Origin: Pristiophorus japonicus
Lineage: Eukaryota
DNA: 64,000 nt
Direction: 5' to 3'
Assembly (NCBI RefSeq): GCF_044704955.1
Contig: NC_091998.1
Location: 58,962,001-59,026,000 of the forward strand
Under the pieces are notes generated by a model. That model ran no database searches, was not told the DNA's origin, and saw only the letters and a program-made list of their open reading frames with translations. The translations under genes were made by a program, and so were the position numbers. Below are positions 1 to 64,000 of the stretch, one piece after another (positions within the stretch are counted from its first letter, which is position 1; the number at the start of each line of letters is the position of its first letter).

Positions 1-522
1 CAATCTTCCTGTTCGGAAGAAGAATTCTCTCCCGGTCACTGTCGCTCTTCCTTGCCCCGCCTCTATTCTCTCCCCGCCTCTCCTGACTCCCTGCACAGAG
101 GCTGACTCTTGGCTGGGATATATTTCTACAGGAGTCACTCTCCCCCCCCCCCCCTCCCCAGTACCTCACCAACTTGGCCATTCTTACTGTGAGGCCAAAG
201 TGTTGTCAGGCTATTCAGCCATGGGGGAGGCGCATCATAGCCCAGCCCGACTGATGTATATCCCCAGGATCACTAGATCAGGACCAGGAGCAGGGACCCT
301 GGCCATTTCATCTGCTCCCTGGCGGAGTGTTGCTGAGGCCAATTGTAATGCACCAGTGCCTGCCTTGGTTAACTTGAACCTGACGACCATCCAGCCTGAA
401 TGGCTCAATTCCATTCCAGATGGTGCATTTATCCAGTAATAACTGGGGAGCTGCACTTTTAGTAATCTTGGTCTCAATATATTCTGACGACAGTACTAAC
501 ATGTTCCCTCTTTAACTTACAG

Positions 523-1714
523 TAACACTGGATGTGAGGTACTACAAGACCGCTGTGAGCACAGAGAATGATTTGCCTGTTGTTCTGGGAATCAACAGGC
601 GGAATCTGTTCCTCTCTTGCACGGGATCACATGACAGACCCAGGATGCAGGTGGAGGTAAGGGATTGCACAGTTACCTGACAAATATCACGTCATTGCTA
701 CCTGGAGGCTCGGCCTCTTCTGCCAGCCTGCCTGTGTTCATTCTCTACAACTTACATGTGTCAGAGGATTCAGTCCATGTTTTGCAACCTTCCCTTCACT
801 CTGGCTGTGATGCCCCATGTCCACAATCTGACCAATTTCAACACTGGTTCTGCAGCTTCAGGGAAACCCCCTGCCCATATCTTACAGTCCATCTCCCCTC
901 CTCCTGAAGGTGCTGCCTCTCTCTGCGACACTGGTTCCATGGGTGCTGGCCACCCTCCACTCACTCGCCCATGGAGCCAATCCTCAGATAGTGTATCAGA
1001 AAGCTATTTAACCTGAGGGTGCAGCCCCATAGCCCAATCCTAGCCTGGCCTGACCTGATACCCAAACATGTACAATCTCCAGCAGGGATCGCTGCACAGT
1101 GATCAGGAGCTGGAACCCTGGCATTTTTCCCCCGCCCTATCCCAGGAATGCTCTGTCCTCTCTCCCCTTCCTGGCCAAGGTCAGCTGGCTTAGAATAGTC
1201 CCGGGATCAAGGGCAATCACCCTGTGCATTTGCAGACAGTCAGCTGACGCGGAGTCTGGGCGGAGCCCTAATATCAGGGTAGCAGCCCCGCCAGGCACAG
1301 GAGCTGAATTCCCCAAGAAGGGAATGGGACGGGAAAGGGATGGGCGGCATTAGGTCTGCCGACTCAGAACCTCCCACCAACATCAAGAAACCAGCCCCGT
1401 GCACGCCAACATATCCTGAAATAAAGACCCCTGCAGCTTTTTCAGCTGAAATATAAATGTATTTCAATGTGTTCCAACCGATGATGTTTCTATTTGCACA
1501 GAAATGGGACAAGACTCTGCAGAATATCAGCAGTGCTACCGACCTGCTCCGCTTCGTGTTCTATAAGAAGGATTCGAGTTCTGGCGAGGACTTTGAGTTT
1601 GAATCGGCGATGTACCGGGGCTGGTACATCAGCACGTCCAGAAAGAGCAAACAGCCTGTGGACATGGACCGGAAGGAGCACCGCAAGAGAATCACAATCT
1701 TCACAGCGGAGTGA
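523..1714 (+). CDS. il1b: Interleukin-1 beta-like gene, copy 1 (partial: exons 5-6; 5' part lies left of the window)
   Basis: Exon 5 523-656 (ttacag|...GTGGAG|gtaagg; TLDVRYYKTAVSTENDLPVVLGINRRNLFLSCTGSHDRPRMQVE). Exon 6 1502-1714 (gcacag|KWDKTLQ...RFVFYKK...FESAMYRGWYISTSRKSKQPV...TAE*). PVVLGI..NLFLSC and FES..GWYIST are IL-1 beta-trefoil motifs. Confidence 0.9.
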
Positions 1715-1918
1715 GACCATCCCGAGCTCTCCGCAGTTCACAACACAAACCAGGAGTAGTTGGTTTCGGGAGAGCGTGTGTATGTACTAAGTACAGAATT
1801 CGCAATCCATTGAATTACAATCATTTTGGTCATATTGGACTGAAAAGATTGATGTTGGAATATGTTGGTGAAACACAGGTAGCAATATTTGTTACTGCTT
1901 GACTTGTATATTATTTGC

Positions 1919-2068
1919 ATTTAAACTTTAGTGAAACGAAGGTGTCGTATTTTTGGATCGTGAGGACTAATGATTGTATAAGTTATTCAATATTATTATT
2001 TATTATTTAAATTATTGATCCATTTATTGCTATACTGGAAGAGAAAGCTTCTTCCTTGGTTGATTAAA
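1919..2068 (+). promoter_or_regulatory. 3'UTR AU-rich instability elements and ATTAAA poly(A) signal, copy 1
   Basis: ATTTA at 1919, 1998, 2005 and 2022, including TTATTTATTATTTAA. ATTAAA 2063-2068 is followed by a T-rich tract. Typical of cytokine mRNAs. Confidence 0.7.
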
Positions 2069-2294
2069 TTTTGAGTTTTCTTTCAAACACATTAGTTTCC
2101 TTTTTCATTTTCACACATTTCCTTAAAAATGTTGTTTGGGGTAAAAAAAAATGAAGCACGCACCATTGCTGCAGTAGGAAAAGCTCTTCCATTCCCAACT
2201 GATTCTTTGCAATCTCCACAGTCTCGCGTTTGCTCACTTTTCTCACCCTCTGTTGGGCAGCTCCAGAATGTTTGTTTTTACATTCTCTCCTGAA

Positions 2295-2705
2295 GAAAGA
2301 AAGACTTCCATTTCTATCGTCGCTTCCACCAGCTCAGGACGTCCCAAAGCCCTTCGCAGTCAATGAACCATTGTAATGTGGGAAACACAGCAGCCAAATT
2401 CCGCACAGCAAGCTCCAAAAACAGCAGTGCAGATAATGAGCAGATAATCTGATAGTTAGTGATGTTGATTGAGGGATAAATAATGGCCAGGACACCAGGA
2501 AAGCTCCCCCTGCTTTTCTTCAAATGGCACCGTGGGACCTTTTCTATGCACCTGAGAGGTGGGCCCTCACTTTAACCTCTCATTCAAAAGACGGCCCCTC
2601 CGGCAGTGCAGCACTGGGTGTCAGCCTGGATTGTATGCTGAAGTCTCCGGACTGGAGCTCCGGGACTGAGACGAGAGTGCTGCCACTGAGCCAAGGCTGA
2701 CACTC
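2295..2705 (-). mobile_element. tRNA-headed Deu-domain SINE (SacSINE1-like); paralogous copies ~20451-20861, ~38654-39064, ~55623-56033
   Basis: The reverse complement has a tggctcagtggcagcact head, a central gaggttaaagtgagggccc...ggtgtcctggcc...tttatccctcaatcaacatcact block and an L2-like tail. Homologous to the + strand copy at 49904-50350. Boundaries approximate. Confidence 0.7.
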
Positions 2706-3242
2706 GGCAGTATTGGGGGAGGTGCTGCATTCTTGGTCAGGTGCAGTTTCACAGGCGCTGACCATATTTCTCTATCTCAACTAAGTGACCATTCTTTGTG
2801 TATGTATACCAACAGTGTGGGGGTTGTTTCAGCTAAACGATAAAACCAGGCTCTAAATGGGTGAAACGCTAATAATAAATGGGTGACAATTTTGGTCCTA
2901 ATTGCTGATGGCCATAATTGGAACTTATGCCTGATTACCATAATTGGAGGCGCTAAACCAGAAACCGTCAGGTTTAGCACAAGTGCTGATTAGACTCAAT
3001 TTTAGTGAAGCAGTATATGTGGGCTCCTCGCACCCAATTCCACGGAAGATGAGGCGTGCGCTGACTGGCACACAGTGACACGTTGCAGGATGGCTTGGAC
3101 TGAGGGAGGGGGCACGCAGGTTTGTAAGAAATCTTTAAACCCAAAAAAATTGCAAGTTATAAAAGGGATAATAATTCTGCAAAGAGTAGTCTGCCAACTC
3201 AACAGATGAGGGCTCAACAACAACAACAAATTCTATTTATAT

Positions 3243-6200
3243 CATCATCATAGGCAGTCCCTCGGAATCGAGGCAGACTTGCTTCCACTCCTAAAGTGAG
3301 TCCTTTGGTGGCTGAACCATCGTACACGAGAGCCCCAGACCCTGTCACAGGGTGGGACAGACATTTGTCGGGGGAAGTGGGGGTGGGACTGATTTACCAC
3401 ACGCTCCTTCCGCTGCCTGCGCCTGACCACTTTTACACTCGTGGCGTTGAGATTCGAAGAGCTCAATGCCCTCCCGGATGCACTTTCTCCATCTCAGGCG
3501 GTCTTGGGCCAGGGACTCCCAGGTGTCAGTGGTGATATCGCACTTTACCAGGAAGGCTTTGAGGGTGTCCTTGTAACGTTTCCGCTGCCCAGCTTTGGCT
3601 CATTTGCCGTGAAGTAGCTCCGCATAGAGAAATTGCTTAGGGAGTCTCGTGTCTGGCATGCGAAATATGTGGCCTGCCCAGCGAAGCTGATCGAGTGTGG
3701 TCAGTGCTTCAATGCTGAGAATATTAGCCTGGGCAAGGACACTGATGTTGGTGCGCCTGTCTTCCCAGGGGATTTGCAGGATCTTGCGGAGACATCGTTG
3801 GTGATATATCTCCAGCAACTTAAGGTGTCTTCTGTACATCGTCCATGCCTCTGATCCATTCAGGAGGGTGGCTATTATGACAGCCCTGTAGACCATGAGC
3901 TTGGTGATAGATTTGAGGGCGTGGTCTTCAAACACTCTTTTCCTCGGGCAGCCAAAGGCTGCACTGGCGCACTGGAGGCGATGTTGAATCTCCACTTCAA
4001 TGTCTGCCTTTGTTGATAAAAGGCTCTCGAGGTATGGGAAGTGATCCACATTGTCGAGGGCCGCGCCATTAATCTTGATGACTGGGGGGGCAGTGCGGTG
4101 CGGCGAGGACAGGCTGGTGGAGGACCTTTGTCTTACGGATGTTAAGTGTAAGGCCCATGCTTTCATATGCCTCGGTGAATACATCAACTATATCCTGGAG
4201 TTCAGCCTCAGAACGTGCGCAGGCGCAGGCGTCGTCTGCGTACTGCAGCTCAACAACAGAGGTTGGGATTATCTTGGACCTGGCCTGGAGGCGGCGTAGG
4301 TTAAACAGCTTCGCACTGGTTCTGTAGATCCACTCCAGCGGGGAGCTTGTTGACTGTGAGGTTGAGCATGGCAATGAGGAAGATTGAGAAGAGGGTTGGA
4401 GCGATGACACAGCCCTGTTTGACTCCGGTCCGGACGTGGATTGAGTCTGTAATGGAACCAATGGTAAGGATCACGGCCTGCCTGTCGTCGTGGAGCAGGC
4501 GAAGGATGTTGACAAACTTTTGGGGGCATCTAAAATGGAGGAGAATGCTCCACATGCCCTCGTGATTGACAATGTCAAAGCCTTTGTAAGGTTGAAAAAG
4601 GCCATGTATAACGGCTGGCACTGCTCCCTGCATTTTTTCTGCAGCTGTCGCGCTGCAAAGATCATGTCTGTTGTGCCCCATAGAGGTCGAAATCCGCACT
4701 CTAATTCTGGGAGGAGCTCCTCGGCCACAGGGAGAAGTCGATTGAGGAGAACTCTAGCGACAACCTTCCCAGTGGCTGATAACAGGGAGATTGCCCTGTA
4801 GTTGCCGCAGTCGGACTTGACCTTTTTAAAGATGGTCACGATCGCTGCATCTCTGAGATCTCCCGGCATGCTCTCCTCCCTCCAAATGAGAGAGATGAAG
4901 TCATGTATCCGCACCAACAGCGCCTCTCCACCATACCTTAAAGCTTCAGCAGCAATTCCATCTGCACCCGTAGACATGTTATTTTTGTTCTGTTTTATGG
5001 CTTTGCCTACCTCATGCAGCATTGGCGTTTCACTGAGGTGGTGTCGGGTCGCATTCTGCGGGATGGAGTTGAGGACAATCGAGTCAAAGGCAGAGTCTCG
5101 ATTGAGGAGATCTTCAAAGTGCTCCTTCCAGCGGTCCCTGACAGCCCCGGTGTCCTTGATGAGTGTTTCCCCGTTCTTGGCCAGGAGTGGGGTGTGGCCT
5201 TGGGAGTTTGGACCGTAGGCGGCTTTGGACCATAGGCGGCGTTGACTGCAATGAAGAATCCTCGCATATCGTGGCTGTCGGCCAGTTGTTGTATCTCCTG
5301 TGCTTTCTCCATCCACCACCTGTTCTTTAGGTCCCGGGTTTTTTGTTGGACCTCAGCCTTGAGCCGTCTGTAATGTTGTTTTGCAACTCCCGAGTTGGGG
5401 TGTTACTTGAGGCTCAGAAATGCTCTCTGCTTATGATCTATTAGTTCTTGGATCTCCTGATCATTTTTATCAAACCAGTCCTGGTGCTTTCTGGTTGAGT
5501 AACCAAGTGTCTCTTCACAGGCACTGGTTATGGAGACCTGGAGGGAAGACCAAGCACTGTGCGCATTCAGCAACTCAGGGTATTCAAGGCACGCCAGATT
5601 AGCTGTGAGGCACTGGCTGTATACGGCTCTCTTAGCTGGGTTTTTAAGTGTCCTGGTATTAACTTTTTTGGCACTGCTTCTGCTGTCCCCTCTGCTTTGG
5701 GGTTATGTTTATATCGATGATGGATCGGATAAGGCGATGGCCGTCGAGCAGTCGTCAACTTCTGTCATGGCGCGGGTTATGCGCATAACCTTGCGATCCC
5801 TGGCTCGGATGATGACATCGTCAAGCAGGTGCCAGTGTTTGGAGCAAGGGTGTTGCCACGATGCTCTGTATTGTCCCTCAGGTGGAGCAGGCTGTTGGTG
5901 ATGAGGAGTTTATGTTCTAGACATTTTGTCAGGAGTAGGGTACCGCTGGAGTTGGCTTTCGCTACCCCCTCTCGGCCAATCACACCTCCCCAGAGGGCTA
6001 AATCTTTGTCGACCCTGGCATTAAAGTCATCTAGAAGGATCAATTTCTCGCTCATTGGGACGTGGGACAGGGATGTCTCGAGGTTGGAATTAAAAACTCT
6101 CTTTAGCCTCATCCGTTGCATCGAGTGTTGGGGCGTACACACTGATGACAGTGGCGCATTGGTTCTGGGATCGGGTATGGCGAAGAGTCATGAAGTGTTC

Positions 6201-7758
6201 ATTAACCCCGCAGGGGAAATCTTTGAGGCGGTTGACCAGTTGATTTTTGACGGCAAAGCCAACCCCATGAAGGCGGTGTTCTTCCTCTGGTTTTCCTTTC
6301 CAGAAAATGGTGTAACCTCCACCATGTTCCTTGATCTGGCCTTTCCCTGCCCGCCTGGTCTCACTTGGGGCGGCGATGTCAATGTCAAATCCTCTAAGTT
6401 CCCGGGCATCTATGGCCGTGCGGCGTTCCAGCCTGTTGCTGTTGTAATTGTCCATGAGGTTGCTGACGTTCCAGGTCTCGAACTTCATAGTTACGAAGTG
6501 GAAAATGCCTGTGTGTGAGTTCTTTTAACGTGGTGTGGCCGCTGCACACCGGCAACCACTCGGGCTTAGCTGAGCAGGGTCTTGGTTCGGCGGAAAGGGG
6601 GTTTAAGACGACTGGAGACTAGGCACTGCTGTATAAGCCTAATTGCCTACGGCGAGGTGTTGGTCGCAAGCTCAGCGCCGAGTAGTGCCATTGATGGTAG
6701 ATGGCCCGAGGCTTGGTTGGGGGATAGGTGTTAGGAAGGTCAGCAGTCCACTGGGGTTCCGAGGGATGTTTTGGAAAGTTTCTTCCAAGGTTAAAAATTT
6801 CCCCAAAGGTTTCCAAGTTGTTTTAAATGTTTGAATTTAGAAGTATTTCCAGATTATTTTTTTTAAAGTTACACAGGTTGATTGAAGGTTTAATAAATAG
6901 ATTAATAGTTCGTTAAAAGTTGATTAAAAAAACTCTAAACTGTAAATCAAGTTGTTTAAAAGTTAATGTTCACTGCTAGCGACCTAGGGCAGATACAGCC
7001 CGTCGGTGTGCCGGGCTGGCTGATTTAGGTGACCCCGAGTGCGAGGCTGGGTCAGGCCGGCTGGCCGAAGGGACCCAGAGTGCGTCGTTGGGCTGGGCTG
7101 GCTGGCCGAAGGGACCCGGAGTGTGTGGTTGGGCGGGGCCGGCTGGCCGAAGGGACCCGGAGTGTGTCGTTGGGCGGGGCCGGCTGGCCGAAGGGACCCG
7201 GAATGCTGAATGTACTCCCATGATGTACAAAGACCTGGATGGACCACACCTGGAGCACTGCGGGGAAGTAGAGGCCCAGTCATCTCCAGAGGGGGCCCGA
7301 ACGCCTGGACACCGCTGGGGAGAGGTCTCAACACTGCTGGGAGGCCAGCACCTTGGCCCGCTGCAATCCCGGGCCGAATGGCCTCCCCGCTCCCGGCCCG
7401 CGTAAAGCCGATTAGTAAACATCCACAGGGGTCTCAGCACTGAACCAAGCGGCTCCAAGCTCAGATCCCAGGAACTGCAAGAGGGGTATAAATGAAAAAG
7501 CTGACAAGGCCCTAGCACAGACGGTGGAGTGAAGGGCTCCCGAGAGTGGATCTATGGCCTAACACTCTTCCACCAGTGGACCCATGCTGACCCGAGTCTA
7601 ACTCTTGACGGCAACCCCTCCGGCCTAGCGACCCCTCCACTCACTGCACCCTCCCTCCTCTCTGCAGCCTGGTACCGCAGGCCTATACATTCGACAGCCA
7701 CTCCTAAGATATCCGCAGCCTCTCCTGAGCTATCCGCACCCACCGGCCAATCTCCTAG
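3243..7758 (-). mobile_element. RTE-clade LINE, long copy with frameshifted endonuclease-RT ORF (unit 1)
   Basis: Endonuclease N-terminus MKFETWNV...SETR (6090-6488); RT pieces NYRAISLLS...ECGFRP, GVKQGCVIAPTLF, LQYADD and LRWAGH. 3' tail (TGA)n reads atcatcatca on +. 10-bp TSD CTATTTATAT at 3233-3242 and 7759-7768. Confidence 0.9.
7059..7202. repeat. 41-bp GC-rich minisatellite (3 full units + partial)
   Basis: Unit ggctggccgaagggacccggagtgtgtcgttgggcggggcc starts at 7059, 7100, 7141 and 7182. Confidence 0.9.
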
Positions 7759-9002
7759 CTATTTATATAGCGCCTTTAACATAGTGAAACGTCCCAAGGT
7801 GCTTCACAGGAGAATTATGAGATTTTTAACAATTTGACACTGGGCCACATATGTATAAATTAGCTCAGGTAACCAAAAGCTTGGACAAAGAGGTAGGTTT
7901 TAAGGAGCATCTTGAAGGAGGAAAGAGAGGCGGAGAGGTTTAGCCAGGGAGTTTCAGAGCTTGAGGTCTAAGCAATAGAAGACTCGGCCACAAATAGTTG
8001 AGTGATTATGATCAGGGATGCTCAAGAGGTCAGAATTAGAGGAGCACAGACATCTCAGGGGTTGTGGGGCTGGAGGAGATTACAGAGATCGAGAGTAGAT
8101 AGGCTATAAAAGGATTTGAAAATAAGGATGAACATTTTCAAATCCAGGCATTGCTTAACTGGAAGCCAATGTAGATCAGCAAGTACAGGGTTGATGGGCG
8201 AGTGGGACTTGGTGCGAGTTAGAATGAGTTTTGGATCACTCTATTTTACCATAGGGGAGAATGTGGGAGGCCAGCCAGTAGTGGGTTGCAATAGTCAAGT
8301 CTAGAGGTAACAAAGGCATGGATGAGGGCTTCAGCAGTGGAGGAGCTGAGGTAGAGGCAGAGATGAGTGATGTTACAGAAGTGGAAATAGGCGGTCTTCG
8401 TTATGCTGCAGATACGTGGTCGAGAGCTCATTTCAGGGTCAAAGATGACACCAAGGTTGTGAACAGTCTGGTTCAGCCTCAGACAGAAGTTGGGGAGAGG
8501 CATGGAGTCAGTGGCTAAGGAACGGAGTTTGTGCCGGGGACTGAAAACAATGGCTTCAGTCTTCCCAATATTCAATTGAAGAAAGTTCTGCTCATCCGGA
8601 ACTGGATCTTGGACAAGCAGTCTAACATTTTGGAGACTGTGGAGGGGTCGAGAGAAGTGTTGGTGAGGTAGAGCTGGGTGTCATCAGCCTACTTGTGGAA
8701 ACTGACGCTGTGTTTTCGGATGATGTCGCCAAGAGGCAGCATGTCGATGAGAAATAGGAGGGGGCCAAGGATAGATCCTTGGGGGACACCAGAGGTAACG
8801 ATGTGGGGGAGGGAAGAGAAGCCATGGCAGGTGATTCTCTGGCTACGATTAGATGGATTAGAACGGAACCAAACGAGTGCAGTCCCACCCAGCTGGACGG
8901 TGGTGAAGAGGCTTTGGAGAAGATGGAATGGTCAACCGTGTTAAAGGCTGCAAACAGGTCAAGAAGGATGAGGAGGGATAGTTTGCCTTTGTCACAGTCA
9001 CA
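7759..9002 (-). mobile_element. L2-clade LINE 3' fragment (its extreme 3' tail is at ~3216-3242, split off by the RTE); copies 25937-27181 and 44195-45438
   Basis: ORF 8246-8575 NIGKTEAIVF...NLGVIFD...LIHAFVTSRLDYCN is the L2-type RT C-terminus. The uninterrupted tail caacaacaac..tatttatatagcgccttt is visible at 57997-58030. Confidence 0.85.
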
Positions 9003-9290
9003 GTCTTGCTGGTATTATTGAGTTATCTTAGCCCAGCCTTTTTAATGACTGATAGTTTCTGGGAAATAAAATGTTTGATTTTATTTTTATCTATTGAAAA
9101 CGCCCAAGTTCCCGCTCACTCCTCCCTTCCAGCCCTGACCTCATTCCTGCTACTTCAGGCGAGAGACAAATTTGAAAATTTAAATGAAGCCTCCCTCCTC
9201 ACCATCAGAATATTTTCCAATTACGGTTGTTGGAGTGTTAGTCTCTTTTTCGGGAGACTTAACAGCAAACTGCTTGCCAGTGAAATCTCG

Positions 9291-9431
9291 GGGTTGATTT
9301 TAACTCGGGCGGGATGAGGGGAGCCCGGAGCGGGCGGTGCACCTATACATCATGAAGGAAGTGAGGCCTGACTGATTTTAACCCCTCCCACACACTGTTC
9401 CTGCGCAGCGGGGTGGGGTTAACATCGACCC
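9291..9431. mobile_element. Possible short MITE-like element
   Basis: Imperfect 14-bp terminal inverted repeats gggttgattttaac / gttaacatcgaccc (2 mismatches). A related element lies at ~10218-10313. Confidence 0.35.
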
Positions 9432-9477
9432 CCCCCCCCCCCACATGTTTTGTGCCATTCATTTCAACTTTAGCTTT

Positions 9478-9830
9478 GCCCGATGGCTCAGTTGATAAAG
9501 GCAACATGAAGCTGAGCTGTACAGACCAGAGTGGTCTGAGGATTGAGCCCCAGTTTGTGCTGGGTTAGTTGATCCCACTAGGGGTAGCAGCAGGGATGTT
9601 ATGATTGGCCTAACGGCCTCTGGATTAGGGAGGGTTCCCATTCCCATTCACTGTCCAGCAATCCTTGCTGGGAAGGGTGGGTGTGTTGATGTTTGAGGAG
9701 GACAGGATCCGACTCGCCTGCTTACTGTCTGGGATCACACATGAGACCACTGGGGCAAGATATCTGAGGGCAGATACTGTACCTCAGCAAGAGTCGATGC
9801 CGTCAAGAGGGAAGGAAAGGGGAGAATTGA
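9478..9830 (+). mobile_element. Putative tRNA-derived SINE, family unassigned
   Basis: A-box-like tggctcagttg(a/g)taaaggc and a degenerate B-box-like ggattgagcccc; 3' boundary uncertain. Confidence 0.4.
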
Positions 9831-10621
9831 TTTAAAAATGTAAACCCCACAAAGTTGTTGGGGATAATTTTCTGGCAATGTGTTCCTAGCTCGAGACTCA
9901 CCAACAGGGGATCAAATATTGGACGTTTGTGCGCGAACTTCATGATTTACCGACTATTTACATTAATGATTTGTTAATCAAGCACAGTGCGTCCCATGAT
10001 TTTTGATGTAACCATTTTACTTATTTTCATAATTTGCAGACTTTTCATCATTTCATGTTGTGGTAAACCTCTCGTGTTACACTTTGCGGAAACTAGTGGC
10101 AAAGGAATTAAAACTTTCCATTAAGAAAGCAGCATGAGTCATTGTTTTATGGGAGATAGGGCTCAGGTAGGTGAAACAACGGCAGCAGTTAGGCCATGAA
10201 CTCTTTCACCGCCATTGGTCCCAATTTTAACTCGGGCAGGAATTGGGTGCTTGAGGCAAATGGCAAACCCATTTGAACTCATAGCCTTACCTACGAGCAG
10301 GGTTAAAATCGCCCTGACGTGTATCCGGGGTGGGGCAAGCCTAGATATTATCTGTGTGTGTAATAAAAACAGAAAATGCTGCAAATATCCAGCAGCTCTT
10401 CCGGTACCTGTTCTGAGAAAGGCTAGGTTCATGCGTCCATTGTTCAGCAGAACATGGTCGCCTCGCGTAGCATTAACTTGGCTTTTCTCATCATCGATTG
10501 CGATCGACCTGCTGTATATTTCAGGCATTATTGTTTCCAGTATTCCTTCTGTTTCTCATTTTAGAGATGGGTGCCACACAATTCCTCAGGAATTTACTCA
10601 GTAGGCGACTGTTGGAACCCT

Positions 10622-11085
10622 CATAGAATAGGGCTAGACCTGGTTACATAGGATTAGCGGGAGGCCATTCAGCCCCTCGAGTCTGCTCCGCCATTCACTT
10701 CAATCATGGCTGATCTGCACCTCACCTCCATTTCCCTTTCCTCCATATCCCTTGATTCCCATACCTAACAACAATCTCCCGATCTCAGCCTTGAAAGCTT
10801 CAATTAACATCCACAGCCTTTTGGGGGAAGAGAGGTCCAGATTTCTACTATTCTTTGAAAAAGTGCTTCCCGATTTCCCTCTAATTTAGTTATAATGTTG
10901 AGGTTGTGCCTCCTTGTTCAGGACTCGCCTGCCAGAGGAAATAGTTATCTACCCTATCAACCCCTTTAATAATAAACACCTCGATCAGATCACTTCCTCT
11001 ATACTCAAGGGAATACAAGCCAGAGGTATGAAACTTGTCCTCAGAATGGAACCCTCTCAGCCTCGGGATCATTCTGGTGAATCTG
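10622..11085 (-). mobile_element. Old CR1-like LINE 3' fragment (copies ~28798-29261, ~47041-47490)
   Basis: Reverse-strand RRFTRMIPRLRG...GLYSLEYRG.DLIEVF and the 3' motif gaggccattcagcccctcgag shared with the CR1 3' end. Confidence 0.7.
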
Positions 11086-11299
11086 CGTGGGGTCTTTGCC
11101 ATTCTGGCCATTTGAATTCCCGTCACATGGGCGGTCGGCTGCCAAAGATACGACCAAAATGGCAACCTGACCAACAAACTCCAGGGGTGTCACCAATGGC
11201 AAGCCCAACAGGAGCAGGTCCGGCTCTAACACATTCGCACCTAGTGCGAGAAAATGAAACACCTTTAACATCAGGCACTCCCACGATAGGTACGGAACA

Positions 11300-11540
11300 G
11301 GTTAGATACAGAGTAATGCTCCCTCTACACTGTCCCATCAAATGCTCCCAGGACAGGTACAGCACGGGGTTAGATACAGAGTAATGCTCCCTCTACACTG
11401 TCCCATCTAACACTCTCAGGGCAGGTACAGCACGGGGTTAGGTACAGAGTAAAGCTCCCTCTACACTGTCCCATTAAACACTCCCAGGGCAGGTGCAGCA
11501 CGAGATTAGATACAGAGTAAAGCTCCCTCTACACTGATCT
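11300..11540. repeat. ~68-bp tandem repeat, 4 unit starts (same in unit 2 at ~29476-29715)
   Basis: Repeated gttagatacagagtaaagctccctctacactgtcccatcaaacactcccagggcaggtacagcacggg. Confidence 0.9.
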
Positions 11541-12109
11541 GTCAATGTACGTCCGACCAAACTCTGAGAACATCGCTCACTGCCCAATAGAACATTGTTC
11601 CATTCCCCATACCTCTCGTCCTGTCGCCCATCTGAGTGAGACTCAGTAAGAAGTTAGGCAATAGCAGCCCATTAGAAACTGGGTTGAGGCCTCATGTAAC
11701 AAATAGTTTCACTCCATCAGTTTTAGGTGCATTTGAAGGGGAATTTGTTTTTATTCCTATCATCCAGTCTGTACAGAGTAAATGATCTGGTGCTCAGCAC
11801 AATTCAGGAGCAGGCAGCAGACATTTCCCCACAGCAAGATTTTCTATCCATTCATTTTAATGAACAGAAAATCATTTGATGTACATGTGCAATTTCACAA
11901 TTATGTGCTCTCGTCCTGTGACTAGAACTTAGAAGCGGAATTCTTACCCTGACAACTGACTTCCTTCAGTGTGACTCCAAATGGTGGAAGGTCAGTCTCT
12001 ATCCCACTGCACCACCAATGGGCCATCCTCCAATCAGATCAGCTGGCAGACTATGTACTCCTTAAATTAAATGCCTCAAGGTATACACGGTGAAACACAG
12101 AAACTTCGG

Positions 12110-12450
12110 CGTGCACTCCAGTGCTGAGGGAGCGCTGCATTGTTGGAGGTGACGTCTTTCGGATGAGATGTCAAAAAGTCTACTCTCTCAGGTTGACGTA
12201 ACAGGCCCTATGGCACTATTTCTAAAAAGAGCAGGGGATTTAACCCCAGTGTCCTGGCCAATATTTATCCCTCAATCAACATCACTAAAACAAATTATCT
12301 GGTCATTATCACATTGCTGTTTGTGGAAGTTTGCTGTGTGCAAAAATTGGCCGCATTTCCAACATTACAACAGTGACTACACTTCAAAAAGTAAAGCGCA
12401 TTGGTACCTTCGTGGTCGTGAAAGGCGCTATAGAAATGCAAGTCTTTCTT
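12110..12450 (+). mobile_element. Deu-domain SINE, head-truncated (copies ~30286-30626, ~48855-49200)
   Basis: gtgctgagggagcgctgcattgttggaggtg..ggatgaga...gtgtcctggccaatatttatccctcaatcaacatcact...gaaaggcgctatagaaatgcaagtct. Confidence 0.75.
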
Positions 12451-13165
12451 TATAAAAGGGTAGGAGTGTCTGGGAGTACTTTCACACCATGGGTCTGTGT
12501 ACATTTACACAGATTGAGGATGAAATTGCACATGGGCGGTGTCTCACCGGTCTCCCGTTAAACCCTGGGCCCGATGGTCAGTTCCACTGACTTCATCAGA
12601 ATTGAAATAAAAACAGTGAATGCTGGAAATCTCAGCGGGTCAGTAGAATTGAATATCAGATGCAACGGTCGGCAAATGCGATTCTGTCTGTTTTACGTCC
12701 CCCCACCACACACCCCATGTGCATCCCCCATCCCATAATAACCTCATGTGGTCCAACTGATCACACGTACTGTGGACGAGCGGGACGAGCGGGACGAGCT
12801 GGGGAAGTTTATTGTGAGTGCTGTCACTGAGCTCAGTGAACGGACATGCTTCCTGGAAACTTTCTCTCAGGGCAAGTGTGATCTGTATTGTTCACTCGTC
12901 TGTAACCTCTGCAGAAAGGTGCTGGCCGCTGCAATCCGGGGCGGGGAGGCGATACCGAGCTGTGTACTATTGGGTTACCCCGAAACATTGAATGGGTGAG
13001 GACACATTGCACTTTTAAATGTGGCATTCCAGCTGTTTGAAAGACCGGATACATTTCCGGCTTTTGCAACCCTGAAACTGCCTCAGAGAATGTCGCCTGA
13101 CACAATAAACTTGGCTCAATAGACCAGCCACTCCTTCTCTTAGCTTGGATATTTGTTTTTTTATG

Positions 13166-13530
13166 TCAGCTCAGTGGGCAGCACAGTCGCCTCTGAGTTG
13201 TGGGTTCAAGCCCCACTCCAGAAACTTGAGCACATAAATCTAGGCTGACATTGCAGTGCAGTGCTGAGGGAGCTCTGCACTGTCGGAGGTGCCACCTTTT
13301 GGATGAGACATTAAACCGAGAGCCCTCTGCTCTCTCAGGTGGATGTAACAGATCCCATGGCATTATTTGGAAGAACAGTAGAGGAGTTATTCCCAGTGTT
13401 CTGGCCAATATTTATCACTCTGTTTGCTGTTTGTGGGAGCTTGCTGTGCGCAAATTGGCTGCTGCCTTTCCCACATTACAACAGTCACTACACTCCAAAT
13501 GTACTTTGTTGGCTGTAAAACACTTTGAGA
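13166..13530 (+). mobile_element. Deu-domain SINE, 3' end cut by CR1 (copy 31342-31704; complete version 49904-50350)
   Basis: tRNA-like head gctcagtgggcagcac...gggttcaagcccc (A/B boxes) followed by the same body as the other SINEs. Confidence 0.75.
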
Positions 13531-15368
13531 CATAGAAACATAGAAAATAGGTGCAGGAGTAGGCTATTCGGCTCTCGAGCCTGCACCGCCATTCAATAAG
13601 ATCATGGTTGAACATTCCTTCAGTACCCCTTTCCTGCTTTCTCTCCATACCCCTTGATCCCCTTAACCGTAAGGACCATATCTAACTCCCTCTTGAATAT
13701 ATCCAATGAACTGACATCAACAACTCTCTGCGGCAGGGAATTCCACAGGTCAACGCTCTATCAGTGAAGAAGCTTCTCCTCATCTCAGTCCTAAATGGCC
13801 TATCCCTTATCCTAAGACTATGTCCCCTGGTTCTGGACTTCCCCAACATCAAGAACGTTCTTCCTGCATCTATCAGAATCTTATATGTTTCTATGAGATC
13901 CTCTCTCATCCTTCTAAACACCAGTGAATAAAGGCCCAGTTGATCCAGTCTCTCCTCATATGACAGCCCAGCCATCCCTGGAATCAGTCTGGTGAACCTT
14001 CGCTGCACTCCCTCAATAGCAAGAACATCCTTCCTCAGACTAGGAGACCAAAACTGAACACAATATTCCAGGTGAGGCCTCACTAAGGCCCTGTACAACT
14101 GCAGTAAGACCTCCCTGCTCCTATATTCAAATCCCCTAGCTATGAAGGCTAACATACCATTTGCCTTCTTTACCGCCTGCTGTAACTGCGTGCCCACTTT
14201 CAGTGACTGATGAACCGTGACACCCAGGTCTCGTTGCACCTCCCCTTTTTCTAGTCTGCCGCCATTCAAATAATATTCTGCCTTTGTGTTTTTGCCCCCA
14301 AAATGGATAACCCCACATTTATCCACATTATACTGCATCTGCCATGTATTTGCCCACTCACCTAATCTGTCCAAGTCACCCTGCATACTCTTAGTGTCCT
14401 CCTTACAGCTCACACTGCCACCAAGTTTAGTGTCATCTGCAAACTTGGAGATATTACACTCTATTCCTTCATCCAAATCGTGAATGTATATTGTAAAGAG
14501 CTGGGATCCCAGCACTGAGCCGTGCGGCACCCAACTAGTAACTGCCTGCCATTCTGAAAAGGACCCGTTTATCCCGACTCTCTGCTTCCTGTCTGCCAAC
14601 CAGTTCTCTATCCACGTCAGTACATTACCCCCAATACCACGCGCTTTGATTTTGTACACCAATCTCTTATGCAGGACCTTGTCAAAAGCCTTTTGAAAGT
14701 CCAAATACACCACATCCACTGGTTATCCCTTGTCCACTCTACTAGTTACATCCTCAAAAAATTCCAGAAGATTCGTCAAGCATGATTTCCCTTTCATAAA
14801 TTCATGCTGACTTGGTCCGATCCTGTCACTGCTTTCCAAATGGGCTACTATTTGATCCTTAATGATTGATTCCAACATTTTCCCCACTACTGATGTCAGG
14901 CTACCCAGTCTATAATTACCCGCTTTCTCTCTCCCTCCTTTCTTAAAAAGTGGCGTCACATTAGCTACCCTCCCATCCATAGGAACTAATCCAGAGTCGA
15001 TAGATTGTTGGAAAATGATCACCATTGCATCCACTATTTCTAGGGCCACTTCCTTAAGTACTCTGGGATGCAGACTATCAGGACCCGAGATTTATCGGCC
15101 TTTAATCCCATCAATTTCCCTAACACAATTTCCCGCCTAATAAGGATATCTTTCAGTTCCTCATTCTCACTAGACCCACTGTCCGCTAGTACATTCGGAA
15201 GGTTATTTGTATCTTCCTTTATGAAGACAGAACCGATGTATTGGTTCAATTGGTCTGGCATTTCTTTGTTCCCCATTATAAATTCACCTGAATCCGACTG
15301 CAAGGGACCTACATTTGTCTTTACTAATCTTTTTCTCCTCACATATTTATAGAAGCTTTTGAAGTCAG
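13531..15368 (-). mobile_element. CR1-clade (HER1-like) LINE, 5'-truncated, upstream of IL-1b copy 2
   Basis: 345-aa ORF VYLDFQKAFDKV...GSVLG...KFADDTKL...LVRPHLEYCVQFWSP; 8-bp (TTTCTATG)n tail seen as catagaaacatagaaa. Confidence 0.92.
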
Positions 15369-15836
15369 ATCCTCCCCCCTCCACCCCCCCCACACCCCGC
15401 CTCCCTCCACCTTATGGCCCACCAATCCTACCTTGGGCAATACACTGGCATCCCCAGCACAGACTGATTCTTTGATTTGCAGCCTCTGGTACTGAGACTG
15501 TCTGAATTGAGAAGCACAGCGAAATACTGCAGCTTGCTGGAAATCTGAAAACGCAAAGTGCGCCTGCTCGCCAGGTCAAGCAGCATGAGGGGGGAAACCC
15601 TGCCCAGGCTGCAGCAGGGGTATTGGAGGGACGGAAAATTACAGCTACAGTGTGTGATGTGGCTGAGGTTCTGGGCCTCAGTATCATTACACTCAGAGGG
15701 TAAAATGCTGCCTGGATACCCTCAACACAGAACAAGTGTGGCCTTTACTTGTTAAACCTTATGGGGCTTAGCAGGCAGTGAAATGCTTTTGCTTTTCAAA
15801 CTTTGAATGGGTACCAGTGGCGAGAGGGTTAATTTC

Positions 15837-15961
15837 GGGAATATCCACACGCTGAGGAACTTCTAAAGACATTTCTGAAATAATGCACTACGCAATCAAA
15901 AAAATTCCATCCAGGGGAGACCCGCCCTGAGGGAGGAGCATGTGGAGGGCGCTGTGTATAA
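15837..15961 (+). promoter_or_regulatory. Putative IL-1b proximal promoter, copy 2
   Basis: TATAA 15957-15961, 125 bp before the ATG. kappaB-like GGGAATATCC 15837-15846; ETS/PU.1-like GAGGAACT 15854-15861; C/EBP-like TTCTGAAAT 15873-15881 and CTACGCAAT 15888-15896. These factor classes regulate mammalian IL1B; function here is inferred. Confidence 0.6.
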
Positions 15962-16081
15962 GACACGGGCTGAAGGCTGTTTATCAGCACAGCGACACAG
16001 TAATCCTGACAATCTTGAGCACACCGCCAGATATAACCTCAAACAACTGAGAGCGTCAAATCTACCGCGAAGACACGAGGC

Positions 16082-19000
16082 ATGAAGACTGAGGTTGGAC
16101 CCGTGACCATTCCAATGGTTGATAGTGAATCTCGAAGGTAAGATTTTGTTTAGTGTTTAATCCCAAACTGAGCGATGCCAGTCGCTCTCTATCTCTGAAT
16201 CCTGCCCATGTTTGCAGCAACTAAATGATGCTCGCTCTATCCGCAGAACCTTCAGTCACCGCCGCCGCAGGAATTCTCGCCTGACTTCTCCGGTCTCCTG
16301 CCCCCAGCTCAAGGTAAGAATCTTTCACTGGCATTGTATCAACCTGATATTGGTGTGTGGGGGCATGGGGGGGGGGGACATGCATTTTGTTACAGTTACA
16401 GTAAGCTTGAGTTGGTAAATATTACAATGCTCTGAGCGAGCAGAATTCACAATGCAAATTGAACCCTCTTTGGAAATATTTTCTAAGTGCAGAGATTAAA
16501 TTCCCAGGCCCCACCCCACACTCCAGCCCACCAATCCGGGCTGCGAGAGTTTCCTCTGTCTCAGCCCTCACAGAACCAGAGACATTTACAGCACGGAGCG
16601 AGACCATTTGGCCCATCGAATCCGCGCCGGCCGACCAAGAGCAACCCAGCTTAATCCCACTTTCCAGCTCTCGGTCCGTAGCCCTGCAGGTTACGGCACT
16701 TCACGTGCACATCCAAGTATTTTTTAAATGTGGTGAGGGTTTCTGCCTCTACCACCCTTTCAGACAGTGAATTTCAGACCCCCACTACCCTCTGGGTGAA
16801 GACATTTCCCCTCAAATCCCCTTTAAACCTGCTACCAGTCACTGTAAAGCTATGCACCCTGGTTATTATCCCCTCTGCTAAGGAAACAGGTTCTTCCTAT
16901 CCACTCTATCTAGGCCCCTCATAATTTTACACACCTCAATTAGGTCTCCCCTCAGCCTCCTCTGCTCCAAAGAAAACAGACCCAACCTATCCAATCTTCC
17001 CTCACAGCTAAAATTCTCCGTCATGTGCTCCAACTTGCCAGCCACAGGGTATCAGTGTGTGGTGCCTGCAGCGGTTGGGAGGTCCTGTTTCTGCACCAAT
17101 TGCAGTAATTCCAGGCAATCCCCTGAGTGTATCCTGGGCGCAGCTTCTTGTCCATGGTGTTACAGAGACATCGCATTCCTTCATCTCAACTCCCACTAAA
17201 CATGCCTGGGACCCTTGGCATTTCTGGGGGGGCTGGAGGCTGGGGCAAAAAAAGCACATCACCCGCCAACGAGACTGGACTCACCGAATCTAACTGTTTG
17301 CTCATTTTGCAGAGCCTATTTCAAGAGACCTTACCAAAAGTGATGGAGACGAGCACGGCCAATCACCGAGCAGACGGAGAGAGCTACCAGCTAGAAATCA
17401 CCGGGACATCCTCGTCCATAACCACGGCCGGCAATGCAGTACTCTCGCTGGAAAAGGCTGTCATGTTGGTCCTGGCTGTTGAAAAATTCAAGAAAGGGTT
17501 GGGGCGGCCGTCGAGCAATGGCTGGGGACACAAGGGCACTTCCTTCAAGGGCAGCGAGCTGCTCGGGAGCTTCAATGCGCTGGTGGAAGGTAAGAAGCGT
17601 TTCCTTCCAGTGTTGTCATTGGTGCCATGGCCAACTGTGTGAGCAGTGTGGCACCCGGCATCATGGCTGCTGGCTGCTGTGTCAGTGCTTCTGTTGCTGC
17701 TCCCTCATTGTTGCTGGCTCAATATAGTGGCATTGCCCACAGCAGCTGTGGCATTCCCATTGGCGTAAGGATTTGACAAGACAGCCTGGCACCCGGGTAA
17801 CCCGGGCTGGCCAAGAACTGCAGCCTTGCCAGCGCTGCCCAGAGACATATTACACTTCCAGATTGATTTTTTTTCTGATCAATCTCCGTTAATTTGCTGC
17901 GGTGAATAACTGCTTTCGATTTGTGCCAACAGAAGCCATTACCTGCATCAGCTATGACGACACTGAACAGGCGAACAGCTCCTACAGGTTCATGCGGAGT
18001 GAGCGCACGCAGGTGAAGGACGAGCAAGACAAGTCTCTGATGCTGTCGGACAACCTCCAGCTCGTCGCCCTGTTCTTGCAGGAGCCGAAGGACGAAGGTG
18101 GGTCACCTCAGCCCTTGCTCTTTTCTGGAACACTTCAAACAAGGAAAAGTTGGCCAAAGTATTTCAATCTTCCTGTTCGGAAGAAGAATTCTCTCCCGGT
18201 CACTGTCGCTCTTCCTTGCCCCGCCTCTATTCTCTCCCGGCCTCTCCTGACTCCCTGCACAGAGGCTGACTCTTGGCTGGGATATATTTCTACAGGAGTC
18301 ACTCTCCCCCCACCCAGTACCTCACCAACTTGGCCATTCTTACTGTGAGGCCAAAGTGTTGTCAGGCTATTCAGCCATGGGGGAGGCGCATCATAGCCCA
18401 GCCCGACTGATGTATATCCCCAGGATCACTAGATCAGGACCAGGAGCAGGGACCCTGGCCATTTCATCTGCTCCCTGGCGGAGTGTTGCTGAGGCCAATT
18501 GTAATGCACCAGTGCCTGCCTTGGTTAACTTGAACCTGACGACCATCCAGCCTGAATGGCTCAATTCCATTCCAGATGGTGCATTTATCCAGTAATAACT
18601 GGGGAGCTGCACTTTTAGTAATCTTGGTCTCAATATATTCTGACGACAGTACTAACATGTTCCCTCTTTAACTTACAGTAACACTGGATGTGAGGTACTA
18701 CAAGACCGCTGTGAGCACAGAGAATGATTTGCCTGTTGTTCTGGGAATCAACAGGCGGAATCTGTTCCTCTCTTGCACGGGATCACATGACAGACCCAGG
18801 ATGCAGGTGGAGGTAAGGGATTGCACAGTTACCTGACAAATATCACGTCATTGCTACCTGGAGGCTCGGCCTCTTCTGCCAGCCTGCCTGTGTTCATTCT
18901 CTACAACTTACATGTGTCAGAGGATTCAGTCCATGTTTTGCAACCTTCCCTTCACTCTGGCTGTGATGCCCCATGTCCACAATCTGACCAATTTCAACAC

Positions 19001-19870
19001 TGGTTCTGCAGCTTCAGGGAAACCCCCTGCCCATATCTTACAGTCCATCTCCCCTCCTCCTGAAGGTGCTGCCTCTCTCTGCGACACTGGTTCCATGGGT
19101 GCTGGCCACCCTCCACTCACTCGCCCATGGAGCCAATCCTCAGATAGTGTATCAGAAAGCTATTTAACCTGAGGGTGCAGCCCCATAGCCCAATCCTAGC
19201 CTGGCCTGACCTGATACCCAAACATGTACAATCTCCAGCAGGGATCGCTGCACAGTGATCAGGAGCTGGAACCCTGGCATTTTTCCCCCGCCCTATCCCA
19301 GGAATGCTCTGTCCTCTCTCCCCTTCCTGGCCAAAGTCAGCTGGCTTAGAATAGTCCCGGGATCAAGGGCAATCACCCTGTGCATTTGCAGACAGTCAGC
19401 TGACGCGGAGTCTGGGCGGAGCCCTAATATCAGGGTAGCAGCCCTGCCAGGCACAGGAGCTGAATTCCCCAAGAAGGGAATGGGACGGGAAAGGGATGGG
19501 CGGCATTAGGTCTGCCGGCTCAGAACCTCCCACCAACATCAAGAAACCAGCCCCGTGCACACCAACATATCCTGAAATAAAGACCCTTGCAGCTTTTTCA
19601 GCTGAAATATAAATGTATTTCAATGTGTTCCAACCGATGATGTTTCTATTTGCACAGAAATGGGACAAGACTCTGCAGAATATCAGCAGTGCTACCGACC
19701 TGCTCCGCTTCGTGTTCTATAAGAAGGATTCGAGTTCTGGCGAGGACTTTGAGTTTGAATCGGCGATGTACCGGGGCTGGTACATCAGCACGTCCAGAAA
19801 GAGCAAACAGCCTGTGGACATGGACCGGAAGGAGCACCGCAAGAGAATCACAATCTTCACAGCGGAGTGA
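16082..19870 (+). CDS. il1b: Interleukin-1 beta-like gene, copy 2 (complete, 6 coding exons, 303 aa)
   Basis: Exons 16082-16137, 16247-16313, 17313-17589, 17933-18097, 18679-18812, 19658-19870. All introns are GT-AG and phases join (56+67+277+165+134+213=912 nt). Propeptide motifs YQLEIT, LEKAVMLVLAVEKFKK and FKGSELLGSFNALVEE resemble IL1B IQLRIS, FRQAASVVVAMDKLRK and FQENDLSTFFPFIFEE. The mature part has KDEQDKSLM and an IL-1 signature-like FESAMYRGWYIST. No signal peptide. Confidence 0.92.
16572..17020 (-). mobile_element. Old CR1-type 3' fragment in IL-1b intron 2 (also in copies 3 and 4)
   Basis: gaccatttggcccatcga...ttctgcctctaccaccctttcagacagtgaatttcagacccccactaccctctgggtgaa resembles the CR1 3' region. 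Confidence 0.55.
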
Positions 19871-20074
19871 GACCGTCCCGAACTCTCCGCAGTTCACAAC
19901 ACAAACCAGGAGTAGTTGGTTTCGGGAGAGCGTGTGTATGTACTAAGTACAGAATTCGCAATCCATTGAATTACAATCATTTTGGTCATATTGGACTGAA
20001 AAGATTGATGTTGGAATATGTTGGTGAAACACAGGTAGCAATATTTGTTACTGCTTGACTTGTATATTATTTGC

Positions 20075-20224
20075 ATTTAAACTTTAGTGAAACGAAGGTG
20101 TCGTATTTTTGGATCGTGAGGACTAATGATTGTATAAGTTATTCAATATTATTATTTATTATTTAAATTATTGATCCATTTATTGCTATACTGGAAGAGA
20201 AAGCTTCTTCCTTGGTTGATTAAA
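20075..20224 (+). promoter_or_regulatory. 3'UTR AREs and ATTAAA, copy 2
   Basis: Same motifs as copy 1; ATTAAA 20219-20224. Confidence 0.7.
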
Positions 20225-21398
20225 TTTTGAGTTTTCTTTCAAACACATTAGTTTCCTTTTTCATTTTCACACATTTCCTTAAAAATGTTGTTTGGGGTAA
20301 AAAAAAATGAAGCACGCACCATTGCTGCAGTAGGAAAAGCTCTTCCATTCCCAACTGATTCTTTGCAATCTCCACAGTCTCGCGTTTGCTCACTTTTCTC
20401 ACCCTCTGTTGGGCAGCTCCAGAATATTTGTTTTTACATTCTCTCCTGAAGAAAGAAAGACTTCCATTTCTATCGTCGCTTCCACCAGCTCAGGACGTCC
20501 CAAAGCCCTTCGCAGTCAATGAACCATTGTAATGTGGGAAACACAGCAGCCAAATTCCGCACAGCAAGCTCCAAAAACAGCAGTGCAGATAATGAGCAGA
20601 TAATCTGATAGTTAGTGATGTTGATTGAGGGATAAATAATGGCCAGGACACCAGGAAAGCTCCCCCTGCTTTTCTTCAAATGGCACCGTGGGACCTTTTC
20701 TATGCACCTGAGAGGTGGGCCCTCACTTTAACCTCTCATTCAAAAGACGGCCCCTCCGGCAGTGCAGCACTGGGTGTCAGCCTGGATTGTATGCTGAAGT
20801 CTCCGGACTGGAGCTCCGGGACTGAGACGAGAGTGCTGCCACTGAGCCAAGGCTGACACTCGGCAGTATTGGGGGAGGTGCTGCATTCTTGGTCAGGTGC
20901 AGTTTCACAGGCGCTGACCATATTTCTCTATCTCAACTAAGTGACCATTCTTTGTGTATGTATACCAACAGTGTGGGGGTTGTTTCAGCTAAAGGATAAA
21001 ACCAGGCTCTAAATGGGTGAAACGCTAATAATAAATGGGTGACAATTTTGGTCCTAATTGCTGATGGCCATAATTGGAACTTATGCCTGATTACCATAAT
21101 TGGAGGCGCTAAACCAGAAACCGTCAGGTTTAGCACAAGTGCTGATTAGACTCAATTTTAGTGAAGCAGTATATGTGGGCTCCTCGCACCCAATTCCACG
21201 GAAGATGAGGCGTGCGCTGACTGGCACACAGTGACACGTTGCAGGATGGCTTGGACTGAGGGAGGGGGCACGCAGGTTTGTAAGAAATCTTTAAACCCAA
21301 AAAAATTGCAAGTTATAAAAGGGATAATAATTCTGCAAAGAGTAGTCTGCCAACTCAACAGATGAGGGCTCAACAACAACAACAAATTCTATTTATAT

Positions 21399-24300
21399 CA
21401 TCATCATAGGCAGTCCCTCGGAATCGAGGCAGACTTGCTTCCACTCCTAAAGTGAGTCCTTTGGTGGCTGAACCATCGTACACGAGAGCCCCAGACCCTG
21501 TCACAGGGTGGGACAGACATTTGTCGGGGGAAGTGGGGGTGGGACTGATTTACCACACGCTCCTTCCGCTGCCTGCGCCTGACCACTTTTACACTCGTGG
21601 CGTTGAGATTCGAAGAGCTCAATGCCCTCCCGGATGCACTTTCTCCATCTCAGGCGGTCTTGGGCCAGGGACTCCCAGGTGTCAGTGGTGATATCGCACT
21701 TTACCAGGAAGGCTTTGAGGGTGTCCTTGTAACGTTTCCGCTGCCCAGCTTTGGCTCATTTGCCGTGAAGTAGCTCCGCATAGAGAAATTGCTTAGGGAG
21801 TCTCGTGTCTGGCATGCGAAATATGTGGCCTGCCCAGCGAAGCTGATCGAGTGTGGTCATGCTTCAATGCTGAGAATATTAGCCTGGGCAAGGACACTGA
21901 TGTTGGTGCACCTGTCTTCCCAGGGGATTTGCAGGATCTTGCGGAGACATCGTTGGTGATATATCTCCAGCAACTTAAGGTGTCTTCTGTACATCGTCCA
22001 TGCCTCTGATCCATTCAGGAGGGTGGCTATTATGACAGCCCTGTAGACCATGAGCTTGGTGATAGATTTGAGGGCCTGGTCTTCGAACACTCTTTTCCTC
22101 GGGCAGCCAAAGGCTGCACTGGCGCACTGGAGGCGATGTTGAATCTCCACTTCAATGTCTGCCTTTGTTGATAAAAGGCTCTCGAGGTATGGGAAGTGAT
22201 CCACATTGTCGAGGGCCGCGCCATTAATCTTGATGACTGGGGGGGCAGTGCTGTGCGGCGAGGACAGGCTGGTGGAGGACCTTTATCTTACGGATGTTAA
22301 GTGTAAGGCCCATGCTTTCATATGCCTCGGTGAATACATCGACTATATCCTGGAGTTCAGCCTCAGAACGTGCGCAGGCGCAGGCGTCGTCTGCGTACTG
22401 CAGCTCAACAACAGAGGTTGGGATTATCTTGGACCTGGCCTGGAGGCGGCGTAGGTTAAACAGCTTCGCACTGGTTCTGTAGATCCACTCCAGCGGGGAG
22501 CTTGTTGACTGTGAGGTTGAGCATGGCAATGAGGAAGATTGAGAAGAGGGTTGGAGCGATGACACAGCCCTGTTTGACTCCGGTCCGGACGTGGATTGAG
22601 TTTGTAATGGAACCAATGGTAAGGATCACGGCCTGCCTGTCGTCGTGGAGCAGGCGAAGGATGTTGACCAACTTTTGGGAGCATCTAAAATGGAGGAGAA
22701 TGCTCCACATGCCCTCATGATTGACAATGTCAAAGCCTTTGTAAGGTTGAAAAAGGCCATGTATAACGGCTGGCACTGCTCCCTGCATTTTTTCTGCAGC
22801 TGTCGCGCTGCAAAGATCATGTCTGTTGTGCCCCATAGAGGTCGAAATCCGCACTCTAATTCTGGGAGGAGCTCCTCGGCCACAGGGAGAAGTCGATTGA
22901 GGAGAACTCTAGCGACAACCTTCCCAGTGGCTGATAACAGGGAGATTCCCCTGTAGTTGCCGCAGTCGGACTTGACCTTTTTAAAGATGGTCACGATCGC
23001 TGCATCTCTGAGATCTCCCGGCACGCTCTCCTCCCTCCAAATGAGAGAGATGAAGTCATGTATCCGCACCAACAGCGCCTCTCCACCATACCTTAAAGCT
23101 TCAGCAGCAATTCCATCTGCACCCGTAGACATGTTATTTTTGTTCTGTTTTATGGCTTTGCCTACCTCATGCAGCACTGGCATTTCACTGAGGTGGTGTC
23201 GGGTCGCATTCTGCGGGATGGAGTTGAGGACAATCGAGTCAAAGGCAGAGTCTCGATTGAGGAGATCTTCAAAGTGCTCCTTCCAGCGGTCCCTGACAGC
23301 CCCGGTGTCCTTGATGAGTGTTTCCCCGTTCTTGGCCAGGAGTGGGGTGTGGCCTTGGGAGTTTGGACCGTAGGCGGCTTTGGACCATAGGCGGCGTTGA
23401 CTGCAATGAAGAATCCTCGCATATCGTGGCTGTCGGCCAGTTGTTGTATCTCCTGTGCTTTCTCCATCCACCACCTGTTCTTTAGGTCCCGGGTTTTTTG
23501 TTGGACCTCAGCCTTGAGCCGTCTGTAATGTTGTTTTGCAACTCCCGAGTTGGAGTGTTACTTGAGGCTCAGAAATGCTCTCTGCTTATGATCTATTAGT
23601 TCTTGGATCTCCTGATCATTTTTATCAAACCAGTCCTGGTGCTTTCTGGTTGAGTAACCAAGTGTCTCTTCACAGGCACTGGTTATGGAGACCTGGAGGG
23701 AAGACCAAGCACTGTGCGCATTCAGCATCTCAGGGTATTCAAGGCACGCCAGATTAGCTGTGAGGCACTGGCTGTATACGGCTCTCTTAGCTGGGTTTTT
23801 AAGTGTCCTGGTATTAACTTTTTTGGCACTGCTTCTGCTGTCCCCTCTGCTTTGGGGTTATGTTTATATCGATGATGGATCGGATTAGGCGATGGCCGTC
23901 GAGCAGTCGTCAACTTCTGTCATGGCGCGGGTTATGCGCATAACCTTGCGATCCCTGGCTCGGATGATGACATCGTCAAGCAGGTGCCAGTGTTTGAAGC
24001 AAGGGTGTTGCCACGATGCTCTGTATTGTCCCTCAGGTGGAGCAGGCTGTTGGTGATGAGGAGTTTATGTTCTAGACATTTTGTCAGGAGTAGGGTACCG
24101 CTGGAGTTGGCTTTCGCTACCCCCTCTCGGCCAATCACACCTCCCCAGAGGGCTGAATCTTTGTCGACCCTGGCATTAAAGTCATCTAGAAGGATCAATT
24201 TCTCGCCCATTGGGACGTGGGACAGGGATGTCTCGAGGTTGGAATTAAAAACTCTCTTTAGCCTCATCCGTTGCATCGAGTGTTGGGGCGTACACACTGA

Positions 24301-25936
24301 TGACAGTGGCGCATTGGTTCTGGGATCGGGTATGGCGAAGAGTCATGAAGTGTTCATTAACCCCGCAGGGGAAATCTTTGAGGCGGTTGACCAGTTGATT
24401 TTTGACGGCAAAGCCAACCCCATGAAGGCGGTGTTCTTCCTCTGGTTTTCCTTTCCAGAAAATGGTGTAACCTCCACCATGTTCCTTGATCTGGCCTTTC
24501 CCTGCCCGCCTGGTCTCACTTGGGGCGGCGATGTCAATGTCAAATCCTCTAAGTTCCCGGGCATCTATGGCCGTGCGGCGTTCCAGCCTGTTGCTGTTGT
24601 AATTGTCCATGAGGTTGCTGACGTTCCAGGTCTCAAACTTCATAGTTACGAAGTGGAAAATGCCTGTGCGTGAGTTCTTTTAACGTGGTGTGGCCGCTGC
24701 ACACCGGCAACCACTCGGGCTTAGCTGAGCAGGGTCTTGGTTCGGCGGAAAGGGGGTTTAAGACGACTGGAGACTAGGCACTGCTGTATAAGCCTAATTG
24801 CCTACGGCGAGGTGTTGGTCGCAAGCTCAGCGCCGAGTAGTGCCATTGATGGTAGATGGCCCGAGGCTTGGTTGGGGGATAGGTGTTAGGAAGGTCAGCA
24901 GTCCACTGGGGTTCCGAGGGATGTTTTGGAAAGTTTCTTCCAAGGTTAAAAATTTCCCCAAAGGTTTCCAAGTTGTTTTAAATGTTTGAATTTAGAAGTA
25001 TTTCCAGATTATTTTTTTTTAAAGTTACACAGGTTGATTGAAGGTTTAATAAATAGATTAATAGTTCGTTAAAAGTTGATAAAAAAAACTCTAAACTGTA
25101 AATCAAGTTGTTTAAAAGTTAATGTTCACTGCTAGCGACCGAGGGCAGATACAGCCCGTCGGTGTGCCGGGCTGGCTGATTTAGGTGACCCCGAGTGCGA
25201 GGCTGGGTCAGGCCGGCTGGCCGAAGGGACCCAGAGTGCGTCGTTGGGCTGGGCTGGCTGGCCGAAGGGACCCGGAGTGTGTGGTTGGGCGGGGCCGGCT
25301 GGCCGAAGGGACGCGGAGTGTGTCGTTGGGCCGGGCCGGCTGGCCGAAGGGACCGGGAGTGTGTCGTTGGGCGGGGCCGGCTGGCCGAAGGGCTGGCTGA
25401 ATGTACTCCCATGATGTACAAAGACCTGGATGGACCACACCTGGAGCACTGCGGGGAAGTAGAGGCCCAGTCATCTCCAGAGGGGGCCCGAACGCCTGGA
25501 CACCGCTGGGGAGAGGTCTCAACACTGCTGGGAGGCCAAACACCTTGGCCCGCTGCAATCCCGGGCCGAATGGCCTCCCCGCTCCCCGATTAGTACACAT
25601 CCACAGGGGTCTCAGCACTGAACCAAGCGGCTCCAAGCTCAGATCCCAGGAACTGCAAGAGGGGTATAAATGAAAAAGCTGACAAGGCCCTAGCACAGAC
25701 GGTGGAGTGAAGGGCTCCCGAGAGTGGATCTATGGTCTAACACTCTTCCGCCAGTGGACCCATGCTGACCCGAGTCTAACTCTTGACGGCAACCCCTCCG
25801 GCCTAGCGACCCCTCCACTCACTGCACCCTCCATCCTCTCTGCAGCCTGGTACCGCAGGCCTATACATTCGACAGCCATTCCTGAGATATCCGCAGCCTC
25901 TCCTGAGCTATCCGCACCCACCAGCCAATCTCCTAG
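21399..25936 (-). mobile_element. RTE-clade LINE (unit 2 copy)
   Basis: Same element; TSD 21389-21398 / 25937-25946; extra 1-bp deletion near 21860. Confidence 0.9.
25215..25392. repeat. 41-bp minisatellite (4 full units + partial)
   Basis: Units at 25215, 25256, 25297, 25338 and 25379. Confidence 0.9.
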
Positions 25937-28900
25937 CTATTTATATAGCGCCTTTAACATAGTGAAACGTCCCAAGGTGCTTCACAGGAGAATTATGAGA
26001 TTTTTAACAATTTGACACTGGGCCACATATGTATAAATTAGCTCAGGTAACCAAAAGCTTGGACAAAGAGGTAGGTTTTAAGGAGCATCTTGAAGGAGGA
26101 AAGAGAGGCGGAGAAGTTTAGCCAGGGAGTTTCAGAGCTTAAGGTCTAAGCAATAGAAGACTCGGCCACCAATAGTTGAGCGATTATGATCAGGGATGCT
26201 CAAGAGGTCAGAATTAGAGGAGCACAGACATCTCAGGGGTTGTGGGGCTGGAGGAGATTACAGAGATAAGAGAGTAGATAGGCTATAAAAGGATTTGAAA
26301 ATAAAGTTGAACATTTTCAAATCCAGGCATTGCTTAACTGGAAGCCAATGTAGATCAGCAAGTACAGGGTTGATGGGCGAGTGGGACTTGGTGCGAGTTA
26401 GAATGAGTTTTGGATCACTCTATTTTACCGTAGGGGAGAATGTGGGAGGCCAGCCAGTAGTGGGTTGCAATAGTCAAGTCTAGAGGTAACAAAGGCATGG
26501 ATGAGGGCTTCAGCAGTGGAGGAGCTGAGGTAGAGGAAGAGATGAGTGATGTTACGGAAGTGGAAATAGGCGGTCTTCGTTATGCTGCAGATACGTGGTC
26601 GAGAGCTCATTTCAGGGTCAAAGATGACACCAAGGTTGTGAACAGTCTGGTTCAGCCTCAGACAGAAGTTGGGGAGAGGCATGGAGTCAATGGCTGAGGA
26701 ACGGAGTTTGTGCCTGGGACTGAAAACAATGGCTTCAGTCTTCCCAATATTCAATTGAAGAAAGTTCTGCTCATCCGGAACTGGATCTTGGACAAGCAGT
26801 CTAACATTTTGGAGACTGTGGAGGGGTCGAGAGAAGTGTTGGTGAGGTAGAGCTGGGTGTCATCAGCGTACTTGTGGAAACTGACGCTGTGTTTTCGGAT
26901 GATGTCGCCAAGAGGCAGCATGTCGATGAGAAATAGGAGGGGGCCAAGGATAGATCCTTGGGGGACACCAGAGGTAACGATGTGGGGGAGGGAAGAGAAG
27001 CCATGGCAGGTGATTCTCTGGCTACGATTAGATAGATTAGAACGGAACCAAACGAGTGCAGTTCCACCCAGCTGGACGGTGGTGGAGAGGCATTGGAGAA
27101 GATGGAATGGTCAACCGTGTCAAAGGCTGCAGACAGGTCAAGAAGGATGAGGAGGGATAGTTTGCCTTTGTCACAGTCACAGTCTTGCTGGTATTATTGA
27201 GTTATCTTAGCCCAGCCTTTTTAATGACTGATAGTTTCTGGGAAATAAAATGTTTGATTTTATTTTTATCTATTGAAAACGCCCAAGTTCCCGCTCACTC
27301 CTCCCTTCCAGCCCTGACCTCATTCCTGCTACTTCAGGCGAGAGACAAATTTGAAAATTTAAATGAAGCCTCCCTCCTCACCATCAGAATATTTTCCAAT
27401 TACGGTTGTTGGAGTGTTAGTCTCTTTTTCGGGAGACTTAACAGCAAACTGCTTGCCAGTGAAATCTCGGGGTTGATTTTAACTCGGGCGGGATGAGGGG
27501 AGCCCGGAGCGGGCGGTGCACCTATACATCATGAAGGAAGTGAGGCCTGACTGATTTTAACCCCTCCCACACACTGTTCCTGCGCAGCGGGGTGGGGTTA
27601 ACATCGACCCCCCCCCCCACATGTTTTGTGCCATTCATTTCAACTTTAGCTTTGCCCGATGGCTCAGTTGATAAAGGCAACATGAAGCTGAGCTGTACAG
27701 ACCAGAGTGGTCTGAGGATTGAGCCCCAGTTTGTGCTGGGTTAGTTGATCCCACTAGGGGTAGCAGCAGGGATGTTATGATTGGCTTAACGGCCTCTGGA
27801 TTAGGGAGGGTTCCCATTCCCATTCACTGTCCAGCAATCCTTGCTGGGAAGGGTGGGTGTGTTGATGTTTGAGGAGGACAGGATCCGACTCGCCTGCTTA
27901 CTGTCTGGGATCACACATGAGACCACTGGGGCAAGATATCTGAGGGCAGATACTGTGCCTCAGCAAGAGTCGATGCCGTCAAGAGGGAAGGAAAGGGGAG
28001 AATTGATTTAAAAATGTAAACCCCACAAAGTTGTTGGGGATAATTTTCTGGCAATGTGTTCCTAGCTCGAGACTCACCAACAGGGGATCAAATATTGGAC
28101 GTTTGTGCGCGAACTTCATGATTTACCGACTATTTACATTAATGATTTGTTAATCAAGCACAGTGCGTCCCATGATTTTTGATGTAACCATTTTACTTAT
28201 TTTCATAATTTGCAGACTTTTCATCATTTCATGTTGTGGTAAACCTCTCGTGTTACACTTTGCGGAGACTAGTGGCAAAGGAATTAAAACTTTCCATTAA
28301 GAAAGCAGCATGAGTCATTGTTTTATGGGAGATAGGGCTCAGGTAGGTGAAACAACGGCAGCAGTTAGGCCATGAACTCTTTCAACGCCATTGGTCCCAA
28401 TTTTAACTCGGGCAGGAATTGGGTGCTTGAGGCAAATAGCAAACCCATTTGAACTCATAGCCTTACCTACGAGCAGGGTTAAAATCGCCCTGACGTGTAT
28501 CCGGGGTGGGGCAAGCCTAGATATTATCTGTGTGTGTAATAAAAACAGAAAATGCTGCAAATATCCAGCAGCTCTTCCGGAACCTGTTCTGAGAAAGGCT
28601 AGGTTCATGCGTCCATTGTTCAGCAGAACATGGTCGCCTCGCGTAGCATTAACTTGGCTTTTCTCATCATCGATTGCGATCGACCTGCTGTGTATTTCAG
28701 GCATTATTGTTTCCAGTATTCCTTCTGTTTCTCATTTTAGAGATGGGTGCCACACAATTCCTCAGGAATTTACTCAGTAGGCGACTGTTGGAACCCTCAT
28801 AGAATAGGGCTAGACCTGGTTACATAGGATTAGCGGGAGGCCATTCAGCCCCTCGAATCTGCTCCGCCATTCACTTCAATCATGGCTGATCTGCACCTCA

Positions 28901-31704
28901 CCTCCATTTCCCTTTCCTCCATATCCCTTGATTCCCATACCTAACAACAATCTCCCGATCTCAGCCTTGAAAGCTTCAATTAACATCCACAGCCTTTTGG
29001 GGGAAGAGAGGTCCAGATTTCTACTATTCTTTGAAAAAGTGCTTCCCGATTTCCCTCTAATTTAGTTATAATGTTGAGGTTGTGCCTCCTTGTTCAGGAC
29101 TCGCCTGCCAGAGGAAATAGTTATCTACCCTATCAACCCCTTTAATAATAAACACCTCGATCAGATCACTTCCTCTATACTCAAGGGAATACAAGCCAGA
29201 GGTATGAAACTTGTCCTCAGAATGGAACCCTCTCAGCCTCGGGATCATTCTGGTGAATCTGCGTGGGGTCTTTGCCATTCTGGCCATTTGAATTCCCGTC
29301 ACATGGGCGGTCGGCTGCCAAAGATACGACCAAAATGGCAACCTGACCAACAAACTCCAGGGGTGTCACCAATGGCAAGCCCAACAGGAGCAGGTCCGGC
29401 TCTAACACATTCGCACCTAGTGCGAGAAAATGAAACACCTTTAACATCAGGCACTCCCACGATAGGTACGGAACAGGTTAGATACAGAGTAATGCTCCCT
29501 CTACACTGTCCCATCAAATGCTCCCAGGACAGGTACAGCACGGGGTTAGATACAGAGTAATGCTCCCTCTACACTGTCCCATCTAACACTTTCAGGGCAG
29601 GTACAGCACGGGGTTAGGTACAGAGTAAAGCTCCCTCTACACTGTCCCATTAAACACTCCCAGGGCAGGTGCAGCACGAGATTAGATACAGAGTAAAGCT
29701 CCCTCTACACTGATCTGTCAATGTACGTCCGACCAAACTCTGAGAACATCGCTCACTGCCCAATAGAACATTGTTCCATTCCCCATACCTCTCGTCCTGT
29801 CGCCCATCTGAGTGAGACTCAGTAAGAAGTTAGGCAATAGCAGCCCATTAGAAACTGGGTTGAGGCCTCATGTAACAAATAGTTTCACTCCATCAGTTTT
29901 AGGTGCATTTGAAGGGGAATTTGTTTTTATTCCTATCATCCAGTCTGTACAGAGTAAATGATCTGGTGCTCAGCACAATTCAGGAGCAGGCAGCAGACAT
30001 TTCCCCACAGCAAGATTTTCTATCCATTCATTTTAATGAACAGAAAATCATTTGATGTACATGTGCAATTTCACAATTATGTGCTCTCGTCCTGTGACTA
30101 GAACTTAGAAGCGGAATTCTTACCCTGATAACTGACTTCCTTCAGTGTGACTCCAAATGGTGGAAGGTCAGTCTCTATCCCACTGCACCACCAATGGGCC
30201 ATCCTCCAATCAGATCAGCTGGCAGACTATGTACTCCTTAAATTAAATGCCTCAAGGTATACACGGTGAAACACAGAAACTTCGGCGTGCACTCCAGTGC
30301 TGAGGGAGCGCTGCATTGTTGGAGGTGACGTCTTTCGGATGAGATGTCAAAAAGTCTACTCTCTCAGGTTGACGTAACAGGCGCTATGGCACTATTTCTA
30401 AAAAGAGCAGGGGATTTAACCCCAGTGTCCTGGCCAATATTTATCCCTCAATCAACATCACTAAAACAAATTATCTGGTCATTATCACATTGCTGTTTGT
30501 GGAAGTTTGCTGTGTGCAAAAATTGGCCGCATTTCCAACATTACAACAGTGACTACACTTCAAAAAGTAAAGCGCATTGGTACCTTCGTGGTCGTGAAAG
30601 GCGCTATAGAAATGCAAGTCTTTCTTTATAAAAGGGTAGGAGTGTCTGGGAGTACTTTCACACCATGGGTCTGTGTACATTTACACAGATTGAGGATGAA
30701 ATTGCACATGGGCGGTGTCTCACCGGTCTCCCGTTAAACCCTGGGCCCGATGGTCAGTTCCACTGACTTCATCAGAATTGAAATAAAAACAGTGAATGCT
30801 GGAAATCTCAGCGGGTCAGTAGAATTGAATATCAGATGCAACGGTCGGCAAATGCGATTCTGTCTGTTTTACGTCCCCCCACCACACACCCCATGTGCAT
30901 CCCCCATCCCATAATAACCTCATGTGGTCCAACTGATCACACGTACTGTGGACGAGCGGGACGAGCGGGACGAGCTGGGGAAGTTTATTGTGAGTGCTGT
31001 CACTGAGCTCAGTGAACGGACATGCTTCCTGGAAACTTTCTCTCAGGGCAAGTGTGATCTGTATTGTTCACTCGTCTGTAACCTCTGCAGAAAGGTGCTG
31101 GCCGCTGCAATCCGGGGCGGGGAGGCGATACCGAGCTGTGTACTATTGGGTTACCCCGAAACATTGAATGGGTGAGGACACATTGCACTTTTAAATGTGG
31201 CATTCCAGCTGTTTGAAAGACCGGATACATTTCCGGCTTTTGCAACCCTGAAACTGCCTCAGAGAATGTCGCCTGACACAATAAACTTGGCTCAATAGAC
31301 CAGCCACTCCTTCTCTTAGCTTGGATATTTGTTTTTTTATGTCAGCTCAGTGGGCAGCACAGTCGCCTCTGAGTTGTGGGTTCAAGCCCCACTCCAGAAA
31401 CTTGAGCACATAAATCTAGGCTGACATTGCAGTGCAGTGCTGAGGGAGCTCTGCACTGTCGGAGGTGCCACCTTTTGGATGAGACATTAAACCGAGAGCC
31501 CTCTGCTCTCAGGTGGATGTAACAGATCCCATGGCATTATTTGGAAGAACAGTAGAGGAGTTATTCCCAGTGTTCTGGCCAATATTTATCACTCTGTTTG
31601 CTGTTTGTGGGAGCTTGCTGTGCGCAAATTGGCTGCTGCCTTTCCCACATTACAACAGTCACTACACTCCAAATGTACTTTGTTGGCTGTAAAACACTTT
31701 GAGA

Positions 31705-33557
31705 CATAGAAACATAGAAAATAGGTGCAGGAGTAGGCTATTCGGCTCTCGAGCCTGCACCGCCATTCAATAAGATCATGGTTGAACATTCCTTCAGTAC
31801 CCCTTTCCTGCTTTCTCTCCATACCCCTTGATCCCCTTAACCGTAAGGACCATATCTAACTCCCTCTTGAATATATCCAATGAACTGACATCAACAACTC
31901 TCTGCGGCAGGGAATTCCACAGGTCAACGCTCTATCAGTGAAGAAGCTTCTCCTCATCTCAGTCCTAAATGGCCTATCCCTTATCCTAAGACTATGTCCC
32001 CTGGTTCTGGACTTCCCCAACATCAAGAACGTTCTTCCTGCATCTATCCTGTCCAGTCCCATCAGAATCTTATATGTTTCTATGAGATCCTCTCTCATCC
32101 TTCTAAACACCAGTGAATAAAGGCCCAGTTGATCCAGTCTCTCCTCATATGACAGCCCAGCCATCCCTGGAATCAGTCTGGTGAACCTTTGCTGCACTCC
32201 CTCAATAGCAAGAACATCCTTCCTCAGACTAGGAGACCAAAACTGAACACAATATTCCAGGTGAGGCCTCACTAAGGCCCTGTACAACTGCAGTAAGACC
32301 TCCCTGCTCCTATATTCAAATCCCCTAGCTATGAAGGCTAACATACCATTTGCCTTCTTTACCGCCTGCTGTAACTGCGTGCCCACTTTCAGTGACTGAT
32401 GAACCGTGACACCCAGGTCTCGTTGCACCTCCCCTTTTTCTAGTCTGCCGCCATTCAAATAATATTCTGCCTTTGTGTTTTTGCCCCCAAAATGGATAAC
32501 CCCACATTTATCCACATTATACTGCATCTGCCATGTATTTGCCCACTCACCTAATCTGTCCAAGTCACCCTGCATACTCTTAGTGTCCTCCTCACAGCTC
32601 ACACTGCCACCAAGTTTAGTGTCATCTGCAAACTTGGAGATATTACACTCTATTCCTTCATCCAAATCGTGAATGTATATTGTAAAGAGCTGGGATCCCA
32701 GCACTGAGCCGTGCGGCACCCAACTAGTAACTGCCTGCCATTCTGAAAAGGACCCGTTTATCCCGACTCTCTGCTTCCTGTCTGCCAACCAGTTCTCTAT
32801 CCACGTCAGTACATTACCCCCAATACCACGCGCTTTGATTTTGTACACCAATCTCTTATGCAGGACCTTGTCAAAAGCCTTTTGAAAGTCCAAATACACC
32901 ACATCCACTGGTTATCCCTTGTCCACTCTACTAGTTACATCCTCAGAAAATTCCAGAAGATTCGTCAAGCATGATTTCCCTTTCATAAATTCATGCTGAC
33001 TTGGTCCGATCCTGTCACTGCTTTCCAAATGGGCTACTATTTGATCCTTAATGATTGATTCCAACATTTTCCCCACTACTGATGTCAGGCTACCCAGTCT
33101 ATAATTACCCGCTTTCTCTCTCCCTCCTTTCTTAAAAAGTGGCGTCACATTAGCTACCCTCCCATCCATAGGAACTAATCCAGAGTCGATAGATTGTTGG
33201 AAAATGATCACCATTGCATCCACTATTTCTAGGGCCACTTCCTTAAGTACTCTGGGATGCAGACTATCAGGACCCGAGATTTATCGGCCTTTAATCCCAT
33301 CAATTTCCCTAACACAATTTCCCGCCTAATAAGGATATCTTTCAGTTCCTCATTCTCACTAGACCCACTGTCCGCTAGTACATTCGGAAGGTTATTTGTA
33401 TCTTCCTTTATGAAGACAGAACCGATGTATTGGTTCAATTGGTCTGGCATTTCTTTGTTCCCCATTATAAATTCACCTGAATCCGACTGCAAGGGACCTA
33501 CATTTGTCTTTACTAATCTTTTTCTCCTCACATATTTATAGAAGCTTTTGCAGTCAG
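31705..33557 (-). mobile_element. CR1-clade LINE upstream of IL-1b copy 3
   Basis: 350-aa ORF. Same insertion as 13531-15368, but it retains 15 bp (MGLDR) that are deleted in that copy. Confidence 0.92.
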
Positions 33558-34038
33558 ATCCTCCCCCCTCCCCCCCACCCCCCCCCCCCCCCCACACCCC
33601 GCCTCCCTCCACCTTATGGCCCACCAATCCTACCTTGGGCAATACACTGGCATCCCCAGCACAGACTGATTCTTTGATTTGCAGCCTCTGGTACTGAGAC
33701 TGTCTGAATTGAGAAGCACAGCGAAATACTGCAGCTTGCTGGAAATCTGAAAACGCAAAGTGCGCCTGCTCGCCAGGTCAAGCAGCATGAGGGGGGAAAC
33801 CCTGCCCAGGCTGCAGCAGGGGTATTGGAGGGACGGAAAATTACAGCTACAGTGTGTGATGTGGCTGAGGTTCTGGGCCTCAGTATCATTACACTCAGAG
33901 GGTAAAATGCTGCCTGGATACCCTCAACACAGAACAAGTGTGGCCTTTACTTGTTAAACCTTATGGGGCTTAGCAGGCAGTGAAATGCTTTTGCTTTTCA
34001 AACTTTGAATGGGTACCAGTGGCGAGAGGGTTAATTTC

Positions 34039-34163
34039 GGGAATATCCACACGCTGAGGAACTTCTAAAGACATTTCTGAAATAATGCACTACGCAATCA
34101 AAAAAATTCCATCCAGGGGAGACCCGCCCTGAGGGAGGAGCATGTGGAGGGCGCTGTGTATAA
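34039..34163 (+). promoter_or_regulatory. Putative IL-1b proximal promoter, copy 3
   Basis: GGGAATATCC 34039-34048 and TATAA 34159-34163; same motif cluster as copy 2. Confidence 0.6.
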
Positions 34164-34283
34164 GACACGGGCTGAAGGCTGTTTATCAGCACAGCTACAC
34201 AGTAATCCTGACAATCTTGAGCACACCGCCAGATATAACCTCAAACAACTGAGAGCGTCAAATCTACCGCGAAGACACGAGGC

Positions 34284-37200
34284 ATGAAGACTGAGGTTGG
34301 ACCCGTGACCATTCCAATGGTTGATAGTGAATCTCGAAGGTAAGATTTTGTTTAGTGTTTAATCCCAAACTGAGCGATGCCAGTCGCTCTCTATCTCTGA
34401 ATCCTGCCCATGTTTGCAGCAACTAAATGATGCTCGCTCTATCCGCAGAACCTTCAGTCACCGCCGCCGCAGGAATTCTCGCCTGACTTCTCCGGTCTCC
34501 TGCCCCCAGCTCAAGGTAAGAATCTTTCACTGGCATTGTATCAACCTGATATTGCGGGGGGTGAGGGGGGAAGACATGCATTTTGTTACAGTTACAGTAA
34601 GCTTGAGTTGGTAAATATTACAATGCTCTGAGCGAGCAGAATTCACAATGCAAATTGAACACTCTTTGGAAATATTTTCTAAGTGCAGAGATTAAATTCC
34701 CAGGCCCCACCCCACACTCCAGCCCACCAATCCGGGCTGCGAGAGTTTCCTCTGTCTCAGCCCTCACAGAACCAGAGACATTTACAGCACGGAGCGAGAC
34801 CATTTGGCCCATCGAATCCGCGCCGGCCGACCAAGAGCAACCCAGCTTAATCCCACTTTCCAGCTCTCGGTCCGTAGCCCTGCAGGTTACGGCACTTCAC
34901 GTGCACATCCAAGTATTTTTTAAATGTGGTGAGGGTTTCTGCCTCTACCACCCTTTCAGGCAGTGAATTTCAGACCCCCACTACCCTCTGGGTGAAGACA
35001 TTTCCCCTCAAATCCCCTTTAAACCTGCTACCAGTCACTGTAAAGCTATGCACCCTGGTTATTATCCCCTCTGCTAAGGAAACAGGTTCTTCCTATCCAC
35101 TCTATCTAGGCCCCTCATAATTTTACACACCTCAATTAGGTCTCCCCTCAGCCTCCTCTGCTCCAAAGAAAACAGACCCAACCTATCCAATCTTCCCTCA
35201 CAGCTAAAATTCTCCGTCATGTGCTCCAACTTGCCAGCCACAGGGTATCAGTGTGTGGTGCCTGCAGCGGTTGGGAGGTCCTGTTTCTGCACCAATTGCA
35301 GTAATTCCAGGCAATCCCCTGAGTGTATCCTGGGCGCAGCTTCTTGTCCATGGTGTTACAGAGACATCGCATTCCTTCATCTCAACTCCCACTAAACATG
35401 CCTGGGACCCTTGGCATTTCTGGGGGGGCTGGAGGCTGGGGCAAAAAAAGCACATCACCCGCCAACGAGACTGGACTCACCGAATCTAACTGTTTGCTCA
35501 TTTTGCAGAGCCTATTTCAAGAGACCTTACCAAAAGTGATGGAGACGAGCACGGCCAATCACCGAGCAGACGGAGAGAGCTACCAGCTAGAAATCACCGG
35601 GACATCCTCGTCCATAACCACGGCCGGCAATGCAGTACTCTCGCTGGAAAAGGCTGTCATGTTGGTCCTGGCTGTTGAAAAATTCAAGAAAGGGTTGGGG
35701 CGGCCGTCGAGCAATGGCTGGGGACACAAGGGCACTTCCTTCAAGGGCAGCGAGCTGCTCGGGAGCTTCAATGCGCTGGTGGAAGGTAAGAAGCGTTTCC
35801 TTCCAGTGTTGTCATTGGTGCCATGGCCAACTGTGTGAGCAGTGTGGCACCCGGCATCATGGCTGCTGGCTGCTGTGTCAGTGCTTCTGTTGCTGCTCCC
35901 TCATTGTTGCTGGCTCAATATAGTGGCATTGCCCACAGCAGCTGTGGCATTCCCATTGGCGTAAGGATTTGACAAGACAGCCTGGCACCCGGGTAACCCG
36001 GGCTGGCCAAGAACTGCAGCCTTGCCAGCGCTGCCCAGAGACATATTACACTTCCAGATTGATTTTTTTTCTGATCAATCTCCGTTAATTTGCTGCGGTG
36101 AATAACTGCTTTTGATTTGTGCCAACAGAAGCCATTACCTGCATCAGCTATGACGACACTGAACAGGCGAACAGCTCCTACAGGTTCATGCGGAGTGAGC
36201 GCACGCAGGTGAAGGACGAGCAAGACAAGTCTCTGATGCTGTCGGACAACCTCCAGCTCGTCGCCCTGTTCTTGCAGGAGCCGAAGGACGAAGGTGGGTC
36301 ACCTCAGCCCTTGCTCTTTTCTGGAACACTTCAAACAAGGAAAAGTTGGCCAAAGTATTTCAATCTTCCTGTTCGGAAGAAGAATTCTCTCCCGGTCACT
36401 GTCGCTCTTCCTTGCCCCGCCTCTATTCTCTCCCCGCCTCTCCTGACTCCCTGCACAGAGGCTGACTCTTGGCTGGGATATATTTCTACAGGAGTCACTC
36501 TCTCCCCCCCCCCCCCCCAGTACCTCACCAACTTGGCCATTCTTGCTGTGAGGCCAAAGTGTTGTCAGGCTATTCAGCCATGGGGGAGGCGCATCATAGC
36601 CCAGCCCGACTGATGTATATCCCCAGGATCACTAGATCAGGACCAGGAGCAGGGACCCTGGCCATTTCATCTGCTCCCTGGCGGAGTGTTGCTGAGGCCA
36701 ATTGTAATGCACCAGTGCCTGCCTTGGTTAACTTGAACCTGACGACCATCCAGCCTGAATGGCTCAATTCCATTCCAGATGGTGCATTTATCCAGTAATA
36801 ACTGGGGAGCTGCACTTTTAGTAATCTTGGTCTCAATATATTCTGACGACAGTACTAACATGTTCCCTCTTTAACTTACAGTAACACTGGATGTGAGGTA
36901 CTACAAGACCACTGTGAGCACAGAGAATGATTTGCCTGTTGTTCTGGGAATCAACAGGCGGAATCTGTTCCTCTCTTGCACGGGATCACATGACAGACCC
37001 AGGATGCAGGTGGAGGTAAGGGATTGCACAGTTACCTGACAAATATCACGTCATTGCTACCTGGAGGCTCGGCCTCTTCTGCCAGCCTGCCTGTGTTCAT
37101 TCTCTACAACTTACATGTGTCAGAGGAATCAGTCCATGTTTTGCAACCTTCCCTTCACTCTGGCTGTGATGCCCCATGTCCACAATCTGACCAATTTCAA

Positions 37201-38073
37201 CACTGGTTCTGCAGCTTCAGGGAAACCCCCTGCCCATATCTTACAGTCCATCTCCCCTCCTCCTGAAGGTGCTGCCTCTCTCTGCGACACTGGTTCCATG
37301 GGTGCTGGCCACCCTCCACTCACTCGCCCATGGAGCCAATCCTCAGATAGTGTATCAGAAAGCTATTTAACCTGAGGGTGCAGCCCCATAGCCCAATCCT
37401 AGCCTGGCCTGACCTGATACCCAAACATGTACAATCTCCAGCAGGGATCGCTGCACAGTGATCAGGAGCTGGAACCCTGGCATTTTTCCCCCGCCCTATC
37501 CCAGGAATGCTCTGTCCTCTCTCCCCTTCCTGGCCAAGGTCAGCTGGCTTAGAATAGTCCCGGGATCAAGGGCAATCACCCTGTGCATTTGCAGACAGTC
37601 AGCTGACGCGGAGTCTGGGCGGAGCCCTAATATCAGGGTAGCAGCCCCGCCAGGCACAGGAGCTGAATTCCCCAAGAAGGGAATGGGACGGGAAAAGGAT
37701 GGGCGGCATTAGGTCTGCCGGCTCAGAACCTCCCACCAACATCAAGAAACCAGCCCCGTGCACACCAACATATCCTGAAATAAAGACCCTTGCAGCTTTT
37801 TCAGCTGAAATATAAATGTATTTCAATGTGTTCCAACCGATGATGTTTCTATTTGCACAGAAATGGGACAAGACTCTGCAGAATATCAGCAGTGCTACCG
37901 ACCTGCTCCGCTTCGTGTTCTATAAGAAGGATTCGAGTTCTGGCGAGGACTTTGAGTTTGAATCGGCGATGTACCGGGGCTGGTACATCAGCACGTCCAG
38001 AAAGAGCAAACAGCCTGTGGACATGGACCGGAAGGAGCACCGCAAGAGAATCACAATCTTCACAGCGGAGTGA
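34284..38073 (+). CDS. il1b: Interleukin-1 beta-like gene, copy 3 (complete, 303 aa)
   Basis: Exons 34284-34339, 34449-34515, 35509-35785, 36129-36293, 36882-37015, 37861-38073. Intact. One substitution seen vs copy 2: GCT>ACT (Ala>Thr) at 36911 in exon 5. Confidence 0.92.
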
Positions 38074-38277
38074 GACCGTCCCGAGCTCTCCGCAGTTCAC
38101 AACACAAACCAGGAGTAGTTGGTTTCGGGAGAGCGTGTGTATGTACTAAGTACAGAATTCGCAATCCATTGAATTACAATCATTTTGGTCATATTGGACT
38201 GAAAAGATTGATGTTGGAATATGTTGGTGAAACACAGGTAGCAATATTTGTTACTGCTTGACTTGTATATTATTTGC

Positions 38278-38427
38278 ATTTAAACTTTAGTGAAACGAAG
38301 GTGTCGTATTTTTGGATCGTGAGGACTAATGATTGTATAAGTTATTCAATATTATTATTTATTATTTAAATTATTGATTCATTTATTGCTATACTGGAAG
38401 AGAAAGCTTCTTCCTTGGTTGATTAAA
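38278..38427 (+). promoter_or_regulatory. 3'UTR AREs and ATTAAA, copy 3
   Basis: Same motifs; ATTAAA 38422-38427. Confidence 0.7.
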
Positions 38428-39601
38428 TTTTGAGTTTTCTTTCAAACACATTAGTTTCCTTTTTCATTTTCACACATTTCCTTAAAAATGTTGTTTGGGG
38501 TAAAAAAAAATGAAGCACGCACCATTGCTGCAGTAGGAAAAGCTCTTCCATTCCCAACTGATTCTTTGCAATCTCCACAGTCTCGCGTTTGCTCACTTTT
38601 CTCACCCTCTGTTGGGCAGCTCCAGAATGTTTGTTTTTACATTCTCTCCTGAAGAAAGAAAGACTTCCATTTCTATCGTCGCTTCCACCAGCTCAGGACG
38701 TCCCAAAGCCCTTCGCAGTCAATGAACCATTGTAATGTGGGAAACACAGCAGCCAAATTCCGCACAGCAAGCTCCAAAAACAGCAGTGCAGATAATGAGC
38801 AGATAATCTGATAGTTAGTGATGTTGATTGAGGGATAAATAATGGCCAGGACACCAGGAAAGCTCCCCCTGCTTTTCTTCAAATGGCACCGTGGGACCTT
38901 TTCTATGCACCTGAGAGGTGGGCCCTCACTTTAACCTCTCATTCAAAAGACGGCCCCTCCGGCAGTGCAGCACTGGGTGTCAGCCTGGATTGTATGCTGA
39001 AGTCTCCGGACTGGAGCTCCGGGACTGAGACGAGAGTGCTGCCACTGAGCCAAGGCTGACACTCGGCAGTATTGGGGGAGGTGCTGCATTCTTGGTCAGG
39101 TGCAGTTTCACAGGCGCTGACCATATTTCTCTATCTCAGCTAAGTGACCATTCTTTGTGTATGTATACCAACAGTGTGGGGGTTGTTTCAGCTAAAGGAT
39201 AAAACCAGGCTCTAAATGGGTGAAACGCTAATAATAAATGGGTGACAATTTTGGTCCTAATTGCTGATGACCATAATTGGAACTTATGGCTGATTACCAT
39301 AATTGGAGGCGCTAAACCAGAAACCATCAGGTTTAGCACAAGTGTTGATTCGATGCAATTTTAGTGAAGCAGTATATGTGGGCTCCTCGCATCCAATTCC
39401 ACGGAAGGCAAGGCGTGTGCTGACTGGCACACAGTGACACGTTGCAGGATGGCTTGGACTGAGGGAGGGGGCACGCAGGTTTGTAAGAAATCTTTAAACC
39501 CAAAGAAATTGCAAGTTATAAAAGGGATAATAATTCTGCAAAGAGTAGTCTGCCAACTCAACAGATGAGGGCTCAACAACAACAACAAATTCTATTTATA
39601 T

Positions 39602-42600
39602 CATCATCATAGGCAGTCCCTCGGAATCGAGGCAGACTTGCTTCCACTCCTAAAGTGAGTCCTTTGGTGGCTGAACCATCGTACACGAGAGCCCCAGACC
39701 CTGTCACAGGGTGGGACAGACATTTGTCGGGGGAAGTGGGGGTGGGACTGATTTACCACATGCTCCTTCCGCTGCCTGCGCCTGACCACTTTTACATTCG
39801 TGGCGTTGAGATTCGAAGAGCTCAATGCCCTCCCGGATGCACTTTCTCCATCTCAGGCGGTCTTGGGCCAGGGACTCCCAGGTGTCAGTGGTGATATCGC
39901 ACTTTACCAGGAAGGCTTTGAGGGTGTCCTTGTAACGTTTCCGCTGCCCAGCTTTGGCTCATTTGCCGTGAAGTAGCTCCGCATAGAGAAATTGCTTAGG
40001 GAGTCTCGTGTCTGGCATGCGAAATATGTGGCCTGCCCAGCGAAGCTGATCGAGTGTGGTCAGTGCTTCAATGCTGAGAATATTAGCCTGGGCAAGGACA
40101 CTGATGTTGGTGCGCCTGTCTTCCCAGGGGATTTGCAGGATCTTGCGGAGACATCGTTGGTGATATATCTCCAGCAACTTAAGGTGTCTTCTGTACATCG
40201 TCCATGCCTCTGATCCATTCAGGAGGGTGGCTATTATGACAGCCCTGTAGACCATGAGCTTGGTGATAGAATTGAGGGCCTGGTCTTCGAACACTCTTTT
40301 CCTCGGGCAGCCAAAGGCTGCACTGGCGCACTGGAGGCGATGTTGAATCTCCACTTCAATGTCTGCCTTTGTTGATAAAAGGCTCTCGAGGTATGGGAAG
40401 TGATCCACATTGTCGAGGGCCGCGCCATTAATCTTGATGACTGGGGGGGCAGTGCTGTGCGGCGAGGACAGGCTGGTGGAGGACCTTTATCTTACGGATG
40501 TTAAGTGTAAGGCCCATGCTTTCATATGCCTCGGTGAATACATCGACTATATCCTGGAGTTCAGCCTCAGAACGTGCGCAGGCGCAGGCGTCGTCTGCGT
40601 ACTGCAGCTCAACAACAGAGGTTGGGATTATCTTGGACCTGGCCTGGAGGCGGCGTAGGTTAAACAGCTTCGCACTGGTTCTGTAGATCCACTCCAGCGG
40701 GGAGCTTGTTGACTGTGAGGTTGAGCATGGCAATGAGGAAGATTGAGAAGAGGGTTGGAGCGATGACACAGTCCTGTTTGACTCCGGTCCGGACGTGGAT
40801 TGAGTCTGTAATGGAACCACTGGTAAGGATCACGGCCTGCCTGTCGTCGTGGAGCAGGCGAAGGATGTTGACAAACTTTTGGGGGCATCTAAAATGGAGG
40901 AGAATGCTCCACATGCCCTCATGATTGACAATGTCAAAGCCTTTGTAAGGTTGAAAAAGGCCATGTATAACGGCTGGCACTGCTCCCTGCATTTTTTCTG
41001 CAGCTGTCGCGCTGCAAAGATCATGTCTGTTGTGCCCCATAGAGGTCGAAATCCGCACTCTAATTCTGGGAGGAGCTCCTCGGCCACAGGGAGAAGTCGA
41101 TTGAGGAGAACTCTAGCGACAACCTTCCCAGTGGCTGATAACAGGGAGATTCCCCTGTAGTTGCCGCAGTCGGACTTGACCTTTTTAAAGATGGTCACGA
41201 TCGCTGCATCTCTGAGATCTCCCGGCATGCTCTCCTCCCTCCAAATGAGAGAGATGAAGTCATGTATCCGCACCAACAGCGCCTCTCCACCATACCTTAA
41301 AGCTTCAGCAGCAATTCCATCTGCACCCGTAGACATGTTATTTTTGTTTTGTTTTATGGCTTTGCCTACCTCATGCAGCATTGGCGTTTCACTGAGGTGG
41401 TGTCGGGTCGCATTCTGCGGGATGGAGTTGAGGACAATCGAGTCAAAGGCAGAGTCTCGATTGAGGAGATCTTCAAAGTGCTCCTTCCAGCGGTCCCTGA
41501 CAGCCCCGGTGTCCTTGATGAGTGTTTCCCCGTTCTTGGCCAGGAGTGGGGTGTGGCCTTGGGAGTTTGGACCGTAGGCGGCTTTGGACCATAGGCGGCG
41601 TTGACTGCAATGAAGAATCCTCGCATATCGTGGCTGTCGGCCAGTTGTTGTATCTCCTGTGCTTTCTCCATCCACCACCTGTTCTTTAGGTCCCGGGTTT
41701 TTTGTTGGACCTCAGCCTTGAGCCGTCTGTAATGTTGTTTTGCAACTCCCGAGTTGGGGTGTTACTTGAGGCTCAGAAATGCTCTCTGCTTATGATCTAT
41801 TAGTTCTTGGATCTCCTGATCATTTTTATCAAACCAGTCCTGGTGCTTTCTGGTTGAGTAACCAAGTGTCTCTTCACAGGCACTGGTTATGGAGACCTGG
41901 AGGGAAGACCAAGCACTGTGCGCATTCAGCAACTCAGGGTATTCAAGGCACGCCAGATTAGCTGTGAGGCACTGGCTGTATACGGCTCTCTTAGCTGGGT
42001 TTTTAAGTGTCCTGGTATTAACTTTTTTGGCACTGCTTCTGCTGTCCCCTCTGCTTTGGGGTTATGTTTATATCGATGATGGATCGGATAAGGCGATGGC
42101 CGTCGAGCAGTCGTCAACTTCTGTCATGGCGCGGGTTATGCGCATAACCTTGCGATCCCTGGCTCGGATGATGACATCGTCAAGCAGGTGCCAGTGTTTG
42201 GAGCAAGGGTGTTGCCACGATGCTCTGTATTGTCCCTCAGGTGGAGCAGGCTGTTGGTGATGAGGAGTTTATGTTCTAGACATTTTGTCAGGAGTAGGGT
42301 ACCGCTGGAGTTGGCTTTCGCTACCCCCTCTCGGCCAATCACACCTCCCCAGAGGGCTGAATCTTTGTCGACCCTGGCATTAAAGTCATCTAGAAGGATC
42401 AATTTCTCGCTCATTGGGACGTGGGACAGGGATGTCTCGAGGTTGGAATTAAAAACTCTCTTTAGCCTCATCCGTTGCATCGAGTGTTGGGGCGTACACA
42501 CTGATGACAGTGGCGCATTGGTTCTGGGATCGGGTATGGCGAAGAGTCATGAAGTGTTCATTAACCCCGCAGGGGAAATCTTTGAGGCGGTTGACCAGTT

Positions 42601-44194
42601 GATTTTTGACGGCAAAGCCAACCCCATGAAGGCGGTGTTCTTCCTCTGGTTTTCCTTTCCAGAAAATGGTGTAACCTCCACCATGTTCCTTGATCTGGCC
42701 TTTCCCTGCCCGCCTGGTCTCACTTGGGGCGGCGATGTCAATGTCAAATCCTCTAAGTTCCCGGGCATCTATGGCCGTGCGGCGTTCCAGCCTGTTCCTG
42801 TTGTAATTGTCCATGAGGTTGCTGACGTTCCAGGTCTCGAACTTCATAGTTACGAAGTGGAAAATGCCTGTGCGTGAGTTCTTTTAACGTGGTGTGGCCG
42901 CTGCACACCGGCAACCACTCGGGCTTAGCTGAGCAGGGTCTTGGTTCGGCGGAAAGGGGGTTTAAGACGACTGGAGACTAGGCACTGCTGTATAAGCCTA
43001 ATTGCCTACGGCGAGGTGTTGGTCGCAAGCTCAGCGCCGAGTAGTGCCATTGATGGTAGATGGCCCGAGGCTTGGTTGGGGGATAGGTGTTAGGAAGGTC
43101 AGCAGTCCACTGGGGTTCCGAGGGATGTTTTGGAAAGTTTCTTCCAAGGTTAAAAATTTCCCCAAAGGTTTCCAAGTTGTTTTCAATGTTTGAATTTAGA
43201 AGTATTTCCAGATTATTTTTTTTAAAGTTACACAGGTTGATTGAAGGTTTAATAAATAGATTAATAGTTCGTTAAAAGTTGATTAAAAAAACTCTAAACT
43301 GTAAATCAAGTTGTTTAAAAGTTAATGTTCACTGCTAGCGACCGAGGGCAGATACAGCCCGTCGGTGTGCCGGGCTGGCTGATTTAGGTGACCCCGAGTG
43401 CGAGGCTGGGTCAGGCCGGCTGGCCGAAGGGACCCAGAGTGCGTCGTTGGGCTGGGCTGGCTGGCCGAAGGGACCCGGAGTGTGTGGTTGGGCGGGGCCG
43501 GCTGGCCGAAGGGACCCGGAGTGTGTCGTTGGGCCGGGCCGGCTGGCCGAAGGGACCGGGAGTGTGTCGTTGGGCCGGTCCGGCTGGCCGAAGGGACCCG
43601 GAGTGTGTCGTTGGGCGGGGCCGGCTGGCCGAAGGGCTGGCTGAATGTACTCCCATGATGTACAAAGACCTGGATGGACCACACCTGGAGCACTGCGGGG
43701 AAGTAGAGGCCCAGTCATCTCCAGAGGGGGCCCGAACGCCTGGACACCGCTGGGGAGAGGTTTCAACACTGCTGGGAGGCCAAACACCTTGGCCCGCTGC
43801 AATCCCGGGCCGAATGGCCTCCCCGCTCCCGGCCCGCGTAAAGCCGATTAGTAAACATCCACAGGGGTCTTAGCACTGAACCAAGCGGCTCCAAGCTCAG
43901 ATCCCAGGAACTGCAAGAGGGGTATAAATGAAAAAGCTGACAAGGCCCTAGCACAGACGGTGGAGTGAAGGGCTCCCGAGAGTGGATCTATGGCCTAACA
44001 CTCTTCCACCAGTGGACCCATGCTGACCCGAGTCTAACTCTTGACGGCAACCCCTCCGGCCTAGCGACCCCTCCACTCACTGCACCCTCCCTCCTCTCTG
44101 CAGCCTGGTACCGCAGGCCTATACATTCGACAGCCACTCCTGAGATATCCGCAGCCTCTCCTGAGCTATCCGCACCCACCGGCCAATCTCCTAG
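39602..44194 (-). mobile_element. RTE-clade LINE (unit 3 copy)
   Basis: Same element; TSD 39592-39601 / 44195-44204. Confidence 0.9.
43418..43636. repeat. 41-bp minisatellite (5 full units + partial)
   Basis: Units at 43418, 43459, 43500, 43541, 43582 and 43623. Confidence 0.9.
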
Positions 44195-47100
44195 CTATTT
44201 ATATAGCGCCTTTAACATAGTGAAACGTCCCAAGGTGCTTCACAGGAGAATTATGAGATTTTTAACAATTTGACACTGGGCCACATATGTATAAATTAGC
44301 TCAGGTAACCAAAAGCTTGGACAAAGAGGTAGGTTTTAAGGAGCATCTTGAAGGAGGAAAGAGAGGCGGAGAGGTTTAGCCAGGGAGTTTCAGAGCTTGA
44401 GGTCTAAGCAATAGAAGACTCGGCCACAAATAGTTGAGTGATTATGATCAGGGATGCTCAAGAGGTCAGAATTAGAGGAGCACAGACATCTCAGGGGTTG
44501 TGGGGCTGGAGGAGATTACAGAGATCGAGAGTAGATAGGCTATAAAAGGATTTGAAAATAAGGATGAACATTTTCAAATCCAGGCATTGCTTAACTGGAA
44601 GCCAATGTAGATCAGCAAGTACAGGGTTGATGGGCGAGTGGGACTTGGTGCGAGTTAGAATGAGTTTTGGATCACTCTATTTTACCATAGGGGAGAATGT
44701 GGGAGGCCAGCCAGTAGTGGGTTGCAATAGTCAAGTCTAGAGGTAACAAAGGCATGGATGAGGGCTTCAGCAGTGGAGGAGCTGAGGTAGAGGCAGAGAT
44801 GAGTGATGTTACAGAAGTGGAAATAGGCGGTCTTCGTTATGCTGCAGATACGTGGTCGAGAGCTCATTTCAGGGTCAAAGATGACACCAAGGTTGTGAAC
44901 AGTCTGGTTCAGCCTCAGACAGAAGTTGGGGAGAGGCATGGAGTCAGTGGCTAAGGAACGGAGTTTGTGCCGGGGACTGAAAACAATGGCTTCAGTCTTC
45001 CCAATATTCAATTGAAGAAAGTTCTGCTCATCCGGAACTGGATCTTGGACAAGCAGTCTAACATTTTGGAGACTGTGGAGGGGTCGAGAGAAGTGTTGGT
45101 GAGTTAAAGCTGGGTGTCATCAGCCTACTTGTGGAAACTGACGCTGTGTTTTCGGATGATGTCGCCAAGAGGCAGCATGTAGATGAGAAATAGGAGGGGG
45201 CCAAGGATAGATCCTTGGGGGACACCAGAGGTAACGATGTGGGGGAGGGAAGAGAAGCCATGGCAGGTGATTCTCTGGCTACGATTAGATAGATTAGAAC
45301 GGAACCAAACGAGTGCAGTCCCACCCAGCTGGACGGTGGTGGAGAGGCATTGGAGAAGATGGAATGGTCAACCGTGTTAAAGGCTGCAGACAGGTCAAGA
45401 AGGATGAGGAGGGATAGTTTGCCTTTGTCACAGTCACAGTCTTGCTGGTATTATTGAGTTATCTTAGCCCAGCCTTTTTAATGACTGATAGTTTCTGGGA
45501 AATAAAATGTTTGATTTTATTTTTATCTATTGAAAACGCCCAAGTTCCCGCTCACTCCTCCCTTCCAGCCCTGACCTCATTCCTGCTACTTCAGGCGAGA
45601 GACAAATTTGAAAATTTAAATGAAGCCTCCCTCCTCACCATCAGAATATTTTCCAATTACGGTTGTTGGAGTGTTAGTCTCTTTTTGGGGGGACTTAACA
45701 GCAAACTGCTTGCCAGTGAAATCTCAGGGTTGATTTTAACTCGGGCGGGATGAGGGGAGCCCGGAGCGGGCGGTGCACCTATACATCATGAAGGAAGTGA
45801 GGCCTGACTGATTTTAACCCCTCCCGCACACCGTTCCTGCGCAGCAGGGTGGGGTTAACATCGACCCACCCCCACCCCCCCCCCCACATGTTTTGTGCCA
45901 TTCATTTCAACTTTAGCTTTGCCCGATGGCTCAGTTGGTAAAGGCAACATGAAGCTGAGCTGTACAGACCAGAGTGGTCTGAGGATTGAGCCCCAGTTTG
46001 TGCTGGGTTAGTTGATCCCACTAGGGGTAGCAGCAGGGATGTTATGATTGGCCTAACGGCCTCTGGATTAGGGAGGGTTCCCATTCCCATTCACTGTCCA
46101 GCAATCCTTGCTGGGAAGGGTGGGTGTGTTGACGTTTGATGAGGACAGGATCCGACTCGCCTGCTTACTGTCTGGGATCACACATGAGACCACTGGGGCA
46201 AGATATCTGAGGGCAGATACTGTACCTCAGCAAGAGTCGATGCCGTCAAGAGGGAAGGAAAGGGGAGAATTGATTTAAAAATGTAAACCCCACAAAGTTG
46301 TTGGGGATAATTTTCTGGCAATGTGTTCCTAGCTCGAGACTCACCAACAGGGGATCAAATATTGGACGTTTGTGCGCGAACTTCATGATTTACCGACCAT
46401 TTACAATAATGATTTGTTAATCAAGCACAGTGCGTCCCCAGATTTTTGATATAACCATTTTACTTATTTTCATAAATTGCAGGCTTTTCATCATTTCACG
46501 TTGTGGTAAACCTCTTGTGTTACACTGTGCGGAGACTAGTGGCAAAGGAATTAAAACTTTCCATTAAGAAAGCAGCATGTGTCACTGTTTTATGGGAGAT
46601 AGGGCTCAGGTAGGTGAAACAACGGCAGCAGTTAGGCCATGAACTCTTGCACCGCCGTTGGTCCCAATTTTAACTCGGGCAGGAATTGCGTGCTTCAGGA
46701 GAATGGCAAACATATTTGAACTCAGGGCCTTACCTACGAGCAGGATTATAATCGCCCTGAAGTGTTTCCGGGGTGGGGCAAGCCTAGAAATATCCAGCAG
46801 CTCTTCCGGAACCTGTTCTGAGAAAGGATAGGTTAATGCGTCCGTTGTTCAGCAGAACATGGTTGCCTCGGGAAGCATTAACTTGGCTTTTCTCATCACC
46901 GATTGTGATAGACCTGCTGTGTATTTCAGGCATTATTGTTTCTTTTTCAGATTTCCAGCATTCCTTATGTTTCTCATTTTAGAGACGGGTGCCACACAAT
47001 TTCTCAGGAATTTACTCTGTGGGCGACTGTTGGAACCCCCATAGAATAGCGCTAGACCTAGTTACATAGGAATAGGGGGAGGCCATTCAGCCCCTCGAGC

Positions 47101-47709
47101 CTGCTCCGCCATTCACTTAGATCATGGCTGATCTGCACCTCACCTCCATTTCCCTTTCCTCCATATCCCTTGATTCCCATACCGAACAACAATCTCCCGA
47201 TCTCAGCCTTGAAAGCTTCAATTAACATCCACAGCCTTTTGGGGGAAAGGTGGCCCAGATTTCTACTATTCTTTGAAAAAGTGCTTCATGATTTCCCTCT
47301 AATTAGTTCTAATGTTGAGGTTGTGCTTCCTTGTTCAGGACTCGCCCGCCAGAGGACATAGTTATCTACCCTATCAACCCCTTTAATAATAAACACCTCG
47401 ATCAGATCACTCCCTCTATACAAGCCAGAGGTATGAAACCTGTTCTCAGAATGTAACCCTCTCAGCTTCGGGATCATTCTGGTGAATCTGCGTGGGGTCT
47501 TTGCCATTCTGGCCATTTGAATTCCCGTCACATGGGCGGTCGGCTGCCAAAGATGCGGCCAAAATGGCAACCTGCTCAACAAACTCCAGGGGTGTCACCA
47601 ATGGCAAGCCTAACAGGAGCAAGTGCGGCTCTCTCTGACACATTCGCACCGAATGGTAGAAAATGAAACACCTTTAACATCAGGCACTCCCACGGTAGGT
47701 AAGGAACAG

Positions 47710-48285
47710 GTTAGATACAGAGTAATGTTCCCTCTACACTGTCCCATTAAACACTCCCAGGGCAGGTACAGCACGGGGTTAGATAGAGAGTAATGCTCCC
47801 TCTACACTGTCACATCAAACACTCCCAGGGCTGGTAGAGCAAGGGGTTAGATACAGAGTAAAGCTCCCTCTACACTGTCTTATTAAACACTCCCAGGGTA
47901 GGTACAGCACGGGATTAGATACAGAGTAAAGCTCCCTCTACACTGTCCCATCATACACTCCCAGGGCAGGTACAGCACGGGTTAGGTAGTGAGTAAAGCC
48001 CCCTCTACACTGTCCCATTAAACATTCCCAAGGCATGTACAGCACGGGTTAGATACAGAGTACAGCTCCCTCTACACTGTCCCATCAAACACTCCCAGGA
48101 CAGGTACAGCATGGGTTAGATACAGAGTAAAGCTCCCTCTACACTGTCCCATCAAACACTCCCAGGACAGGTACAGCACGGGTTAGATACAGAGTAAAGC
48201 ACCTTCTACACTGTCCCATCAAACACTCCCAGGGCAGGTACAGCACGGGTTACATACAGAGTAAAGCTCCCTGTATACTGTCCTG
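47710..48285. repeat. ~68-bp tandem repeat, 9 unit starts
   Basis: Same unit as 11300-11540; a longer array at the paralogous position upstream of copy 4. Confidence 0.9.
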
Positions 48286-51094
48286 TCAATGTACCTCCGA
48301 CCGAACTCTGAGAACATTGCTCACTGCCCAATAGAACCTAGTTCCATTCCCCATACCTCTCGTCCTGTCGTCCATCTGAGTGAGACTCAGTAAGAAGTTA
48401 GGCAATAGCAGCTCATTCGAAACTGGGTTGAGGCCTCATGTAACAAATAGTTTCACTCATCAGTTTTAGGTGCATTTGAAGGGGAATTTGTTTTTATTCC
48501 TATCATTCAGTCTGTCCAGAGTAAATGATCCGGTGCTCAGCACAAGTCAGGAGCAGGCAGCAGACATTTCCCCACAGCAAGATTTTCTATCCATTCATTT
48601 TGATGAACAGAAAATCATTTGATGCACATGTGCAATTTCACAATTATGTGCTCTCGTCCTGTGACTAGAACTTAGAAGTGGAATTCTTACCCTGACAACT
48701 GACTTCATTCAGTGTGACTCCCAATGGTGGAAGGTCAGTCTCTATCCCACTGCACCACCAATGGGCCATCCTCCAATCAGATCAGCTGGCAGACTATGTA
48801 CTCCTTAAATTAGATGCCTCAAGGTATACACGGTGAAACACAGAAACCTAGGCTGAGTGCTGAGGGAGCGCTGCATTGTTGGAGGTGACGTCTTTCGGAT
48901 GAGATGTCAAACCAAGTCTACTCTCTCAGGTTGACGTAACTGGCCCCATGGCACTATTTCAAAAAAGAGCAGGGGTGTTAACCCCAGTGTCCTGGCCAAT
49001 ATTTATCCCTCAATCAACATCACTAAAACAAATTATCTGGTCTTTATCACATTGCTGTTTATAGAAGTTTGCTGTGTGCAAAAATTGGCCGCATTTCCTA
49101 CATTACAACAGTGACTACACTTCAAAAAATACTGCATTGTAAAGCGCATTGGGGACCTTCGGTGGTCGTGAAAGACGCTATAGAAATGCAAGTCTTTCTT
49201 TATACAAGGGGAAGGAGTGTCTGGGAGTACTTTCACACCATGGGTCTGTGCACATTTACACAGATTGAGGATGAAATTGCACATGGGCGGTGTCTCACCG
49301 GTCTCCCGTTAAACCCTGGGCCCGATGGTCAGTTCCACTGACTTCATCAGAATTGAAATAAAAACAAAGAATGCTGGAAATCTCAGCGGGTCAGTAGAAT
49401 TGAATATCGGGTGCAACGGTCGGCAAATGCGATTCTGTCTGTTTTACGTCCCCCGCCCCACCCCATGTGCATCCCCCATCCCATAATAACCTCATGTGGT
49501 CCAACTGATCACACGTACTGTGGACGAGCGGGACGAGATGGGGAAGTTTATTGTGAGTGCGGTCACTGAGCTCAGTGAACGGACATGCTTCCTGGAAACT
49601 TTCCCTCAGGGCAAGTGTGATCTGTATTGTTCACTCGTCTGTAACCTCTGCAGAATGGTGCTGGCCGCTGCAATCCGGGCCGGGGAGGTGATACCGAGCT
49701 GTGTACTATTGGGTTACCCCGAAACATTGAATGGGTGGGGACCCATTGCACTTTTAAATGTGGCATTCCAGCTGTTTGAAAGACCGGATACATTTCCGGC
49801 TTTTGCAACCCTGAAACTGCCTCAGAGAAAGTCGCCTAACACAATAAACTTCGCTCAATAGATCAGCCACTCCTTCTGTTCGCTTGGACACTTGTTTTTT
49901 TATGTCAGCTCAGTGGGTCGCACATTCGCCTGTGAGTTGTGGGTTCAAGTCCCACTCCAGAAACTTGAGCACATAAATCTAGGCTGACACTGCAGTGCAG
50001 TGCTGAGGGAGCGCTGCACTGTCGGAGGTGCCGTATTTCCGATGAGACGTTAAACCGATTCCCCTTTGGTCCCTCAGGTGGATGTAAAAGATACCATGGT
50101 ATTATTTCGAAGAAGAGTAGGGGAGTAGGCCAGTGTCCTGGCCAATATTTATCACTCCATCAACATCACTAAAATACAGATTATCTGGTTATTATCACTT
50201 TGCTGTTTGTGGGAGCTTGCTGTGCGCAAATTGGCTGCCACATTTCCCACATTACAACAGTCACTACACTCCAAAAGTACTTCGTTGGCTGTAAAGCACT
50301 TTGAGACGTCCGGTGGCTGTGAAAGGCGCTATATAAATCCAAGTCTTTCATTTTCTTTTCGTGTCCTGTCTCCAGGGCAAGGCAGAAACTTATAGAATCA
50401 TACAACACAGAAGTAGGCCGTTCAGCCCATCGTCTCTTTGGAAGGGTTTTCTAATCCGTCCCAAGCCCTTCCCTTTCCCCAAAGCCTTGCACCTTTTTCC
50501 TTTCCAAATATTTATCCGATTCACTTTTAAAAATTATTATTGAATCTGTTTCCGCCGCCCTCTCAGGCAGAACATTCCAGACCACAACAACTCGCTGCGT
50601 AAAAAAAGTTCACCCCATCTCCCCTCTGGTTCTTTAGCCAATGATCTTAACTCTGTGTCCCCCCTCCACCTTATGGCCCACCAATCCTACCTTGGGCAAT
50701 ACACTGGCCATCCCCAGCGCAGACTGATTCTTTGATTTGCAGCCTCTGTTACTGAGACTGTCTGAATTGAGAAACACAACGAAATACTGCAGCTTGCTGG
50801 AAATCTGAAAATGCAAAGTGTGCCTGCTCGCCAGGTCAGGCAGCATGGGGCAAAAACCCTCCCCAGGCTGCAGCAGGGGTATTGGAGGGACGGAAAATTA
50901 CAGCTGCAGTGTGTGATGTGGCTGAGGTTCTGGGCCTCAGTATCATTACACTCAAAGGGTAAAATGCTGCCTGGATACCCTCAACACAGAACAAGTGTGG
51001 CCTTTACTTGTTAAACCTTATGGGGCTTAGCAGGCAGTGAAATGCTTTTGCTTTTCAAATTTGAATGGGTACCAGTGGCGAGAGGGTTAATTTC

Positions 51095-51219
51095 GGGAAT
51101 ATCCACACGCTGAGGAACTTCTCAAGACATTTCTGAAATAATGCACTACGCAATCCAAAAAATTCCATCCAGGGGAGACCCGCCCTGAGGGAGGAGCATG
51201 TGGAGGGCGCTGTGTATAA
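51095..51219 (+). promoter_or_regulatory. Putative IL-1b proximal promoter, copy 4
   Basis: GGGAATATCC 51095-51104 and TATAA 51215-51219. All motifs are retained although the DNA further upstream is diverged. Confidence 0.6.
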
Positions 51220-51339
51220 GACACGGGCTGAAGGCTGTTTGTCAGCACAGCGACACAGTAATCCTGACAATCTTGAGCACACCGCCAGATATAACCCAAA
51301 ACAACTGAGAGCGTCAAATCTACCGCGAAGACACGAGGC

Positions 51340-54300
51340 ATGAAGACTGAGGTTGGACCCGTGACCATTCCAATGGTTGATAGTGAATCTCGAAGGTAAG
51401 ATTTTGTTTAGCGTTTAATCCCAAACTGAGCGATGCCAGTCGCTCTCTATCTCTGAATCCTGCCCATGTTTGCAGCAACTAAATGATGCTCGCTCTATCC
51501 GCAGAACCTTCAGTCACCGCCGCCGCAGGAATTCTCGCCTGACTTCTCCGGTCTCCTGCCCCCAGCTCAAGGTAAGAATCTTTCACTGGCATTGTATCAA
51601 CCTGATATTGCGGGGGGTGAGGGGGGAAGACATGCATTTTGTTACAGTTACAGTAAGCTTGAGTTGGTAAATATTACAATGCTCTGAGCGAGCAGAATTC
51701 ATAATGCAAAAGGAACCCCCTTTGGAAACACTTTCTCAGTGCAGAGATTAAATTCCCAGGCCCTACCCCACGCTCCAGCCCACCAATCCGGGCTGCGAGA
51801 GTTTCCTCTGTCTCAGCCCTCAAAGAACCAGAGACATTTACAGCACGGAGCGAGGCCATTCCGCCTATCGTGTCCGCGCCGGCCGACCAAGAGCTACCCA
51901 GCCAAATCCTACTTTCCAGCTCTCGGTCCGTAGCCCTGCAGGTTATGTCACTTTAGGTGCATATCCAAGTACTTTTTAAATGTGGTGAGGGTTTCTGCCT
52001 CTACCACCCTTTCACGCAGTGAGTTCCAGACCCCTACCATCCTCTTTCCCCTCAAATCCCCTTTAAAGCTCCTACCAATGACTGTAAAGCTATGCGCCCT
52101 GGTTATTCACCCCTTCCTATCCACTCTATCTAGGCCTCCTCTGTTCCAAAGAAAACAGACGCAGCCTATCCAATCTTCCCTCACAGCTAAAATTCTCCGT
52201 CCTGTGCCCCAACTTGCCAGCCACAGGGTATCAGTGTGTGGTGCCTGCAGCGATTGGGAGGTCCTGTTTCTGCACCAATTGCAGTAATTCCAGGCAATCC
52301 CCTGAGTGTATCCTGGGCGCAGCTCCTTGTCCAAGGTGTAACAGAGACACCTCATTCCTTCATCTCAACTCCCACTAAACACGCCCGGGACCCTTGGCAT
52401 TTCTGAGGGGGGACTGGAGGCTATGGTAAAGAAAGCACATCACCCGCCAACGAGACTGGACTCAGTGAATCTGACTGTTTGCTCATTTTGCAGAGCCTAT
52501 TTCAAGAGACCTTACCAAAAGTGATGGAGACGAGCACGGCCAGTCACCGAGCAGACGGAGAGAGCTACCAGCTAGAAATCACCGGGACATCCTCGTCCAT
52601 AACCGCGGCCGGCAATGCAGAACTCTCGCTGGAAAAGGCTGTCATGTTGGTCCTGGCTGTTGAAAAATTCAAGAAGGGGTTGGGGCGGCCGTCGAGCAAT
52701 GGCTGGGGACACAAGGGCACTTCCTTCAAGGGCAGCGAGCTGCTCGGGAGCTTCAATGCGCTGGTGGAAGGTAAGAAGCGTTTCCTTCCAGTGTTGTCAT
52801 TGGTGCCATGGCCAACTGTGTGAGCAGTGTGGCACCCGGCATCATGGCTGCTGGCTGCTGTGTCAGTGCTTCTGTTGCTGCTCCCTCATTGTTGCTGGCT
52901 CAATATAGTGGCATTGCCCACAGCAGCTGTGGCATTCCCATTGGCGTAAGGATTTGACAAGACAGCCTGGCACCCGGGTAACCCGGGCTGGCCAAGAACT
53001 GCAGCCTTGCCAGCGCTGCCCAGAGACATATTACACTTCCAGATTGATTTTTTTTCTGATCAATCTCCGTTAATTTGCTGCGGTGAATAACTGCTTTCGA
53101 TTTGTGCCAACAGAAGCCATTACCTGCATCAGCTATGACGACACTGAACAGGCGAACAGCTCCTACAGGTTCATGCGGAGTGAGCGCACGCAGGTGAAGG
53201 ACGAGCAAGACAAGTCTCTGATGCTGTCGGACAACCTCCAGCTCGTCGCCCTGTTCTTGCAGGAGCCGAAGGACGAAGGTGGGTCACCTCCGCCCTTGCT
53301 CTTTTCTGGAACACTTCAAACAAGGAAAAGTTGGCCAAAGTATTTCAATCTTCCTGTTCGGAAGAAGAATTCTCTCCCGGTCACTGTCGCTCTTCTTTGC
53401 CCCGCCTCTATTCTCTCCCCGCCTCTCCTGACTCCCTGCACAGAGGCTGACTCTTGGCTGGGATATATTTCTACAGGAGTCACTCTCCCCCCACCCAGTA
53501 CCTCACCAACTTGGCCATTCTTACTGTGAGGCCAAAGTGTTGTCAGGCTATTCAGCCATGGGGGAGGCGCATCATAGCCCAGCCCGACTGATGTATGTCC
53601 CCAGGATCACTAGATCGGGACCAGGAGCAGGGACCCTGGCCATTTCATCTGCTCCCTGGCGGAGTGTTGCTGAGGCCAATTGTAATGCACCAGTGCCTGC
53701 CTTGGTTAACTTGAACCCGATGACCATCCAGCCTGAATGGCTCAATTCCATTCCAGATGGTGCATTTATCCAGTAATAACTGGGGAGCTGCACTTTTAGT
53801 AATCTTGGTCTCAATATATTCTGACGACAGTACTAACATGTTCCCTCTTTAACTTACAGTAACACTGGATGTGAGGTACTACAAGACCGCTGTGAGCACA
53901 GAGAATGATTTGCCTGTTGTTCTGGGAATCAACAGGCGGAATCTGTTCCTCTCTTGCACGGGATCACATGACAGACCCAGGATGCAGGTGGAGGTAAGGG
54001 ATTGCACAGTTATCTGACAAATATCACGTCATTGCTACCTGGAGGCTCGGCCTCTGCTGCCAGCCTGCCCGTGTTCATTCTCTACAACTTACATGTGTCA
54101 GAGGATTCAGTCCATGTTTTGTAACCTTCCCTTCACTCTGGCTGTGATGCCCCATGTCCACAATATGACCAATTTCAACACTGGTTCTGCAGCCTCAGGG
54201 AAATCCCCCGCCCATATCTTACAGTCCACTTCCCCGCCTCCTGAGGTGCTGCCTCTGGGATACTGGTTCCATGGGTGCTGGCCACCCTCCACTCCCTCGC

Positions 54301-55046
54301 CCATGGAGCCCATCCTCAGATAGTGTATCAGAAAGCTATTTAACCCGAGGGTGCGGCCCCACAGCCCAGTCCTAGCCTGGCCTGACCTGATACCCAAACA
54401 TGTACAATCTCCAGCAGGGATCGCTGCACAGTGATCAGGAGATGGAACCCTGGCCTTTTTCCCCCGCCCTAGCCCAGGAATGCTCTGTCCTCTCTCCCCT
54501 TCCTGGCCAAGGTCAGCTGGCTTAGAATAGTCCCGGGATCAAGGGCAATCGCCCTGTGCATTTGCAGACAGTCAGCTGACGCGGAGTCTGGGCGGAGCCC
54601 TAATATCAGGGTAGCAGCCCCGCCAGGCACAGGAGCTGAATTCCCCAAGAAGGGAATGGGACGGGAAAGGGATGGGCGGCATTAGGTCTGCCGGCTCAGA
54701 ACCTCCCACCAACATCAGGCAACCAGCCCCGTGCACACCAACATATCCTGAAATAAAGCCCCCTGCAGCTTTTTCAGCTGAAATATAAATGTATTTCAAT
54801 GTGTTCCAACCGATGATGTTTCTATTTGCACAGAAATGGGACAAGACTCTGCAGAATATCAGCAGTGCTACCGACCTGCTCCGCTTCGTGTTCTTTAAGA
54901 AAGATTCGAGTTCTGGCGAGGACTTTGAGTTTGAATCGGCGATGTACCGGGGCTGGTACATCAGCACGTCCAGAAAGAGCAAACAGCCTGTGGACATGGA
55001 CCGGAAGGAGCACCGCAAGAGAATCACAATCTTCACAGCGGAGTGA
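51340..55046 (+). CDS. il1b: Interleukin-1 beta-like gene, copy 4 (complete, 303 aa; last copy of the array)
   Basis: Exons 51340-51395, 51505-51571, 52494-52770, 53114-53278, 53860-53993, 54834-55046. Intact. Versus copy 2: N>S, T>A and V>E in exon 3, Y>F in exon 6, plus two synonymous Lys changes. Confidence 0.92.
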
Positions 55047-55250
55047 GACCGTCCCGAACTCTCCGCAGTTCATAACACAAACCAGGAGTAGTTGGTTTCG
55101 GGAGAGCGTGTGTATGTACTAAGTACAGAATTCGCAATCCATTGAATTACAATCATTTTGGTCATATTGGACTGAAAAGATTGATGTTGGAATATGTTGG
55201 TGAAACACAGGTAGCAATATTTGTTACTGCTTGACTTGTATATTATTTGC

Positions 55251-55397
55251 ATTTAAACTTTAGTGAAACGAAGGTGTATTTTTGGATCGTGAGGACTAAT
55301 GATTGTATAAGTTATTCAATATTATTATTTATTATTTAAATTATTGATCCATTTATTGCTATACTGGAAGAGAAAGCTTCTTCCTTGGTTGATTAAA
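55251..55397 (+). promoter_or_regulatory. 3'UTR AREs and ATTAAA, copy 4
   Basis: Same motifs; ATTAAA 55392-55397. Confidence 0.7.
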
Positions 55398-56135
55398 TTT
55401 TAAGTTTTCTTTCAAACACATTAGTTTCCTTTTTCATTTTCACACATTTCCTTAAAAATGTTGCTTGGGGTAAAAAACATGAAGCACGCACCATTGCTGC
55501 AGTAGGAAAAGCTCTTCCATTCCCAACTGATTCTTTGCAGTCTCCACAGTATCGCGTTTGCTCACTTTTCTCACCCTCTGTTGGGCAGCTCCAGAATGTT
55601 TGTTTTTACATTCTCTCCTGAAGAAAGAAAGATTTGCATTTCTATCGTCGCTTCCACCAGCTCAGGACGTCCCAAAGCCCTTCGCAGTCAATTAACCATT
55701 GTAATGTGGGAAACACAGCAGCCAAATTCCGCACAGCAAGCTCCAAAAACAGCAGTGCAGATAATGAGCAGATAATCTGATAGTTAGTGATGTTGATTGA
55801 GGGATAAATAATGGCCAGGACACCAGGAAAGCTCCCCCTGCTTTTCTTCAAATGGCACCGTGGGACCTTTTCTATGCACCTGAGAGGTGGGCCCTCACTT
55901 TAACCTCTCATTCAAAAGACGGCCCCTCCGGCAGTGCAGCACTGGGTGTCAGCCTGGATTGTATGCTGAAGTCTCCGGACTGGAGCTCCGGGACTGAGAC
56001 GAGAGTGCTGCCACTGAGCCAAGGCTGACACTCGGCAGTATTGGGGGAGGTGCTGCATTCTTGGTCAGGTGCAGTTTCACAGGCGCTGACCATATTTCTC
56101 TATCTCAGCTAAGTGACCATTCTTTATGTATGTAT

Positions 56136-57573
56136 TCAACCTCCCAGCATCTAACCACATAATTTTCCTCGGTACCTGCATCCTGGAACATCTTCCATTC
56201 CATCACCCTCAATAACCCATGCTTTATAAAGTGGAAGATAACATGAACTACATAAACATAATAAAAAACACTGATTTACATTTTACACACAAATGCACAT
56301 AATTAAATGCAAAAATATCACTAATATTCTCACAATGGAATGCAGTAGAAATACAATATAACCTTTTCAATCAGTGGTCCTGCTTGGCATATTGTAATAC
56401 TAGGTGGGATTAAAAAAACTACTTTCCAACTTAGCAGGAGTAATATGGGAGATCTGCTAGTGTATTTCACCATGTAGTGCAAATGTTCTATCCCTTGCAA
56501 CTTAATTGTTTTTTTTTAAATAGACTCATGACAGTATCTCATACACTTTCTCAGAATCTCAAAACTGTGAAAATCTTTACCTTCCTCGGTCTACTCTTTC
56601 TCCTGCAATCTATTGTACCAGATTTTAAAACCCAAGGTAGGCTTTACTTAAGAGCTACACCTTGACTTATCAAGCATATTTCACCCTCATTGACTGTTGT
56701 CAAAATTGGTCAAATCCTGCACCTAGATTTTTCAGCTCAGTTTAGGAATGAGTAATTTAGAAATTTTAAATAGTGACTCTGGGGAGAAATCTTTAAATTG
56801 GCTAAGAACCAACGGAGGGTATTCTAATCGGTAAGAAGTCTGGTGGAATTTAAATGGCATTTAAAATTGATAAACCAATAAACAATGGCATGATTATTGT
56901 TCTGATGCTTGTTGCACCTGCAGCCACAGTTTTAAAAAACTTTCAGAAGGGGAAAAGTTTGCCGCCTTGGTGGCGTCCATTAGTGCCAGTAGATGGTGCT
57001 AGTTTGGCATTGAGACCAGTACTGACTGCTGCATGCCAAATCGGTAACAGCTTATTGCCGGGGACCTCAATGCCAGGGAGGTGGTGACATGAGTATGCAA
57101 CGCTCACTGAATGCCGGTTTTCACAAATTGCTTTTAAACACTTACCTCACCACCTGGAGTAGACACTAACAGGGAGAGCTGGCGTGCAGCACCAGGAAAC
57201 CAGCTGCAGGAACGTTACTTAAAGACTGTGGAGGGACATGATTGGGGCCCAGGGGAGGCGCGAGTTCGGGGCCAGGGGCCCAGGGGCAGAACGAGCCAGC
57301 CCACACAGCAATATGTGTGCGCACTAGGTGCAGAGAACTGCTCTCCAGTCGTCTTGGGTAATCCTTGCCACTGAACCAAGACTTAGCTCTGTCAAGCCCA
57401 TGTGATGGCTGGTGTGCAACGGCCACGACACGTTATAAAAATTCACGCACAGGCACCTTCCACCCTTCAGGATGTAGTTCGGGTCCTTCATTGAAACACC
57501 TGTGAACTCATCCTCTTTTTGGCGTGGAAGCAAGTCATCCTCGATTCGAGGGACCACCTATGATGATGATGAT
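56136..57573 (+). mobile_element. 1.44-kb insertion ending in a non-autonomous RTE-derived element
   Basis: Absent from units 1-3, where tgtat|accaacagtgtgg is contiguous (~2803-2820). Ends gtggaagcaagtcatcctcgattcgagggaccaccta(tga)n, matching the RTE 3' end; 57340-57480 matches the RTE sequence just upstream of its ATG. Confidence 0.75.
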
Positions 57574-58148
57574 ACCAACAGTGTGGGGGTTGTTTTAGCC
57601 AAAGGATAAAACCAGGCTCTAAATGAGTGCTACGCTAATAATAAATGGGTGCCCACCTGTTTGAAAGTCTGGGTTCAGCACACAATTTTGGTCCCAATTG
57701 CTGATTACCATAATTGGAACTTGCCTGGAGGCGCTAATCCAGAAACCGTCAGGTTCAGCACAAGTACTGATTAGACGGAATTTTAGTGAAGCTCCTCGCA
57801 CCCAATTCCACGGAAGGTGTGGCGTGCGCTGGCTGGCACACAGCGACACGTTGCAGGATGGCTCAGACTGAGGGAGAGGGCGCACAGGTTTGTAAGAAAT
57901 CTTTAAACCCAAAGAAATTGCAAGTTATAAAAAGGATAATAATTCTGCAAAAAGTAGGTCTGCCAACTCAGCAGATGAGGGCTGGCTCACATCAGACAAC
58001 AACAACAACTTGTATTTATATAGCGCCTTTAACATAGTGAAATGTCCCAAGGCGCTTCACAGGAGAATTGTGATATTTAAAAAAATTTGAAACCGGGCTG
58101 CATAAGTATAAATTAGCTCAGGTGACCAAAAGCTTGGACAAAGAGGTA

Positions 58149-61117
58149 AAGATAGAAACATAGAAACATAGAAAATAGGTGCAGGAGTAGGCCATTCGGC
58201 CCTTCGAGCCTGCACCACCATTCAATAAGATCATGGCTGATCATTACCTCAGTACCCCTTTCCTACTTTCTCTCCATACCCCTTGATCCCCTTAGCCGTA
58301 AGGGCCATATCTAACTCCCTCTTGAATATATCCAATGAATTGGCATCAACAACTCTCTGCGGCAGGGAATTCCACAGGTTAACAACTCTCTGAATGAAGA
58401 AGTTTCTCCTCATCTCAGTCCTAAATGGCCTACCCCTTATCCTAAGACTGTGTCCCCTGGTTCTGGACTTCCCCAACATCGGGAACATTCTACCCGCATC
58501 TAACCTGTCCAGTCCCGTCAGAATCTTATATGTTTCTATGAAATCCCCTCTCATCCTTCTAAACTCCAATGTATAAAGGCCCAGTTGATCCAGTCACTCC
58601 TCATATCACAGTCCAGCCATCCCGGGAATCAGTCTGGTGAACCTTCGCTGCACTCCCTCAATAGCAAGAACGTCCTTCCTCAGATTAGGAGACCAAAACT
58701 GAACACAATATTTCAGATGAGGCCTCACCAACACCCTGTACAACTGCAGTAAGACCTCCCTACTCCTGTACTCAAATCCCCTAGCTATGAAGGCCAACAT
58801 ACCATTTGCCTTCTTCACCGCCTGATGTACCTGCATGCCAACTTTCAATGACCGATGAACCATGACACCCAGGACTCATTGCACCTCCCCTTTTCCTAAT
58901 CTGTCACCATTCAGATAATATTCTGTCTTCGCGTTTTTGCCCCCAAAATGGATAACCTCACATTTATCCACATTATACTGCATCTGCCATGCATTTGCCC
59001 ACTCACCTAACCTGTCCAAGTCACCCTGCAGCCTCTTAGCGTCCTCCTCACAGCTCACACCACCACCCAGTTTAGTGTCATCTGCAAACTTGGAGATATT
59101 ACACTCAATTCCTTCATCTAAATTAATGATGTATATTGTAAAGATCTAGGGTCCCAGCACTGAGCCCTGCGGCACTCCACTAGTCACTGCCTGCCATACT
59201 GAAAAGGACCCATTTATCCCAACTCTCTGCTTCCTGTCTGCCAACCAGTTCTCTATCCACGTCAGCATATTACCCCCAATATCATGTGCTTTGATTTTGC
59301 ACACCAATCTCTTGTGTGGGACCTTGTCAAAAGCCTTTTCAAAGTCCAAATACACCACATCCACTGGTTCCCCCTTGTCCACTCTACTAGTTACATCCTC
59401 AAAAAATTCCAGAAGATTTGTCAAGCATGATTTCCCTTTCATAAATCCATGCTGACTTGGACTGATCCTGTCACTGTTTTCCAAATGGGCTGCTATTTCA
59501 TCCTTAATAATTGATTCCAACATTTTCCCCACTACTGATGTCAGGCTAACCGGTCTATAATTACTGGCTTTCTCTCTCCCTATCTTTTTAAAAAGTGGTT
59601 TTACATCAGCTATCTTCCAGTCCATAGGAATTGATCCAGAGTCGATAGACTGCTGGAAAATGATCATCAATGCATCCACTATTTCTAGGGCCACTTCCTT
59701 AAGTAATCTGGGATGCAGACTGTCAGGCCCCAGGGATTTATCGGCCTTCAATCCCATCAATTTCCCTAACACAATTTCCCGCCTAATAAGGATATCCTTC
59801 AGTTCTCCCTTCTCACTAGACCCTCGGTCCCATGTACTTCCGGAAGGTTATTTGCGTCTTCCTTCGTGAAGACAGAACCAAAGTATTTGTTCAATTGGTC
59901 TGCCATTTCTTTGTTCCCCATTATAAATTCACCTGAATCTGACTGCAAGGGACCTACGTTTGTCTTCACTAATCTTTTTCTCTTCACATATCTATAGAAG
60001 CTTTTGCAGTCAGTTTTTATGTTCCCGGCAAGCTTCTTCTCATACTCTATTTTCCCCCTCTTAATTAAACCTTTTGTCCTCCTCTGCTGAATTCTAAATT
60101 TCTCCCAGTCCTCAGGTTTGCTGCTTTTTCTGGCCAATTTATCTGCCTCTTTCTTGGATTTAACACTATCCTTAATTTCCCTTGTTAGCCACGGTTGAGC
60201 CACCTACCCCGTTTTATTTTTACTCCAGACAGGGATGTACAATTGCTGAAGTTCATCCATATGATCTTTAAATGTTTGCCATTGCCTATCCACAGTCAAC
60301 CCTTTAAGTATCATTTGCCAGTCTATTCTGGCCAATTCACGCCTCAAACCATCGAAGTTACCTTTCCTTAAGTTCAGGACCTTAGTTTCTGAATTAACTG
60401 TGTCACTCTCCATCTTAGTAAAGAATTCTACCATGTTATGGTCACTCTTCTCCAAGGGGCCTTGCACAACAAGATTGCTAATTAGTCCTTTCTCATTACA
60501 CATCACCCAGTTTGGGTTGCCAGCTCCTTAGTTGGTTCCTCGACAGATTGGTCGAGAAAACCATCCCTAATACATTCCAGGAAATCCTCCTGCACCGCAT
60601 TACTCCCAGTTTGGTTCGCCCAATCAATATGTAGATTAAAGTCACCCATGATAACTGCTGTACCTTTATTGCACACATCCCTTATTTCTTGTTTGATGCT
60701 ATCCCCAACCTCACTACTACTGTTTGGTGGTCTGTACACAACTCCCACAAGCATTTTCTGCCCTTTGGTACTCTGTAGCTCCACCCATACTGATTCCACA
60801 TCATCCAAGCTAATGTCCTTTCTTACTATTGCATTAATTTCCTCTTTAACCAGCAATGCCACCCCGCCTGCTTTTCCTTTCTGTCTATCCTTCCTAAATG
60901 TTGAATATCCCTGGATGTTGAGTTCCCAGTCTTGGTCACCCTGGAGCCATGTCTCCGTGATGCCAATTACATCATAATGGCTATCTGCGCAGTTAATTCG
61001 TCCACCTTATTCCGAATACTTCTCGCATTGAGGCACAGAGCTTTCACACTTGTCTTTCTAACACACATTGCCCCTTTAGAATTTTGCTGTAATGTGGTCC
61101 TTTTTGCTTTTTGCCTT
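58149..61117 (-). mobile_element. CR1-clade (HER1-like) LINE, ~3 kb, covering a disrupted ORF2
   Basis: Endonuclease LCLNARSIRNK, GVVYRPP, MGDFN, SDHN; RT NYRPVSLTS, YLDFEKAFD, GVPQGSVLGP; (TTTCTATG)n tail. TSD AGGTA at 58144-58148 and 61118-61122. Confidence 0.92.
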
Positions 61118-61503
61118 AGGTAGCTTTTAAGGAGCATCTTGAAGGAGGAAAGAGAGGTAGAGAGGCGGAAAGGTTTAGGCAGGGAGTTGCAGAGCTTGAG
61201 GCCCAGGCAACAGAAGGCACGGTCAGCGATGGTTGAGCAATTATAATCAGGGATGCTCAAGAGGGCAGAATTAGAGGAGCACAGACATCTCAGGGGGTTG
61301 TGGGGCTGGAGGAGATTACAGAGATAGGGAGGGGTGAGGCTATGGAGGGATTTGAAAATAAGGATGAGAATTTTGAAATCCAGGTGTTGCTTTACCGGAA
61401 GCCAATATAAGTCAGCAAGCACAGGGTTGATGTGTGAGTGGGGCTTGGTACGGGTTAGGACACGGGCAGCCGAGTTTTGGATCACCTCTAGTTTACGTAG
61501 GGT

Positions 61504-61750
61504 CATCATCATAGGCGGTCCCTCAAAACGAGGATGACTTGCTCCACGCCAAAAAAAGGATAAGTTCACAGGTGTTTCATAAGAAGAACCCGAACTACAT
61601 CCTCAAGGGTTGAAGATACCTGTGCGTGGATTTTTTTAACGTGTGGTGGCCGTTGTGCACCAGCCACCACACGGGCTTGACAGAGCTAGGTCTTGGTCTA
61701 GTGGCAAGGATTACCCAAGACAACTGGAGACCTGCTCTGCTGCATGGACC
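61504..61750 (-). mobile_element. Non-autonomous RTE-derived element (5'-truncated)
   Basis: The reverse complement aligns with 57325-57573; (TGA)n tail seen as catcatcatagg. Confidence 0.8.
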
Positions 61751-62456
61751 ACAGACACACACAGACACACACAGACAGGGGGACGGTGCAACCCAATGGC
61801 TCACAGAGCTTGACCACAAAGCGGAACAATCGGACAGCGACACGCACTCATTGGCCGACCGAGCGGCTGCAATGCCCAGCCACGTCCACAATGGTCTCTG
61901 GTATTCAGGGCGAAGATCTCGAGGGGCCTATAGTACTGGGGAGGGAGGCGGGGGTGGAGGGAAGGAGAGACGGGTCCCGAACTCCCGCCGCCCTCCCTCA
62001 CGTGGTCTTGGCCTTCCCGCCGGGCGCTGCGACCGGCTGAGATTGACCAAGGCGTCCCGGATCAGGATACTCGGGATCACGATCCACAGGCCGTTGAGGA
62101 AGTTGAAGTAGAACCAGAAGTGGAGCGGGTGCCCGAACTCGCTGTGGATGAAGCCGTCCCGATAGTGCAGTAGGTCGCCGTACAGCTGGCCCAGGGACAT
62201 GATGAGTTGCAGGAAAAAGCAGTATGGGTTATTCTGCAGGAAGGCAATGAAAGTCCAAACACTCAGCAGGCCCCTTAGCCCAGGCACTGACGATCTCCAT
62301 GCACACCGTGAAGTTGTCCACAGTGATATATCTGCTGCCCCCCCTTAGCATATTCCTTCCAGATCTGGGAGAGCAGCGATTGGTTCTGGGCCAGGCCTGA
62401 CTGCCGGACGGAGAACCAGCCCTCGAGCATCAGGTGCAGGGAGGCACAGAGTAGGA
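61751..62456 (-). pseudogene. ebp: Processed pseudogene of emopamil-binding protein (sterol delta8-delta7 isomerase), 5'-truncated, with probable 3'UTR
   Basis: Minus strand reads LHLMLEGWF...SLLSQIWKEYAKG/SRYITVDNFTVCME.../LSVWTFIAFLQNNPYCFFLQLIMSLGQLYGDLLHYRDGFIHSEFGHPLHFWFYFNFLNGLWIVIP. This matches EBP (SQLWKEYAKGDSRY..DNFTVCME, GQIYGD, GHPLYFWFYF). No introns; two frameshifts and a short in-frame deletion. Confidence 0.88.
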
Positions 62457-63429
62457 TAGGGTAGAATGTGGGAGGCCAGCCAGGAGTGGGTTGGAATAAT
62501 CAAGTCCAGAGGTAACAAAGGCATGGATGAGGGTTTCAGCAGAGAATGAGACGCCGTTGCTGGTGATTCTCTGGCTATGATTAAATAGGTAAGAATGGAA
62601 TCAGACGAGTGCAGTCCCACCCAGCTGGACGACGGTGGAGAGGCGTCGGAGCAGGATGGAATGGTCAACTGTGTCAAAGGCTGCAGACAAGTCAACAAGG
62701 ACAAGAAAGGTTAGTTTGCCTTTGTCACAGTCTCGAAGGATGTCATTTGTTACTTTGATGAGAGCCGTTTCGGTACTGTGGCAGGCGTGGAAACCAGATT
62801 GGAGGGATTCAAACATTGAATTCCGGGAAAGATGGGCACGGATTTGGGAGGCGACAACACGTTCAAGGACTTTGGAGAGGAAAGGAAGGTTGGAGATTTG
62901 GCTTTAGTTTGCAAGGACCGAGGGGGTCAAGGGTTGTTTTTTTTACGGAGAGGGGTGATGACGGTGGATTTGAGGGAGAGGGGGACAGTACCTGAGGAGA
63001 GAGAACCATTAACAATGTCAGCTAACATGGGAACGAGAAAGGGAAGTTGGGTGGTCAACAGTTTGGTGAGAATAGGGTCAAGGGAGCAGGAAGTGGGTCT
63101 CATGGACAGGATGAGCTGAAAAAAGCCATGAGGGGAGATCGGAGAGAAACTGGAGAAAAGATGCAAGTTCAGGGGTAGGGCAGGGGGATCCTTAGAGGAA
63201 GATTGACCCGGTGGGCTAGGGGAAGGAAGAGAAGAGGCAAAGGCGGCCGAATGGATGGTGTCAATCTTAGAGACAAAGAAGTCCATGAGCTCCTCACACT
63301 TATTGTCGGAGGTGAGGGTGGAAACTGGGGGAGGGGTTTAAAAGGTTAAAAGTGCAGAATAGAAGTCGGGGTTTATCTTTACATTCCAGAATGATTCTGG
63401 GATAGTGAGCGATTTTGGCAGATATAATT

Positions 63430-64000
63430 TAGAAAATCATAATACAGTCAGAGTCAGCATGGTTTTATGAAAGGTAAATTTTGTATGAGAAATTTGCTAG
63501 AGTTCTTTGAGGATGTAACGAGCAGGGTGGATAAAGGGGAACCAGTAGATGTTGTGCATTTGGATTTCCAGATAAAGTGCCACTTAAAAGGTTACTGCAC
63601 AAGATAAAAGCTCACAGGGTTGGGTTACTATATTAGCATGGATAGAGGATTGGCTAACTAACAGAAAACAGCGAGTCGGCATAAATGGGTCAATTTCAGG
63701 TTGGCAAACTGTAAATGGGGTGCCAGAGGGATCGGTGCTGGGGCCTCAACTATCTATATTAATGACTTGGATGAAGGGACGAAGTGTAACGCAGCCAAAT
63801 TTGCTGATGATACAAAGATCGGTGGGAAAGCATATTGTGTGGAAGATACAAATAATATGCAAAGGGATATAGACAGGCTAAGTGAGTGGGCAAACATTTG
63901 GCAGATGGAGTATAATGTGAGGTTATCCACTTTGGCAGAAAAAATAGAAAAGCAAGTTATAATTTAACTGGAGAAAAATTGCAAAGTGCTGCAGTACAGA
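63430..64000 (+). mobile_element. Degenerate CR1 RT fragment running off the window
   Basis: agtcagcatggttttatgaaagg (SQHGFMKG) and ORF IYINDLDEG...KFADDTKIGG...WQMEYNV. Confidence 0.85.

Follow-up and report, generated by a model that had tools for sequence, protein, structure and literature searches.

A stretch of DNA from the 5.92-Gb genome assembly of the Japanese sawshark, Pristiophorus japonicus, raises the question whether an interleukin-1 beta (IL-1beta) gene can really exist as a row of nearly identical copies and, if it does, what multiplied these copies and keeps them alike. The stretch, here called the window, covers 64,000 nucleotides of contig NC_091998.1 and was extended by 200 kb on each side; the resulting 464 kb around the array contain no N. 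Positions are given as contig position minus 58,962,000, so that negative numbers lie to the left of the window. A sequence-only reading of the window had described four head-to-tail IL-1beta copies and had suspected further ones to the left, and both points hold: in self-alignment the sequence recurs directly at intervals of about 18.2 kb (1-29712 against 18165-47945 with 98.3% match, the last copy reaching to 56135) with intact genes, and two more units were found outside the window, to its left. In total the assembly harbours six IL-1beta units of about 18.2 kb each, head-to-tail, numbered 1 to 6 from the left, the four copies described before being copies 3 to 6. The array begins about 45,960 bases left of the window (about -45962) and ends at 56135; it consists of five full units and a shorter last one. 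Genome searches by DNA, by family and by protein each returned the same six copies (13, 16 and 45 candidates scored), and no IL-1beta copy elsewhere in the genome was among the 45 protein and 16 family candidates, the family search being too weak for any statement on IL-18 or IL-1anc. The features are, from left to right:

-51700 to -50253, outside the window: left edge repeat, 1.45 kb, uninterrupted
-38478 to -34694, forward strand, outside the window: copy 1, intact
-20243 to -16453, forward strand, outside the window: copy 2, intact
1 to 1714, forward strand: part of copy 3 inside the window, with exon 5 (523-656) and exon 6 (1502-1714)
13527 to 15368, reverse strand: retrotransposon piece with a reverse-transcriptase domain, ending about 590 bases before the TATA-like word
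15369 to 33560, forward strand: one full repeat unit, about 18.2 kb
16082 to 19870, forward strand: coding span of copy 4, exons 16082-16137, 16247-16313, 17313-17589, 17933-18097, 18679-18812 and 19658-19870
20811 to 26795, forward strand: unit junction, its edge repeat (20811-21398 and 25938-26795) interrupted by an insertion of 4.5 kb
34284 to 38073, forward strand: coding span of copy 5, intact, with the private variant A199T at 36911
51340 to 55046, forward strand: coding span of copy 6, intact and most diverged (4-5 amino acids, introns 3.7%)
55983 to 62550, forward strand: right edge repeat in four pieces (55983-56135, 57572-58148, 61118-61503, 62457-62550)

All six genes share exons of 56, 67, 277, 165, 134 and 213 nt, GT..AG introns and a frame of 303 amino acids. 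As had been read from the window, its three complete copies keep their open frame of 912 nt (ATG at 16082, 34284 and 51340) together with six exons and five GT..AG introns; the ATG of copy 3 lies 2081 bases left of the window and the whole gene is intact. Nine coding sites vary among the six copies and six of these change a residue. The proteins of copies 1-5 differ by 0-2 amino acids and that of copy 6 by 4-5, three of its changes lying in the pro-region, and the mature domain differs by at most two amino acids among the copies. For the complete copies in the window a difference of about 1-5 amino acids had been stated, and we measured 1, 4 and 5; the A199T variant and the variants in exons 3 and 6 of the last copy are likewise all present. 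At residue 254 copy 6 has the residue of 21 out of 22 other species, and copies 1-5 share a changed one. UniRef contains four 303-residue "interleukin-1 beta-like" proteins of P. japonicus, corresponding to copies 2 and 4, copies 1 and 3, copy 5, and copy 6. Since these match all four distinct copy proteins, the genes have already been annotated one by one.

All six copies have TATA-, NF-kB-, C/EBP- and ETS-like words as well as ATTTA four times, by a scan for consensus patterns without a chance control. The earlier statement that promoter motifs and AU-rich elements are kept is therefore right for these words, and the proximal promoter words are the same throughout, but one upstream NF-kB-like word is absent in copy 6. 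The TATA-like word of copy 4 lies 125 bases before the ATG. A contig of 692 nt has 220 letters before exon 3, that is exons 1 and 2 plus 97, and its 5' part fits a transcript start just after the TATA-like word, with a further exon possible. Compared with the seven-exon type I form, which has an untranslated first exon, six coding exons were found here.

The assignment to IL-1beta of a cartilaginous fish, already made from the letters, is borne out by domain, matches to sequences of solved structures, tree, synteny and species label. PF00340, the C-terminal IL-1 domain, covers residues 182-298 (E 4e-21). Judged by sequence, the protein resembles solved beta-trefoil proteins with IL-1beta as the closest (E 7e-20), followed by IL-1Ra (5e-9) and IL-36/37/38 (2e-8 or weaker); neither IL-18 nor IL-1alpha is among the 40 solved-structure matches. 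The Pfam pro-peptide model did not match the sawshark protein, and the pro-region aligns with bird IL1B (residues 69-300, 32% identity, E 4e-29). This alignment, the PF00340 match and the ranking of the solved structures rule out another IL-1 subfamily. IL-1anc / nIL-1F, described as defined by an N-terminal PDZ domain together with a separate locus (PMC13736523), is ruled out as well, PF00340 being the only domain found and an N-terminal PDZ domain lacking. In a tree without outgroup the sawshark proteins are nested among elasmobranch proteins labelled IL-1beta. CKAP2L, PURB, SLC20A1 and OGDH are given as markers of the IL-1beta locus (PMC5861070, PMC7144542). With markers matched at family level only, the region to the right of the window has CKAP2-family exons at a distance of 113-131 kb and a PurA-family gene at 247 kb; genes of the OGDH, PHO4 and CNNM families share the contig, the nearest 4-14 Mb off. 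The array thus occupies the IL-1beta syntenic site, with CKAP2- and PurA-family neighbours as expected. The human mature chain aligns from about residue 152; where mammals have the caspase-1 site, immediately preceding the mature domain, there is no aspartate, the nearest being residues 142-143. The mammalian site is described as absent in non-mammals (PMC3511578), and human caspase-1 is reported not to have cut shark IL-1 (PMC9382457).

Much of each unit is mobile-element DNA. The reverse-transcriptase piece at 13527-15368, which we take to be a CR1-like LINE, precedes copies 1-5 (also at 31701-33557) and is absent before copy 6. The 4.5-kb insertion that splits the edge repeat at the junction contains a reverse-transcriptase remnant, and the layout is the same at all five junctions. 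The edge repeat itself is a composite, 1.45 kb long, in which local sequence is combined with two repeats; it is found left of copy 1, at the five junctions and right of copy 6, where later insertions have split it. Independent insertion of one mobile element as the source of these repeats was rejected, as the whole composite is present only at the seven places of the array among the best 40 of 1921 candidates scored, its parts being separate common repeats. The three classes of edge repeat differ by 6-16% outside the homogenised part and have different later insertions in each.

Identity falls from the middle of the array toward both edges. The inner units differ by 0.07-0.6% and copy 6 by 2-5%; in pairwise comparison copies 2-5 are 0.25-0.56% and copy 1 is 0.75-1.14% apart from the others. 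On the left the divergence of copy 1 drops from about 8% to below 0.5% (about 0.3%) within about 3 kb. We cut the five junctions (J1-J5) from intron 4 to the next promoter. J1 and J4 differ in 19 of 15470 columns (0.12%), J2 and J3 in 11 of 15441 (0.07%), the four cross pairs in 80-88 columns (0.52-0.57%), and J5 from all others in 427-450 columns (3.1-3.25%), which gives the order a, b, b', a', c. The likeness of J1 and J4 is also what is expected of two alleles joined in tandem by an assembler. Variants shared by copies 2 and 3 start in intron 2 and those shared by copies 1 and 4 in intron 4, and both sets continue as far as the upstream region of the copy that follows; the latest exchanges therefore probably broke inside the gene. 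Copy 6 diverges by 5% upstream, 7.2% in intron 2 and 3.5% in intron 5, yet it shows no difference to the other copies in the 343 columns of intron 3 and the 165 of exon 4. It has 91 fixed differences in 2793 intron columns with a longest clean run of 375, reached in 4 of 10000 shuffles (without intron 2 the run is 447, reached in 35 of 10000). Such a difference-free tract fits gene conversion.

Because the edge classes are 6-16% apart and have their own insertions, the multi-copy state would long predate the genes' likeness. The amplification had been read as recent, which is correct for the near-identical inner five units; the edges record an older, internally homogenised array. The conversion tract, the switch points inside the gene and the divergent edges suggest an older array under concerted evolution. 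The left edge repeat would either have seeded the initial misaligned crossover or be what remains of a seventh unit since lost. The exons of copy 6 are much less diverged than its introns (6 of 912 exon columns differ against 103 of 2793 in introns, p = 2e-7, or 0.008 without intron 2; synonymous differences at 2 of 204 sites), and this low exon divergence may be due to conversion as well as to selection. Among copies 1-5 the corresponding numbers are 4 of 912 and 31 of 2868 (p = 0.11).

Studying other sharks and rays, we collected 46 elasmobranch records by three protein searches and two cluster look-ups and aligned 42 of them, all but two short fragments from bamboo shark and two additional records from catsharks. 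At least two distinct IL-1beta proteins are on record in 10 of 23 species, sawshark included. The basking shark has four full and one partial protein (98.4-100% identity), the white shark three (98-99%), the starry smooth-hound three (99.3-99.7%) and the brownbanded bamboo shark two (99.7%). Four "isoforms" of the sawfish combine exons from two sequences that are 93% alike; stingrays and devil rays contribute two species each, all with two proteins (87-90%). The proteins of each of the nine other multi-protein species come from records of the same length with near accession numbers. As substitution differences in one assembly are impossible as splice forms, we infer separate loci in these species. 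The copies group by species in white shark, basking shark, smooth-hound, bamboo shark and sawfish; identity is 98-100% within species, and white and basking shark are 91-92% identical to each other. Across four species the ray pair clusters by paralogue (six paralogue-pattern versus three family-pattern sites). One protein type is on record in 13 of the 23 species, one of them without contig record, a count in which identical or collapsed copies would be invisible. The multi-copy species presumably span six orders. Multi-copy IL-1beta is therefore not an oddity of one species, and apparently a wider pattern in sharks and rays.

Are there really six copies in the sawshark? The gene is present in seven public runs from four samples and two studies, five of which (X1, X3, X5, X6, X7) were analysed. 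X1 and X3 are from one sample, possibly that from which the assembly was made, and therefore bear on the assembly and not on the species. Among 32 contigs listed of more than 434,000 pieces, the gene contigs have a depth of 26-38 in X1 and 30-43 in X3, and the eight flank contigs, one of them part of the edge repeat, 9.4-13.2 and 8.2-10.6. Contigs of the copy-6 type are at about flank level by subtraction (mostly 7-12.5, two cells 3-4). Four gene-to-flank ratios result in 2.3-3.3 for X1, 3.4-4.75 for X3 and 2.8-3.7 pooled, about two thirds of the 5.0-5.5 expected with six copies on both haplotypes, although contig depth does not equal copy number according to the tool's own warning. Judged by this depth, a haploid set would contain about 3-5 copies; six may then belong to one haplotype or reflect slight over-assembly, and copy-number variation between haplotypes is hinted at. 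In the DNA-run contigs one majority path covers the gene, with a mix of variants that no copy shows on its own; as the contigs keep this path alone, copy-private variants do not appear in them. No contig among those listed bridges a unit junction, the flanks being high-copy repeats. The contigs of X5, X6 and X7 skip introns 1, 3, 4 or 5 at GT..AG, and therefore we read these runs, which carry no RNA label, as RNA. RNA-type contigs contain the splice joints of copy 4 for introns 3, 4 and 5 and those of copy 6 for introns 1, 3 and 5. In X5, intron 5 occurs in a copy-6 type (depth 268-371), a copy-2/3 type (659) and a copy-1/4/5 type, so that two or more loci must be transcribed, provided the sample comes from a single animal. 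In X7 two of these types occur at a depth below 5, a weak signal. The array is real and transcribed.

An array produced entirely by misassembly of one or two genes is very improbable and largely refuted. The inner copies are extremely alike and the DNA contigs follow a single majority path, as an artefact would have it, but this path mixes variants of no single copy, one RNA-type run of another sample contains three intron variants, and separate copy-6-type contigs exist at about flank depth. Depth consistent with one or two copies, named beforehand as a sign of false duplication, was not seen; gene contigs lie at 2.3-4.75 times the flank, and this raised depth makes a false duplication of one or two genes unlikely. 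Less easily dismissed, though still rather doubtful in our view, is over-assembly, in which a join of two haplotypes, with about three or four copies apiece, has inflated a lower true number to six. It agrees with the depth of about 3-5 copies, with a junction order a, b, b', a', c that joining two haplotypes could produce, with a unit about as long as a typical accurate long read, and with the fact that none of the listed contigs spans a unit. However, a true unequal crossover gives the same junction order, a short second haplotype gives the same depth, and the array has no N gap. In either case three junction types remain which are 0.5-3% apart, so over-assembly alters the count and not the existence of the array.

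Unequal crossing-over together with gene conversion is in our view the probable cause both of the multiplication of the six genes and of their continuing likeness, with a higher dose of one cytokine as the likely effect. The process would have started with an old duplication between edge repeats, or leaving them behind. Later misaligned crossovers between the 18-kb units would add and remove copies and change their number between haplotypes, and together with conversion would homogenise the units, with the edges lagging. Induction would run via the common proximal promoter and mRNA decay via the AU-rich words, both as known for IL-1beta, and the functional effect would be the summed output of the copies, one cytokine rather than different ones. 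Because proximal promoter and 3' words are the same and the mature domain is nearly so, the simplest effect would be more transcript on induction. Selection may act on this dosage. For the single copy selection is uncertain, as the exon constraint in copies 1-5 has p = 0.11 and six of nine coding variants change the residue.

An array which is real but neutral, with repeat-driven unequal crossing-over, drifting copy number and an output buffered by regulation, is a somewhat unlikely but serious alternative. Neutral expansion is plausible in a genome full of repeats, each unit is largely mobile-element DNA, the exon constraint among copies 1-5 is not significant, and 13 of 23 species have a single protein type on record. 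Set against this, none of the six copies is broken, the exons of copy 6 are far less diverged than its introns (which conversion could also explain), and multi-copy states occur in what we take to be six orders, with the ray pair kept across four species. A splitting of roles, with copy 6 and its different upstream region regulated apart from copies 1-5, seems unlikely. It has a precedent in pig IL1B2 (PMC5777074), and copy 6 indeed lacks the upstream retrotransposon and one NF-kB-like word and has 4-5 amino acid changes, three of them in the pro-region. Its intron alleles account for about 10-23% of the X5 intron depth at three places and 5% at a fourth, and its exon alleles are below the 5% listing threshold in X5, exon shares being unreliable because contigs drop rarer variants. 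On the other side, the proximal promoter words are identical in all six copies and conversion still reaches copy 6. Multiplication and homogenisation with a raised dose is the reading we prefer.

Tandem arrays evolving in concert are known from rDNA, alpha-globin pairs, AMY1 and DEFA1A3. With these the sawshark array shares large head-to-tail units, likeness within the species, divergent edges and conversion tracts; it differs in that its gene encodes a tightly controlled master cytokine. It is an ordinary IL-1beta gene multiplied by a known mechanism, and cargo and size are unusual. Single-copy IL1B in mammals, as assumed by the sequence-only reading, is true in general but not for the pig, described as having tandem IL1B1 and IL1B2, one of them conceptus-specific (PMC5777074). 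Like this pair the sawshark genes are a tandem IL1B duplication on one chromosome; pig has two copies with distinct roles, whereas the sawshark has six near-identical ones with signs of ongoing homogenisation. Extra IL-1beta copies are also reported from catfish, salmonids and carp (PMC7144542, PMC4929537). Teleost types I and II likewise represent more than one IL-1beta gene, with CKAP2L and PURB as neighbours, but they are diverged and ascribed to whole-genome duplication, in contrast to a local 18-kb unit with 98-100% protein identity. In the amniote IL-1 cluster (IL1A, IL1RN, IL36, IL37, IL38) IL-1beta was also duplicated at a CKAP2L-linked site, and there the copies diverged into agonists and antagonists, while the shark copies remain one protein (PMC5861070). 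We found no report of a shark IL-1beta array in the literature searched, whose scope stops short of subscription journals and supplements; the consulted parts of PMC12108812, PMC13736523, PMC6795676 and PMC7687281 name none. How new the array is may also depend on the copy-number data in PMC12108812 and on the genome tables in PMC13736523.

More tentatively, elasmobranch IL-1beta in general may be a tandem array in flux, with repeated rounds of amplification and homogenisation, a copy number that varies within species and selection for dosage, so that the site which diversified in amniotes would tune the amount of one cytokine, hidden so far by short-read genomes. For shark IL-1beta the present data call for caution, since several loci are pooled or merged in qPCR, in cloning and in gene models. 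The array, together with ten multi-copy elasmobranch species, would revise the picture of IL1 as one gene in most fishes and amphibians, as it is described (PMC9382457). It also raises the testable question whether the copy number of a master cytokine sets the strength of the response in a vertebrate. With several near-identical IL-1beta proteins on record in other species too, extra dosage of this cytokine would be a recurring trait of sharks and rays.

The four equal-length IL-1beta 'isoforms' in public records for sawfish are exon mixtures of two sequences with 21 residue differences, and they likely represent two tandem genes fused into one gene model. The gene pair of the rays is older and common to four species (stingrays and devil rays). 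At three sites the two paralogues of one family carry the same residue, a pattern in the protein sequences which hints at later conversion.

Residues 24-27, encoded in exon 2 (16247-16313 in copy 4), are four arginines in a row, for which the alignment of elasmobranch IL-1beta proteins contains a partial match in the sevengill shark only. Speculatively, this run could serve as a nuclear signal, a notable prospect given the comparison that has been drawn between fish IL-1 and IL-1alpha.

In X5, one of three public sequencing runs of RNA type, exon depth over 17250-20420 is very high: contig depth is about 10,000 for the contigs containing splice joints, 600-1,800 for introns and 5-25 for the flank, while exon depth is about 150-200 in X6 and 17-30 in X7. 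The high exon depth in X5 may mark induction, with contig depth being a poor gauge of expression.

Elsewhere on the contig, the CKAP2 family has a second, single match (contig positions 59478771-59478917, 320 kb past the main match) and the CNNM family two matches 55 kb apart (63181465-63237419); these are possibly further local duplications.

Tandem repeats inside the units, with repeat copies unit by unit
7055-7206, 25204-25392, 43407-43636: 41-bp repeat; 3.7, 4.6, 5.6 copies
11269-11536, 29445-29712, 47678-48283: 67-68-bp repeat; 4, 4, 9 copies

The lengths of both repeats are handy markers to tell single units apart. About 350 bases at 50308-50658 are kept by copy 6 only, and before copies 1-5 a retrotransposon piece (13527-15368) stands in their place. 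The two kinds of upstream region offer a ready-made contrast for promoter function.

Follow-up and report, generated by a model that had tools for sequence, protein, structure and literature searches.

A dead EBP retrocopy carrying an RTE-type SINE tail within a single target-site duplication in Pristiophorus japonicus

We analysed a stretch of 64,000 nucleotides of Pristiophorus japonicus DNA (contig NC_091998.1; hereafter the window), and found a 5'-truncated, intronless copy of EBP that runs through 3'UTR and a microsatellite into a bipartite RTE-type SINE, the whole being enclosed by one 6-bp target-site duplication (TSD). Judged from its sequence, the EBP insert is a dead processed pseudogene, copied from a spliced mRNA. 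RTE-primed retroposition of the host mRNA without poly(A) is very probable when two routes are taken together, namely a SINE already present in the parental 3'UTR and a SINE joined to the mRNA in one chimeric event. The evidence base is one locus and one dead copy.

Boundaries of the insert and its target site

The host of the insert is an L2-type LINE on the reverse strand (58013..63410; pieces 58013-58148, 61118-61497 and 62463 to about 63410), which is interrupted a second time, at 58149-61117, by a CR1-type LINE that has a 5-bp duplication of its own; the clade names L2 and CR1 rest on motifs taken to be typical of these clades. The first-pass annotation had described one insert at 61504-62456 inside this L2 with TAGGGT at both ends (61498-61503 and 62457-62462), and this description is confirmed, with the junctions fixed by empty sites. 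In the orientation of the element (reverse strand), the 5' copy of the TSD is located at 62457..62462 and the 3' copy, ACCCTA, at 61498..61503. The match goes no further on either side, and the first A of the 3' copy doubles as the final base of the last TGA of the tail.

The empty sites are provided by the window itself. Bases 1-56135 form a tandem array of units of about 18.2 kb that are 96-98% identical, and 57572-62732 is paralogous to part of one such unit but older, differing by 6.8% in the flank and by 9-14% in the L2 pieces. In all three tandem units (3 of 3), the L2 is uninterrupted across the insert site and contains a single copy of the motif with one base changed (26431..26436, and also near 8250 and 44686). 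These are true empty sites, because the EBP-bearing L2 and the L2 of the tandem units are the same insertion, multiplied by segmental duplication. At junctions fixed in this way, a 6-base match is expected by chance with a probability of about 3e-4, calculated from local composition.

Four of the seven sequencing runs listed were compared with the window over the stretch 61660-62500, which omits the SINE 3' end and the left flank; the runs are X1 and X3 (DNA from one sample, possibly the source of the window), X5 and X6. In all four of them, contig loose ends at 62456/62457, which belong to other L2 copies, continue into the left flank. About 5 bases next to the 5' junction (62452..62456, reverse strand) are extra; their position is deduced from the protein alignment, they have target-like letters rather than EBP letters, and they look like a possible re-copy of the target.

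That the insert is the product of a single event is supported by the one TSD, which encloses both the EBP part and the tail, in line with the earlier claim to this effect. A separate TSD of the RTE-derived piece, named beforehand as something that would refute the claim, was searched for: there is none of at least 6 bases, and the only 6-base match is the outer TSD.

Composition and decay of the insert

The coding remnant of EBP (61998..62451, reverse strand) corresponds to residues ~101-262 of the P. japonicus EBP protein P0089. Using tblastn with P0089, residues 101-248 are matched in three frames at 62451-62018, unbroken save for frameshifts, and Pfam PF05241 (EBP) matches with an E value of 1.6e-13. 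The C-terminus, APGGKAKTT*, with its stop codon at 62000-61998, agrees with the end of P0089. Searched against proteins, the EBP piece finds its best matches in sharks, and the closest named one is P0089, with an identity of 78% over the 5' piece and 81% over the 3' piece. We also considered whether the 5' 70 nt came from another, divergent paralogue of EBP, and rejected this because P0089 itself diverges in that part and shares 78% identity with the copy.

X5 and X6 share a species label, and their kind is not on record; they are read here as probable RNA from one deep contig, its intact frame and residues agreeing with P0089. The X6 contig is colinear with the window over 62024-62384 (30 other letters and 14 gap letters), and neither run aligns at 62385-62456. 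Vertebrate EBP is presumed to have three introns within the copied span, as in the human gene. With colinear matches both to P0089 (101-248) and to X6 (62024-62384), the proposal of an intronless, 5'-truncated EBP holds.

The remnant is disabled and decaying, with frameshifts, deletions and replacement changes. It contains two 1-base insertions (62339 and 62276), a deletion of 12 nt near 62164-62174 and another of 26-27 nt near 62024; the X6 contig is without the extra bases at 62276 and 62339 and has the 12 letters that are absent near 62164-62174. At the listed sites, 23 codons differ from X5/X6, of which 14 are replacements. Over 134 codons compared with P0089 and five other chondrichthyan EBPs, 23 differ, including 16 copy-derived, 3 parent-derived and 4 unpolarised ones. 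The earlier suggestion that such insertions are a route to retrogenes therefore overreaches: what is seen here is a dead pseudogene, and behind the generalisation stand one locus and one partly seen sister.

The 3'UTR follows the stop codon (61778..61997, reverse strand), and about 250 nt of it are retained in the insert. In both X5 and X6, a single contig joins 61806-61926, with 18 other letters in 121, to the EBP coding part, and what had been called a probable 3'UTR is supported by this shared contig and by the position of the stop codon. The alignment of the X5 and X6 EBP contigs ends at 61806, with 44 and 52 letters beyond. At the junction of UTR and SINE there is a (TGTGTGTCTG)2.8 microsatellite, 2.8 copies of a 10-mer over 28 bp (61750..61777, reverse strand), which has 1-2 bases in common with the SINE; the interval 61747-61783 was skipped in the contig comparison. 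In a search against Rfam, only low-scoring miRNA-type hairpins were matched at 61925-62013, and no ribozyme or small-RNA head.

The tail is 247 nt long and has two parts, both on the reverse strand. The part derived from an RTE 5'UTR (61561..61750, with similarity at 61591-61745) is 5'-truncated relative to a second copy at ~57220-57571, and the part derived from an RTE 3' end (61504..61560) finishes in (TGA)3 and aligns over 54 columns with the 3' end of an RTE-type LINE at ~3241-3295. This LINE is near full-length and decayed (3243..7758, reverse strand; 9-10 bp TSD), and is also present in other tandem units. It has a short leader and an endonuclease-first ORF with a reverse transcriptase (RVT_1, E value 2.9e-07). 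The best match of its endonuclease is 73% to a sawshark 'craniofacial development protein 2-like', and many of the matches are endonuclease plus reverse transcriptase proteins of 1,040-1,130 aa; CFDP2 is presumably an RTE endonuclease. From the domain order and the names of the matches, we provisionally place the LINE in the RTE clade. The 5' part of the SINE (about 150 nt) is ~74% like 6473-6618, 24653-24773 and 42832-42977, all of which lead into the endonuclease ORF, and at this distance the LINE is a relative of the likely mobilising family, not a proven partner.

On these similarities, the tail is best classified as a bipartite RTE-type non-autonomous element. The RTE origin and the (TGA)n end proposed earlier are both supported, but the tail is not merely a 3' piece, for it combines RTE 5'UTR and 3' end. 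It is 88.5% like the second copy at 57329-57569, and the two SINE copies in the window are 11.5% apart. Many distinct contigs cover 61660-61746 in 4 of 4 runs, which indicates a repetitive family. The family terminus is identical at all five tail motifs found in the window. A 24-base motif of the SINE has 0 matches in viral and metagenome contigs. As for a tRNA, 5S or 7SL head, Rfam gave no match at gathering score in the window and no credible one at 56000-62600, and both copies are possibly 5'-truncated. The segment 61635-61750 folds with a z score of -5.25, while the 3' 57 nt fold no better than shuffles (z -0.29), and no 3' stem-loop above shuffles was obtained in the three termini folded.

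The absence of poly(A) was also correctly noted at first pass: the longest run of A on the sense strand is 7 and lies within the SINE, and neither AATAAA nor ATTAAA is found in the insert. The marks of an L1-type retrocopy, poly(A) and an A-rich L1-type target, are lacking, and the target is ACCCTA.

Sister copy and mechanism of retroposition

A second genomic copy of the EBP sequence, the sister, is visible in the DNA runs as a contig of 381 letters (X1 record 7, X3 record 15). Compared with the window over 61723-61981, it has 23 other letters and 15 gap letters, that is, it is about 9% (9.4%) diverged. It begins 28 letters inside the SINE (61723), about where the contig of the window starts (61722), and likely shares the UTR-to-SINE junction; bridging of this junction was defined by 31 letters, and the sister has 28 on the SINE side. 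The sister joins 62024 with about 69 letters vs 42 in the window, and is thus without the 26-27 nt deletion of the window copy. A depth model with two copies fits 7 of 7 X1 bins within 0.1 and the X3 bins within 2.1.

We considered the sister as the annotated parent and rejected this identity, since it agrees with X5/X6 at no more than 3 of the 11 listed UTR sites and its codon 220 differs from P0089. At the other 8 of 11 sites, the differences of the window from X5/X6 are absent from the differences of the sister (P 0.11 vs equal rates). Later change in the parent, of which the 3 parent-derived residues are examples, can explain why both copies depart from the parent at some sites. The replacement divergence of the window copy is about 5% (16 changes over ~300 sites, by our own estimate) vs 4.7%, which is half the window-sister distance. 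Because these two values are close, the copies would have parted at about the time when selection ended, as is expected if each copy came from intact mRNA. The sister may otherwise be a DNA duplicate of a single insertion, in a region rich in segmental duplications.

Three further observations concern coverage and are given no weight as evidence. Among the DNA contigs listed, none carries the X5/X6 letters. In X3, a leftover depth of about 2 at 62024-62065 is unexplained by the two-copy model. Coverage of the sister reaches only ~62109 in both DNA runs, which would fit a shorter 5' truncation, and the gap in itself proves nothing.

The involvement of RTE machinery, as claimed at first pass, is supported by the 3' end of the insert: the RTE-type LINE and the second SINE copy have the same terminus. 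Three features suggest priming at the SINE repeat by an RTE protein: the 3' end falls exactly on the family terminus, tail and TSD have one base in common, and the first base of the TSD is A. According to one study, animal RTE elements show this pattern, with a TSD that opens with A and overlaps the tail by one base (PMC6007223). The 6-bp TSD is just under the range of 7-15 bp quoted for the majority of RTE LINEs, and this shortness, together with the lack of a 3' hairpin above shuffles, slightly weakens the fit to RTE.

As to how the mRNA came to be recognised, the first-pass annotation had left both a template switch and an element in the parental 3'UTR open. We lean to the latter and give even chances to a SINE that was already in the parental EBP 3'UTR and served as a handle for the RTE protein. 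The process would be as follows. A 5'-truncated bipartite SINE would have lain in sense orientation in the parental 3'UTR, right behind the TG-rich microsatellite. The RTE protein, by the 3'-end recognition of stringent LINEs, would have bound the 3' end of the element in the spliced mRNA and primed at (TGA)n on the nicked L2 target, so that no poly(A) was copied. The cDNA would then have run through the SINE, the UTR (~250 nt) and spliced coding sequence (~450 nt) before an early stop, leaving the ~5 extra bases and the 6-bp TSD that are seen in the anatomy of the insert, and the copy decayed afterwards, as its lesions indicate. The same tagged mRNA was probably the source of the second genomic copy. 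The parental UTR is followed up to 61806, and whether the SINE stands beyond it in the parent is, in our estimate, a matter of equal odds.

A tentative alternative, which we hold possible but behind the reading just given, is one chimeric event. Here, reverse transcription would start on a free SINE RNA, copy 247 nt and switch to EBP mRNA at the microsatellite (or the two RNAs would be joined by ligation or splicing), and the chimera would be recopied by segmental duplication or by a second RTE retroposition through its new tail. The SINE part is indeed 5'-truncated, the junction has its 1-2 shared bases, and a TGTGTG run is located just upstream of the junction point in SINE copy 2. Both SINE copy 2 and the RTE 5'UTR have an AG just before the junction point, which is a weak hint of splicing, but no pyrimidine tract is found ahead of this AG. 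The 8 of 11 UTR sites that set both copies apart from X5/X6 are explained equally well by a pseudogene ancestor common to both and by a fast-changing parent. Two reports hold precedents: chimeras of U6 with L2, RTE-like LINEs and SINEs in platypus, 5'-truncated and with TSDs of 1-9 bp, were read as template switches (PMC4476161), and mRNA-L1 5' chimeras exist without an L1 in the parent gene (10.1101/2025.02.02.635956). However, a rare switch and a recopying close to it in time would both be needed, given ~5% vs 4.7% per lineage, and no disabling change shared by the copies was seen, the sister being without the 26-27 nt deletion.

Two separate events are improbable, with an L1/Tx1-type retrocopy, primed on poly(A) or internally, followed by insertion of a SINE at its 3' end or conversion of that end. 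Cartilaginous fishes are rich in retrocopies, which in non-mammals are tied by correlation to CR1 or Tx1 (10.64898/2026.06.26.734816, main text), and tailless L1 retropseudogenes made from mRNAs are known in mammals (PMC5322556). However, there is neither a remnant of poly(A) nor a TSD of the tail alone, the only 6-base match being the outer one, and the SINE terminus abuts the TSD exactly with its first base shared. An assembly artefact or chance juxtaposition is hardly credible. The region is repeat-rich and tandemly duplicated, and the matching contigs come from a sample that is possibly the source of the window and reach 27-29 letters past the junctions. Yet in both DNA runs compared, the contigs 61722-62089 and 62073-62483 show 0 differences from the window, and a TSD at a site that is empty in the paralogues is not expected from misassembly.

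Known chimeras and retrocopies of cartilaginous fishes

The locus is akin to known chimeras, and it is a processed pseudogene, not an L1-type retrocopy. Reportedly, 5' transduction of spliced exons by SVA likewise places sense host exons 5' of a retroelement in one TSD. The closest relatives of the tail are bipartite RTE-derived elements and SINEs (RTESINE1/2, WALLSI3, Bov-A, SINE1-1_EBu), which likewise combine RTE 5'UTR and 3' end and terminate in a microsatellite; other RNAs are known to be acquired by such units as 5' heads, and the build is described as typical of RTE (PMC5786205, PMC7245038). In those elements the head is a small RNA and the family is of high copy number, whereas here the 5' part is a spliced protein-coding mRNA with 3'UTR, in 2 copies. 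In platypus, snoRTE/PlatSINE1 also has a host RNA 5' of an RTE-derived 3' part, but that RNA is a snoRNA and the result is a SINE family of uniform structure rather than a dead mRNA copy (PMC7245038).

The U6-L2, U6-RTE and U6-SINE chimeras similarly fuse a 5'-truncated cellular RNA with a stringent LINE's 3' end or with that of its SINE, with a short TSD and no poly(A) (PMC4476161). They differ in that the RNA is U6 snRNA and a template switch was assigned; the opossum RTE cases are without a clear TSD, and no mRNA case appears in the text consulted. The human mRNA-L1 5' chimeras (17 cases; 10.1101/2025.02.02.635956) resemble our locus in having sense spliced exons 5' of a retroelement within one TSD, but they depend on L1 machinery, carry poly(A), and consist mostly of first exons and near full-length L1. 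In contrast, last exons and 3'UTR are joined here to a short RTE SINE that ends in (TGA)n. LTR-mediated retrocopies are likewise poly(A)-independent mRNA copies formed with a retroelement; they have LTR pieces on both sides and two switches, vs the single non-LTR 3' handle and TSD here (PMC5131818). In the literature searched, whose coverage leaves out most subscription journals, we found no case in which a spliced protein-coding mRNA ends in an RTE-SINE tail.

The open question that the locus addresses is which machinery makes shark retrocopies. In several papers, the need of stringent LINEs for their own 3' end is the stated reason for few retrocopies under CR1 and L2 (PMC5470649, PMC3747384, PMC4476161), and scarcity in RTE-dominated genomes is likewise put down to stringent 3'-end recognition (PMC5470649, PMC4476161). 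A survey counted 14,081 retrocopies in cartilaginous fishes, 5.4% of annotated loci; its main text does not contain the term RTE, and its Supplementary Note 1 may bear on this (10.64898/2026.06.26.734816). The first-pass annotation had set the insert against mammalian retrocopies; the host is a cartilaginous fish and not a mammal.

It is a doubtful generalisation, and in our view an unlikely one, that sense RTE-type SINEs in shark 3'UTRs are a general cis handle through which stringent LINEs would copy mRNAs and read-through transcripts without poly(A), repeatedly per gene, that a sizeable share of the ~14,000 cartilaginous-fish retrocopies would have arisen by this handle, and that the EBP sister and a 1.4-kb block at 56136-57571 would be further products of it. 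The locus offers a countable signature: one short TSD that encloses, in this order, spliced mRNA, SINE and (TGA)n. Should this signature prove common, the retrocopying of particular shark genes would depend on their 3'UTR SINE content and not on expression alone, and RTE units headed by mRNA could be considered candidate new SINE families; should it prove rare, the locus is one further chimeric retrocopy.

The block at 56136..57571 (forward strand) contains the second SINE copy (~57220-57571) and about 1.1 kb of upstream DNA that is unique in the window. It may be another 5'-extended SINE insertion or may reflect a unit deletion between similar TG/TA-rich repeats, and no weight is given to it here. 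The paralogous sites of all three tandem units lack the block, which ends exactly at the SINE tail; only 2 bases are duplicated, and its flanks are of different age, being ~98% and 93% like the units.

Tandem array and the LINEs in and beside it

The sequence from 1 to 56135 is a tandem array of ~18.2-kb units, which are 96–98% identical to each other and composed mostly of LINE fragments and minisatellites (41-bp and 67–68-bp repeat units). Downstream of the array, an older paralogue of part of an array unit occupies 57572–62732. A decayed, near full-length RTE-type LINE is located at 3243–7758 with a TSD of 9–10 bp, and further copies start from 21397 and 39600. Its insertion point is the 3' end of the host L2 (the copy in the array unit), and ~1.2 kb precedes its ORF, part of which is a GC-rich 41-bp minisatellite with the ~1.2 kb counted from the ORF start. 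A CR1-type LINE (58149–61117) sits within the host L2 and is flanked by a 5-bp TSD (58144–58148 and 61118–61122).

Block ending in a SINE tail

A block of 1,436 bp (56136–57571) has its 3' limit at the exact end of the (TGA)n tail of the SINE, and its upstream ~1.1 kb is single-copy within the window. The block is missing from the paralogous site in 3 array units, and the duplication flanking it is 2 bp only. It is possible that the block represents a SINE insertion extended 5', or else that array units underwent a microhomology deletion.

Folding of the SINE

The part of the SINE derived from the RTE 5'UTR (61635–61750, minus strand) is predicted to fold at −54.9 kcal/mol (z −5.25), far more stable than shuffled sequences, none of which (0 of 200) matched it. 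A piece of the RTE-type LINE leader that overlaps this part with an offset folds no better than its shuffles (z 1.17). Rfam gave no match for 61635–61750.

EBP proteins

The sawshark EBP protein (P0089) is unusually divergent, at 66–69% to the EBPs of chondrichthyans compared with it, five in all. Its N-terminal half is long and rich in Gly and Arg, and the loop formed by residues 115–123 is altered. For Heptranchias perlo, a pair of EBP-like records that are almost identical (P0006 and P0090) lies on separate contigs, and one record of the pair is marked low quality.
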